Origin: Bilabrum cf. latius
Taxonomy: Eukaryota
Direction of reading: 5' to 3'
Assembly: GCA_965178125.1 (NCBI GenBank)
Contig: OZ237753.1
Span: 1 to 64,000 of the forward strand
Length of the DNA: 64,000 nucleotides
A program made the position numbers and the translations under genes. The notes under the pieces are model-generated. The model was not told the DNA's origin, made no database searches, and worked only from the letters and a program-made list of their open reading frames with translations. Of this stretch, positions 1 to 64,000 are shown piece after piece. Positions within the stretch are counted from its first letter, which is position 1; the number at the start of each line of letters is the position of its first letter.

Positions 1-490
1 ACCCTAACCCCTAACCCTACCCTAACCCTAACCCTAACCCTAACCCTAACCCTAACCCTAACCCTAACCCTAACCTAACCCTAACACCTAACCCCTAACC
101 CTAACCCTAACCCTAACCCTACCTAACCCAACCCTAACCCTAACCCTAACCCTAACCCTAACCCTAACCCTAACCCTAACCCTAACCCTAACCCTAACCC
201 TAACCCTACCCTAACCCTAACCCTAACCCTAACCCTAAACCTAACCCCTAACCCTAACCCTAACCTAACCCTAACCCTAACCTCCTAACCCTAACCCTAA
301 CCCTAACCCTACCCTAACCCTAACCCTAACCCTAACCCTAACCCTAACCAACCCTAACCCTAAGAAAATATTTTTCCCCGACCCTGTCCCTGACTTTATA
401 TTAGATACCCTAACCCTAACCCTAACCTAACCCTAACCCTAACCCTAACCCTAACCTACCCTAACCCTAACCCTAACCCTAACCCTAACC
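1..490. repeat. Terminal telomeric array (CCCTAA)n, i.e. TTAGGG type, with scattered variant units and a non-telomeric insert at ~364-407
   Basis: Hexamer CCCTAA tandem repeats from base 1 with the C-rich strand on +, as expected at a left chromosome end. Irregular units may partly be low-coverage consensus errors. Confidence 0.95.
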
Positions 491-1646
491 AGGCCGTCCC
501 GATGCAGTTTGAACGGTCTTCATATCACCTGTAGTTGCCGAGATCGTAGCACGTCGTTTTTCGGTGTGAAATTCTTCATACACCCATATCGGGCGCCGCG
601 CGGCCAGAACGGAACCTGGGGAATATTTGGCCCATGTTTTGCCCTCCAGGCCGTCCCGATGCAGTTTGAACGGTCTTCATATCACCTGTAGTTGCCGAGA
701 TCGTAGCACGTCGTTTTTCGGTGTGAAATTCTTCATACACCCATATCGGCGCCGCGCGGCCAGAACGGAACCTGGGGAACATTTGGCCCATGTTTTGCCC
801 CCAGCCGTCCCGATGCAGTTTGAACGGTCTTCATATCACCTGTAGTTGCCGAGATCGTAGCACGTCGTTTTTCGGTGTGAAATTCTTCATACACCCATAT
901 CGGCGCCGCGCGGCTAGAACGGAACCTGGGGAACATTTGGCCCATGTTGTGCCCCCAGGCCGTCCGATGCAGTTTGAACGGTCTTCATATCACCTGTAGT
1001 TGCGAGATCGTAGCACGTCGTTTTTTCGGTGTGAAATTCTTCATACACCCATATCGGCGCCGCGCGGTCAGAACGGAACCTGGGGAACATTTGGCCCATG
1101 TTGTGCCCCCAGGCCGTCCCGATGCAGTTTGAACGGTCTTCATATCACCTGTAGTTGCCGAGATCGTAGCACGTCGTTTTTCGGTGTGAAATTCTTCATA
1201 CACCCATATCGGCGCCGCGCGGCCAGAACGGAACCTGGGGAACATTTGGCCATGTTGTGCCCCCAGGCCGTCCCGATGCAGTTTGAACGGTCTTCATATC
1301 ACCTGTAGTTGCCGAGATCGTAGCACGTCGTTTTTCGGTGTGAAATTCTTCATACACCCATATCGGCGCCGCGCGGCCAGAACGGAACCTGGGGAACATT
1401 TGGCCCATGTTGTGCCCCCAGGCCGTCCCGATGCAGTTTGAACGGTCTTCATATCACCTGTAGTTGCCGAGATCGTAGCACGTCGTTTTTCGGTGTGAAA
1501 TTCTTCATACACCATATCGCGCCGCGCGGCCAGAAACGGAACCTGGGGAACATTTGGCCCATGTTGTGCCCCCAGGCCGTCCCGATGCAGTTTGAACGGT
1601 CTTCATATCACCTGTAGTTGCCGAGATCGTAGCACGTCGTTTTTCG
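489..1646. repeat. Subtelomeric tandem array, ~154-bp unit, ~7.5 copies
   Basis: Unit CCAGGCCGTCCCGATGCAGTTTGAACGGTC...GGCCCATGTTGTGCCCC recurs about every 154 bp with few substitutions or indels; the last copy is truncated at ~1646. Confidence 0.95.
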
Positions 1647-1693
1647 ACAAATATTGAAGATGAAAATATTTTTCCCCGACCCTGTCCCTGACA

Positions 1694-2453
1694 CTAACCC
1701 TAACCCTAACCCTAACCCTAACCCTAACCCTAACCCTAACCCTAACCCTAACCCTAACCCTAACCCTAACCCTAACCCTAACCCTAACCCTAACCCTAAC
1801 CCTAACCCTAACCCTAACCCTAACCCTAACCCTAACCCTAACCCTAACCCTAACCCTAACCCTAACCCTAACCCTAACCCTAACCCTAACCCTAACCCTA
1901 ACCCTAACCCTAACCCTAACCCTAACCCTAACCCTAACCCTAACCCTAACCCTAACCCTAACCCTAACCCTAACCCTAACCCTAACCCTAACCCTAACCC
2001 TAACCCTAACCCTAACCCTAACCCTAACCCTAACCCTAACCCTAACCCTAACCCTAACCCTAACCCTAACCCTAACCCTAACCCTAACCCTAACCCTAAC
2101 CCTAACCCTAACCCTAACCCTAACCCTAACCCTAACCCTAACCCTAACCCTAACCCTAACCCTAACCCTAACCCTAACCCTAACCCTAACCCTAACCCTA
2201 ACCCTAACCCTAACCCTAACCCTAACCCTAACCCTAACCCTAACCCTAACCCTAACCCTAACCCTAACCCTAACCCTAACCCTAACCCTAACCCTAACCC
2301 TAACCCTAACCCTAACCCTAACCCTAACCCTAACCCTAACCCTAACCCTAACCCTAACCCTAACCCTAACCCTAACCCTAACCCTAACCCTAACCCTAAC
2401 CCTAACCCTAACCCTAACCCTAACCCTAACCCTAACCCTAACCCTAACCCTAA
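1694..2453. repeat. Internal perfect telomeric array (CCCTAA) x ~126
   Basis: Uninterrupted CCCTAA repeats preceded by the linker GAAAATATTTTTCCCCGACCCTGTCCCTGAC. Confidence 0.95.
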
Positions 2454-2454
2454 A

Positions 2455-3035
2455 CGTGTGGGGAGCGCCTTGGATACGGCCCTGGTGTCGGTGGGATGGC
2501 GGGCAGGAGCGCGGGGAGCGCCTTGGATGCGGCCCTGGTGTCGGTGGGATGGCGGGCAGGCGTGCGGGGAGCGCCTTGGATGCGGCCCTGGTGTCGGTGG
2601 GATGGCGGGCAGGCGTGCGGGGAGCGCCTTGGATACGGCCCTGGTGTCGGTGGGATGGCGGGCAGGCGTGCGGGGAGCGCCTTGGATACGGCCCTGGTGT
2701 CGGTGGGATGGCGGGCAGGAGCGCGGGGAGCGCCTTGGATGCGGCCCTGGTGTCGGTGGGATGGCGGGCAGGCGTGCGGGGAGCGCCTTGGATGCGGCCC
2801 TGGTGTCGGTGGGATGGCGGGCAGGCGTGCGGGGAGCGCCTTGGATGCGGCCCTGGTGTCGGTGGGATGGCGGGCAGGCGTGCGGGGAGCGCCTTGGATG
2901 CGGCCTTGGTGTCGGTGGGATGGCGGGCAGGCGTGCGGGGAGCGCCTTGGATGCGGCCCTGGTGTCGGTGGGATGGCGGGCAGGCGTGCGGGGAGCGCCT
3001 TGGATGCGGCCCTGGTGTCGGTGGGATGGCGGGCA
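2455..3035. repeat. Subtelomeric G-rich minisatellite, 53-bp unit, ~11 copies
   Basis: Unit CCTTGGATGCGGCCCTGGTGTCGGTGGGATGGCGGGCAGGCGTGCGGGGAGCG with GATGC/GATAC and GGCGTGC/GGAGCGC variants. Confidence 0.95.
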
Positions 3036-3205
3036 AGACGGAAATGTGAGAAAGTGATAGCACAACTGAATGGCAAGAGAGTATAAGCTCTTCTATGACC
3101 TTGCGTCTCGGCACGCTCCAAATCCAAGTCCACCAGGAGCATGCCGAACGCATGGCACTCCCACACCCACCCAAAAATCGATTGGGCATAGATCGCGAGC
3201 GTGCC

Positions 3206-4549
3206 TTACTGGTAGAAAGCGAACTCTGTGTCTGCCTTGCGAATGTTCTTTTTGTAGCCGGCATCCAGGTCCTGCGGTAGCACGACGTACCTGTTGTGCC
3301 TCACTGCCTACAGCCCCGCCTCAGCGCAGATGGCAGATATGTCCGCCGCTGAGATCTTCTCGGGCCGGTTCACGTAGTCCTCCAAGTCGACCTCGTCGCT
3401 TAGGTTCATCTTGGCGGTGCACGCCTGGAAAATGAGTCGCTTCTACCGGCGATCAGGGCGCGGGAACTCGATCTTGCGGTCCAGACGCCCAGGCCGCAGC
3501 AGTGCCGGGTCGAGCGTATCGTGACGGTTGGTGGCCATGATCACCTTGACGTTGGTGGCCTTGTCAAAGCCGTCCAGCTGCGCCAGCAGCTCGATCAAGA
3601 CTCGCTATACCTCCCTGTCCGCCCCCTGCTGCGAGTCGAACCGCTTCTGCCCGATGGCGTCCACCTCGTCAATGAACACGATGCACGGGGCCTTCTCCTT
3701 GGCCAGCCGGAACACGTCACGCACCATGCGCGGGCCCTCGCCCAGGTACTTCTGCACGAATTCGCTGCCTACCACGCGAATGAAACTGGCCGTTGTTGCG
3801 TTGGCGACTGCCTTCGCAAGCATGGTCTTCCCAGTCCCCGGAGGGCCATACATGAGCACTCCCTTGGGGGGGTCGATACCGATCTGCTCGTACAGCTCTG
3901 GGTGCTGGAGCGGCAGCTCCACAGCCTCGCGCATTTCCTATTTTTGAACATCCAAGCCCCCAATATCTTCGTAAGAAACATCTGGCTTCTCTGTCATCTG
4001 CATAGCCTGAATCGTGCTGTCTGCCTCCGGCGGCAAGATGTCAACGAGGGCATGGGAGCGGCGATGCAGCGCAACGGAGGTGTTTGGGCGGAGCTGATCC
4101 TTGTCTAGCGTTGACAAGCACCTGACGTAATAAGAGCTGCCCTGTGAACTCGTTGTCTGGACGATGCAGTGGTGCTCATCAATCATCTCCAAGAACTGCC
4201 CAATGCTCAGTGGCACTGACTGGATCTTCTTGACTTCCTCTTGGGCACGAACCAATTCCCTCTTTAGATTCTTCATTTCATCTTTAATGTACTCCTCCTG
4301 CGAAACAATTCAGGTTCCCACTTTGGATCACGTGGAGAATGAAGAGCTCTTCTTGCTTGCGTTGGGACGATTGCTTGACTATTCAAAACTCACCTGGATG
4401 TCCAGGAAGTCAAGCTGCCTTTCCGCATCCTTCAGCCTGACGTACAACTCTTTGGATGGAATCTCATCTACTGGAGCTGCTTTGTCGCTTGCGGTAGTGC
4501 TCAGCTTCGTATCAATGGTGGCGCTTTCAGATAGTCCTAAGGCCTCCAT
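3206..4549 (-). CDS. RPT3: 26S proteasome AAA-ATPase subunit Rpt3 (PSMC4)
   Basis: Exons 4549-4394 and 4297-3206, intron GTGAG...TCGCAG. Motifs [36 protein letters not shown]. In-frame TAGs at 3938, 3605, 3443, 3308 (DVQK[Q]EMRE, ADREV[Q]RVL, PDRR[Q]KRLIF). Ends EFAFYQ-TAA. Confidence 0.96.
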
Positions 4550-4760
4550 ACCGATTCTGCGATGAAAAAGGGCAACATTTTAAGCACATACATGATTGTA
4601 AATGTAGTGCATTATGTAAGGAATATCTGATACCTAATTTCGCACCCAGGCTTGAGAAAATGTGAGCGACGCCACATCTGATTTTGTGAATTGTAGCGAG
4701 TAGATAGTGTCCACAGCAAGCCGGCCTACTGGGTGCTATTTCTTGTGCACTTGAGTCAAG

Positions 4761-5565
4761 ATGGCCTCGTATGACTTCTCACTAACAACCTTCGAGAAAA
4801 CGGGCAAGCTGGCTGGGGTAGATCACGCTCTTGCAGCTGTGGCGAAAGGGCAAATGTCCCTGGGAATTCAAGGTGAGCAAGCAATCGACATGTACCGTGG
4901 CATAGCATGGGCATTGGTTTACGCAGCTATGACGAAGCATTACTCTACTATTGTAACCCTTTAATATGATTGCAGCCACAAATGGAGTTGTACTTGCATC
5001 TGAGAAGATGTTGCCCAGCAGCTTGGTGGAGACAGACAGCTTGAGCAAGATCGAGGCTCTCGGAGACAAATCAGGCGTGGCTTACGCTGGGATCAATGCA
5101 GACTTCAGGCTCTTGGTAAAGAATGGACAGAAGCAGGCGTAGACATACTTCAGGAAGTACCGGGAGGCGATCCCATCGCTGCAGCTAGTCCGAAAGCTCG
5201 CTGACGTAATGCAGGAGTACACACAGTCTGGTGGAGTGCGGCCTTTCGGGGTAAGTCTGCTTGCAGCTGGCTATGATGACGATGACGGGGCTCAGCTGTA
5301 CCAAATCGACCCATCTGGAACGTACTTCGGCTGGAAGGCCAGCGCGATCGGCCGGAACTTCAAGCAGGCCAAGAGCTTCTTGGAGAAGAGATGGAGTGAA
5401 GATTTAGAGCTCGAGGACGCGATTCATATGGCCTTGCTGACACTCAGGGAAGGTTTTGAAGGCGAGATGACTTCGGACAAGATCGAGGTGGCCGTGTGTG
5501 ACAAGGAGGGGTTCCGTGTGTTGTCAGCCGCGGACGTCGATGATTACTTGGAGGAAGCAGAGTGA
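4761..5565 (+). CDS. PSMA2: 20S proteasome subunit alpha-2
   Basis: YDFSLTTF N-terminus, intron 4873-4975, [44 protein letters not shown]. One in-frame TAG at 5140 (KQA[Q]TYF). Ends TGA. Confidence 0.95.
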
Positions 5566-5686
5566 CCGGGATCTTGACTGCGATGTTTTGAATATCTTTC
5601 GAATGCAAGCATTGAACGAGTCAGCATCACCACCGTCCGTTGCAGACAGCTCCATGCAATTGCTGCACGATCTGGATCCCTCACCG

Positions 5687-7391
5687 TCACGACTCAGTCT
5701 CGAACTCGAGTGCTTGCCACGTGTGCCCAGTGGCTTCCACGAAGGACGTGAGAGTCGTGGGGGCCATGACCGCGGTGGCTTCGTTCGTGAGCGGGTGCAC
5801 CCCCACGCTCCCGGCCTTGAGCAGGTCGGCGTCCAGCACAACGTGCATGCGCAGAGCCTCGTCGTTCACCAGGCTCAGCGGGGACACATGGCCAGCCCGC
5901 GCGCCAAGGTTGTCCAGCAGCACGTCAGCCCTAGCCATCCTAAGCTGCACCTTGCCATACCCCAGCGCCTCCTGCATGGCCTTGATGTTCACTTTCGCAT
6001 TGGACCTCACGCACACTAGCCATAGTTGCGAGTCAGCCTCCACACCGGCCCTCTTTTTCTTGGCTTTGAACACGAGGTTCTTGACCAGAGCCGCACCCAG
6101 GTGCCCCGCAGCCTTGCCCAGCTCGGCCATGTCCTTGCAGGGCGCGTGCTCGTGCACCTCCACACCCTCCCCGGGGGACACCCCGCACAGAGTCTTGAGG
6201 GCTTCGAGAGCCTTGGCGATGCTGCCGTCCTTACCCAAGTCCTCCTTGTTGCTAGCGGGCTGCTCGCTGGCGGGCTTCACCTCCAGACTGCCCAGGCCGG
6301 AGGACACGGCGGCCTTGCAGATGAAGGCAGCCTCCGGGTGCTTTGACGAGGAGGAGGAGGCACCACCAGCTGCCGGAGCAGCAGGTCCGGCCCCGGCAGT
6401 CTTGGCCTTGGTGGCTTTTTCGGCCTGTCGCTGTGTCTTGGCCTTCTTCACGCCTGAGTTCTTGGCGATGGAGGCGTCTGCCATCTTGGAGACCACACTG
6501 GGGGAGGCCCGCACGTCGATCTAGCCGCCGACACGCGCAACACCTCCGCGCAGCAGGCCAGCGCGCGAGCAGGCGTCAGCAAACGGCTACCAGCGGCGCA
6601 TCTCAGCGAACCAGCGCCGTACATTCTGCGTCTTGGCCAACACAGCGGCATGCTCAGATGGGGCAGATGCCGAGGCTTTTCCTTTTCCCCCCTTGCCATT
6701 GCCTTTACCAGTCGAAGGACCTAGGGCGGCCTCCGCCTCGAGCACCGCGTCACCGATAGATGCGGGAGGGGGCAGGGCTAGCGTGAGCACGTCGAACAGC
6801 GCAGTGGCCGCGCAGGTATCCGCTAGGGTAGGGACAGCCCCTGCCAGATAGGGAGACGACTCTAATGCTGTGTCCATAGCTTTTAATGCACGCATCATAT
6901 CTGGCATTTTACTGATCGTCATGGCTGCCTGCGAACAAAAACAGTTGTATTGCGCAGCTCGCAGATTCTGGCGTCTTGCATATGCACTGGACTAAAGGTG
7001 TTCACTCAGCCTATCTCACAGATTTCTGCGTAGATGTACCTCGCACTCCCATGTTCACAAGGGCAGCGAGCATTGGTCCATCAGATGTGAGAAACTCGCT
7101 GATTTCACCGTTCCCCACAAGCTCGTTGCGAGAAAACTCTACCCACTGGTCCACATTAGCCTTTGCAGCGAGTCCATCACCCAAAAAACTGCCAGCATTT
7201 CCCGCGGATGCAATGTAGCGGAAACCTGCGTAGGGCTTGGACAAGTCTCCAGCCGCTGTGGACATCGTGAACGCTGCGCCATCGGCGGCATTGATGTCGG
7301 CTTCAACACCTGCTACGGATGCAGCAACCATAGCAGGCACAGCCTAGGATCTAGAGCATACAACTCGAATAACACGAGCGGCCGATGCCAT
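5687..7391 (-). CDS. GST-like (eEF1B-gamma/AIMP-type) domain fused to a C-terminal YbaK/ProX (ProXp-ala/PRORSD1-like) aminoacyl-tRNA deacylase domain
   Basis: Exon 1 7391-7020 (AKANVDQWVEF), intron 7019-6929, exon 2 with GST-C-like YLAGAVPTLAD and ProX-like VKNLVFKAKK, GHVSPLSLVND, HPLTNEAT. One frame if TAGs at 7344, 6587 and 6521 are sense. Ends TGA. Confidence 0.75.
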
Positions 7392-7870
7392 ACCAGGAGC
7401 GATTGGAGTGATATTGGATGGTATTGACGAGTTGCGTCCGGCTGGCGTCTTCATCTTCATATATACGAATCTGTAAAGATTGCAGCAGCCTGAGGTGAGG
7501 ATATACCATGCAAGGATAATTGACACACTTGCATGTAAAGAACACAATACTGAATAGGCGGCTTGTCGTGGGGTCAGCCGAAAGTTCCGGCGGATGCTGA
7601 AAGTGAAGATACGGTGCCTCTCTTGAAGAATCCAGCCACCAAGGAAACGCACTGAAGCAAAATGGTGGCAAATGAGGGATTACAAAGTGGCTCGCGAATA
7701 CACTAGCTATGCCGGTAGCTACATTCTGATGCCGTTATCAGGAAAGAAGGTGTACAAGTCTACACGCCATCACGGCAAAGCTATAGACCCCCCAGGAAAT
7801 TCCATGAACGCTCTATAGCGGCAACCACCATCATGTGACTGTATCAATATCCAGATACACAACCCGCACC

Positions 7871-8494
7871 TCAGACCTGGCGGGTAAATTTCATGGTCTG
7901 CCACTTCCACGCAAGCCACACGGCGCTGAGGCCACCGCCAAGGGTGCCAACAAGCACGAAAACTGCGAGTTTGTTTGGATTGAAACAAGGGCAGTCACAG
8001 TAAGTATTGAACTAATTTTGCCCTACATACTGCATGTTGAGTACCTGTACGAAGCAGGCTGGCAGCTCAAGTGCATCCAGGCATGTGGTCCACAACAAAG
8101 AATACTGCGAGGCTGGTTCATCTCATTGCTCACGAGGGGCACCGAGGGGATCGTAGTTGTCGGCCTGCGAGAAAACCTCGTGAATTTCAAGCAGCAAAAT
8201 GCTTGTGTGGGTAATGGCTCAACTTGATGCGGTACTGATGCAAACTCATTATCAGCCCCATTCTTCGCAGTCACTGGGGGAAAAGATGGAAAACTGATGC
8301 AAAGCAGCATAGTATTACCTAACGTCAAACATGGGGTGGTCGTGGTGATCATCACCGCCCCCTCCAGCTGCTACGGCGCTCGTCCTGAAGCTGGCGACCG
8401 GAGCAGAGCGCGCTGCAGCGATTCGGCTCCCAGAGGCACGTGCCACCTGGGCGACACGCATTGATTGCATGGCAGCACGACGAGCAGCGTTCAT
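7871..8494 (-). CDS. Small putative mitochondrial single-TM protein (possibly COX7C-like); exon structure uncertain
   Basis: ATG 8494 gives the Arg/Ala/Ser-rich presequence MNAARRAAMQSMRVAQ...GGGGDDHHDHPMFD. Two CGCAG acceptors follow, and a terminal exon reads FVLVGTLGGGLSAVWLAWKWQ...-TGA. Confidence 0.4.
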
Positions 8495-8667
8495 ACTTCT
8501 TATTTTGCGCTGTATCTGTTGGTGGGATTAGCGAAAGGTTACAAATCTGATTTGTGTTTTCATCACGCAACCACATGTAAATAACGTGGACTTTGGGCCA
8601 AATCGTAAAATGGCGCTCTCTCCTAAGGCCAGGACTTGTCTGTCTGTACTCCTGGAAGCATTCAACA

Positions 8668-9482
8668 ATGGTAAGTATTTGTTTTTGGTAGTGTTCCATG
8701 CATCCCACTTGTTGCTTTATATACGTTAGTGCCACGTGTTGATGTTTCCGGGCTGCTCGCAGGCTGCGACCGCCAAGAGCGAGTTTGTGAGTCCTGGAGG
8801 CCTCGGGGGCTTGGATGCACCTCGGGTACACGCAATTATAGTTTTAGATGGAGCTGGAAAGCGTCTAGCGGGCAAGTATTATGACCCAGCGAAGTACGGA
8901 GCTGCAGGGCTGGACACGCTCAAGAAATAGACAGAATTTGAGGCGAAGCTGTACAAAAAAGCCAAGGGAGTAAGTATGGCAGATTCAGAGGTAGTCCTGC
9001 TAGAAGATCACTAGTGCGTGGTGCGGCGAGGTGACGATGTGTTTTTCATCGCTGTTGCATCCCAAGATGAGGTGAGTGTCCGCCGAGTTCAGCCAGCCCA
9101 TCCCGTACTTTATCTGGCGTGGTGTCAGCGCTTCCTTCTTCTGGTGCACCCGCGTTTATCGCAGAGTGAACTTATTGTGGCTAGCGTGGTCAATACTCTC
9201 TACGAGGCTGTGTCACAGTTGCTAAAAATGCCGACAATATCGAGGCGAGCCCTTCTGGAGCACCTCGTCTTGCTGCTGCTAGCGCTGGATGAAATTGTGG
9301 AGGGGGGTGTGGTGTTTGAGACAGACCCAGAGAATGTTGTTGATCGCGTTAAGCTGAAGGGGGCCGTACCAGAGGCGCTGAGTGCCTACGAGGAGATGAC
9401 GGTGAGCTCCATGTTCTCGTTAGCGAGGGACATGGTTGCGAAGCAGCTGGGAGGTGGAGCAGACGAGGAGCGCTACTATTGA
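8668..9482 (+). CDS. COPZ: Coatomer subunit zeta
   Basis: ATG directly followed by an intron (8671-8762); second intron 9072-9164. AIIVLDGAGKRLAGKYY, KK[Q]TEFEAKLY (TAG 8928), TAG 9012, LLALDEIVEGGVVFETDP. Ends TGA. Confidence 0.92.
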
Positions 9483-9848
9483 CTGAACATGCATCATATA
9501 CGGATTATCTTCGATCGAGACCAGAAACTTCTTTCTGACCGGTCCTTTGCGTGGACGACGCTACTGAGCAGTTTGCAGCCCCGCCGCTCCAGCAGCAATT
9601 CGCTTACCACCCGGCCTGGTACATCCGGCGCGTAACAGCCCTCCGTATCTCCTTGGATCAGGCTGGTAACGTACAGGGGCAGTCCGAAACGCACGTGAAA
9701 CGGTATGCGAGCCACCCCGTATACTGCGCTGCATGTTTGTGCCGCACTAGATTCTAGTCTATGCATCTCACCGGTGCGAGCAAACACCAGGGACTGGTGG
9801 ACATAACCAGTGCAAATGGCCAGGGTCAATAGAGCGAATGGAATGTTT

Positions 9849-10624
9849 TCACGACTGTTCACTGGCTGGCCTGCTCGCTCTTTTAGCAGCAGCGGCAGAG
9901 GCGGCATCCCGGACCGCGGTTGCATCGTCCTCGTCGTCGTCTTCGTCACCCTCACCAAAGCTGATGGTCAGCAAAGAGTCCAGAGGCAACCCTTTGCAGC
10001 TTTCTACAAACTGAGGAAATGTGATCCCGCTGCTGTTCCCGTCGCCTGGTTGCTTGCAAGAGGCAAGCGTTCGGTCGACAATCTCCCGCACTTGCGCGTC
10101 AGAGCACGCACCCTTCGTCATAGTCCTAACTGATTTGGTGAGATCTTCGCTGCTCAACGTTCCATCTCCATCATAATCAAATATTGCGAAAAGTAGGCGG
10201 TATCGTTCATCGGAATGCCGCATGTGAGGTGCGAACACCTTCAGAGTGCCAAGAAACTCCCGAAAATTCAGCATTCGCTCGGATGCATCTTCGTGAGTCG
10301 AATCTGCAGGATCCCCAGATCGAAACAAGCAGACAAATCTGCTCGCAAGCGGGTTCATACAAAGCTCTGGTATCATCATTAGGTCCTTCGCAGACACAAG
10401 TCCCGACTTCGAGCGATCCAACTTGCTGTATCGTTTCCACAAATACAGCACTGTTTTCTGTGCAACTGCGGTGAGGGTGAAGCAATTTTAATGGGGTCAT
10501 TACTCGCTGAATATGCACAGATACTAAAAAGGCCAATTGCGAGCTCCTTCAACCTACATCCGGACTCCTCCATAAGATCCGCGACTTCTTCTGGGCGCAA
10601 AGCAACGGATGAAGAACTTCCCAT
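9849..10624 (-). CDS. Calcineurin B homologous / EF-hand Ca-binding protein (CHP/CNB-like)
   Basis: MGSSSS myristoylation-type start, one intron (~10557-10466), IPELCMNPLASR, EF-hand FAIFDYDGDGTLSSEDL. Ends TGA. Confidence 0.85.
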
Positions 10625-10832
10625 TCTCGACCGCAATTGCCGTGATACTTGACGTCTGACGGTACTGTCTCGACCTGTTGGGACGAAGGGCTTGCCGTGC
10701 CGCAGCCGCTGTGGTCTGGTGTGACGAGGGCGATTGCACCAGCTGTCCGCAAACGTAAGATCGGCGATTTCGCCTCACTTCTAGCTTCTCACCCAAGCAA
10801 GGTACACCTATTCAGCAGTCTGTCATTGATTC

Positions 10833-12128
10833 ATGCCAAGGCACGGAAAGAAAAGCGCGAAGAGCGCAGCTGCAAAGGAGAAAGCTGCAAGAGATGCCGA
10901 GAGGCGCGAGCGGCTACTTGCTAAGCGCAAGATTGAAGATGCTGTCAAGGAGCGCCAGGAAATGATCAAAAACGTATGCAAGACTGCTATGTACGCTGAT
11001 GATGGAAAAACTGTCAGAAATTGTCTTGAACTGGCTAGTGCGTTTGCGAACTACACGGCCGGCGTAGCTAGTGAGCCCGTGAAGTGGTCGGACCGCTCAG
11101 ACCTGCTTCCAGCGGAAGATTCAGACGACAAGAGGGTACTTGTTGATGCAGACCCAGACTCATCAGAGTCACCAGACGGTGGGAAGAAAGGGGATGCTGG
11201 AGAGAGCAAGGGTGCCGAGGAGGAGCCATCGTCTGGTGCTGGGGCGGGCGACGGTAGCTCCGAAGCATCTGTGGATCCTCTGATGTTGCGCCGCGACACG
11301 ATTGTGGAGGCAGATGGATACGCTGGCGTCGGCCCAAAGTCGGACGCTTGGATGCGGGACGAGGACGAGGACGAGTACAACTCAGCAGTGGCAGAGTCAG
11401 CCGAGCTGGAGGTGGTGCACAGGCACGGTGGCGAGGGCGAGGGTGCCGCGTCAGAGAGGGAGAGAGATTGGATGCTCTCACTCACCAAGCGCAACCTGAT
11501 GAACCTGTACATTCGCGCCCGGTGGGGATGGAGCGATGGCGAGAAGAGGGCCGAGATGACGGACCCAGACGCGCGATACCTGATCGTATACCGCAAGGGA
11601 GAGGCGGGCAAGGCGGACACCAAGAGACCTCTTGCATTCGTGCACTACCGGTTCATCGCCCAGGGGGCATTCCCGGTGCTGTACCTGTTCGAGATCCAGC
11701 TGGAGAGGAGCGCCCGCCGGCGCGGTGTGGGCAAGCACCTCATGCGCATGGTGGAAGTGATCGCAAAGCGCACCGGCATGGGCTGGGTGATGCTGACCGT
11801 ATTTAACGAAAACGTGTCTGCCAGGAAGCTGTACATGAACAAGCTCGCCTACAGGGTGGACGAGACCTCGCCGTCTCGGGTCGGTAAGCGTGGGGAGCAC
11901 TTCCAGTACGAGATCCTGAGCAAGTGCCTGCTCAAGCACATGCGGCACGTCAAGATGGGCAGGTCCATCCCGCTGCATGTTGCGACTGGTGAAGAGGAGA
12001 AGGCCCGCAAGCGCATGGCCGAAGATCTCGAGAAGGTCCGCAAGCAGCAGGAGGAGCAGGTGCTGAAGGCACTCGAGCAGCAGAAAGCAGGGGGGGCGGG
12101 CGCGGCGGGTGGAGGCAGCAGCAGCTGA
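10833..12128 (+). CDS. NAA40: N-alpha-acetyltransferase 40 (NatD, histone H4/H2A N-terminal acetyltransferase)
   Basis: WGWSDGEKRAEM, ARYLIV, AFVHYRF, VLYLFEIQLE..RRRGVGKHLM, VMLTVF..N, DETSP, YEILSK. Confidence 0.9.
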   Translation: MPRHGKKSAKSAAAKEKAARDAERRERLLAKRKIEDAVKERQEMIKNVCKTAMYADDGKTVRNCLELASAFANYTAGVASEPVKWSDRSDLLPAEDSDDKRVLVDADPDSSESPDGGKKGDAGESKGAEEEPSSGAGAGDGSSEASVDPLMLRRDTIVEADGYAGVGPKSDAWMRDEDEDEYNSAVAESAELEVVHRHGGEGEGAASERERDWMLSLTKRNLMNLYIRARWGWSDGEKRAEMTDPDARYLIVYRKGEAGKADTKRPLAFVHYRFIAQGAFPVLYLFEIQLERSARRRGVGKHLMRMVEVIAKRTGMGWVMLTVFNENVSARKLYMNKLAYRVDETSPSRVGKRGEHFQYEILSKCLLKHMRHVKMGRSIPLHVATGEEEKARKRMAEDLEKVRKQQEEQVLKALEQQKAGGAGAAGGGSSS

Positions 12129-12326
12129 GGGCAAGAAATCATGACCGCGCGGCAAACCTGCTGGCGCGCGCCATGCTTGTCTCGCAACCATCGCCACGGC
12201 GATTGGGCGAGATGCATGGGACAGTACGTGCCAACTTCAGTGACAAGCGAATAATGATTGAACTGTTGCTACACCACATCAGACTCGCTGTTGCTCTCGT
12301 GCTCGGCCGGGGCATGTTTCATGGGG

Positions 12327-13230
12327 TCACAGCTCGTCCCCCTCGTGAGCACCTAACGTTCTTTTGCCTGCCGTGCTGGATCTGTGACTGGATTTTTTGT
12401 TCTTCTATTTGCGTCTTTTGGCCCCCTTCTTCGCTTTGCGCTTTGCGGTCTTCCTCTTCTTGGCCTTTTTCTTGTTCAGCTCCCGGAGCCTCACTTTCTC
12501 CTCGGTGCGTTTCGCGCGATCAAACACTTTTAGCGTTCCATCGCGATGCATTTCCGGCGAAATACCGGCATCATCGAGCGCTCTTTTAAGGGAAGAAGAG
12601 GACAGCACGTCGCTGCCAGCTGCATCGTTCGGGCTGCCCTTGCCGGTCCTCATGGCCATCTCTGCTTCTGGTGAAATCCAGCGCACTCCACGCCCAGAGC
12701 AGAACCTAGGGCAGATCTTGCTCTCAGCCTTTGGTAGTGTCCCGGCTTTGTATATTTGCTCTTCGATGGATCCGTCGTCAACAGTCCACCCTCTACTCTT
12801 GGACGACCTGGGGACATCTTCGCCATGGCTGTCAAACACATCCAGGAATTCTGAACATGCCTTTGCCATTGTAGGAGGAATAGCACGATAAATCTCGAAA
12901 TTTTCTTGTGCGCAAATGTCAAGTACTTTGTCGTATATGTCACTTTCTTTCCGAACGCGCCTCGGTGGCAGCTGCTTGAATACCTCGATGAGTGTTGCAT
13001 GGCAACCATCGCACAGCAACTGAGGAGTAATTTCCGGTGATGCTCGAGGATCAGTACCCTGCGAACACATGCAGAGCGTCTAGATGGAGTTAACCATTGA
13101 GTTTCAATCAACCCACCTGTGGACTGCTGGGACATTGGCTCACAAATACTATATCTCCTCCATTTACTTGTCCCATAGCAAAATCAATACAGAAATGACC
13201 AATAGCAGCAATGATAGCATAACACATCAT
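12327..13230 (-). CDS. Canopy/saposin-like ER-lumenal protein
   Basis: Hydrophobic signal-like exon 1, intron ending TTCGCAG at ~13059, saposin-like Cys pattern LCDGCH...ICA...ACSEF...ICPRFC. Reading TAG 12405 as Q extends the protein to a C-terminal GDEL-TGA, resembling an ER-retention signal. Confidence 0.7.
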
Positions 13231-13407
13231 GGACCCCCCTACAAATAGATCAGATCTAGTCTGGACACGTTGCCAGTGCCAGTGGGCGCAGGGCATAGCA
13301 GTGCAGTGCAATTTTCAAAAGCACGTCGAATGAACACATTCCTTTGGCCAGAAACGGCCGACCCAGTCGAATTTCTGTGCTTGGAATGCGCTGAGTAATA
13401 TAACGGA

Positions 13408-14436
13408 ATGTTTGGCAGGCTTTGGAGGCCTTGTTTCGTGTCACTACGAACAGGGCCCAGCAGAGCGTATTCGCGATTGATTGTTGCAGTAAGAGCACGC
13501 AAGAGAGTGGTTCGCGTGCTGGATACTCGAATAAACATCAATTCAGCAATCAGCGAAAGTGAGGACGATGTGGCAATTGTAACAGTAGATCCTGTCACTG
13601 GCACGTAGTAGGTCCGTCTTGGTGGAGGCTTGGCGCACGGAGAAGTAGAAGGAATGTTTCGCGCAGCTACAAGCAAACACATTTCACCGGTACTGCGTCA
13701 ATCGCTGACCCAGCAAGATCATGACATGTGGAAGCACGGTTTGGCTGACGCTCTTAGGCACTTCGTTCGGGCGGTGTCGGTGCAGCCTACGCTGATCGGA
13801 AGCGAAGTAGCGGCGACGCAGGCACGCCATGCTGTCCCATCAAGAGCGACGGATAGTATATAGTCAGCCCCAGCTGTGATCAAGGCCCTGTCCGGGGCGC
13901 CCCAGCCACCGGTTGCAACGCTCCTGTCCCTCTCAACTCTCGCCAAGACCACTGATGATGCGGTGGCTACCACCATTCTAGGCGATATCTAGCAATGGAA
14001 CAAGTTTCGTGAGAGGCCATGGTGGGTTTCCGGCCCGCTGGCTCTATGGGTACTGCTAGGATTCCTGGGTGTGTGGCTGTTTGCAGACATGTTTGAGCGA
14101 ATCGGCAAGCTCCAACGAAGCTCGGCAAGTGCTGATGTGCAACGGGTTAGGAACTACAACGATGCAATAGTTGCGGCCGTCATAAGACATTCGGCTGGGC
14201 ACTCGGCAGCCGTAGGTAGTACGTTGGCTCATGCTGGCCTCGTGGAGGGGTGGAATCCCCGCGCTGCTGGCCTGAGCGCGTCTCGTATCCCAGACATGGA
14301 CGAGAATCGCGTGCAGTAGCTGTTTCGGGCCGAGGCGGCGCTTGGGGAGGGACAGTTGGTGGAGCGCCATGGACGGTACGCTGAGGAATAGGTGGCCACC
14401 AGCACGGGCAGGGCTCAGGCCGGTGTGATGGATTGA
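13408..14436 (+). CDS. Hypothetical protein, probable mitochondrial presequence and one TM segment
   Basis: Single ~342-aa frame interrupted only by TAGs (including tandem TAGTAG at 13606-13611). Arg-rich N-terminus; hydrophobic GPLALWVLLGFLGVWLF. Ends TGA. Confidence 0.6.
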
Positions 14437-14645
14437 AGCTATCAGGTGCACGCTAAAAGAGCGGGTTGAGGTGGACACTGTCTAATTTACAGGTTATCAC
14501 GCGGTTACTGTCAATCTCGCAAATCCGCCTTGCCGCGACAAAAGTACCCATTCTTCATCTGAGGCCACTCGAACTGCCAGCCAGGTACTTGCCACCCAAC
14601 TCCCCACCGCTAATTGTGTGTCCCGTGCGGGGTGGGTCGTCATTG

Positions 14646-17600
14646 TCACCCGGTGGTCGAAGCAACAGAATTTCCGAGCTAAATTGCGTCGTTAGCTGCA
14701 AGATTAAGTCCAAATAAAGCCGCGCTGATTACGATGATCTCACCGGAGCGAACAGGAAGGCAATCACTTGGGCTTGCTGAGCCGCTTGTGTGGGTCGGGC
14801 GGCCGGATTGCTCCCGATCCCTTACCATAGGAAGGAGCACGTTACAAATGAAGCTATCAAGCACAGCCTTGAACTCTACCATCGACCGTAAGCACGCATC
14901 GATCGCTGCGATGAGACGGGTATCTTCGTCGCTCTGTTCCCGTTGGCGCAGCACTGCGAGAGGCTGCCGCCAAAGACAGTCTCCTGCCGCGCAGCACTCA
15001 AGCTGCCTTCTTGTGCGAAGTGAAAGAACACGGCTGATACAATGCAACAGCTCGGCAGTGCTCTGTCCCATGTGCTGCACCCATGGCACGACAGGGAGGA
15101 GTCGGGAGGGCGCCATACCACTGTGGTTCCGCGCGGCCTATAGGACGGCAAGAAAGCGAGCACCCTGTCTCAGGAGCCGGATGGAGACGCTGATACGGCT
15201 ACAAGCCGCAATAACAGCGGAATGAAGCCTCGTGTAGCTGTCGTCTGGGTTTCTGAAGGGCTCCTGTTGGGCAAGAGAAACATTACGTCCAGCCATTGCA
15301 AGAAGGCCATCTCGCTCTCGGCCGGTATCACGTAATTCTGATCGAAAATCTGTTCGATTCTAGGCTTCCAACACATGCGTATTGCAAAATCGGACGTTTC
15401 CCAGACGCAGGTACAGGTCTATTGTGCGCCGCATGCGCATGGCAGTGCCAGCTGAGAGCGCTGGAGAGGCGTGGCTTGCACTTTGCACGATGCTACCAGC
15501 ACTAGTCGTCGCCGTGTGGTGGCTCTGACCATCTACCGCGGACGATAGATTCCCATCGATCACACTGACCGGTATCTCGGTCTTGCAGTAGTCCCTAAAC
15601 CCGTCGCACAGTTGTGCAGTCGCCGCTCTTAGGCCGGTCTCAATCATGCTGAGTGCGGCGCTGGTCTGAGTTGCTGCCTGCTCGAGCGGTCGCTACGGAA
15701 ACACGACATTGGATACCAGCAAAAAGACTGCGATTGCAAATACTGTCACTTCAATGCGCGCAAGAGCCACAGAGTGCGGTGCCACACCGGGTGGCCGGTC
15801 CCCAAGCACGATGATCCCGGCGGTGAAAGCGCTCACCAGGCCGGCATACCCGTACCGTCGTGATGGCCGCACGCAAACACTCAGCGCGCACCAAAAGCAC
15901 AGCAGTGCCGCCTAAACAATAATGACATTCTCAGCAACTGACACAATGAAGTAACCGGCAATGCTGCCAAGGGCAGTTCCGACGAACCGGAGGAGGGATT
16001 GCTAAAATGATGACGCTGAATTCGTGCCGACAATAAATCCGACAGTTATCGGTGCCCAGTATCCGAATGGCCTGGAAAATGCGGGAATTATGACGATTGT
16101 CGATGCCAGCACTACAGCTATCCCCACTTTGATGGCTCTACGCAGCCTAGGCCAATAGGACGTCCATTCGACCGCCGACATAGTGGCCCATGCCGATAAA
16201 AGGCAGGCCATTGATGCACAGCATGGTAATGAGTTGTGCTTGTCATGGCGTGACAAGCCATCCGCAGGTTCTAGCCGACTATTACCCGCTGGTGCTGGTG
16301 GTGGTGCTGGTGGTGGTGCTGATTGGTGTGTCGTCCCGACTGCGACCGCACGTGCAGGCCGATGTTCACCACCAAGCCCACTCGTGTCTTCGACTGCATC
16401 CCCAGGCGATATTGCTGGCCTCGTGTGGCCGCTCTCAAACATTCTTGGCTTGAAGCTGGGCGAATGGGGAACTGGGATCCCCGTCCCGCTGTCGATCCCA
16501 TCGAGCCGCTAGCTGTTCTGCTGCTGCATATCCTGGGCCGAGGAAGCGAGGCCAGGGAGCGACTCGCAGACTTGGGCAAATCTGATGACAAGAAATACGA
16601 CGGTGTACAGAGGCATCATAGAATCGAAGCTTGAAGTGCCACTCAGTCTCGCAGCATCCACTGCTGGGCTGTGAGCCGATGGACAGCGTCCAGCAGTCCG
16701 ATCATCATTGCATACGCCACCATCTGAGTGCAATTTGCATCCCGATTGGTCTTGGTCACCGTCAGCATTACCGCTCGCCTCTGCATCAGACTGAATACCG
16801 AGCGTTGGCATTTCTGCTGCAATCTATAGCAAATGGTGGTTGCGAGCAGCCCCAAACGCTCGCAGCAGCCGTGTCTGCGCAGCAGAGAGGTCACGTATGC
16901 CAGCTTGGACTGACGTCATGTCGCTCACTCTTGTATCCGCACAGCACGGTGCGCAGCAAACTATACATTGAACCCATCGCATCCAACATGTCAAGGGGTT
17001 GGTGGAGTGCTCGCTTGATAATTGCCGGAGCGCTATGGCTTGCAGGCTGCCGGCTAGCTCTACTACCTGTAACATGGCATCTTGTAAGGATTTGCCAAAC
17101 ATGTGGTGCGTATCGCTCCGGCCAAAGGCTTTCTCAGCAGCCGAGGCCAGCCCAGCAATTCTGGCTAGGCGGGTAGTGGCATCCACATGGGATTGCAGCG
17201 CCGGCCCGAAATCGGGTGGGCCCGAGCACACCCCGCAGCAATGGAACATGTCCCCAAAACAGCAACAGATCTGATCACAGCAACACTGACAGCTCTTCTG
17301 GACGCACCCGCACAACCAGAGGCACCCGACAGCGGCAAGCAGCCGATGCTCTGCCAGCACGGGACCCTGGAGCTCGAATGCCTCGCCTGCCGCACTCAAT
17401 GCCTAGTGGCAAAGCATGTCGGCCTAGTACCGTGATGGCGGGTGGAATTCCATGTGTTGCGCAAGCTGCTGTATTCCAGCCTTCACAGACTAGACGAGAG
17501 GCTCCAACTCGTCAGCCCGCGGGTTCGAGGATGAACCCTGTTGATGGTCAGGCAGACAACCAGAAGGGCCTTGGCCAGAGCTATCAATCTATCCCAGCTC

Positions 17601-18263
17601 TACATCAACGCTCCCATTGCTTGCGTGCCTCTATGCTCTAGTCGATACATCGAGCTATTGTCCACGCGCTTTAACACGGCCGCCTCGATTCCACGGTTGG
17701 CCGTGAGTCGCAAGGGCACGCACAGTGCACGTAAGCGAGCGGACTGACTTATCGCAAGATGTTCGAAGGCTTTCGGTGAGCACATGCTGAGATGGTGTCT
17801 TCCCAGGAAGCATCGCGAGAGTGCCCATGCAGCCGCCAAGCATGGTTGATCCAACGACTTGCACCACAAGACCAAGTAAGTCGTCGTCCTGAGAGCTTGG
17901 AGTCAATAAGACTATTGCAAGCACCGCAATACCAATCTTGTTGGCGAGGTCATTAGTGACGAAAAATACGAGTAAGACAACCAACAGCAGCAAGCCGATT
18001 GCTCGTGATACCTCCGAGAGACCAAAGACAGCCCCCCACGCCGCTGCTGAGAGACCCGCTACAAGTGAACTTGCAGGAACGACTGTGAGAACAACCAAAG
18101 ACTGCCCCAGCGTTGGCGAAATAGACACAAGCGCCACAACAGGAATCAGCAATCGAGGTGCGATAAGATCTCTGGTCCAAAATGAGATGCACCATGCGGA
18201 ACCAAGACTGACAGCAAGTAAAGACCTAATAGATATCTCAAATCCACCGCTAAGTAGTGGCAT
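14646..18263 (-). CDS. Large ALMT/FUSC (aromatic acid exporter family)-like membrane transporter
   Basis: ~1200-codon frame broken only by TAGs. Two TM clusters; FUSC_2-like AIKVGIAVVLA...GYWAPITVGFIV...LLRFVGTALG...YGYAGLVSAFT...ALARIEVTVFAI...VVFP. Ends TGA. Confidence 0.8.
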
Positions 18264-18394
18264 GGTTCGTGACAAAGCCCTGTTTTGACCGCACCGCGAA
18301 GTGTCTCCGGCGAAACCGGAAGAGCGAATATCCGGCGCCGCCGGCGGCACTGGGCACAGCAGAAAGAATCACTCTCTCCGTGGATCGAGCAGCA

Positions 18395-21122
18395 ATGGCA
18401 CGCACTACCGATTGCGTTTTGCTAAGTCTGCTTGTTTCATGTTCAATGGCATCCGTGGATGTTGATATCGTTCGAAACAATCTGATTGGGGCAATGCTTG
18501 ATGTGCCCAAAGATGAAATCGACCACCTTGACAAGGACGTGAACAGTTTCCTCTCGCTGCAGCTGCCGAATGGATCCTGGCCGGATATTAACTATGATGA
18601 TCCCGATGGACGTTCGTGGTGGCAGGCCGGCGAGCACCTCCGGCGTACGGTCCTGATCGCAACCGCTTGGCGATCCAACAGTAGCAGTGTTCACGGGAAT
18701 CAGGCTGCTTGTGCTTCGGCAAAACTTGCTATACGAATGTGGTGCAATGCAAGACCCCCGCAAACAAACTGGTGGTGGTATCAGCTTGGCGAGCCCCGCA
18801 GCCTTGGGAAGGCAATTCTGTTGTTGGACCTCCCGGCGGAGTCCCCCGAATTCCAAGGCGCTCTGTACTACTTCGAGAAGACCACCTTACCGATCGCAGC
18901 AGTGAGATTCAACTCAACGCACCGCACCTGCTCCTATACCCCGCACAGCTGCATCTCCTCGCACTTGAGCCTTGGCCCCCACGACTTGTACGCAGGGCTT
19001 CACCGGCTGCAACAGGGTGTGGGCAGCATCCGTGAACATTATCAGAGCTGCGATAGAGAGGAACTCTACTCGGATGGCGGCGTCGTACAAGCTGGCGTAC
19101 AGCACGATTGCACATGCATCTCAGGGCAGTGACGGCATCCAGGACGACTGGTCCTTCAGTCAGCACAGCACGCACGGCATGGGTCAGCTGTACTCGGGGT
19201 GGGGATATGGGGGTATATTCAGCTCGAATGTGCTGGCTGTGTCCTCCTACGCCAGCGGGACGTCATTTTCCATGCCGGATGACCTATTTGAGCTCTTTGC
19301 GTCCTTCGTGCTGGAGGGGCAGGGCCGCATCGCGCACGGGCCGAACTGGGACTTTGCGGCCTCTGGCAGGCTGTTCACGTACTTTGTGCGCCGAGACAAC
19401 AACTCGATGAACATGGGTCACTACCACGGATTCGCCGCGTTCACTCCCTTCAGGCTGGCCTACCCGAGCTTCGCGGCCCCCTTCCGCACCTACCTCGGGG
19501 TCTACTTCCATGACCTCCTGCTTGACCCGGCCCTGGCCAGTCGACCCAGGGGGCTGGAGCTCATTGCACTGGGAAAACGCCTGGCATCAGATGCACCCCC
19601 ATCGACTGACGTTCCTGACGACGACTGGCACTATTGGGACGCGGACTATCACGTGTACAGCGGACAGGCCGGGAGGCTGGCAGGCGGGGAGCGCGGGGAG
19701 GGAGCAGCTCCGAGCTACATGGCTGCGGTGCGGACATTTTCGAACCGGACACTGAATACTGAATGCGTCAACGATGAAAATCAACGCGGTAGAGACCTCG
19801 CTGACGGCGTGACGGTGGTGCACCAGACGGGCCGCGAATACGAGGGCGTGTACCCGGTGTGGAACTGGCATCTCATCCCAGGCACAATCGAGCACCAGGG
19901 GGGAGATGGATACGAGTGCAGCTCACTTCGCAAAGTAGACCATATGCCGTTCGTGGGTGGGGCCAGCCTGGGCAACGCGGGTGCGAGTTACATGCATTTT
20001 CGCCGCAGCGAGCACAACGGGGGCCCCGATCACGCATTTGTGGAGGCAGGGCGGCTGTGGCTGTTCGCAGGAGAGGCTATGGTTCAGCTGGTGGGTGGGC
20101 TGCGCTCGAATAGCACTCGCTGGGACGTGAGCCATTCCCTGGAGCAGAGCAACCTTGAGGAGGGCCTGCTACCGGGGCAGGACGGGTCCTTCAGTCTGGA
20201 CGGGGTGGGTTTAGTACCACCCACGTTGCAGCGCAATGCAAGCTCGCCTCTGGCTCGGTTTGTGTGGCACGGGGCCAAGGCCGTGTTCCTGCGAGACCTG
20301 TCAGCTCCTGGAGGCAGCGATGTCGCTAGTCTAAGCTCTGCCCCAGGCCTGCCGGTGTGGGCGTCCAACCTCCTGCAGAACGGGTCGCTAGCATACATCA
20401 CGCAGGGCCCCCCTACCCCTATCTCCAAGCGCGTGTTCGCCTCTGCAGTAGCCTTTGGTCGGCTGGATGGGCAGCTGGCTCGCCCTAGGGGGTATGCCGT
20501 GGTGTCGGTGCCTGGCGTGCCCGATCCGTCGGTGCTGCAGTCGCTTGATGCCCGGGTGGACCGGTCGCTGGTTGTCATGGACAATGATCCCGCGGTGGAC
20601 TTTGCCCCTGCAGACACGGGTGCCAGCGGGGTCCAGTCTGCCTGCTGGGTGAGGGCCACTCCTGCCGACGGGCTGCTCGCAGTCATGGCCGCCTCGGTGT
20701 GGCCGCAGGGGGAGACGTTCGGGCCTCCTGGGTACATCAACAGGACCGTGCATGGAAGCAGATGTGTCCAGCAGTCTGATAAAGGTGCAACCCCTTTGTT
20801 TCCGGACATGCAAGCCGACACAGAGGGCATGCTTGTAGCGAGCAGATTCGCAAATGGGACGATGCGGCTGGCACTGTCCAACTCGCAGCAGGAGCTCAGG
20901 CCCCGCGTCATGCGCCTGACCCTCCTTGATTTCGATGGGAGCTGCACGTAGGTCAACGGCACGGCAGGGCATGCACGCGCCCTGCAGGCGCTGCCCTAGT
21001 CTGCGGCGCTGGAAGACGTGGCAGGGCCTGTGAACGCCAATGAGGTTACAATCGAGGTGGGCTTCCCTGACGAGCGAAGCAAGGGAGGAGCCACAGTTTC
21101 AGTGGTTTGCCTGCCCAGGTGA
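18395..21122 (+). CDS. Secreted polysaccharide lyase family 8 (chondroitin AC/hyaluronate/xanthan lyase-like)
   Basis: Signal peptide; GSWPDINY, NWWWYQLGEP, TGCNRVW, DGIQDDWSFSQH..QLYSGWGYG, ECVNDEN, GREYEGVYPVWNWHLIPG, FVGG. Intron 18902-18995; TAGs at 20949 and 20997. Ends TGA. Confidence 0.88.
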
Positions 21123-21360
21123 TTTGGTATGCCGCACAAGCTAGTGCCTGTTGGGGAGACCGCGTTGACTAAGCCGGAACTTCTTGAAGAAACGTAACGA
21201 AGCTTCCGGGCCACAGATCCCGCCAGTTCCAGGTCGTTTTGAGCGCTTTGCATTGAGCTTGCAATATTTGCCTCTCCTTACACGCATACAAGTTTTGGTT
21301 TGGCCTGCGCCTGTTGATCAAAGCCAGCAGGCATGTGCTAGTGGTGCCCGATTCTTGTAG

Positions 21361-23015
21361 ATGAAGGCTTAGTGCCACACAGGAAAGAGACCGCGGTGGT
21401 GGCGAAAGTTTTCGTGCTTAGCGCTGTAGTGCTCGTACTCGTTGCTGTGCCGCTCCTTTGCTACGGCCTGTACATGTACCACAGCGAGCGGCACACTGTT
21501 GCTTGGTACGTCGGTGGCCTATCCCTCGCCGTGACTGTGCCACTCACCATATATGACATATCTATGCACGTCCTGTTTTATGTCCGACCTGAGCTTTAGG
21601 CGTACTATATTCGGATCCTCTGGCTAGTTGTAATCTACGCCGTTGAGAGCTGGCTGGCACTGCGGATTAAGACCACAGCAATTTACTTTGAAACCGCGAG
21701 AGAGGCATATGAAGCATACTGCCTCTACTGCTTCTTTCAAATGCTTCTCAGTTATATAGCCGGCAGAGCTTCCGTGGTGAATGAGAACCAGGCGCTGCTC
21801 GACGATGACGTGAAGGCCAGTTCGCAGTTGATGTCTGCTGAACAGCTTGCGAGCAACTTTGGGGATTCGAAGGGGATCACAGGCAGGGAAGCCAATCCAC
21901 AGGACGGGGGTGCCCCCGCACCCGCTCCACCGCGGCCACTGCCCTTGCCGCGAGCCAGAGCCCGCGCTGCCTCGAGGGCTCGACTGGTGCTTCAGAACGA
22001 GACCCTGGCTGCCTCTGTGATCCGACAGGCTTGCGAACACGACTAGGCACACTTGCTTCCACCTCTGTGCTGCTGCTCGGGGTGTGAGAACGGTTCTAGC
22101 CTGCTTCGCTGGTCCCGCTGGGGGGTGATGCAGTACGTTGTGATAAAGCTGGTTTGCGCGCTTGTTACCTTCACAACAGTACTGCTGGGCGTCTACGGGG
22201 AAGGCGAGTGGCTCGCCTTCGATCGAGCCTACATCTACGTGTCATTTTCCGTGTTCACGTCGTAGTTCATCGCCGTGTACATGCTCGTGCTGTTCTACCA
22301 CGAGGTCATGGGAGCTCTCACCGGGCTGGGGGGCTCTGCCAAGCTGCTCCTGATCAAAGGTCTCGTGTTCGCAACCTGGTGGCAGGGGCTCGTGGTGAGC
22401 GGGATGGCCACTCTCGGATGGATTCAAGCGACCAAGACGTACACTGTGGCGGAGATTTCGTCAGGTCTTCAAGACTTTCTTATCGTTATTGAGATGATGC
22501 TATTTGCAGTTGCATTTCACTTCCACTTTGGCTTCACGGACGCGCTGCCCCCGAGGCTAAGGCACAAGGCGAGGGAAACCCAGCTATGCAGCTGCATCGC
22601 ACAGTGCTGCTTCAAGTGCTGCCCGCAGGAAGAGAGCTGCAGCGGGCTGGCTGGGCAGCTGGGGTGCGCTCCCGAGGAGCCAAGCCTGGACCCAGAAGAG
22701 GCCGAGTTCAGCAGCTTGCGCGCTGAGCGCGACGCTGTCGACTACATTTTGCGCGGAGGCGAGGAGTCTACGGCTGTCCGTGCGCTGGCGGACATGGTTC
22801 CAGCTGATGTTTTTGGCAATGCGGGGGGTTATCTCGCAGCCCCAGTGTAGATGTGGCCATCGGGCGCTACGAGGTCAGAAGCCTAGTAGCCTGAACAGGC
22901 CACGAGCGAGTCGACCACTAGGTCTGAGCGGCTGGGCTCCGGGCGAGGCCGAGGAGTATCACTGACCCCTTCGGCAGCCGCACCTAGCAGCCAGGATGAT
23001 GAAGCAGACGTGTAA
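21361..23015 (+). CDS. TMEM184: TMEM184/OST-alpha family transporter (5' end uncertain, probably an upstream exon)
   Basis: PEL[Q]AYYIRILW, YFETAREAYEAYCLYCFF, PPLCC, GVMQYVVIK, S[Q]FIAVYMLVLFY, IKGLVFATWWQG, LQDFLIVIEMMLFAVA. Ends TAA. Confidence 0.88.
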
Positions 23016-23034
23016 TCGAAGTAGAATCTAGTAG

Positions 23035-23502
23035 TTAGTCGTCGAAGCGGCCTTGTCGGCTCGCTTTTGTTTTGCTCCGGTGCCGCTTGAACTTCTTTCT
23101 CTTTTCCTTCGTCTGTTCTCCGATTCCCTCCCACTATGACCTGTCCTTCGGTTTCGTTGATGCCTTTTCAATGATCTCGTGCAGTTTTCGCATGGCATCC
23201 TCCCGATTCCTCTGCTGAGTGCGGTGCCTCTGGCTTGTCACTAGCAGCGTTCCATCCTTTGCCAGGTACCCCGGGTATAATCGCTTCAAACGCCGCTTTG
23301 CGTCATCGGGGAGCCAGGATGCTTTTTCCGTGTTTACTCGGAGCTCAACTTTAGTTTCAACTTTGTTGACATTCTGGCCTCCAGATCCGCTAGATCTTGC
23401 GAACGACACTGCAATCTCATGGGGTGGGATAGAAATAAACCTCGACACTAAGAGTTTGCGCGAAACAAGTCGAGATAAGCGGGCCTGACCAAAGCGCAGC
23501 AT
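23035..23502 (-). CDS. ICT1: Mitochondrial peptidyl-tRNA hydrolase ICT1/mL62 (ArfB-like)
   Basis: Presequence, SFARSSGSGGQNVNKVETKVELR (GGQ motif), SQRHRTQQRNREDA. The basic C-tail KEKRKKFKRHRSKTKASR lies after TAG 23134. Ends TAA. Confidence 0.9.
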
Positions 23503-23828
23503 AGCATAAATGATAGATCTAGACGCGATCTCCCGTGATGAAAGTTTGCAGTGCAGTGGTGTCGACGTGGTCTAGACATACACACAGATGCCGTGCATGA
23601 CTTAAAATAAACAAATGCAAATACATGCGCCCTCTTGGAAGGCACAATACCCACTCAGCGGATGTCTAGCTTACCCCTTCCATACCATTGGCATCGCAGC
23701 ACCTGCCAGGCCTAGCAGTAGGTCCCCGTCTCCTGGCCTGTCGCACAGTGTAAATCACCGCTGGGTCAACCGAGTAACCCAGCCGTACACTCTCGGGCTC
23801 TCTGCAACTTGGAGCGGCACACTGGCAC

Positions 23829-26800
23829 TCACACGCTCACGCACACGAGGCCCCGCGTAATCTGCCAGGCGGTGTTTCCGAGGGCGAGTGTGCTGGGCGT
23901 GGCCTCACGAGATGCCACCGCCCCGATGCACTGCAGCAGCCTACATGCCGGGTCAGAACCCTCGGTGGTGCTTCCCACTGGGGTCGTCGGGGATCCTTCT
24001 TGCAGCACGACGTCTGCATCTGGGTTGCACCCCTCGGTTGGCGCGCACACGATCGTCGGCACGAGCGGGTGGCCCTGCACTGTGCTGCGGGCTGACACCG
24101 CCACCAGCATGGCGCATCCCACCGCCCCCAGCCCGGTGAGCACTTCAGTCCACTGCTTCGTGGGGCACCGCATCACGTACACGCCGGGCTCAACTCCCGA
24201 TGGGGCGCTGGCAGTGGCACGGGCGGGGGCCTCGGCGAATCGGAGGGTCGCACTCGCACCCACTGCCAGCATGGGACACGTTTCAGGAACAACCACGGCG
24301 CCGCCCCACCGCACCCAGGCTCGGACAAACCGCCTCAGACTGTCCCTTTGTGCGGCATCCAGGTCTGCGTCGATGTGCAGGCCAAGCACCAGCGAAGACA
24401 TGGGGCCCTCGGCCTCGCTCGGGGAGGTGGCTGCGGCCTCTTTACCCGCATCGGTGGCGGGCCCATGTCCCGCGAAGAACTCTGCTGCAATGCGGCTGAT
24501 GGCCTCCACACCACCGTCTTGCTGGACTGAGGCCCACCCCACCCGCCCGCCCCAGAGCTTGTCATCGCCGGCTATGCTTCTCATTTGCGCCCTGACGTTG
24601 TCATTGTGCGCCATCTCACACCCATGCTCCACGAAGAGGGTGGCTGCAACGAGTGGATGCGTCGCATGGCCCGCGATGACTCGGTAGTACTGGTCCTGGG
24701 GGCCGCCGCTACCGCAACCCTCCGTGTGCGGGAGAGCCACAAAGCGATCAAAGCCGGTGGGAACGGCAGCAGCTGGCTTCGATGCTGCCGATGTGGGCGG
24801 GAGGGCTCCAGCAGCAACACCTGCTGCATCGCTCGCCTCTGCGGTGCATGGTCCCACAGGTGGTGCTGTGCCTGCCGCGTCCAGCAGTTCAGCTGATGCT
24901 GCTGCCCCCACGGCGAGGTTGAGCCTGGCTGCCACCATGGACGCAGTTTGAGCCGAGCACAAGGACGTTGGGACGATGAGGCCGACGCGCTCAAATGTGG
25001 GGGCGGGCCAGCGGTAGCCCCCTGGGCCCGTGCACGCTGTGCCTCGGAATAGGGGGGCCTGCTCGGCCGCCAGTTCACCGCTCAGAGCGCCGTGGCCCGC
25101 AGAATCGGCCGCTGCGCTGTGTTCCGAGTCGCTGTGGAAGAGCAAGTCTGCGCCCCCAGCAGGCCTGCCAAGCGTAGCGTGGTCCACCTCAAGCCGAGCC
25201 AGCGCATCCTCGAGTGCTGTGGGCGGAGAGGGGCTGCCCGTCCCGCTCGCGGCTGAAGCAGCCTCTTTGGCCGTCGGGGCTCGGTCCTCGGCCCGCATCC
25301 CTGTTCCCTCATCAATGGGCCAGTCCCGCCAAATCTGCATCTGGTAGTGACCTGCCCGCTCCCCCGCGGTGCGCTTGCCTGACGCAACACCGAGGAGCTG
25401 CTTGAAGGCAGACCGCGAAAGACGATCCATGGGCACGCCGTCTAGGAGCAGACCTGCGTTGATGTCCATGTCTCCCTTGAGTTTGCAAAATCGAGCCGTG
25501 GTGGTGACAATCTTGATGACCGGGACGAAGCTGTTCCCTGCCACAGAGCCGTTCCCGCTCGTGAACGTCACCACATTCGCACCCGTCGCGATCTGCCCCG
25601 CGAGCGACTCGAGGTCATTGCCAGGGCTATCCATGAACTGGTACCCACCCTCCGGCGGGAGCTGCTGGGCATAGTCCAGCACGCCATCCAGCCGTACATC
25701 GGCCGGCTTCTTCATGCCGGCCCCCAGGCTCTTGAGGCTGATCCCCGTGAGTCCCCTCCAGAGGTTGCCCCCGCTCGGGTTGGCCTCGGCCGTCTGCCCA
25801 TGCGCGGCCAGTCTGTCCCTGAATGTCTTCACTTTCTCCACGAACCTCCTGGCCACTTCCATGTCTCGCACCGACCGCAGGATCCACGCCTCTGCAGTGA
25901 TGAGCTCATCTGTCTCGGCAAGCACAGCGGCGCCCCCGCGACGGACCACCTCGCGGGCCAGCTGTCCAGCCAGGGGATTTCCGCTGACCCCACTAAACGC
26001 ATCTGAGCCCCCGCATTGCAAGGCCAGCCTGAGGTCAGACACAGGGCGCATCTCACGCTCGCAGGCCGCCGCAGTGGGCACCCAGCCCAGCACCTGCTGC
26101 ACCCCGGCTTCCACCGCCTCGCGGAACCCCTGTCCGCGCGTGGACAAGAAGGCGAGGTGGCAATGATCCACAGGATATCCTTCAATTAGCATCCACGTTT
26201 TCAGCTCTTCGCCGCTCAGGGCCTCTGTCCCGTCGTCTGCACTCACGATCAGGGCCGCAGCGGCATTCGGATGCACCACAAAGCCTGCGAGGGCCCGGCG
26301 CACGAAGTCCAGGTTATGGGGTTTGGAACTGCCCGAGTTCTCTGTGTGCTCCAGCGCGATGACGCCGTCCACATTGCTGCCGCCGCGCCTCGCCTCGGCT
26401 CGAGTTCTGCGAGCCACGGTCCGGGCTACCGCACCACAGGTGGCAGATACTGGCACTACGACAATAAAGTTGCGGGTCCCAACGCCCCGTCCTCCTCCGC
26501 GGGGGAAACCGAAGAAGAAGGGTGCCGACGCAGCCGCTCCAACTCCGTCTGGCTCAAGGTAACCTGCTGCGGTTTCCCCGTCGGCTGCGTCGGGCGCGCC
26601 TGGGTAGGCTGAACCGACAGCCAGGGAGACGAGCTCCTCCGGGCTCCATCCTGACATGGGCGGCTACACTTTCTTCCATTCCTCATCGATCGGGGGCTTA
26701 ATTTGGTCAGGGAATGCAAGCTTGTAGGTTCCTATGTCAAAGTCCGCGATATATGCTATCATGTTTGGCTCCGCTGGAAAGTCGATGCTCGCTTCCCGGG

Positions 26801-27170
26801 TATGTAACGCAGCAATCAGTTTGCTATTGTGCAGAGCTTCACCAGCAGTCAAGTCTCGCAGCGCCACTGCGAACGGCATACCCCAGGACGTAAGCCGCTC
26901 CTCTCGCTTGACAGCCTTGACAACGAACCTGTGACCCTCGAGAACGCTGTAAGAAAGCTCTATCTGCTCAGAACTCGCAGCAGCTGTGAATCTGCTTGAA
27001 TTTAGCCGAATGCGCGTGCCGCGAGGGATCACCTTGGTCGCAATCGCGCAGTTATCCGTCGGATGCGGCAGGTAGGCATTAGAATCAAAGTTCACGACGG
27101 ACGGAGCTGAAGCTACGCTGCTTGTGCCAGCAGAAGCCGGGCCATGCTTCTCTAACTCGAGCAAAGCCAT
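23829..27170 (-). CDS. UxaA/GarD-family altronate/galactarate dehydratase-like protein with N-terminal SAF domain and internal domain duplication
   Basis: SAF-like HPTDNCAIA...GHRF; GVGTRN; LQCGGSDAFSGVSGNP; AVLAETDEL; NPSGGN...KSLG; MDSPGNDLES; FTSGNGS; DMDINAG. ORFs 26664-27170 and 23829-26657 are joined by a TAG. Intronless; ends TGA. Confidence 0.85.
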
Positions 27171-27402
27171 TTGAGTGGTTCAAATCGACTATGTATGCGC
27201 ACGTGGAGAGCCGTGACGCGTAGTGAAGCGGTGAGTGATGAGTCGTACAACGATGGGATAAATGGCCAAAACCCTGGCTCAAAACGGAGAGACTAGGTTA
27301 ACAGAAAAATCTCTGTGTTGGTTGGTATCCATAAATGTAGCCATTTTCACTAGTAGGTCCGTCTGGGACACCAAGACTAGGCGGCAGCCAGCCGGAGGCC
27401 GC

Positions 27403-28870
27403 TCAAGGCAGCTTGTCGAGGCTGGCCAGGTCCTTGGTCATGTTCTTGTGGTGGCTCTCCAGGGTACCGCCCCCGATCTCCAGCAGCTTAGCATCCCGCC
27501 ACAGCTGCTCCACGCGGTATTCCCCGCAGTACCCATAGCCCCCAAGGACCTGGATGGCACTGTCAGCCACCTCCTTGCCCATGGTGCTGCAGAAGAGCTT
27601 CACGCCGTCGCTGTCCACGCGGTTGCCAGCGCTGGCCAGATCCAACCCTGCTGCCGTAGCGTATACGTACGCCTTGCCGGCGGCATACTTTGCGTACCCG
27701 TCAGCGATGTGCTTCTGGATCTGCCCGAACCGGTTGAGGGGCTGCCCGAAGCTTTGCCGCTCCTTTGCGTAGGAACTCATCACCTCCACGCTCCTGCGCG
27801 CAATCCCCAGTGACATTGCTGCCAGTACGAGCCTCTCCAGCTCCAAATTGCGCATCATGGCGATCAGGGCCTGTCCCTCGCCGCCCACGGTCGAGTCCGC
27901 CGCCAGGTGCACGTCCTCGAACACAAGCTCGGCCGTGAACGAGCCCCGCATGCCGCACTTGTCCTTGATGCGCTGCCCCAGCGAAAAGCCGGGCATCCCC
28001 TTCTCCACCAGAAACATGGTGTAATCGTTGCGAGGCTGGCTTCTGCGGTCGGATGGTAGGTGGGGAGGCCGTGGCGCTGGGAAGTCCAAGGGTAGCGAGG
28101 AGCGTAAACACAGCAAGGCAAGGGGCCCTGGGTCCTACAGGCGGACAAGGCTGCGTGCAACAGCCGTAAAAGGTCTCAGTATGACCTGTAATGCCATATG
28201 CAGGTCGGTTTGCATCTCACCCATCTCCAGTCCTCGCGTACACGAGGAAAGCATCCCCGAGGTCCGTGTCAGTGATGGCGCCGTTCGTGATCCACATCTT
28301 GCCGCCATTGAGTATCCAGCTGCCGTCACTCTACTTCTTTGCATTAGTCTTCATGCCAAGCACGTCAGTTCCACTTGTTGGCTCGCTCATCCCCATGCCT
28401 CCGATAATGCTGCCGTCACATGCCCCGGGCATGAGCCGGGATTTCTGATCATCACTGCCGTTGTGATGCAGGTTGTTCACGAAAAGCATCGAGTGAGCCA
28501 GGTACGACAAGCAGAACGCAGGATCCGCGGCAGAAAGCTCTTCGTGTACGATCACTGCTGCCGTGGCGTCCATCCCAGACCCGCCATGGTCCGGATCACT
28601 GGTGATCCCAAGCAGGCCGAGCTCTCCGCACCGCTTGAAAAGGTCATGGTTGAACTTTTCAAGACGATCATGCTCCAGGGCTTGTGGCTCTACCTCTTCT
28701 TCGGCAAATCGACGGACCATCTGGCGCAGAGCCGCGTGCTCTTCTGTCGGCGTAAAGATATCACCGGTGCTGGTTCGCGTGGTCATAGTGCGGGATAGCC
28801 CCGCGAATTGCATCGTTCTACACTTAATAGTCGATCTCGCTAGCCTAGTTGCTCTAGAAAGGCGCATCAT
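27403..28870 (-). CDS. IVD: Isovaleryl-CoA dehydrogenase, mitochondrial
   Basis: LSYLAHSMLFVNNL, GMSEPTSGTDV, LNGGKMWITNG, KCGMRGSFTAELVFED, LELERLVLA, WRDAKLLEIGGGT. TAG at 28331; intron 28043-28220. Ends TGA. Confidence 0.9.
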
Positions 28871-29052
28871 ATTCGGCTAGATGGTATCTGTTGCTAACCA
28901 CGAATGGCGAAGCCTATACCGGAACTGCTAGCTTCAGGCAACAACGCAGACCAGCATGCATTCTTGTGGCGCGATGGAGACTTTGAGCGGAAGTCAAATG
29001 GCTACACTTGCAAGAAACATACAGGGCTCATTGTGACATATTTTAAGAGCGT

Positions 29053-30543
29053 TTATCCCACGCGTCGTCGCTTCGACTGCCCCCTCTCGTCACCGGCTCT
29101 GCACTGCAGCTTTGCCTGAAGAGCTTGCAACGTGCCCTGCAGATCTGCCTGCCCCGGCTCACGGCGGCCCGCAATGGTCTGAGATAAAGGTTCAGAAGCG
29201 GGGACAGGGGCCCCACTGTAGGCCCCGCCCGTCGTGTTCCGGACCTGGGCGTTGATTCGGCCCAGCGTGGCAGAGAGCGCGAGGTCCAGGGCACTGGCCT
29301 AGGCTCCGGAGCTGCCCGCGCCCAGGAGTCCCCTGAATGCCGCTACCGACTGCTCGGACTGCGCAAAGTCAGTCCTAATCCGCTTTCCATCTAGCTTGGC
29401 TCCATCCAGGGCCTGGTACGCTCTCTCGCACGACGACCGCAGAGCGAACAGCACGAAGGCATACCCCCTTGAGGCTCCGCTGGCTGCCTCCCGCGGCATC
29501 CTCACGGCCACCACCCGTCCAAACCTCTCGCAAAGCAGCTGTACCCCCGCTTCATCTGTTTCGGGAGCAAGACCGCCGATGTGCAGGATGCGCTCCTGGC
29601 CGGTGAGAGCCCCCGACGTGGACGAGGAAGAGTCGGCAGATGCGGGTGCATACGATGAAGAGGAGGAGGATGAGGCGGAGGATGAGGAGGCTACGCCAGG
29701 AGCACCCGTTGAATTGTCGCCGGCGACAATATCTAGCAATAGCTCTCGCCGTTCCTCCTCTGCTTGTCTCGCTCGCTCCGCTGCATCCAGGTCAGCCTCG
29801 CGCCCCATCAGCACGCCCCCTCGGCCCCTTCCGGCAAGCAGCCTGGGTCTGGGCTCCACCTTCTCTTCAGGGTGGCGACCGCCGGCGAGGGGTGGACTCG
29901 GGGAGCGACCAGGACCTTCACAGGTCACATCGTAAACTGGAGGTGGATGCAGCGCCGCGCAACCCGGGACGAGCTTCGCCTCGGGGGTGCTCTACGCCAC
30001 CGCATCCGTAATGTGCATTGCAGGCACACAATGGCGGGCTGCACGGGGGTCTGCAAGAACATGACTATGTCTTATGCGTATATCATGCATTGGGCGCCCT
30101 GTTGCATCAATTTTTACTGCGAGCAGCTCCGCAGTCGCAGTGTCCAAGCCTTCCGCAACCACCCCAACGCGCACAAACCCGTCTCCGTCCACTAGGTGCA
30201 AGCGATTGGTCGCTATCATGACCTCAAGGAAAGGGCAATCCTTCTCATCTTTCAGTATGGGTCCCGCTGAGGCACGAATGCACACATCACCAGATTCTAA
30301 CAGTGAACCACTGCGTGGACCCTTCAGTTGATCCCACAGATGATACTGCGCGCCCGGGCTCCTACCGTAGCCAGCACCTGTTGGATCACCAAAAACAAAT
30401 CGATCAGACATGACCTGGTATATCAAGCATCCATTCAAAGCGCGGCGAAGGCAGGTATCGAGAAAGGCAGCTGGTGCACCCTCGAAGGGGGTTGCTATGT
30501 CAATCGTTAGCTGACCAAAAGTAGTCTCCAAGAGCACAGCCAT
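29053..30543 (-). CDS. PPIL4: PPIL4/CYP59-like cyclophilin-RRM protein with degenerate cyclophilin domain
   Basis: MAVLLETTFGQLTID start, GDPTG, GRPMHDIRIRHSHVLADP, RRM LHIGGL...SRGYAFVLF...LDGKRIRTDFAQS. TAGs at 29992 and 29299. Ends TAA. Confidence 0.8.
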
Positions 30544-30855
30544 TCTACACGTCTTAGTAGCCTTAGCAATTATGAGACATGTGGTGCTATGGTGGGTGAT
30601 AGGTGCCCAATGCCAAGAATGGGGTGACGGATTCGGAAGATGCTTTGGGACCGTGACGGGCCGAACATAGGGTAGGGTATGTACAACAGGAATGTTCCTG
30701 CTCGTTTATAATTCAGTATAAGCAATTGGTACATTAGTGACGCAACACTTGCGCCATCTTTCGGGCATCAATCGCATCATGCGCTTGTGCCTGCATGCCT
30801 CCAATATCTTCCTTCTCAACTGCATTAAGACCCAGTCACGTACCGCAGCACTACG

Positions 30856-31275
30856 ATGAAAGAAAGCTGGAGCAAAATCCAAACAGTTGTGCTGAGTGAA
30901 TGTCGATACGATTCGCGAGTTGATCAGTGTGGTGGTTCTCACGAACGAATAAACCCAGCACGCCCAGCACTTGCCTCAGATTTCGCTGTTCAGTTTTTGT
31001 TGCAAAATCATGTCGCTGAAACTGAAGTTTTGCAAGTTTTGACACCTGTGTTTTAGACAACCCGCGCCAGACTTGGACTGCCTACTGGTGCAGTCGACTT
31101 GCAGCTCGCATCTAAGCGATCAGGCCCTAACAGTCAAGCTGAGGAGACTCTCCTCGGAGGCCGTTTTATGCCAGGTGGTGCTGGTGCAGAGACTGGTTGT
31201 CACTTGGATATGCTGCCCGCCTGCCCACTGCCAGTGGCATCACGGAGCACTCCGAATTATTCTGTTGATGAGTGA
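30856..31275 (+). CDS. Possible hypothetical protein (~139 aa if TAG=Q)
   Basis: ATG-to-TGA frame with one TAG filling the gap between PPIL4 and the myotubularin 3' end; no recognisable motif. Confidence 0.25.
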
Positions 31276-31372
31276 TGATAATGATAATAACAATAGTCAC
31301 GCAGAAAAACATACCGATTCCATCAATATAATCAGATTTGCAACAGCGACCTACCAAGTCTTGATAGTCTGT

Positions 31373-34300
31373 TCAATCGTCGGCGAAGTCCGAGTCGTCG
31401 TTGTCCTCTGCCGGCGAGCCAGCGACCTGTATGCCGTCCTCAGCGGGATCTTGTGGCTCCGATGCTTCGAGCGCAAGACCTTCTCCATCTGAAACCGGCA
31501 CAGGGGTCCCTCCCACCACGGGTTCCTCGACCTCTCCTTCCACAGCGGGTGGCCTGTCATCAGCGGCCTGCGCTTCCGCCTTGATGGCAGCCAGGGAACC
31601 GGCTCTTTCCAGACTCTCATGCTAGGGGGCGGGTGCGGGGGCGTAGCTAGGCTTTGGGTCCTCACCTGGCCCTACCGTTGAGCTCGCTAGGGGCTCAGTC
31701 GGCGCCGAGTCGGGTGCAGCCACCGTGGCAGCACGCGCCCCTTCCCCTTCCCCTGCTCCTGCCTGCAGCCGGCCGGCCTCTAGCACGGCAGCCACTGCCC
31801 ACCGGAGCGCCCCCTGCCCCTCTGCTCCCAGCCCGCCCTCTGCCATGGCGTGGAGCAGCACACCCACAGCTTGCATGGCGGCAGCACCACCAGCCCCAGG
31901 CCCCGGCTCTGCCACCTGATCTCCGGTCCCGAAGCCAAAGTACACCGATCGAGCGGCCACTTCTGTCGCTGTGCGCAATTGTCTGTCTGGCTCTGGCTGG
32001 TCCCCGGCCTCTTGCCCGCGCTCGCCATGGGACTACCGAGACTCAGACACACCAGCAGCCAGAGCTCGCGCAGCAGTCGACAGCGCCGTGGGACCGCGTG
32101 GCAGCAGGAGGGGGCCGAACGCATGCGTGCGCGGGGGTGTGCATGGGACAGGCGCGAACTTGCCCCAGTACTCTAGCCAGGGCCGCACTGGTCGCAGGGT
32201 GGCAGCAGCGCAGGCCCCCAGCAAAGAGGAGACTACCCCCGCGGTGCCTTTCCTGGGTGGGGCGTACAGCGGGTTGGTGAAGAGAGCCCGTCTGTGCGGG
32301 TGCAGCACAAAGGCCCAGAGCGAGTCGGTGCGCTGCTGCAGTCGAAGCGAGTCCCGCTGCCTTTCATTATCGCACAGGAATGTCCCGAACCTGCATGCGT
32401 GGATGTGAAGGGCCAAAAAGTGCATCAGGTGCTCGTTGAACTCGAAGGCCGCCGGGTGCTGCTGCTGCAGGTTCCACACGCACTCGAGGAACTGAACGAA
32501 CACGGGCGAGTAGTCCTGCGTGGCGGAGTGGCCGTGAGCGCATCGCTTGTGGAACTGGTGTCCAAACGAGAGCCATTCCTTGCAGATGAGCTGGCAGAAG
32601 CCTCGCAGCGTGCGGTAGTGCGGGTCGAGCAGCAGCTCGGCGAGCGCCACGATCTGCGAGGACCGGTCCCACGAGTCGCTGCAATTCACGAAGACAGGCC
32701 GCTTCTGAACGTGCAGTGCATGGGCCACTCGCCACGCCCCCGCCAGCACCATCCGCCCGTGCATGACCCAGCCGGTGTCCTCCATGGCCCGACCAAAGTA
32801 CATCTCCTTGTGGGCCTGTCCCACGTCCGCATCGTTCCGCGGGGATGCGTGCAGCAGAGCCAGCAGGCTCTCCAGCGAGGAGCGCATCACGTGGATGTTG
32901 CCAATGTCCAAGAAGCACAGCTCCGTCCGAGGATGCACAATGTAACCCCAGCCTCCAGCTTTGTTTGCAAGAGCGTTTGTTTGCGGCCGGCAGTCAGCGA
33001 TGAGAACGTCACGGACGGACAGCCCCAGCCCAGCCGCACTCGGAGCCTTGCCAGACTACTGCCCGCCCCTACCACCACCATGGGAGCTTGACTTGGCAGC
33101 AGCGGATGCAGCAGCGGTTGCGGCACCGTCTCCCGCTTTGGCGCGGGCGGCGGCCACTCGCTACAGCACGTCCTGGTCTCGCGCCGGCGAGGTGCGCACC
33201 AGGTCGAAGAGCCTCTCGTCCTGCCCGCAGGTCCGGTTCGCCATGCCGGCCTTGGGCTGCGCGCACCTCCACAGGGTACATCCGTTCGTGGGGTGCCGCC
33301 ACACCATGCACGGCACGCGCCCTCTCGATCTATAGTTTCGGATTGCCTCCAGATCATGGTCCGAGACCCCGCTCGGCACCACGATGGTCCGGGGGTACGT
33401 CGGACTGAACGCGTACGATCGGTTCAGCCTGGTTACGCGCCACAGTGGCCGGTCCTGCCCCGCGCCCCCCTACCCGCTTGGCATAGCCCCGTCCTCTCCA
33501 GGCACATCGATGCGCGCCCCTACTCTCCGCAGGTCCTCAACCAAATCGAAGATGCCCCAACCGGGCCGCACAGGCTCGTCGGCCCCAGAGCCGGTGCCTC
33601 GCCGCCCCCGCGCCCCCTTTGACAAGCTGGCCATGGACACAGACCCCGATCGGGCCCTTGAAGGTGCCTGGTCAGCAGTGCTCGCGGTTGCAGCCGCCAT
33701 TGCCAGAGCCGCATGCTCGGAACTCTCGGCTGCAATGTCCTCGGGCCGAAGTGAGTTGGCGCCGAGCAGGGCGGTGTCACGCACCTGGAAGGCAGGGAGC
33801 TGGTCCACGAACTAAGGGCCCTTCGGAAATGCTGCCTCTATCTCTCGACTGGCAGCCGCGGCCGCTGCAGCCGCCGCCGCTGCCTGACTGCCCGACTGGG
33901 CCTCTCGACGGTGCGGCGCGGCGCGCAGCGGTGGCTGGGGCTGGGGGAAGGCGACCCGGCCCAGCAGCTCTGCCGCGCTGTCTCTGTGCATCGCCTGCGG
34001 GAACCCCACCCTCCATTTGCGACCGTCCTTGAAGGCCAGCTCGAGCCAGGCAGAGGGGAAGGTGCGGGGCTGGTCCCTGCGCGCCGCCGTGGCCAGGAGG
34101 GCGCAAGGGGCCGCGAGGTAGGCGCGCGGCAGGTGCGCCATGGAGTTGAGAGAATGCCACACAGGGCCGGTTACGCGAGCCGCGGGGGTGTCCTCTTCCT
34201 CCTTGTCCGCGGCAGCTTCCTCCACCCGCCGTGCTGAAGCATCTTCGGCCGACTGCACCACCTTGCCCTTGCCCTTGCCACCAGGACGCATGCGAAGGGA

Positions 34301-34972
34301 GGGCTATGCACCCTCTGGGGTGAAAAAAATCCGATAGTTCGTGCAGGTTAGCTTGCCATGCAGCGGCGCGCCCCTGGGAGGCTCCAGCCACGCCTCGAGC
34401 GCGCTGAAGTAGGCCATCTCGCCATCCAGCTCCTGTTCCTCCAAAGCGAGGCGGGCAAAAGCAGATGGTGCAGGAGGCCACGGCATTGGGGCCGTCGGTT
34501 GTCCGTGTGGGCTTTTGCCACCTGCTGAACTTGTTGTCTTTGCGGTTGAGCCTGCCGGTGCCGCCGCTGGCGTCCGTGCTGACGCCGCGCTCCCAGATGA
34601 CCGCACTTCGAGCGCTGGACGCGAGCCTGCCACCCCACCGGGACCGAACGGGTTTGACGTATCCTGTTCTGGCCGCCTGATAGGTGCCCGTTCGCTCGCT
34701 GCCGGCTGCTTGGTCGCACTAGTGCCGGCTTTTGACGTGCGAGGGGGGCCTGTTGCAGCTGCGGCAGCCCGCACGGAATGTAGACCCTCATAGCCTCCAC
34801 GAGAAGCTTCGTTGGATTCAGCAAGTGGATCCGACTTGGCCGACACTCTCTGCAGAGGTTTTGCACGGTTTTCCTCTGCCCCTGAGCCTTCCGTCGCATT
34901 CGACCCGCCGGACTTTGATCCGCCGTAGGCTCGCAACGCGTGCAGTCGGTCCAAGCTCGATAGACCACTCAT
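31373..34972 (-). CDS. Myotubularin-family phosphoinositide 3-phosphatase
   Basis: GKLTCTNYRIFF (GRAM-like), WRVTRLNRSYAFSPTYP, RSRGRVP, RCAQP, DCRPQTNALANKAGGWG, IGNIHVMRSSL, NCSDSWDRS, LDPHYRTLRGF, EWLSFGHQF, FGTFLCDNERQR. One intronless frame through 7 TAGs. Ends TGA. Confidence 0.92.
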
Positions 34973-35130
34973 AGTTGCAACAAAGTGCTAGGGAAACTAA
35001 TTGTCTGCTGCAGCCTTTGGATCCGAGTAGCTTAGTGTTTCTGTTGGGCTTGCCAGTATTTGCGGAACCTCAGGTTTAACTGTGCGCGGCGCCCTGACCA
35101 GTTCCTGAGAAAATCAAAGGACGATAGGAA

Positions 35131-36303
35131 ATGGGTCGCTCAGTTATTCCTCTGTTCCTTGCTTGCATAATAGCCCTTCACTTCGGCTCTAGCGGAAGTT
35201 TTGCTTTGGCATCCGCCCCACGACCAGAAACGGTCTGTGGTAGTTGGTTCATGATTGCGGTGCGAAGTACAGAGGCCGTAGCCGAGTCGTTCGATGCGAC
35301 CAGACGAATAGTGTCCAATGAGGCTATTGCATTGACAGCTTTGATTCGTGACGACGTCCTGCAGCTAGGAACTGCAGATTATGCACTTCATGCGAACGGG
35401 GCTGTAGAGAGAGTGCTGTCAGCGTGGCCAGTGAATATCGCAGTTTCAAATTTCGTAATCATTTTGACACAGATTGAAGACCGCGTGTCTTAGTTCTGGT
35501 TGCCTCTTCTGGAACAAGGGGTACCAGTCTAGGTACCGAGACCTATAACTGCGGCAGCTGCAGCAGGGCGCTCTGTTTCGGTCCTCGCCAGCATATCACT
35601 CGCTTTTGGTGCAATTGGCACAGGTGTAGCCATCAGCTAGCTCGTAGTATCTGCTCTACGTTCGATCCTAGGCGATTTTACGGCCAATGTGGCGGCTTCA
35701 TTTCCCTGCTGTTTCTGCTATCTGGCTTGCGGGTTGTGTGGGCCACGAGGTGGTCGTAGAGCGGCACTCAGCGAGCGGAGACGAGCCGCACTATTGAGAG
35801 ATAGCGCACGCGGGAAGAAAGCCATGGCCGAAGCAAAGCGGCAGCAGGTGCAAAAAGAAGCTGCATCCGACCGCAGGAGGCAGTCCAAGGCGGCAGTGCG
35901 CGAATTGAGACAATGGGCCATTGCACAGGGAGGAGGGTTGGACGAAGGTAGGGTAGTGCGGGAGCTGGAGGCTGCAGTGGCGTACATTGAGCAGAGCATG
36001 GATGATCCGCAGCAGTGGCCACACTTTGGCGCGTTTTTGCGGGATGCAGTGTCGCGCGTGCAGCAGGGGGCGGTTGCGGCGAGAGACGCTGGCCCTGGCA
36101 CTGGCCATCATGCTGCCGCCAGTGTAGGCGACGGTGATCATGGTCGCAGGCCAGACGCAGACTCCGCCACAGCTGGTCCGCCAGCGACAGCAGATGGGGG
36201 TGCCCCGGCCCCAGCAGCACAGTTCTTCGCCCCAGGCGCTGCCAGGCGGCCTGCCCATGGCCGCAGGCGCACCAACAAGCGCAAGCTAATTCAGCAGAGG
36301 TGA
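35131..36303 (+). CDS. Hypothetical membrane protein with signal peptide
   Basis: Signal-like MGRSVIPLFLACIIALHFGS. ORFs 35131 and 35689 are joined through TAGs at 35491, 35530 and 35638. Hydrophobic segments then a charged coiled-coil. Ends TGA. Confidence 0.6.
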
Positions 36304-36432
36304 TGTCGATAGGGGGCCTCAAGACATAGCTGTCCTAGAGAATGGAGAAAGTATGGGATTCAAATTGTGTGGATGCATGTACGGCGACAGACCGGCGTAT
36401 ATCCCACACTAACGAAAGCAGATGTACTTGCC

Positions 36433-38318
36433 TCAGTCCTCTTCGGCAGGGTTGGACGCGCCACTGCCCGCGGCCGCCCCACCCGTGGCTGCCCCACCTG
36501 GTGCAGGCAAGGCTGCTTTTCCTATTTTGCTGGCGACCTACGCCTGCACGATTGCGTCGTACGCTGCTTCTGCCGCCGCCATCTCCGAGATGCCCAGCTC
36601 CTCCCTGGCCCGAGCCATGGCCTCGTCCGTGAGAGGCGCATCCTGCTCTTCCTTGGCCTCCTCCTCTGTCAGCCCGTCCTCCTCCATCATGATCTCACGG
36701 GCGCGAGCCTGAATCTGATTGAAGGTCTCCTGGGCCGCCCGAGTGGCAGCCGTGACGCCCGGGGCATCCAGCTCGGCCTGCGAGCACAGCTCGAACCAGC
36801 GCTCCGGCAGGTCGTGCACCTTGATGTATCCGTCCTCTGCTGCCGAGTAAAACCGCTTGCCATCTGGATGGAACTGCAGGCAGTTCACCGGTCCGAAGTG
36901 CGCCCTGGGGTATCGGCCCACCTTGGCGACCTCCTTGCCGCTGACAATGTCGTACACGCGCACCTCGTTCTTGGGCTCTCCGCCAAGCTGCGACTGCATC
37001 TTGGACTCCCTGCCTCCGGCACAGATGAACAGAGTGCTATCAGGGACAAATGCAGCCGTATGGATGAAAGGGGCATCCGTGGGGAAGCTCTTGATCAGAG
37101 ACAGAGCCGGCGGGGCGTCGATCTGCGACTGCCACTCCTCGAACTCGGGGTCCTCCGCGTCATCAGCGACTGGCTCGATACGGGTGGGGTCTGGTTGCAT
37201 TTCCCACAAGATCACTTCGGCCTCCCGTGGCTCGGAGCCCCTGGGGCCCAGTGTCCCTGCCCCGAATGTGATGGCGAGGGACTGCGAGGCGTTGAATGCC
37301 ACACCCCGGACCGAGGTAGGATGCGCGAACAAGGGGTCCTCCACCTCCGGAGGAGCTGCTCCCCTGGGCCATCGTGTCTTCTCGATCTCCCCAGTGGCAG
37401 AGTTCCATAGCCGGATGGAGCCGTCGTCGTAGCATACGAGCAGGAACCTGCCGCCTCGCGTCCATCGCACCTGGTTGGCCTTCACGTCGGGATGCCCCTC
37501 CACCTGCAGGCGAAGCAAAGCCTCCTGGTGGGTTGCTGTCTTGGATGCTGCATCGTGCGGGGCGTCGTCAGGCAGTGCGGCGAGCGCTTTCTCGGCGGCC
37601 GCAGTGTCGAAGGGAATCACGCACACGTGCGCAGGCCGCTCCATGAAGTCGTCAACCGCAACGGCAAAGCACTGCTGCTCCGACGAGGGGTTCAGGGGGG
37701 CCCACTCGACAAATCTAGCCACGCCGTGCAGCTATCTCGACAGCACCATTCGGCCAGTGCTGGCCTCCCAGATCTTGATCGATTCATCCGCACCAGCAGT
37801 AACCAGCCACTTGCTATCTGGGGTAATGTCGCAGGCCCACACTGTGCCACCGCGATGGCCGTCATATGTACCTATTCGTTCATTGAGCTCCAAGTTAGTG
37901 ACAGACGGCATGGGGATATCTTCTTTTCGTGCGCACGAGAACAGCAAGTCCCCTTCTCTGTTCAACTTGATAAATGTGATTTCTCCCTCATGAAAATCGA
38001 AACCAACAGTAGACTGCGACGGATTACGAGGTGACATACAAATGGAAAAGCTTTCAAGTCAGGGCATACGTATCTGTCCTAGCACCATTTCATGCACGCA
38101 GAACTGAGTGGCGGGGCACATCGAACCCAGGGCATCATCTGCAAGTGGTGCGCAGTGCTACTGGGTGACGGGCCCCGAAAGCTTTGTACAAGTACATATC
38201 AAGCAACACACAGCCTCACAAGCTTGGTACCTTTCGGAACTCCAGCCGGGACGGCAGCGCCGTTCTTCACAATCTTTGGGGGTGCATTTTCTGCAGAATC
38301 TCCTGCTGCCCCTGCCAT
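36433..38318 (-). CDS. EIF3I: Translation initiation factor eIF3 subunit i (WD40), divergent with insertions
   Basis: HEGEITFIKLNREGDLLFSCARK, ERIGTYDGHRGGTVW, HFGPVNCLQFHPDGKRFYSAAEDGYIKVH. TAGs at 37732 and 36538. Probable exon 1 38318-38220 with intron 38219-38014; alternative start at 38037. Ends TGA. Confidence 0.85.
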
Positions 38319-38599
38319 ACCGCGCTAAATATTGTCGAACTTAAGCTAGCAGAAATGTATCAAGGGTTTGAACAAGGGTTATGGCCCTTGGGAGCTTCCA
38401 GTGAGGCAATGTCAACAAAAACCAAATCGGCGCTAAGTTGCGAATAATTATGAGCCCTATCTGATATTTGCTGGACTGTCGGCCGGCAAGCGTCCGTATC
38501 TTCCAAGAGCAATGAGCTGGCGCGGCTATTTGTCTAGGAATGTGCGAAGGGTTGTGTTCCTTGTCGATCAGAAGCAGTGGTCGAAAGGAGGCAATTGCT

Positions 38600-39068
38600 A
38601 TGGCGTGCGGTAAGACTTTGCTCAAGCCTGGCCCTAAGATTATGCTCGATGTATCGCTTGTGGCCGAAGCAGTATTAACTTTTGGCGGAAATCAGTTACG
38701 TCCTCCCGTAAAATATCGCAGGGAGTGGTTTGGGAAGAATTTCAAGACGCTAGACTCCATGAACCCTCATGCCAACATCTACTTGAGGAGCTTGGATCGC
38801 GTTAGACCTACTCTGACTGTAGCTTATGGTGAGGGCAATACATGTATACTTCTTGGAGATGGTTCGCACCTGGCACTTATCTTGCTGTGCAATGAACTCC
38901 TCTTGCCCCGCAGATGGAGAGGTTGAGAAGCATCACGATGTTGCTCACCTCAAGCCGGATGAAATTGATGAAGTCTTGCGGAAAGCTGTCGAGGATGGCG
39001 AATCAATGCCTAGGATGAAGTACCCAAGTTTGGCACCCTTCCGAATGCACAAAATACCAATCGTGTGA
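38600..39068 (+). CDS. L51/S25/CI-B8 thioredoxin-fold mitochondrial protein (NDUFA2/mL43/mS25-like)
   Basis: REWFGKNFKTLDSMNPHANIYLR...PTLTVAYDGEVEK..V..LKPDEIDEVL; intron 38829-38913. Ends TGA. Confidence 0.65.
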
Positions 39069-39338
39069 TTATGATACCTTGGTGGTATGTGCGCTGGTTG
39101 TGGCTGTAATGTCCCAAAGCATCCATATTCTTTTATTACAGTTCACTTTTGCCCGTACTGTTCAACTCCAATCTTTCCTTATTCAAGACTCCATTGGACA
39201 CGCGCACAGTGATGGAAAGCCATCGAGCCTCGGCCTAGGCATCTACCCCTGTCTGTGTGCCTGCGCCCCACGATCCTTTGAACCCCGTGGCTTTCGTCGT
39301 ACCCTGTCGAACTTGCAGTAACTTGCGTAGATGAAGCG

Positions 39339-39975
39339 TTATGTGGAAAAGCTCTCGCCGCAGCCACACACGTCCTTTGCATTTGGGTTCTCAAACACGA
39401 ACTGCGCGGCGAGTGCATCCTCTCGCCAGTCTACCTGGGTGCCCACCACTGTCAGTAAAGCTCGGGGGTCAACTACGATCCGTACACCATCCCCAGCGTC
39501 CACAACTTCATCGAATCTTCCCGGGTCCTCGTCCTGATAATTCATTGTGTACGACTAACCGTTGCATCCACCTGCAGGATAGATTCACGCAACGAACAAG
39601 GACAGACACATCTTTGCGCTTAGAAATGTTACCAGGCCACCAAACCGTATTCCAAATATCTACCCTCACGTGTTTTGAGCCCAAGGCGGATGGCATGCGC
39701 ATCCGGGTTCTTGGCCAGAAGGTCTTGCAATCGTTTCTTCGCGAGTTCAGTCTGCTTGTAGCAACGGTGAAGCTTCAGCAATGATGGCATAAATTATACC
39801 CAGATGTGCTTAGCATAGTGCCTTTCTGCAGCAGCTTGCAGGCTTGTCGAATCGACAGCGATCACGTGCAACTCACAACTGTAAGGACTTGTTTCGATGG
39901 TTTCAACTTGCGAGAGCGCTCCGATCGCAATACTTTTCCTATTGAACGTGCAAACGCTGCCACAGATCGACGCAT
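39339..39975 (-). CDS. ISCA1: Iron-sulfur cluster assembly protein IscA1, mitochondrial
   Basis: Three exons: MRRSVAAFAR...QVLTV | TELAKKRLQDLL...IRLGLKT | RGCNG[TAG]SYTMNY...FVFENPNAKDVCGCGESFST-TAA. Confidence 0.9.
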
Positions 39976-40155
39976 CACCTTTCAGGCTGCCTCGAAATAA
40001 GCAGAACACGAGCCTGACTAAATTGCTTGTGAAGGGCCTGTTAGCCACAAACAGCACACAGGAAGGAAGCTTCCTATAATAATATTAAAGTTGAGGCACT
40101 ATATGTTGGAGGCAATCCTTGGCTTTACAGCTATTTTCCACCAAGCACAAGCAAA

Positions 40156-41449
40156 ATGCGACTTTCCACGTCGGTCCTTCGGCTTTGCTGCAATGCGCTG
40201 CATCTCACTCGGGTTTTTTCGGTTTTTTGTTTGTGCAGGGACTTACGACGAATAAGTTGCACTGGTGGATAGAACTTGGACAAATACATCACAATCTACT
40301 CAAGGGTTGCATCTTTTCGGCAACACATCAATGAACAGATCGATATTTGGATACCGCGGGCTGCGAACAGTCCATGGTGCAGCACTTCTCCGAGGGGCTG
40401 CAGGTAGAAATTGCGGGGTTCCCTCTCTGCCACGAAGGTAGCTGCTTTCAACGATAATAGAAAGCCGTGTAGGGCCCATAGAATGGCGCGGGAGTCTGCA
40501 CGGGCGTTACAGACGCAGTGCCCTGCGGAATACGTGGCACATGCTGCATGCGATTCGGCGCTTGTCAAGTTCTGGCGATCCCTCAAACAACAACAAAAGA
40601 TCATCACATGGCGTTTCAGGGCAAGTATCCTGGCTGAGGAATCCTTTCACCGCAATGATTCGATGGTTCAAAGAGAACTAGCAAAGGCTGACGCTGATTC
40701 TCCGGCAGTATGGACCGTTTGCCATCACGACGTGGTTAACGTTGTACTTTTCTTTCTTATTTTCAATCTGGGGTATGGTGCACGCTGGTTTTTTGCAGGG
40801 ACCAGACGTGAACCAGTGGCTCTCGCACCTACCTGAGTGGCTGCGGGGGGCTCTTCCACACGACCAGAGCGGGGAGAAAGTAGCGCTCCCGCCAGCTGTG
40901 TCAGAGTTCCTCACCGCATGGCTACTCACCAAGACCACGGAGCCGCCACGCCTCGCTCTGGCGGTCGTTGCAATCCCGGCGGCGGCCCGTGTGCTTCCTC
41001 CATGGGCCCGCTCCCTCTTTGGGATGCCGGCAGCTGGAGTGGCTGGGCAGCAGGGGGAGCAGGAGGTGCACAGCGAAGGAAGCAAGAAGCACAAGGGGCA
41101 GGTGAATTCCAAAGACCCGGGCCTGGATCAGAAACGGACGACTGGCGGAGGCGAGATGTCCCAGGGTAGTGCAGGCAAAAGTGGTGGAACTCAGGCAGGC
41201 TGCACCAGCCACAGCACGAGCCACGGGGGTAAAGTAGGCGTTGCAGGGCAGTCGAAGTCTGGTGCGCACTCTGGACGTGGTCGTCAAAGTGCCAGGCAGA
41301 TTCACATTGCGGCGACGAGGCCGCAAGCGCGATCCGTGGCAAGGTCGTCTGCATTGCTGGCGATGCGGGCCGCACCTTTGGTCGTAGGTTCCCTAACCAT
41401 GGTGTACACATCGAGGCAGATGCTGATTTAGGCTGGACGCGTGAATTGA
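40156..41449 (+). CDS. FAM210/DUF1279-like mitochondrial membrane protein (start uncertain)
   Basis: YGPFAITTWLTLYF...SEFLTAWLLTKTTEPPRLAL resembles DUF1279. Needs a phase-0 GC-AG intron at 40621-40708. Ends TGA after TAG 41429. Confidence 0.6.
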
Positions 41450-42128
41450 ATAGATGTGGTATTTCGTGCCTCCTGCACTGTTGTTACAACCCACCCGGGC
41501 CTCCAAATTCTGGCTTCACATTCGAATTACCGCGCAAGCATGTATGTATTTGGAAGATGCTACAAACAATGGGCACCGACCGCATTCTTCTATCTAACGC
41601 TGCACTACTAGTTTTGCGATAAGCTGCTGCCTATCACACCGGCAGCCTCGCACAGCCTCGCGCAGCCTCGCACGCGCCTGCACCGAGAAGTCCCTCAGCT
41701 CCCTGAACTTAGTCGCGGACACGCGGCAGGGAGGTATTGCTCTCTCATCTTTCCGTCCTTTGCCCTCCCCCTCGTCTTCTTGCGCCCCACTGGCACTGAG
41801 CAAATGCCTGGCCATTGCACGCCGGTCGGCCGGCGAGCACCCCTCTTCATGCGCAGCCGTGGCGCTCGCATCGGCCGGGTCAAGGCCGCAGAGCGTCCTG
41901 GTCAGCAGGGTGCTTTAAGCCGGGCTTGAGCGTGGGAGGACGCCTCAGCACGGCCGATAGAGTCGCACGGACGCAGCTCCGCTCGAATCCTGCCACTGGC
42001 ATGAGGCATCTGACGGTTCCGGGTTCAACTGGGCGTATTGAATTGCTTGTTTTGCTCGGCTCAGAGCCTATCAAACAACCAACTTGTCGTTCTGCAAATT
42101 TCTATTGTTCCCACTTCGTCAAAGCACG

Positions 42129-43313
42129 ATGAGTTCGGCTGGGGCCCGTTCGGCTGCAGCCATTGCAAGCTTCCTGAAACACGATCTTGTCAAGGAAGTC
42201 CCCATTACTGACAGATTGCAGTTCTTGCTGCGACAAAAGCATAGCATCATTGACATAATTAATGGGGCGGAGATGGCAGGACTAGGTAGGGTCGAGGAGA
42301 AGCTTGCTGATCTTGCTGTATCACCAGCAAGTTCACCGGGAAAACCAGGACAATCGTGGCTCAACAGTAGCTTGTTTGTAGGTTTAGCATTAGGCTTAGC
42401 TGGCTCCGTGGTGTACCACACCTAGGAAGAGCACGCAGGAAACGCCCAGCATGCTCCTCGACTTGATGGTGCTGCCCCGGCTGCCGCAAGTACTTCAGTT
42501 GATCTCTAGCATTCGGCCGCTTCAATTGTGTCTGCGATAAAGCGGCAATGGCGCAGCGATTTTTAGTCTTTACAACGTTGTCTGGAACGGTCGAGTGCAG
42601 TCCGTTATGAGTAGGCTGATACCAGGGGCCGCCTTCATTTGCAATATTGCGTCACACAAGTGGATGTAAAGCCAACGGAGGCATCCTTGCAAACTGATGG
42701 AGATCCGACTGAAGATACTGACGAATTAGAATATGCGCAGCAGCAGACATACTCTGAGTTTGACGATGCAGTGGCTGAGGCTCGATCGGTCAATGAAGCA
42801 TCCGTCTGTCGTCGTGCTTTCGAAATGTTCTTGATGGTCGTTAAAAATTTGGACAAAGACATTGTAGAAGTACGGCACACATCGATTAGCTCTCGCAACC
42901 GTGGATTCGCGACTCGAATCGTTCAATTAAAAGGCTACGATACAATCTTTGCGAGCATGGGTTTTGTGGAATCAGACTCAAGATGGTAGTGGTAGTGGCA
43001 CAATGGAGGGAGACTGCCTTATCGGCTACGCCATGCTGTAAGACACTGGAGACGAAACTTGACTGATTTGTGTGCAGTGCCTCAGATCAGTGCAAGCCAG
43101 GATAAAGTGGTATCAGCTGGACCATATCCAGATGAAATTGCCAAGGCAGTCGATTTACGACCATCATTGGCTGAGGTTGCAGCGCAGCATTAGGATCAAG
43201 CTGATGCTAGAAAATTTGCGCATGACATGCTTGCTCCTGACGCGAGCTCTCTTCTTTCTCAATGCATAGAGAATGAGGATTTCTAGAGCGATGCGGATAT
43301 TACTAATACATGA
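42129..43313 (+). CDS. Peroxin Pex14-like N-terminal domain + TM + PUB-like domain
   Basis: AIASFLKHDLVKEVPITDRLQFL (Pex14_N-like), TM LFVGLALGLAGSVVY, PUB-like AFEMFLMVVKNL...ISSRNRGFATRIVQLKGYDTIFASMGF. One frame with 8 TAGs. Ends TGA. Confidence 0.65.
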
Positions 43314-45587
43314 TACAACGCCAAATTATTTCTTTCTGTACCGCATCACATCAAACTATTACACTCAAAATTTCCACAAATACGGCAAACATTGGATGAT
43401 TAAGCCTGATTCAGGCAATTATTGGTTTCTCACTAGTTGACAAACAATTAAACTCTGTATGCCAACAACTCTAAAATGTACACAGTAAATGACAGAAAGT
43501 AATTTGTTACTTTTGTGCTACTCAGAGAAACAATCATAAAGACAGAGAATCGGAACGTTTGTGACAATTTTGATTCCTAAGACGTACGTTTTCGATGCTT
43601 ATGTGCAGCAAGATTTTTCAAGTTTCAGAAAACAAGTAAAAAATGCTATTTTTTTGCGATTTGTGTACCGAATAATACAAAATTCCAGTCATGATACACT
43701 TGGGGCAAAATAACTAGAATATATATTGCATCGAGGATGACAATGATATTTGCTTTGCGCTGTATTCAGTTTTTATTGCCGTACATTTGAAATGTTGGCA
43801 AAGGGAAGTAGTGGTAGCTACAGCAATGAGACCCGCAATGAACACTTATTTTTACCCAGGCGTAGCTAAGCAGTTTCCAGATGATCTTGGAAGGTTTAGT
43901 TATTTCTAATATTAACAACATATTTAAATTGAATGAAACGATATGGCTTCTGTTTTCTGAAAATATCGGCAGCGCTTTGTAAACATGAAATCGGCATGCG
44001 GTTGATATTCAAAATCATTTGTTTAGTATGGCGAGAAGTTCCTTTGATGCTGGTATGTGCGCGGCAACAGTCGCAATGGATCAACTCGCTACGCTAGTTT
44101 CTTGCCGAGACTGTCCCTTGAGGGAGAGAACAGTCGGCCTGTGGAACGTTGCTTCATTTACCCACTCGCTCCTACCTGTTGATAGAATTCGCGGAACCCC
44201 AACTGTTTGTCCGCCACGTCTATCGAGTTGCTATACCTTGTTTGAACTAGACACTTTCTGACAGTTTCAATTATCAGTTTATTCGTAAAAATTACCCACA
44301 AATAAATCATTTGCGCTAACTCAAATCTTGTCGTTGCAGTCTGCCAACACTACTCATCAGTTTGTTTTCAAGGATAGTCAGGGCATCGATTTGAACACTA
44401 AGCAATGCTCAATCCATATCATTCATATCGAGTGGCGTATATGCAAGTAAGTTGATAAGCCGAATCTAATCTGTCGACTGGTCTAGACCATTCAAGATTG
44501 CTTTGCAGGTAAGGGTTAGAAAATGAACTATGATGGAAGGCAACCGCACAGGGTAGCTGTTTGTTCTGCAACATTTAAGTACGCACATGTTCCTAGCTAC
44601 AATGACTGATGGAATCCACTTATTTTAACATAAATTGATTTGACTATGCAGAATGAACTCCTACAGCAGTTTGCTTTCGTATGAACTCGCAGGTTCGGAT
44701 TGGCCAGATTTTTCCGAGTTTATCAATTCAGCTGATTCAAAACAGAGTGCGAGTGAAATTTTCCGAGCTTCAAGAATATAGGATTTGCATAAAATAAATA
44801 CCAGAGCGCATTGAACAAGTAACGAATGGCAAATACTTTGCCCTCAAAATGGGTCTCGCTCTCCTTGACACATACACAACAAAAAATAATAATACCATAC
44901 TGGTTTATTATTAGATTAGGAGAAATATTTGACGAGAGATTGTTCAATACTAATAAGTATGGAAATCCGACAGATTTGGCTGACACAAATTGGCCTGCTG
45001 CAGTAATCAGTTTTTCTGATTTCTACCCCGATAAGACGGGACAAGACGGGACAAGACGCGATTAACACATTTATCTATGATCACTGTAAAGAGAGCAGCT
45101 ACCTATTCCTTTTTTCCAGAAACAGGAAGGAATATGAAGTCAGCCTCCTCTGGTTCGAATACGGTCAGTCCAATATGTCCTTGGAAGCTCTTGGTAAATG
45201 TTTGACTGGGCATTGTCCTTCCCTGAACGCCCCTGTGTATGGCTAGGCGGCTCTCACCCAAGCTTACGGCATGGCAACACATCTTTAGCGATTGTTATTG
45301 CTAATACTGAGCGACAACTTGACCAAGCGGGTTCAAGTTGGGTGCACAAACATGGCCAATGGCCAATGTGGTTGCATTTTTTACATGTTAGTAGACGAAT
45401 TACTGTGTGGGTCCCCCAGTACACCAGTACAGTTGTTAATGAGTGATTCTTGCAGCTTTTTCTTCAACACAACCAGCTGGGTGCACCACACCGCGCCATC
45501 CGGTGCTGGATCCAATTGCGCTACAGTGCGGTGACTCGACGGAACTGCAACAACTCGGCTTTGACTACAGGAGCGGCTCTTTTACCC

Positions 45588-46559
45588 ATGAACAATGTAA
45601 AGAAGATACTATCTGCTAATGATGATGAGCTTAGACTTGGTGAGAGAGTCATCAAGTTGTTTATGCTTCCATCATTTGAGTATTTCGGACACAGCGATTC
45701 TTGTACTGAATTTGTCACCGCCGCAGGCGTCTCCCTGGAAAGCTCTTGGCATTGGTAGTTTCGAAGTAGCTCCTGGATTTATGTTGGTGGTATCGCTAGT
45801 GACCTTTCTGCTGGCGACATGCTTGCTCTGCTATCACAATGGGGGGAGGTGGAGTAGATGTATATGCCCATGGATGAAAAGGAAAAGGCAGCAGGGCACA
45901 GGGGTTTCGCATTTATTAAATATGAGGATTGGAAGTCAGCTGTCCTTGCAGTTGACAATGTGAATGGTGTTGATATGCTAGGCCGGACTCTGCGGGTGGA
46001 CCACAAGCTCAGCCCTCCGACTGAAACGGAAGGCACCGCAGTTTGGAGGCGTAGCGAAGAGATGCATAGATCTCAAGAGACGAGTTCAACTGATAACATG
46101 AGCTCCATTGAAGGCAAAGTGTCGCAAATGGCTGTTCTCGGTCTCCGTGCGCCCGCCACAAGCTGGAAGGCGGCCAGCGCGGCATCTCATGTACCCGGAA
46201 TGAAGCGCCCACGGCCACATGCAAGCGGGTGCAGCGCTGCCGTGCAAGCCAAAACATCTCACGACACCGGCCGCAAGCGAAAGCGAGCAAGCACTGGAAG
46301 GGACAGAGACAGGGACAGGGACAGAGACCGCAGTCGGCATGGGGACAAGCGAAGCAGTGGAAGGGACAGAGACAGCAGTCGGCATGGGGACAAGCGAAGC
46401 AGTGGAAGGGACAGGGACAGGGACAGCAGTCGGCATGGGGACAAGCGAAGCACTGGAAGGGACAGGGACAGGGAGAGCAGTCGGCATGGGGACAAGCGAA
46501 GCAGTGGAAGGGACAGGGACAGAGACAGCAGTCGGCATGGGGACAAGCGAAGCAGTGGA

Positions 46560-46603
<44 letters not shown>

Positions 46604-47021
46604 AGACATCAGTCGGCATGGGGACAAGCGTAGCAGTGGAAGGGACAGGGACAGGGAGAGCAGTCGGCATGGGGACAAGCGAAGCAGTGGAAGGGACAGG
46701 GACAGGGACAGCAGTCGGCATGGTGCTCCTCCAATTTCCGTGTTTCCCTCGGCGCCACCTTCCTCTGTTCCCTCGGCGCCTCCTTCCTCTGAATCGAGCG
46801 AACAGGCCAGGCAGGGTCGCCCGGCAGGTGCTGGTGCAGCTGTGCTTGACGTGCGCGGCGGGGGTGGGCAGGGCGGGCCTGCCATGCTCAAGGCAGAGAT
46901 GAATGCGGCGGACTTGGGCCCTGCGGCAGACTGGAGGGGACGCTTTGGGACCAGCGCCAGGACCAGGGGCAGTGGCAGGGGCGATGGCATGGGCAGTGGC
47001 GGACGAGGCAAGCATAGGTGA
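45588..47021 (+). CDS. RBMX2: RBMX2/Snu17(Ist3) RES-complex RRM protein with RD-rich tail
   Basis: MNNVKKI...[14 protein letters not shown][Q][11 protein letters not shown]...SQWGEV...[31 protein letters not shown]. Intron 45640-45726; TAGs at 45756 and 45855. Confidence 0.88.
46297..46722 (+). repeat. Coding tandem repeat (~54-60-bp unit with variable GACAGG hexamers) encoding [15 protein letters not shown](RD)n
   Basis: About 7 near-identical units inside RBMX2. Confidence 0.9.
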
Positions 47022-47274
47022 TGGGTGTGTGTGTTTGATGGATCGTGCAAGAGTACCGTTCAGCTTATTCCCGTCCCATTCCACCCTGAAGCAGTATGAT
47101 CTAATTGCACCACGTTAAAACGCATGTGCACGTGCGATTCCGCCGATCCGGAGCCCCAACCAGAATGCTGCACACGGTACAGCACACCAAGCCACAGTTT
47201 GTTCGGCAAAGCGAGTGCTCGTGCCACATTCCAAAATTTCGCAACGGACTGCTGTACAGCTTTGCTGTCTAGAA

Positions 47275-47547
47275 ATGGATTCGAAACCCACCGAAGCAGT
47301 TGAGATCTCGCATCGAGCATACGGCAAGGCCGGCACGAGTGGGTCCTGGCTGTATGCTCCCGGCAGAGGCTGGGTATATCGGGGCGCAGACATGTTGAAG
47401 TCTTCAAGAGACGCCAAGACGCCTGTAGCTGGCGGAGAAGTTTCAAAGAAGCATGCGTCTACCGAGGGCGTAGATGTAGTGAACGCAGGCACGACGTACA
47501 AGACACTACCAAGCGAAGCCTTTCCCTTTCGAGACTACAAAGGCTAA
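47275..47547 (+). CDS. Possible small hypothetical protein (90 aa)
   Basis: ATG-to-TAA frame in an intergenic gap; no recognisable domain. Confidence 0.25.
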   Translation: MDSKPTEAVEISHRAYGKAGTSGSWLYAPGRGWVYRGADMLKSSRDAKTPVAGGEVSKKHASTEGVDVVNAGTTYKTLPSEAFPFRDYKG

Positions 47548-47849
47548 ACGTGGACATTAATGACTGTTTCACTTGAACACTTGATCTAGAGAACCGTTGG
47601 GATCACAACAATCGTTGCCCGCAACGGATGGATTTGGGTACGAACCGGGAGGAACCTTCCATTCTGAGTTCAAATCAGCCTCGCCTCGTTGTGCGAGGCT
47701 GGCGTTCACACCGCTGCTTTGTTAGAAATATGGTGAGACTCTGTTTTAAAGTCGTGTATTGCTTCAGTTTGGGCGTGTCTGTCGATTTGTTACAGTAACT
47801 ACGCACACTGGCCAGATGTGTCCCGCAGCCGAAGCGACGACGAGAAGCG

Positions 47850-49159
47850 ATGGAGTCGGATGATGAGATGGACGGAGAGGCAGCGGCTGGACATGCCGAT
47901 GAAGATGGGGGTATAGATGAAGGAGAGGCTGGTGGATCGGGCCTACCAGCAGAGGACTTGCTGAAGAAGGTTCCTGAGAGCACCAAGGACTACATGAAGA
48001 CGACGGCGGTCTGCCTTGACCACACCATTCGACCTTCAGATCGGCTGAATTATATGAAGGAACGAGACAGCGTTCAGCAGTAGACGGCGTATGACCTGGT
48101 TCGCTGTGCACTGATCCATGGTATGGCTCAGTCCGTGCCGGTGCGAGACGCTGACATGAGATCACAGACATCGGTGCAGAACTACAAGAGCACATTCCGT
48201 GGAGCCAAATCCATCGCGCAATACATTATGCGAGAATGCACCGGCCTGGACCTGGCTGCATCGGTGCGACCCATCTCCTTCGAGGACGGTGAGCATCTGC
48301 TCGACGAAGTGTTCGGTTGCCTCCTAGGAATCGCCATGCACTCGCCAGGCTGACACGCGACAACCCATCCCCATGCCGCTACTTAACATATCCCTCCCAA
48401 AGCCCACCACAAACCCCCTTGCTCTTCCCTTCTCCTCCACACGCAGCCGACCGCCAGATGCACACGCAGAGCTTCGACGTCCGCGCCGATTTCAAGAGCA
48501 TGCACCTGGTCAACCCGCTCGCACAGAAATCAGCGGCGCTCAGGGACCGGCTGGAGGGTATTCGAGCGGCCAACACGCCCTTCTACTCTGCCCAGCGCGG
48601 CCTCGAGACGCTCGTGCTCTCGGTCATACTCGGGAGCAAGGGGCAGGGGCTGAGCGAGGAGCAGCTGGCCGACGCCCTCCCCAAGTTCGATCCCGGGCTG
48701 GAGGACGACGCCTACTGCCAGCGCCAGTTCGGGCGTACCTGGCGGGAACACCTCACTGGGAGCATGCGGGTCACCAGGCTGGTGGACAGGTGCAGGGAGC
48801 AGTACGCGGACGAGGCAGGGGTCAACCGGCAGGTGGACGTGTTCAGGCTGGGAAGCCGGGGCAGGGCCGAGATTGGGCCCGAGACGATTCTGGAGCTGGC
48901 TGCCAGGGTGTCTCAGGACGGGACACCTGCCCCCCGAGATGCGATGCAGGCGTGGATGCGGCTGGAGGCGCTGGAGAGGGACATGGAGGAGGAGGAGGAC
49001 GATGAAGAGGAGGAAGAGGAGGAGGAGCCGGCCGGCAGGCGACGCGGGGGTCGGCGTGCGGCCTCGTCTTCGAAGGGTAAGAGCAAGGGCAAGGGCAAGA
49101 AGTCGTCATCTTCGGCCAGCTCGTCTGCGGAGGTCGGCAGCAAGCGGAAGAGGCGATGA
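47850..49159 (+). CDS. NSE3: MAGE-domain protein (Nse3/NSMCE3, SMC5/6 complex)
   Basis: [Q]TAYDLVRCAL, RGLETLVLSVILGSKGQGLSEEQLADAL, VFRLGSRGRAEIGPETILELAARV match the MAGE winged-helix pattern. Intron 48289-48446; TAG at 48081. Confidence 0.7.
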
Positions 49160-49570
49160 GTGCGTTGCACATGATAGCTGTGGCCATAGCACGCTTGGGT
49201 GTGGTCATGTGCGTGGTCTGGGGGCAATATTGCATCTCTCCTTCCACAGCCTGAAGCACTGGCAGCTTCCAAAGCCGGTGGTTCCGCTGCGAATGCGCGG
49301 CGCGAGTCCACCAACGGGCATGCTCGCCCCTCCCCCACGCAATACGTATCCATCAGCATGTTCACTGCAGCTGGCAGTGCGGTAATTTCAGGTTATGATC
49401 GCCCGTAGCGCCAATACAAGTCATCTCAGCCTTTGAAGTCTCCACAGGAGCTCGCCACGCTGCTGGACAGAACGGAATCCCAGTCGAGGCGTTCACCAGC
49501 CTCTAGACAATCCAGGAAGCGAAGCCCGAGATTTTTTACGCTACATCGATTTGACGCAAAGAAAGGTGCA

Positions 49571-52500
49571 ATGTCTGGGAAGACAGCGCGCCAATCGAGA
49601 CTTGAACAGTACGAATCATCTAGGGCATCGTCTGGCCGCCGACGCGAGAGGAGGCCCAGAACACCGGACAAGATCTCGGCCTAGAACTAGGTGTTTAGGA
49701 TCCTTTGGAACCACTTCAACCGAAGCATGGACATGTGGCGCTTGTGCCTGCTGGCAGATCGTCAACTTGCTACCAGCAATGGTGCAGCCGCAGACACGCA
49801 GCCCATCGCTGCTCTGGCGGTAGAAACTCGCGTGAGAGAAGATCTTCGCAGACGGCGAGAAGACGAATGCTTCTAGAAAATAGTCATACTGAAGAATCTC
49901 CCAGATTATCCTTTGCAAGGGGCGCACGGGCGCTCCGCACTGCAACGAGCCGCCGAAACTGTCCTGATTGACGTGTGCACCAAAGAAGGGCTCCTCGACC
50001 TGGAGGCGAGCGGGCTTGCAGCCCATGGCGAAGCTGGAGGAGCCTCAGAGCACCGGGCACCCGGCAGTTTGGCGAAGGAGCAGTGGGAAGCAGCCCTGCG
50101 CGATGTTGCTTGCTCCGAGGACGGAGGAGATCGTCTCCTGGCTGTGTCCGCGGCGCTCGGCGTGCTCCCACCTTCGCACGACCCGACCAGCAATGCTAAA
50201 CCGCCTTCACAACTGGAGCAAATCTTAGGTCATGTGTATCGGTCTCGGGCCCGCATGGACCGGGTCATGATGGCTGCGGGGCATGCCGCCGGCCTGCTGC
50301 TAGGCGGCAGTGCCAGGGGCAGCGACCCATCGGACAGCGATGGCGGCGATGTCGCTGGCGATTCTGTATTGCATTCAATCGCGGGGCAGAGATCCGCCGC
50401 CATCCAGCAGGGCCTGGCCGGTGTCCTGAATGCGGAGCTCGCGGTGCAGCGGAGGGCCCGGCAGCAGGAGGAAGCAGAGAGACACAGGAGGGAAGGGCTC
50501 CAGATCAACGGTGGAGATGAAAGTGGCCCACCACGCCCCGAGGATGGCGGTGCAGTCTAGCAGAAATCGCATCCCCATGCCGGTCCGCCGCACGAGGTTA
50601 TCCGACACCTGATGGGGGGGGAATTCACTGTGACCCCGCGCAGGGCAACTATGAGTCGAGAGCACGCAAGGCCGGGCAGCCCTGCGAGAACTGATCCCCG
50701 GCACTCCTCTCTAGGAAGAATACAGGCTGTCTCAGTAGAATTACATGACCCCTCCCGCGCCTGGACGCCCAGACTCACTGCTGCGTCCGCGCGAGAAGAG
50801 GTAGGCAGCCTCGGCGCCGAGACGAGCACCTCCAGCAGCAGCCTACCGGCAGGGATCATCCCCGCGCCCCGCAACTCGCCCTAGGAGCCCGTGTTTGCCC
50901 CCGTCGTCCACTAGGAGTCGCCGTCAGAGTCGGCGCACAGGACGCAGGCCTCCCTGCTGGACGGTCTCGCGCTCGAATCCACCGGTGGATCGTCGATGCA
51001 CTCCCTCGGAGGGTCGCAACTCTCCGGTCCCGGCGGCAGCTCCAGGGAGAGTCCATCGGTGGAGCCCAGGCTCTCTGGATCTGCCGCTGTGTACAGGAGG
51101 TACAGGCTGGCATCGCTCGAGGGCATGGAGCCCGGGCCCGTGAGGAAGATTCACTCTAGGGCGCAGGTGGAGGACGAGGACGAGGGCGGGGACGAGGAAC
51201 GGACCAGCGTGTAGAAAGGTATCGGTACAAGTGGCAGCGGGTCCTCGATGCTGGAGCTGGGCCAGCCGTCCAGCCTTCATGAGAGCAAGAGCCTAGGCCG
51301 AAGCCAGGGCAGTTGGCAGGGGCAGCCAGAAGGGCCTCCCGCCGCGGGACACAGCGGCTCGCAGCTCGCACCAAGCCTCTTTGCGGGCTCTCTTTGGAGT
51401 GACGCGCAGGTGCGAGCCGCCCGCGCCGCCGGAGACATACGCCGCCCCAATGGAGGCAATCTTGGCCCAGTCACAAGCGGCAGAACCCACGCTGGTCCGA
51501 GCAAGACCGCCTCCTTGGCAGGGACGGGCGTGGCTAAGACCACGGGTGGCAACAACACCTCCACTGGGCTCATGGACTTCGAGGCAGCCCAGGCTCTGGC
51601 GAAGCGAAGGTTCACCGCGGCTCGCATGATCCAGGCCCGGTGGCGTGGTTGGAGCCACAGCCGTCGTGTTGCTCTCGTGGTGGCGACCGGCATGCACGTG
51701 GACCGAGCGGTCGACCGAAGAGGGAGGCAGGCAACGAGGGTCCGTGGTGCAGGCCGGGAAAGCACCAAGGAAGGGCGTCATTGTCTACCAGGCATGGGCT
51801 CGGGCGGTGCGTTTGAATCGAGTAGAGTCTTGCCTCCGGCCATTTTCTCCGCGGATACCCCTAGCCACGGGCGGATCGGCACCATGCAAGTTGCCCTTGC
51901 CAGGCTCCGCGTCACTGGCGCATGCAGACGCATCCAGCGGGCCATGCTGCGGGCCATGCTGCAATCACGCGCGAAATCAGCGCGGTCCATGGGTGGTGGG
52001 TCCTCCATGCTGACTCTTGGGACGACTGCTGCCACAGCCACGGGCCAGAGCGCCAGGCACGCCAAAGCTGCCGTCGCCGTCCAGTCCGCCGTCAGGATGC
52101 TGCTGGCCAGGAATCGCGCCAGATCGATGCGGCTGGAGCGCGAATTCCTCCAGACGCACTCCAGGATGCGGTGTTCCCTGGAACGGCAGCAGCGGAGGGC
52201 GCAGCGTTCCGCCGCCGGCATGGAGGCTTGGGCCTGGGCCAGGCAGCAGTATCTCGCCGAGCTGTCCCGGCTGAGGAGGGCTGCTCGACTGAGGTCAGAG
52301 GAGACCAGAGTTTCGACGATCCGGAGCCAAAAGAAGGCCGTGAAGGAGCTTCTGCGGCCACTGGACGTGCATGAGCGGCGCTGGATTGAGCAGCGAGTGC
52401 CTGTGCGAGGCGATGAGCTTCGCTCCATGCAGGCCCGCAATGATGCGATGGAGCGTGCCCGGCGAAGTGGAAACAACGGCCGGCCAAAGGATCCTTTTTC

Positions 52501-53275
52501 GAACGAGGCCCACATCCCTGTGGGCAGGGGACAGAGCGAGGTGGTGCTGCACCAGCGAGTGTGGTACAAGCTCGAATACCTGGACAGCACGACCGGCCTG
52601 GTGACCGACGTGCACCCGCGCATGAGCGAGCTCAAGGACCGGCTCCAGGCCCTCCGGGCGGCGGCCAACCGAGCCATCCAGCGTGTCGGGCAGGAGGCCA
52701 GGACCGCCCACGTGCAGTCTGCGAGAAAGAACTGGGAGGCCTCGCAATCGGCCCTTGATGCGATGTACGAGGCCAGGCTGCAGCACGACAACGGCATCAG
52801 GGCCGCAGTCCGGAGGGAGAGGCAGGGTATCCTGGCCATGCCGACTCTGGGGAACCGAGGGCCGGGAGGTCCCGTGCCCGCGTCTATTCGTGCATCCGCA
52901 AGAGCTGCTGGGTGGAGCATGCCCAGGGGTGGCACTGCGCCTGCCCAACCCCTTCGGGCCATTGGCTTAGGGGACCGTCGATAGGGAATGGCGGCCAGCA
53001 GCAGCACAGGTCTTGGCACGGGGGCTGTCAGCGCGATGCCATCCGTGGAGGAGGAGAGGAGGCCGGTGGGCCAGGCCATCGTGTCGAGGACGAGGGAGAG
53101 GCTGACATCGATGCTCGCATCGGCGCTGTCGTCCACGTCTGCAAAGGCCCAGGGCCGCGTGGAGGAGCGGCAGAGGGCAGAGGAGGGGCGAGCAGGCGAG
53201 CCTATCCAGGAGCTGACACCGGAGCTGCTGGCGGCACTGGACAGCGAGTCGGGGGCGAGCGAATCGGGGCGCTGA
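49571..53275 (+). CDS. Large IQ-motif (calmodulin-binding) coiled-coil protein (start may be 49358)
   Basis: One frame joining ORFs 49433/49691/49913/50612/50996/51248/52988 through TAGs only. IQ-like AARMIQARWRGW, ACRRIQRAMLR, AAVAVQSAVRMLLAR. Ends TGA. Confidence 0.7.
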
Positions 53276-53375
53276 GCACGCGGCATGCATCCCCAGCGAG
53301 ATGCGGGCAGATCGCGCAGGCAAGCTTAGAATCAATCAGAATCAATCATATCATCTCAACGATTCACAGCATGCA

Positions 53376-54476
53376 TCATTCACATGCGCACCCGCGGTCC
53401 TTCTAGTCATACAGCGTCAGGACGCAGCACGAGAAGACCAGTCCCTTCGGCAGCGCCACTGCATTCCTCGTGTACAGTTGTTTGTCCAAGTGATCATCCG
53501 CGCTGAAGCACTCGTCACTGATCCGGATGAGTCTCAACGGGGTGAATAGATATGTGTCGTACCCCTTCTGCGACAGCAGCTCGAACTACTCCTTGGGCTT
53601 CATGTCGGTCTGGAGGGAGATCCTGTTGAGCTCGAAGAATATCGCCTTGATTTTGCCGGATCCCAGCAGATCATATGGTTTGGTCATGCCTCGCAACACC
53701 ATCCCGTCCAAGCCCTCCGTGTCTATTTTCATGAACGGGATGTCTGCGTCCCGACCGATGCCCTCGGGGCTGTCTGCCCACTCTCCGATCGAAACCGTTT
53801 CAACGTGGCCAACTACCGAGTCAAACGTTTTTCCTCCATCTGGAGGTCGATGAAGCAGTGAAAACATTGTCCAGCTGTCCCACTTCGTCGCCTGAGGGGC
53901 GCCAAGCACGTCTACCTTTTGTCCAGACGTGTCGCTGACCGCTCGCTGTATCTGATGCAGTCGCTCAGGGGCAACATGGTCCCGAACCGTTTTCTGTATC
54001 AGTTTCTACATCTTGGGCATCATCTCAAACGTGTAATGCTGCTATCCGGGCCACACTTTTGCCATTTCCCTGGAAAATTCTCCCTTGTTCGCACCGATGT
54101 CTATAAAGACTGACTGGGATCCTGCTACCGCCCCTGCTTGCTTCACGGCCTGTAAGAGCTTTGCCTATGCTTCACCGACATCTGGGTGCCCTCGGATTTC
54201 CTCCTTTACGTCACTCGCAGACAGGCTTGGCTGGCATTGCTCCCCCGCCCACTCGGCCACCAGACCCGACTGCCTCGTAGCAAACAGGCTGACTGCAGCG
54301 CCTGATGTGGCACCGTGTCGAAGTGAATAATTTCCTGAGAAGTATAGCATCGGGCCTGCTGCAATCACAAGAACAGCGGCAATGCAAGCAGATGCGACAA
54401 CCAGCGTTCTGTTCATCTTCACACATTTCACTACGCCCCAGCCTTTCCGTCCCTCTTTCCTATCTGACGAGTTCAT
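53376..54476 (-). CDS. FkbM-family SAM-dependent methyltransferase, type II membrane anchor
   Basis: N-terminal TM, VFIDIGANKG, YTFE, RAVSD, FMKIDTEGLDGMVLRG, IFFE. TAGs at 54165, 54042, 54006, 53586, 53403. Start may be 54416. Ends TGA. Confidence 0.82.
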
Positions 54477-54832
54477 ATTGAAGTTCGTATAGATTTCAAA
54501 CACAAAACTTGGCTTTTCTAGAGTGTGGTGTGATAATATTGGGATGCCAGAGTGGGAGCGCGTGATCGTCTCGTTGGGTTCCGCTGGCGGTTTTAATCTT
54601 CTTCTTCTAGAAGTTCAACACGATTCGCGAACGTTTGGCAGGCCTGGTGTCAGCCCTCTACTGAGACACTTCCACCACTGCATGCTCCGCGTTCACGATA
54701 TTTAATCTTCTTCTTGAAAGTTCCGCTGGCGGGGAGGTGAGACCACGCCAACGGATTGCTTGCGGAGCGGGGCGGAGATTGGGTCATTTTGCCTACTCGG
54801 AGCCTCAGCAAAACCAAGGCGACGATCCAAAA

Positions 54833-57800
54833 TCACTGCCTGCTCTTGCTACAGATGCTGCACACCTTGATACCCATCGGGTTATTCATGGTGCAGTGCT
54901 TGCAGCTCCAGTAAGGACCCATCGTAGGATCCACCCCGTCGGCACCGGGAGGGACAGGAACCGCAGCCGCTGCCCCCTCTGCCCGACCCTGGCCGCTGGC
55001 TGAGGCAGACCCCTGCATTGAGGAACCCTGCCCCTGGCCCTGCTGCACCCCGACTGCACTCCCGCCTCCTCCTCCTCCACTTTGTCCCTATGTGCGGAAG
55101 CTGTCCTGCATCTCACGGGCAAACGCCGCGTCCTTCTCTTCCTGGGTCATGGTGGAGGAGGCTGCAGTACTTGCGGCACCAGGGAAAGTGGAGGAGGAGG
55201 AGGAGGCAGGTTGGTAGCCTGCCCCAGACCCGAAGCCAGTCGGCCCACCACTGGACCCGAAGCCAGGCACCGCACGAGATCCCGCACCCGTGCCCGTGCC
55301 AGCAGTTGGATACCCCGGGCCGGCGACGTCGATACCTGGGGGTGCGGGTGGGTGGGTGGATGCCGGCGAGTAAGGCGCGGCAGATGCTGCGGCAGCACCG
55401 ACGGTACCAGCCATGCTCGCGCCTGAGTACCCGCCGAACGCGTACGACGGCAGCGGCCCGCCAGATCCAGTGGTGGACGCTGGGCCTGCACTCGTTACAC
55501 CGCTGGCACTCGGATATCCAGGGCCGGCGGGCTGGGCGGATGCTCCGACGCCTGTCGCCGTGCTGGCAGGTGCATACCCATCTGTTCCCTGCCCGTGGGC
55601 CGGGGCCGGGGCTTGCGCCGTGGGCAGCGACTGTCCCACGGTAGACGCAGCGGACGGACTCGGAATCGCATAGGTGGGTGGGCCTAGCCCGAAGCCAGCG
55701 GGTGGGGCAGCCGATGCCCCGCCTCGGGGGCCAACCGGCTGCGAGAAGGAAGATGCCGCCGCTCCTGTCGTGGCACTGGCACTGCTACCCGGAGCACTCT
55801 GCCACGAGGATGCACCCTGCCCGGAAGTCCCAGCTCCAGTTGGTGCAGTGCGGTGCACCTGGGGAAACCCAGGCGCAGGTGCAGGCGCCCCTAGGAGCCC
55901 ACCATCTCCAACCCGCCCGAGATCGCCAGGCAGCGACAGGTCGCTGGGCTCGTCGGGTACAAGCGCAGGAGACCCTGTGCTGCCTGGCTCCACGCCGACC
56001 GCGCCGGACCCAGCCCCTGGCTGTCCGGCGGTTCCGCGGGGCGTCCACGGCGCCGCCCCAAGCAGCTCATCCGTCGGTGGCAGCCCGGGCAGGGGCGCAA
56101 AGAACGGAGACGTCCTCGCTTCGAGGCGGGCCGCTGCCAGGTCCCGGCCCTGGGAGGTGGCCAAAGGCGCGGGCATAGGCCTCGCCCCCACTGCGGTGTG
56201 CATGCGTACCAGCGCGAGCAGCAGTCCGCTGTTCCCTGCGCCACCGCCGCTGGACCGCCCCGACAGCTCCACGGGGATTTCTCTCGCTGCCAGCTGCCGC
56301 AGCGCGCCCATGCCCGCTGCGACTCTCTGTGCGCACTCCGCAGTATCGCCCCCTGCCGCCATGCCCTGCGCCGCGGGGTCAGCCGCTCCTGCTGGAGCGC
56401 CGCCGCCCGACTGCGCCCTCGCCCTCTTGCCTAGCTCATCGCCGGCGCTGCTCACCCCGTGGCCCAGGCGAGCGAAGGACGCCACCGCGCTGGCTGCCTG
56501 CACCTTGAGTCCGTCCGCGTGGGCATCCGAGGCGGAGACTGCAGCAATCCCGTAGGCGGCTTCAAGCACGCCGGCGTCAATGATGCCGGCCAGCAGACGC
56601 AGGTCGGGCGCAGGCTAGGAAGAGCTGGCAGAGGCGCAGGCACCTGCAAGCACGACCAGCCCGTGGAGGGCCGCGCGAGTCGCGTCTCGGCTCTCGGGCG
56701 CCAGGGCGGCGGGCGCCGGCTGCAGGGCGCGGCCGAGTGCCCGCAGGGTCTGCGATCGGGGCACAAAGCCGCCGCTTCCGTCAACGGACCCGGTCTTTGT
56801 CGATTCAGCAGCGGCCTGCGCCAGGCCCTCCGCGGCGGTGGAGAAGCCGAACAGAGCGAGAGCCTTGCCCGCGCGGCCGTCGAGCGCCGAGGCCAGCGGG
56901 GCGGGGCTGCCGGCCCCATGCGAAGAGGGCGCGCAAAGCTGCAGCATGCGCTCCAGCAGCTCCGCCGCCCCGCTTCCCCCGAGATCCGTGGCTCCCACGG
57001 GCCGGGTGGCCACCGCCAGCGCGAGGCAGCCCGCAGCAGCCCTCGCAAGGTTCGCGAGAGCCACAGCCGACACGTGAGCGGGCCGGCGCGAGAGGGCGGG
57101 AGGCCTACCCTCTGCGGGCGACCCTTCTCTCGGTGCGTCAGAGTCAGCGGCAGCCGCCTCATGCACCTCGATATCAACCCCCAAAGCCTCTGCGAGCCGA
57201 TCCGCGGACACGAGGCCGGCCTCCACCGCGGCCCTGTGCGTGGAGGCCTCCCCTCGGGGCAGCATGGCGGCGGTGTCCACAGTCTGGGCCAGCGGCAGCA
57301 GCACGGCCACGCAGTCCAGCAGCAGCTTGCTGGCGGCATCTAGCCCGCGGGAGGAGTGGCTGCCCCCTGCCTGTGCCTTGGCCTGTCCCAGCGCCCCAGG
57401 CACCGCGAGCATGGTGGTGGTCACGCGGGCGACGAGAGTCTGAATGGCCGGACTGCTGCTGTGCGGTGCAGCGACAGCCAGGGCATCAGCACCGGGCTGG
57501 TCCGCCTGACCTTCTTCCTGTTCTTCTTTCTCCTTTCCTTCCCCGACCCCGCTGCTGCCAGACTCCTTCTTGCCGATTGCAGCAACGCCCGCATCTTCGC
57601 TGCTGGCCAGCGCAGTCGCGATCTGCAGGCGCACGGAATGCGAGGCCCTGCTGAGGGCACCGAGCACCCGCATCGCGTGCACGAATGCGCTCGCGTCCAC
57701 GCCGCCCGCACCAGCACCCCCGGGCCCGCCCACCCACGCCGGCTGGGATCGGATCATCTCAATGCTGGACTGCCGGTTGATGCCGGGGCTCGCCCTGGTC

Positions 57801-60800
57801 ACGGGAGACGACACGTCCAGCACCGCCCCGCCGGCCATCGACACGAACTGGCCGGCGTCAGCAGAGGCGCTCGCACCGGCAGCCACACCTTGCTGCTGCC
57901 CGTTCCCGATCATCGCAGACACAACCGCCTCGGCCGCTTCGACCGAGCCGGGTAGCAGCCCCGCCAGCCGCCCCACGAGGCCCAGCCTGGAGGCCTCCAC
58001 GGCCGCTTGCTGCACGTCCTCGGCCACAGCCCGCCGCAGGAGCACCATGGCGAGGCGCCCCTCCAGCGCCACCACGGAGGCAGAGGCGTGGGACGAGGCA
58101 GAGGACCCCCCGGCTTCCCGGCGAGCGCTCCTGTCCAGCATGTCGCACGCGGCGGCCACTGCGCCCTCGCGGAACAGGGCGGCTGCGTGCGCCCCCGCCG
58201 CCTCGAGCAAGCCCGCAGCGCACTGCAGCAGGGCGGGGTACTCCTTTGCCGCCTTGCCATCCCCCACTGCGCTCGCGGCGCCCGTTAGGTTCCGCATCAC
58301 GGGCGGCAGGACCACCTCACCGAGCAGCCTGAGTTCTTCCTGGGTCCAGGCGGGCACGTCCGCCCGCGGTATACCACCCCTGTCGGCGGCCGCTGCCACC
58401 GGCGTGCCGATCGATGCCTGCCTGCTGGGAGCGCTGCCGCCCGCGCCCTCGTCCGCGTCGGGGCCAGAACCGAATCCAGGCACAGCGCCGGCGGCACCCT
58501 CCTACTGCTGCTAGGAGGGTGCGGGGACCCCCCAGTCCGGGTGCGCGCACAGCAGCTGCAGCACGATGCGGTCCCAGCGGGAGGCCTGCGCGCCCGGAGA
58601 CCCTACTGCGGAAGGGACAGGAGGGGATCCCCCGCCCGGAGGTGGCACCGCGCCCACAGCTGCCCCGTGCTGCGCGGGCTCCAGCTGCTGGCCCGCCGCG
58701 GATCCACCCTGGCCGCCGGGCGCATCGCCTTGCAGCGTGTTGAGAACCTTCGCCACGAACCGTAGGAGCTTCGCTCGGACCCGGTTGTCCCCGGCCTGGT
58801 GGCTGGCACCACCGGCCCCCCTGCCGCCTGCAGACGGCCCGGCAGCACCCCCGCCGCCCTCGTGTCTCCCCAGCCTCGACCACAGCAGAGCGGAGTGCCC
58901 CTTCGAAAGCCCCTCCAAAAGGGACAGGCACTCGCCGGCCACTCCCACGGCCACCGCAGAACTGCCGCTGCCCCCTTGTCCTCTCGCGACGGCGTCAACA
59001 GCGCCTGCCTGCGCGCATGCGGTCAGCAGCAGCACCAGCGGACCCAGCGCCCCGGCTTCCAGGCACGCAGTTCCCGCCTCCTCCACTCCACTCCGCACCG
59101 CGACACCCAGGACACCCAGCGCAGCAGCAGCGATCGCCGGCTCTGATGGCTCCTCCCCGTCCCCGGCGGCCCCGCTGGACTGGCTGCCGCCGCGGCTCCC
59201 CGTGGCCGGCCACTGCTGCAGCCACGCGGCGGCCTGTCTCTCAGTGGACGGCAGCAGCCCCACCAGCGTCTGCACACCCTGCAGCTGCGCCAGCCTCCGC
59301 ACGTTGGAGCTGCCCTCGGAGCACAGCAGCCGCACGCTCCTGCACGCCCTGGCCTCTGCGCCCTTGTCCCCTGACCGCATCAGGGCGAGTGCCGTGGGCA
59401 GGTCGTTCCGGGCCTCCACCGCCTCCCAGACGGCGCCGCTGCGGCCCGCCACACGCAGCAGCAGCGCGGTCACAGTCATGCGGAGACGCTCCACGCTTGG
59501 CACAGCCACGAGGCCGAAACCGGCGGCATCGCCTCCTGGAGAGTCCGTCCCTCGGCCCGACACGGTGCTCTCCCGGAGGCTGTCCCTGTGCTGCACCAGG
59601 GAGGAGGGCGGGGGGGCGACAGCGCCGGGCGGAGCCACGGCTCCGCTGGTCTCTCGGCCCCCCGTCTGCCCCCCATCGTCGCCGTCCGAGACGATCGTAA
59701 ACAGCCGCATCAGCACCGTGGTGATGCCGCTGTCGGCCGCGACCAGTCCAGAAACCCGCACCATCATGGGGTCTGCCTGCGACCCCGCACCGGGGGCACT
59801 TTCCTTACCCTGGGCGCGGCCTGCGATTGCCTCCAGCAGCTGCACCGCCGGGAGCAGCAGCTGCCTGGCAGCCGGCTCCTGTTTGGCGGCCGCTCCCAGC
59901 GCCACCACCACAGGAGATGCGCAGTGCACTGCAGCCTGGCACAGCTCGAAGCGGCGCTCATCAGGCACGATGGAGGGCTGCGCCGGCTGGCCCAGACTGC
60001 CCACATGCAGTGGGCCCCCGCCCCTAAGTACCGCTGCGCAGGCCGCGCGCAGCGCCTTGAAAGCATCTGCCGCGGCGGCCAGCCGCCCCTCGCCGATCTG
60101 ACGCGCGGCCGCACCTGCGCGCTCCTCCTCCTCGTTCTCGTCCCGCGCCGGCCCCTGGGAGGTCGCGGTGGCACGCAGGCCGGCAGACACTCCGCCCACC
60201 AGCTTGATCAGCGCCTGCACCACTCCGGCATGGTCCGCGAGTGCCGCGAGCCGCGCCAAGTTCCGCAGGGCGACAGCATCCCCCGAAGAGCCGGCCCCCC
60301 CGCCGCTGCTCCCACCGTACGACGAGGCGCCCGCCGCGGGTCCTGAAAACCCGCCGCCGCTTGCCACCGACCGCTGGGCAGCCGCGGGCGCCAGCAGAGG
60401 TGAGTCCAGCACCTCCGTGACCATCTGCACCAGGCTGCGGACAGCCACCCACCGCAGGCGATTGGGCCCTGCTTCGGCGCCACCGCCCGCCACAGGGGCT
60501 CCCACCAGCAGGCACTGGACCAGCCTGCCCACATGCTTGAAGGCGGCAGTCGCAACCTCCTCCTTGAGCGAGGGAACAAAGGCTGCTTGCCTAGCCACCG
60601 AGAGAGCGCGCAGGGCTACCATGGGCGAGACGTCCCCCTGCAGCACCCTCAGCCCCGCGTGCAGCAGCTGCCGCCTCGCGTCGGCGCCCGATGCCTGCCC
60701 GTTGCTGCCATCCTACCCCTGTCCCTGACCCTGGCCCTGACCCTGACCCTGCTCCGATGCGGACGCAGAGACCCAAGCCATGCCCAGTAGGTGCTGCAGA

Positions 60801-63800
60801 CGCAGCTGCGACACGTCGTCCCGCGCACGGATGCATTGCACTGCGGACTGCAGGGCACCCCCAAGGCCACGGTCCACCATGCGGGCGGCCACCCCGTCCG
60901 ACGCGCACAGCGCCACCAGCAGCGACAGCGACGCCCGCACACTCGGCTCGTGCCCGCTCTGGAGCTGCCGCAGCACGGTGGGCAGCAGCTGGGAGTCGGC
61001 CAGCACCGCCAGCCGGCTCGTCGTGCCTGCCCCCAGGGCTGCCCCCGAGTCGGGGACAGACCCCTGCGGCCCCGCCCTCGCCCTCACTGCCTCCCTCTCA
61101 CGGACCTTGTCCTGGTCTTGCTGCGTGGAGCTCGCCCCGCCGGCTGCCGCGTCGTACGGCTGCATGGCCAGCGCCTTGTACGTCCGCACCGCGACGGCGT
61201 CCTCTTCTTGTGTTCCCTGGTCCCCGCCGGCCCCCGAGGCCCCTTCCTCCACGGCAGAGGGCAGCAGCGCAGAGGCGGCCGCGATGGGGTCACTCGCGTC
61301 CGGCTGGCCCGTCCCTTGGATGCCGCCGGAGCACAGGACGGCAAGCAGCTCCATGGCACTCGCCATCGCCGCCCGGCCTGCCGGCCCGTCCGTGGCCGAC
61401 GCGGCCGCTACCACCTCTGCAGCGACGTCTGCGCCCTCACCCGCCGCCGCCAGCACGGCGGCCTGCTGCGCCGAGGCCTCCATGGCCACGAGCAGCCGGC
61501 CGACCGCCTCTGCCACCTGCCGCACCTTCCCGCCGGTTGATTGCCACACGGCCATGCGGGCGGGCGCGGCCCGCAGCATCCCCCTTGTTCCCTGGATAAG
61601 CCCAAAGGCCGCTTCCACCGCCGCGGTGGCCTCCTCCCGGGCAGCCACCAGCTCCCCCGAGCCCCTTGCTGCGGCTGCGCTGCCGTACGCAGAGAGCCCA
61701 TCTCTGGGCCTCCCGCTCAGGGGCATGGCAAGGGCCTTGAGCGCCCCCAGGAGGCACGGCAGCAGCACGTCGGAGAGCTGAGCGTGGATGCCCTGGCCCG
61801 CCCCGGGGAGACCGGCCGCTAGCGCCGCCCCGGCCCGACGCACCGCCCCCGCGAGACCCAGCCTGGCGTCCGAGGCTGGGGTGTTGCCCGCCCCCGCAGA
61901 CACCAGCTGCAGGCTGGTGGAGAGGCGCCCGGGCGAGATCCCGGCGGCGCTGCCTCCCGCCAGCGCGTCGATCGCTGCTCTCTGCTGCTGGGTCTCTCGC
62001 AGGGCCACCGCATGCCTGGTTTCCCCCTTGCGGCCGGCCACCACCACGAGAGCGTCCACCAGGGCCAGTGGGCTGCTGGCCACGGCCAGGCCGAGCCCGG
62101 CCCCGCCTGCCTCTCCGTGGTCACCCGACAGGCTCGTGAGGCACTGTGCCGCGCCGGCAACCAGCGATCGGAGCCGCCCGCACGCCTCGGGGTGTCCCCC
62201 CGTCACGCTGGCCCCAGCCACGGCGTCTGCACCGCCCATCTGCGCCAGCAGCCGAAGCACCACCTCGGGCGTGTGGACCTCCACCAGCCTGGCCCGACAG
62301 GCCCCGGAGGCCAGCGCGGCGGCCCCGACGAGCCCGAGGCACTGCTGCACCGCGAGGAACCTCCACCGGCACATGGACTCGTCCTCCGCACGCACCGCCA
62401 TCTGCAGAGGCCCGTCTGTGGGCGGCAGCGCAGTGGACCTGGAGGCCTGCTTGCCCTCGGAATCCAGGGCGCCTGACCTGCCCGTGTCCCCGTACGAGAC
62501 ACCAGCCAGCCGCTGTGCATGCCCCGCAGGGATCTCGCGGGAGAGCGCCGGCACACCGGCCAGCTCCGCCAGCCGCGGCAGGTCGGCCAGGTTGCAGTAC
62601 TCGTACACGAGCCTCGAGGCGGCCGCCAGCGCCATCCCTCGGCTGATCGCTTCCTGCCCCGCCTCGTGCTCGCAGAGGGCACGCAGGCACCTGGACGCCC
62701 ACAGGGTCTGCTCCAGGGCCTGCGGGGTCACGGCCCCAAGCCCCTGCGCGTTGCAGTACCTGGCCATCGCGTCCAGCACGCCGGTGCAGGCCTCCACCGC
62801 GCCCGCCCGCAGCATGGCCGCCGCGTGCCGCTGGGAGGCCATCGTGGCCGCCTGCCCTTGGGCGATGAGGGCACAGCGCATGCACCGCATGGCCTCCACG
62901 ACCAAAGAGTGCCGCCCCGGCGTGCTCACGTGGCCGGTCAGCAGTGCCACCGACTGCCTGAGGCTGCCCAGCGGGAGCGGCTGGCCGGTCAGCGACACGC
63001 CGCCCGAGGCCGCAGCGGCGGCGGTCCCCAGCTCATCAGGGGACGCTGGACCCAGCCGTCCGTTGGTCACGTCGCGGGCCAGCGACGCCACGGCCGCCAG
63101 CTGTTCCCCGATCTGGGCCGTCTGCATGTCTCTGCAGCACAGCAGGCAGGAGCAGTAGGCGCGCGCTAGAGTCGCACGCACCGCGTCGATGGCGAGACCT
63201 TCCTCCGTCTTCTCGCGGCCCTCTGCCGGTGCACGCGTGGCGCTGAGCATCGCCAGCTGCTGGCAAATGGCCGGCCCCACCTGCTTTGCGAACATGGCGC
63301 TCTGCGTGTTCTGCAGCAGCACCAGCGGCACGCCCGCGGGAATGGCGCTCTCGTCGCCAAGCTCGGAGAACAGTGGGAGAGGGGCCGTGGCGGATGCGGC
63401 GCTGGCAGCGCTGGCCGCCTGCCCTGCCGCTGCACCGCCCCCCGCACCTGCCCCCGCCCCCGCCCCGCCGGCCATTGCCAGACTCTCCCGCATGGCATGG
63501 GCCATCGCGGCGTCCCCGAACATGGCGGCGTGCAGCTGCTGTTGCTGCTGCTGTTGCCCGAGCCCGACACCCGTGCCTGTGCCTGCTCCAGGCCCCCCCC
63601 CTCGAGACACGGCCGCCTCCGGGGGAGTGGCCCCTTCCAGCTCGAGCTGGAGCGCGTGCCTGGCATACCCCGGCAGCCCCTGCCTGCCCCCAGGGGGCCC
63701 GATCGGCATGAGCGTGCCGTCGTCCGTCTGCAGGCCCCACAGGACGAGCGAATTCACGGCTGCGCCGGCCATCGCTACCAGCGGCGTGCACTCGTCACCC

Positions 63801-64000
63801 TCCTGCAGCAGCTGTGCCTGCAGCGCACCCACCACCCCGCTTTTCACCACGGCAGAGTCGAAGTCCTGGGACAGCAGCTGGTGCACCGCCGCAACCTCCC
63901 TGGGCCCGCTCCTGCGATCAGCCGCCTTCATCTGCGACTGAGCCGAGGCGTTGGCCTGGTACGCCAGGGAACAAGCGCATGCGAGCCGCATGCCCACCAT
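54833..64000 (-). CDS. Very large (>3000 aa, 5' end beyond window) ARM/HEAT-repeat protein with C-terminal RanBP2/NZF zinc finger
   Basis: ORFs 60713, 58511, 56615, 55088 and 54833 are in one frame separated only by TAG. ARM-like helices (AGAVEAC, EAGALGPLVLLL, GVQTLVGLL); DAAFAREMQ ubiquitin-binding-like motif; WSCKHCTMNN....CSIC. Ends TGA. Confidence 0.8.

Follow-up and report, generated by a model that had tools for sequence, protein, structure and literature searches.

The window analyzed here, the first 64,000 nucleotides of contig OZ237753.1 from Bilabrum cf. latius, carries a series of protein-coding genes with in-frame TAG codons. RPT3 (26S proteasome ATPase 6B; 3206..4557, minus strand; Pfam AAA, E 1e-45) comprises exons at 3209-4297 and 4394-4557 or beyond, separated by an intron at 4298-4393, and contains in-frame TAGs at 3938-3940, 3605-3607, 3443-3445, and 3308-3310, followed by a TAA stop at 3206-3208 after ...FAFYQ. 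The last of these TAGs was absent from the original prediction. RPT3 shares 80-85% identity with its homologues, and spliced contigs of sequencing runs X5, X6, and X7 cover 3101-4296 with no other letters. PSMA2 (proteasome alpha-2; 4760..5565, plus strand; Pfam Proteasome, E 2e-50) has an intron at 4873-4975, a TAG at 5140-5142, and a TGA stop at 5563-5565; its end aligns with residue 235 of the 235 in the spinach chain, and contigs of X5 and X7 cover 4974-6927. A protein combining a GST-C-like region with an aminoacyl-tRNA editing domain of the YbaK/ProX type (5690..7400, minus strand; Pfam tRNA_edit, E 3e-20) has coding TAGs at 6587-6589 and 6521-6523 and a TGA stop, while a further TAG at 6992-6994 lies within the intron 6929-7019, whose joint (6927/7019) is found in X5, X6, and X7. 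COPZ (coatomer zeta; 8600..9482, plus strand; Pfam Clat_adaptor_s), with exons ending at 8670 and spanning 8763-9071 and 9165-9479, contains TAGs at 8928-8930 and 9012-9014 and ends with TGA; its joints 8669/8762 and 9069/9163 occur in X5 and X6.

Further along, a 342-codon ORF (13408..14436, plus strand, TGA stop) contains six in-frame TAGs (13606, 13609, 13861, 13990, 14317, and 14389), the first two in tandem; contigs of X5 (13349-14471) and X6 (13351-14438) match its span without differences, and the Pfam search assigned it to no known family. A FUSC-family membrane protein (14646..18368, minus strand; Pfam FUSC and FUSC_2, E 1e-12) carries 14 in-frame TAGs between 14681 and 17657, three of them inside the domain, and ends with TGA; one X7 contig covers 14491-18235, gapless and with no other letters. 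A polysaccharide lyase family 8 protein (18996..21122, plus strand; Pfam Lyase_8, E 1e-30) has TAGs at 20949 and 20997 and a TGA stop, with a joint 18901/18996 and a contig 18996-23100 in X7. The adjacent TMEM184/OST-alpha-like transporter (21318..23015, plus strand; Pfam Solute_trans_a, E 1e-73) contains TAGs at 21597, 22044, 22263, 22848, 22884, and 22887, plus one at 21339 near the ORF start, and a TAA stop at 23013-23015; an X5 RNA contig covers 21289-23082 without differences.

The remaining genes extend the same pattern. An ICT1/ArfB-type peptidyl-tRNA hydrolase with the GGQ motif (23035..23601, minus strand; PDB alignment, E 3e-18) has one TAG in its C-terminal tail and a TAA stop. Isovaleryl-CoA dehydrogenase (IVD), in two ORF pieces (27406..28933, minus strand; PDB alignment, E 2e-40), has one TAG in the N-terminal piece and a TGA stop. 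A myotubularin-like phosphatase (31373..34972, minus strand; Pfam Myotub-related, E 9e-108; TGA stop) contains seven TAGs, of which 33163 and 33058 lie in an insert between two conserved domain halves; its PDB alignment falls into pieces 555-647 and 702-986, and a search of the insert in the DNA for intron-like GTGAG...CGCAG borders found none. An eIF3I-like WD40 protein (36433..38058, minus strand; Pfam EIF3I and WD40) has TAGs at 37734 and 36540 and a TGA stop. An ISCA1-type Fe-S assembly protein (39339..39790, minus strand; PDB alignment, E 2e-15) has a TAG at 39556-39558 in exon 2, within GCNG[TAG]SY, and a TAA stop at 39339-39341. Finally, an open frame of at least 3,055 codons with 73% GC (54836..64000, minus strand, TGA stop) runs off the window; it contains five TAGs, including TAG CAG CAG TAG at 58504-58515, and matches no Pfam family at E <= 0.001. 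The seven TAGs on which the original prediction was built (RPT3 3938, 3605, and 3443, PSMA2 5140, COPZ 8928, and TMEM184-like 21597 and 22263) are all present in the frames it had given.

In total, 27 coding segments with 15,054 codons contain 88 in-frame TAGs, a number that leaves out two TAGs of the raw ORF list, 6994 and 13082, located in introns defined by RNA, as well as a few close to ORF starts, probably in 5' UTRs. In the RNA-covered set of 4,806 codons, the coding frame holds 38 TAG, 0 TAA, and 0 TGA, the two zeros being partly a consequence of how the ORFs were delimited, while frames +1/+2 hold 49/32 TAG, 23/21 TAA, and 89/121 TGA. The 1,195-codon FUSC frame under one RNA contig likewise contains 14 TAG, 0 TAA, and 0 TGA, against 5 and 9 TAA and 15 and 25 TGA in the two other frames of the full 1,240-codon ORF. 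Given these off-frame stop densities, ORFs of such length cannot arise by chance, and the in-frame TAG pattern is far above chance. Reading TAG as sense raises the number of ORFs of at least 300 codons from 33 to 59. Left unread, TAG would cut the RPT3 AAA domain as well as the FUSC and transporter domains, and gene callers applying the standard code will yield truncated or split versions of most Bilabrum cf. latius proteins.

The original prediction had named editing, splicing-out, and sequencing error as ways in which the TAGs could prove misleading. All 38 TAGs of the RNA-covered set are unchanged in the contigs of X5, X6, and X7, which come from two studies; the run kinds are guesses ('RNA?'), with X7 flagged 'probably DNA', and the RNA nature of these contigs rests on their spliced joints. 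Contigs from these runs lack 10 GT..AG introns that are retained in the DNA run X1. Splicing removes introns elsewhere but not around the 38 checked TAGs, and the retention of TAGs in spliced RNA contigs excludes the three explanations. At every checked TAG the X1 DNA contigs are identical to those of the three runs, which stem from two other studies, and the 20 kb contain just two mismatches (15437 and 18189), both outside TAGs. A broader suspicion, that the TAGs are assembly errors, pseudogene lesions, or otherwise untranslated sites, can draw on the two TAGs, 6994 and 13082, that do fall in introns; it is nevertheless vanishingly improbable, since the genes are otherwise intact and, like RPT3, highly conserved, and they lack the in-frame TAA and TGA codons that decay would have brought.

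To identify the amino acid, 14 TAG columns were compared with homologues; for RPT3, eIF3I, and TMEM184 the search query carried Q in place of each TAG, which slightly biases the selection of hits. The four RPT3 columns show Q in 120/120, 120/120, 120/120, and 109/120 homologues, and two TMEM184-like columns show Q in 132/149 and 137/149, the third being variable. In PDB alignments, the COPZ 8928 column is Q in 4/4 chains, and the PSMA2 column is Q in two human chains and E in spinach. Gln dominates seven of the 14 columns; PSMA2 is divided (Q/E), five others are variable or polar but not Q, and one is hydrophobic, which qualifies the claim that the TAGs fall at Gln-conserved positions. The five, uninformative for Gln, are TMEM184 22044, eIF3I (P5, Q4, and T3 among 19 residues), COPZ 9012 (T in 4/4 chains of the PDB alignment), ICT1 (P or K, variable), and IVD (R in two chains, K in three). 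The sole misfit is ISCA1: all five bacterial chains have M or F at this hydrophobic site, where Gln is unexpected.

UAG is read elsewhere as Leu in the rhizarian exLh, reportedly as Ser in Scotinosphaera, and as Glu, Lys, or Tyr in some ciliates. That it encodes such a residue here, as M/F in ISCA1, E in spinach PSMA2, and K/R in IVD might suggest, is extremely unlikely: the seven Q-dominated columns include three invariant in 120 homologues, and the log-odds summed over all 14 columns give Q +16.3, with K next at -15.6 and every other residue worse. A close relative, P0007 (96% identical), has Q opposite TAG 22848 of the TMEM184-like gene and a single Q opposite the TAG-TAG at 22884/22887, and TAG alternates with CAG inside one Q run. 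P0007 itself starts with the first Met that follows TAG 22263, which is where gene calling under the standard code would place the start if that TAG were shared. Decoding of UAG as Gln is supported by three independent lines, namely the spliced RNA contigs, the homologue columns, and P0007.

Termination was assessed at the gene ends. In RPT3, TAA directly follows the last residue, and the PDB alignment extends to the very end of both the spinach and the human chains; the C-terminal tripeptide is the Hb-Y-X motif. In PSMA2, TGA directly follows the last aligned residue, and in ISCA1, TAA stands two codons past the CGCGESF motif, so that the frames do run to family-typical C-termini as first proposed. 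The stop assignments of the original prediction were likewise correct: TAA ends RPT3, TMEM184, ICT1, a PPIL4-like gene, and ISCA1, and TGA ends the other 20 of 25 ORFs examined. Its further statement that no gene ends in TAG goes beyond what sequence alone can reveal, since any frame in which TAG counts as sense continues until a TAA or TGA. The core of that prediction, namely that UAG encodes Gln and that UAA and UGA still terminate, agrees with the RNA contigs, the Gln columns, P0007, and the C-terminal stops. The window very probably belongs to the nuclear genome of a protist with GC-rich DNA and introns, in which cytoplasmic ribosomes translate UAG as Gln and terminate only at UAA and UGA; the codon assignment is that of NCBI table 15.

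Codes in which both UAG and UAA encode Gln (NCBI table 6 type) occur in many ciliates, hexamitin diplomonads, oxymonads, some ulvophyte green algae, and Amoeboaphelidium. Such a code, with UGA as sole stop and UAA rare through GC-richness, would fit the TGA at 20 of 25 gene ends and is described as by far the commonest stop-codon reassignment in eukaryotes (PMC5304391). The stop-to-Gln reassignment is shared, but UAA, which is Gln in those codes, was found on testing to be a terminator here: it stands exactly at the RPT3 family C-terminus, two codons past the last conserved ISCA1 motif, and at the ends of TMEM184, ICT1, and the PPIL4-like gene. The original prediction had also raised the possibility of TAA read as sense; the 4,806 RNA-covered codons contain no in-frame TAA, against approximately 14 expected if TAA:TAG followed CAA:CAG (42:117), and FUSC alone has 22 CAA, 27 CAG, and 14 TAG with 0 TAA. 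Reading TAA as sense also barely lengthens the ORFs (from 33 to 38 of at least 300 codons), and a code of this type is highly improbable.

Alternatively, UAG could carry a dual meaning, Gln inside genes and terminator at some gene ends according to position, as in the context-dependent codes of Condylostoma, karyorelicts, or Blastocrithidia; codes of this kind are documented (10.1101/2022.04.12.488043). TAG occurs within the last 10 codons in 4 of 22 ORFs (FUSC, FAM210, PUB-like, and FkbM), 5-10 codons before the closing TAA or TGA, against approximately 1.4 expected, and so could still terminate there, a terminating TAG and a sense TAG with a nearby stop being indistinguishable by sequence alone. 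This excess is small, however (Poisson p ~0.05), and would follow just as well if these TAGs were ancestral stops, now read through, with a back-up stop close behind, while the TMEM184 TAGs 43-55 codons from the end correspond to Q in P0007. With TAA and TGA plentiful as dedicated stops, ambiguity of UAG is unneeded, and the dual meaning appears unlikely.

For the dedicated Gln code, UAG would be decoded by a tRNA-Gln of its own (anticodon CUA), which presumably arose from tRNA-Gln(CUG) through a single anticodon substitution and cannot pair with UAA, and the eRF1 N-domain would have lost affinity for UAG while keeping UAA and UGA. Such a tRNA is known in several lineages where UAR encodes Gln, and Pánek et al. 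describe the responsible tRNAs as unknown for most variant codes (PMC5304391). No tRNA gene was found within the 64-kb window, which is far too little sequence for the tRNA-Gln(CUA) gene to be expected in it. This absence would suit a mechanism in which near-cognate tRNA-Gln(CUG), possibly modified, reads UAG efficiently since eRF1 has lost its recognition, a form of readthrough rather than cognate reassignment; near-cognate tRNA-Gln readthrough is reported in standard-code organisms (PMC13192750). Yet every TAG would have to be decoded almost completely in housekeeping RPT3, which has four, and in FUSC, which has 14. The window also has two tandem TAG-TAG pairs, a further point against near-cognate reading, which is very unlikely. 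UAG is in frame in the spliced, mature mRNAs of almost all genes, and its use resembles that of an ordinary codon, its share being approximately 13-19% of Gln-type codons, and no readthrough context was seen in the base following 65 in-frame TAGs (G 21, C 19, A 14, and T 11).

Both RPT3 similarity and a tree built from one gene point to a stramenopile near Cafeteria. The literature search found no report of a UAG-only Gln code in stramenopiles near Cafeteria, and this rare variant is apparently met here in a lineage where it is undescribed. The rarity of such codes, and the example of Iotanema spirale given in the original prediction, accord with published accounts (PMC5304391, PMC11687900). 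Iotanema spirale (Metamonada, Fornicata), as described by Pánek et al. 2017 (PMC5304391), reads UAG as Gln and terminates at UAA and UGA, and shares with the present genome the codon assignment, UAG at Gln positions, UAA kept as terminator, and the expected mechanism, a tRNA-Gln(CUA) unable to read UAA plus an eRF1 N-domain change, reported there as T32G. The two differ in supergroup, the best named relatives here being stramenopiles; in the main stop, TGA here (20/25 gene ends) and UAA as primary terminator there; in the GC-rich genome (50-73%) found here; and in material, genomic DNA with introns here and, in that account, a transcriptome only.

The formal table is also identical (TAG=Q) to translation table 15 as some phages (crAss-like; PMC9523058) employ it, where the usage is viral, involving suppressor tRNAs late in infection, and is not a cellular nuclear code. 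Only UAG is likewise reassigned, to Gln, in Protocruzia tuzeti and two phyllopharyngean ciliate lineages, according to PMC11687900. Those are ciliates (Alveolata), with nuclear dimorphism and frequent code changes in their phylum, whereas the present genome has ordinary GT..AG introns, TTAGGG-type telomere repeats, and stramenopile-like proteins.

The nuclear genes of Bilabrum cf. latius in this window read UAG as glutamine while UAA and UGA remain stops, a type of code that is already known, though rare. TAG lies in frame at every site for which the original prediction had proposed it: 3938-3940, 3605-3607 and 3443-3445 in RPT3 (26S proteasome ATPase 6B, minus strand), 5140 in PSMA2, 8928 in COPZ, and 21597 and 22263 in the TMEM184-like transporter, with a fourth RPT3 site found at 3308-3310. 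Before counting, frames were cut back to the exons that the RNA defines and made to begin at the first ATG or domain start, and they were sorted into three classes. The RNA-covered set (12 segments, 4,806 codons) contains 38 TAG, 117 CAG and 42 CAA codons; the set supported by homology, with no RNA check (11 segments, 5,167 codons), contains 25, 137 and 32; and long frames that cannot be firmly assigned to a family (4 segments, 5,081 codons) contain 25, 216 and 41. The intronic TAGs at 6994 and 13082 were left out, as were those 5' of the first ATG or domain start in TMEM184, myotubularin and the 49175 frame. TAG is present in 24 of the 27 coding segments, the exceptions being the EF-hand gene, the acetyltransferase and one piece of isovaleryl-CoA dehydrogenase (IVD); the last COPZ exon likewise has none.

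ORF length was set aside as a test of the code, being confounded by GC: dropping TGA lengthens random ORFs more than dropping TAG does. Frame-specific counts were used for this reason. The coding frame of the RNA-covered set holds 38 TAG, 0 TAA and 0 TGA, the two zeros owing partly to the way in which frames were delimited, and the other two frames hold 49 and 32 TAG, 23 and 21 TAA, and 89 and 121 TGA. Thus, TAG is equally common in the coding frame and in the other two, and the coding frame excludes TAA and TGA. At the off-frame densities, chance cannot produce frames of 1,195 to more than 3,000 codons that lack both of these.

Whether these TAGs reach the messenger was examined in public sequencing runs. 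A run search returned four DNA-like runs (X1-X4) and three runs from two other studies (X5, X6 and X7), the latter containing about 0.7 of the sampled words; these three are listed as "RNA?" only, X7 is flagged as probably DNA, and no matching run is on record as RNA. Run contigs were compared with the window over 3101-23100, the range to which the RNA check is limited. Ten joints with GT..AG ends (CT..AC for minus-strand genes) occur in X5-X7 and are absent from the DNA contigs of X1, and because of this the X5-X7 contigs are taken as spliced RNA. The RPT3 contigs join 3101-4296 to 4393-4557, and those of PSMA2 and the editing-domain gene join 4974-6927 to 7019-7396; the frame at 13408-14433 is covered, the FUSC-family membrane-protein gene is covered over 14491-18235 in X7 only, and the lyase and transporter genes are covered over 18996-23100 in X7 and 21289-23082 in X5, all without a letter other than that of the window. 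For the COPZ exon, the RNA basis is that X5 and X6 show a joint on either side of it. Across the 20 kb, letters differ only at 15437 and 18189, both at low depth and neither in a TAG. All 38 TAGs of the RNA-covered set are kept, with no differing letter, in contigs spliced at GT..AG introns. The original prediction had named editing, removal by splicing and sequencing error as ways in which the TAGs might be explained away; their retention in processed transcripts excludes all three for the RNA-covered part, and pseudogenes with them.

The identity of the inserted amino acid was read from homologue alignments. PDB searches were made with TAG as X in the query, which leaves these alignments unbiased, while the queries of the two large homologue searches carried Q at the TAG sites, a minor bias in the choice of matches. 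Glutamine occupies the four RPT3 sites in 120, 120, 120 and 109 of 120 homologues, the remainder at the fourth being H (10) and M (1); at this fourth site the PDB chains have H in spinach and L in human. TMEM184 position 21597 is Q in 132, R in 11 and a gap in 6 of 149 homologues, and 22263 is Q in 137 of 149, with 22044 variable (R 45, K 26 and others). COPZ 8928 is Q in 4/4 and COPZ 9012 is T in 4/4; the PSMA2 column is Q in two human chains and E in spinach; and the remaining columns are variable (eIF3I), P or K (ICT1), and R or K (IVD). Glutamine thereby dominates 7 of 14 columns (four of RPT3, two of TMEM184 and one of COPZ), the PSMA2 column being Q/E, and the capped log-odds sum over all 14 is +16.3 for Q, against -15.6 for K and -18.1 for both P and R. 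The single misfit, and the sole conserved column at odds with glutamine, is the ISCA1 TAG at 39556-39558 (GCNG[TAG]SY), where five of five bacterial chains have M or F; this codon is truly exonic, lying five codons past a 3' splice site and adjoining a conserved Cys. Counted in favour of glutamine is a Q run in the giant frame at 54836-64000 (minus strand), in which TAG alternates with CAG (TAG CAG CAG TAG).

A close relative provides a further comparison. P0007, a public protein of 243 aa that comes from run assemblies, matches the transporter's C-terminal half (window 22284-23012) at 96% identity. It has Q opposite the TAG at 22848 and a single Q opposite the TAG-TAG tandem at 22884/22887, so that one tandem codon is missing. 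P0007 begins at the first Met after the TAG at 22263, the start that a standard-code gene call would give on a close relative with the same upstream TAG, and it is probably such a mis-call, truncated. The alignment places among the public data a close relative of the window's organism, the source of P0007. With sense UAG in mRNA, glutamine in the homologue columns and glutamine in P0007, the core of the original prediction, UAG as glutamine, stands.

The ends of genes establish what still terminates translation. RPT3 ends in FAFYQ followed by TAA, and its alignment reaches the final residue of both the spinach and the human subunit; the hydrophobic-Tyr-X tripeptide at the C-terminus of this protein can dock on the 20S core only when nothing follows it. 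PSMA2 meets TGA where the spinach chain ends (residue 235 of 235), ISCA1 meets TAA two codons after its last motif, CGCGESF, and TMEM184 is closed by a TAA 70 nt before its RNA contig ends. As had been predicted, TAA closes RPT3, TMEM184, ICT1, the PPIL4-like gene and ISCA1, and TGA closes the other 20 of 25 frames.

The commoner form of such a change, a code of the table 6 type with both UAA and UAG read as glutamine, is rejected because TAA stands at the RPT3 and ISCA1 ends and is missing in frame. If TAA stood to TAG as CAA to CAG (42:117), about 14 in-frame TAA would be expected in the 4,806 RNA-covered codons, and there are none; FUSC alone has 22 CAA, 27 CAG and 14 TAG codons with no TAA, and ORFs become scarcely longer when TAA is treated as sense. 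The possibility raised with the prediction, that TAA is also a sense codon, therefore fails on both the empty coding frames and the RPT3 C-terminus. A code without a dedicated stop, of the Condylostoma type, is likewise set aside, as no segment supported by homology or RNA contains an in-frame TAA or TGA; in-frame TGA is absent from all 15,054 codons. Programmed readthrough of UAG, which would call for a conserved context after the stop and for few sites per genome, is likewise rejected. TAG is found in 24 of the 27 segments, and 65 in-frame sites share no context: the following base is G at 21, C at 19, A at 14 and T at 11, neighbouring codons are patternless, and a TAG-TAG tandem occurs twice. 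UAG as an ordinary glutamine codon is the reading retained. Four of 22 frames, where about 1.4 would be expected, carry a TAG that precedes the closing TGA by 5-10 codons (FUSC, 14679-14681; FAM210, 41429-41431; PUB-like, 43284-43286; FkbM, 53403-53405). Such TAGs may once have been stops, with translation today continuing to a back-up stop behind them, or they may retain some UAG termination.

Reassignment of UAG alone to glutamine has been described in Iotanema spirale (PMC5304391) and, according to PMC11687900, in Protocruzia tuzeti and two phyllopharyngean ciliate lineages; the latter source also records UAG as leucine in a rhizarian and as serine in the green alga Scotinosphaera. The window agrees with a table-15-type code in its sense UAG in mRNA, its glutamine identity and its UAA and UGA stops. 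Iotanema is reported to have UAA-dominated stop usage (PMC5304391), whereas the window is GC-rich with TGA as its main stop. By analogy with what is established for other such codes (PMC5304391, section 9), a tRNA-Gln(CUA) would decode UAG here, no other anticodon being able to read UAG and leave UAA alone, and a change in the eRF1 N-domain weakening UAG recognition would act alongside it.

The host was placed through RPT3. Spinach as the best PDB match had suggested a green alga, a placement overruled by the RPT3 homologues and tree. Among the best 120 homologues, every named one covering the whole query is a stramenopile, with identities of 81% for Cafeteria, 79-80% for many oomycetes and 78% for the thraustochytrid Hondaea; three plant entries rank high only through being longer or partial. 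A FastTree analysis of 119 rows groups the query with Cafeteria and three further sequences (SH-like support 87), nested in a 19-row clade with support 98. These comparisons, drawn from one very conserved gene and a quick tree method, tilt the balance toward a stramenopile host near the bicosoecids. Other genes gave no named close relatives: the TMEM184 search returned one usable match, the eIF3I search returned distant matches only (at most 31% identity) that gave no taxonomic help, and the TAG-free NAA40-like gene offered no taxonomic clue. A metagenome scan with RPT3 found 80 loci, of which 7 are eukaryotic RPT3 genes, none with a TAG in an unbroken frame and thus uninformative on the spread of the code; the remaining 73, at 37-47% identity over part of the query, look like more distant AAA-ATPase genes.

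A full-text literature search, with most subscription journals and supplements outside it, found no nuclear stop-codon reassignment for stramenopiles, bicosoecids or labyrinthulomycetes, and an earlier description is possible. The code probably had an independent origin, in a supergroup with no recorded case and in an unusual GC-rich, TGA-terminating setting. There is about an even chance that it is the first stramenopile nuclear stop-codon reassignment, an independent UAG-only glutamine origin in a GC-rich, free-living or host-associated, bicosoecid-related heterotroph, common to one or more sister strains or species (among them the one that P0007 comes from), and that it could be young enough for ancestral UAG stops to show as TAGs shortly ahead of back-up stops. 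If so, genome and transcriptome would together allow comparison with standard-code relatives to date whether the tRNA or eRF1 changed first. Codes that part UAG from UAA are very few, and each new independent case tests whether UAA-UAG coupling is a mechanistic constraint. Since public data include genomic DNA, spliced transcripts and a relative at 96% identity, it is possible to find the tRNA responsible and the eRF1 changes and to compare them directly. A standard-code annotation is wrong for most genes of this organism, judging from the prevalence of TAG in the segments examined.

The left end of the window is a chromosome end, built of degenerate (CCCTAA)n at 1-490 (82 units, 85% matches), a 154-bp satellite at 489-1646 (7.5 copies), a near-perfect internal (CCCTAA)128 at 1686-2453 (99% matches) and a 53-bp satellite at 2455-3035 (11 copies); RPT3, the first gene, ends just 170 bp past the repeats, and the TTAGGG units push up the raw minus-strand TAG count. 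From 3.2 kb on, dense eukaryotic genes with short introns of 85-171 nt occupy both strands. Their identities come from Pfam and PDB searches: RPT3, PSMA2, a GST-C/tRNA-editing protein, COPZ, an EF-hand protein, a NAA40-like acetyltransferase, the FUSC-family membrane protein, a family-8 polysaccharide lyase, the Solute_trans_a transporter (TMEM184), ICT1, an altronate-dehydratase-like protein, isovaleryl-CoA dehydrogenase, myotubularin, eIF3I, ISCA1, a FAM210-domain protein, a second RRM protein, an FkbM-type methyltransferase and several long frames without known family. The likeness of the PPIL4-like gene to PPIL4 was seen by eye, Pfam detecting the RRM only. ARAGORN found no tRNA gene in the 64 kb, nor were there Rfam matches, and the gene for eRF1 lies outside the window.

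GC content ranges from 50 to 73% in 4-kb windows, with a sharp contrast between 40000-48000 (about 50%) and 56000-64000 (73%). The stretch at 43.3-45.4 kb has short frames only and is gene-poor in appearance, and 54836-64000 is one open frame at 73% GC, 3,055 codons or longer, that runs past the window edge. Ala, Gly and Ser abound in this giant frame, which matches no Pfam family at E <= 0.001 and carries at its C-terminus a Cys-rich motif that by eye resembles a RanBP2-type zinc finger.

The ten RNA-defined introns (4298-4393, 4873-4975, 6929-7019, 7963-8133, 8165-8323, 8671-8762, 9072-9164, 10466-10557, 13059-13143 and 18902-18995) begin with GTGAG, GTAAG, GTTAG or GTAGG, and their 3' splice-site pentamer is unusually uniform, with CGCAG at 8 of 10 ends. 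An insert in myotubularin was considered as an in-frame intron, a reading rejected on sequence features: it is without the GTGAG...CGCAG borders of the ten known introns and is far GC-richer. At 18348-18353, 11375 and 9925-9927, several RNA and DNA contigs continue into sequence unlike the window; alternative exons, repeats or structural differences between alleles are possible causes.

Family-8 polysaccharide lyases and altronate/galactarate dehydratases are enzymes associated mainly with bacteria. The window's lyase (18996-21119) and dehydratase-like protein (23832-27179; 1,116 residues, roughly double the length typical of such proteins) each contain TAG in frame, and they are therefore resident genes rather than contamination.
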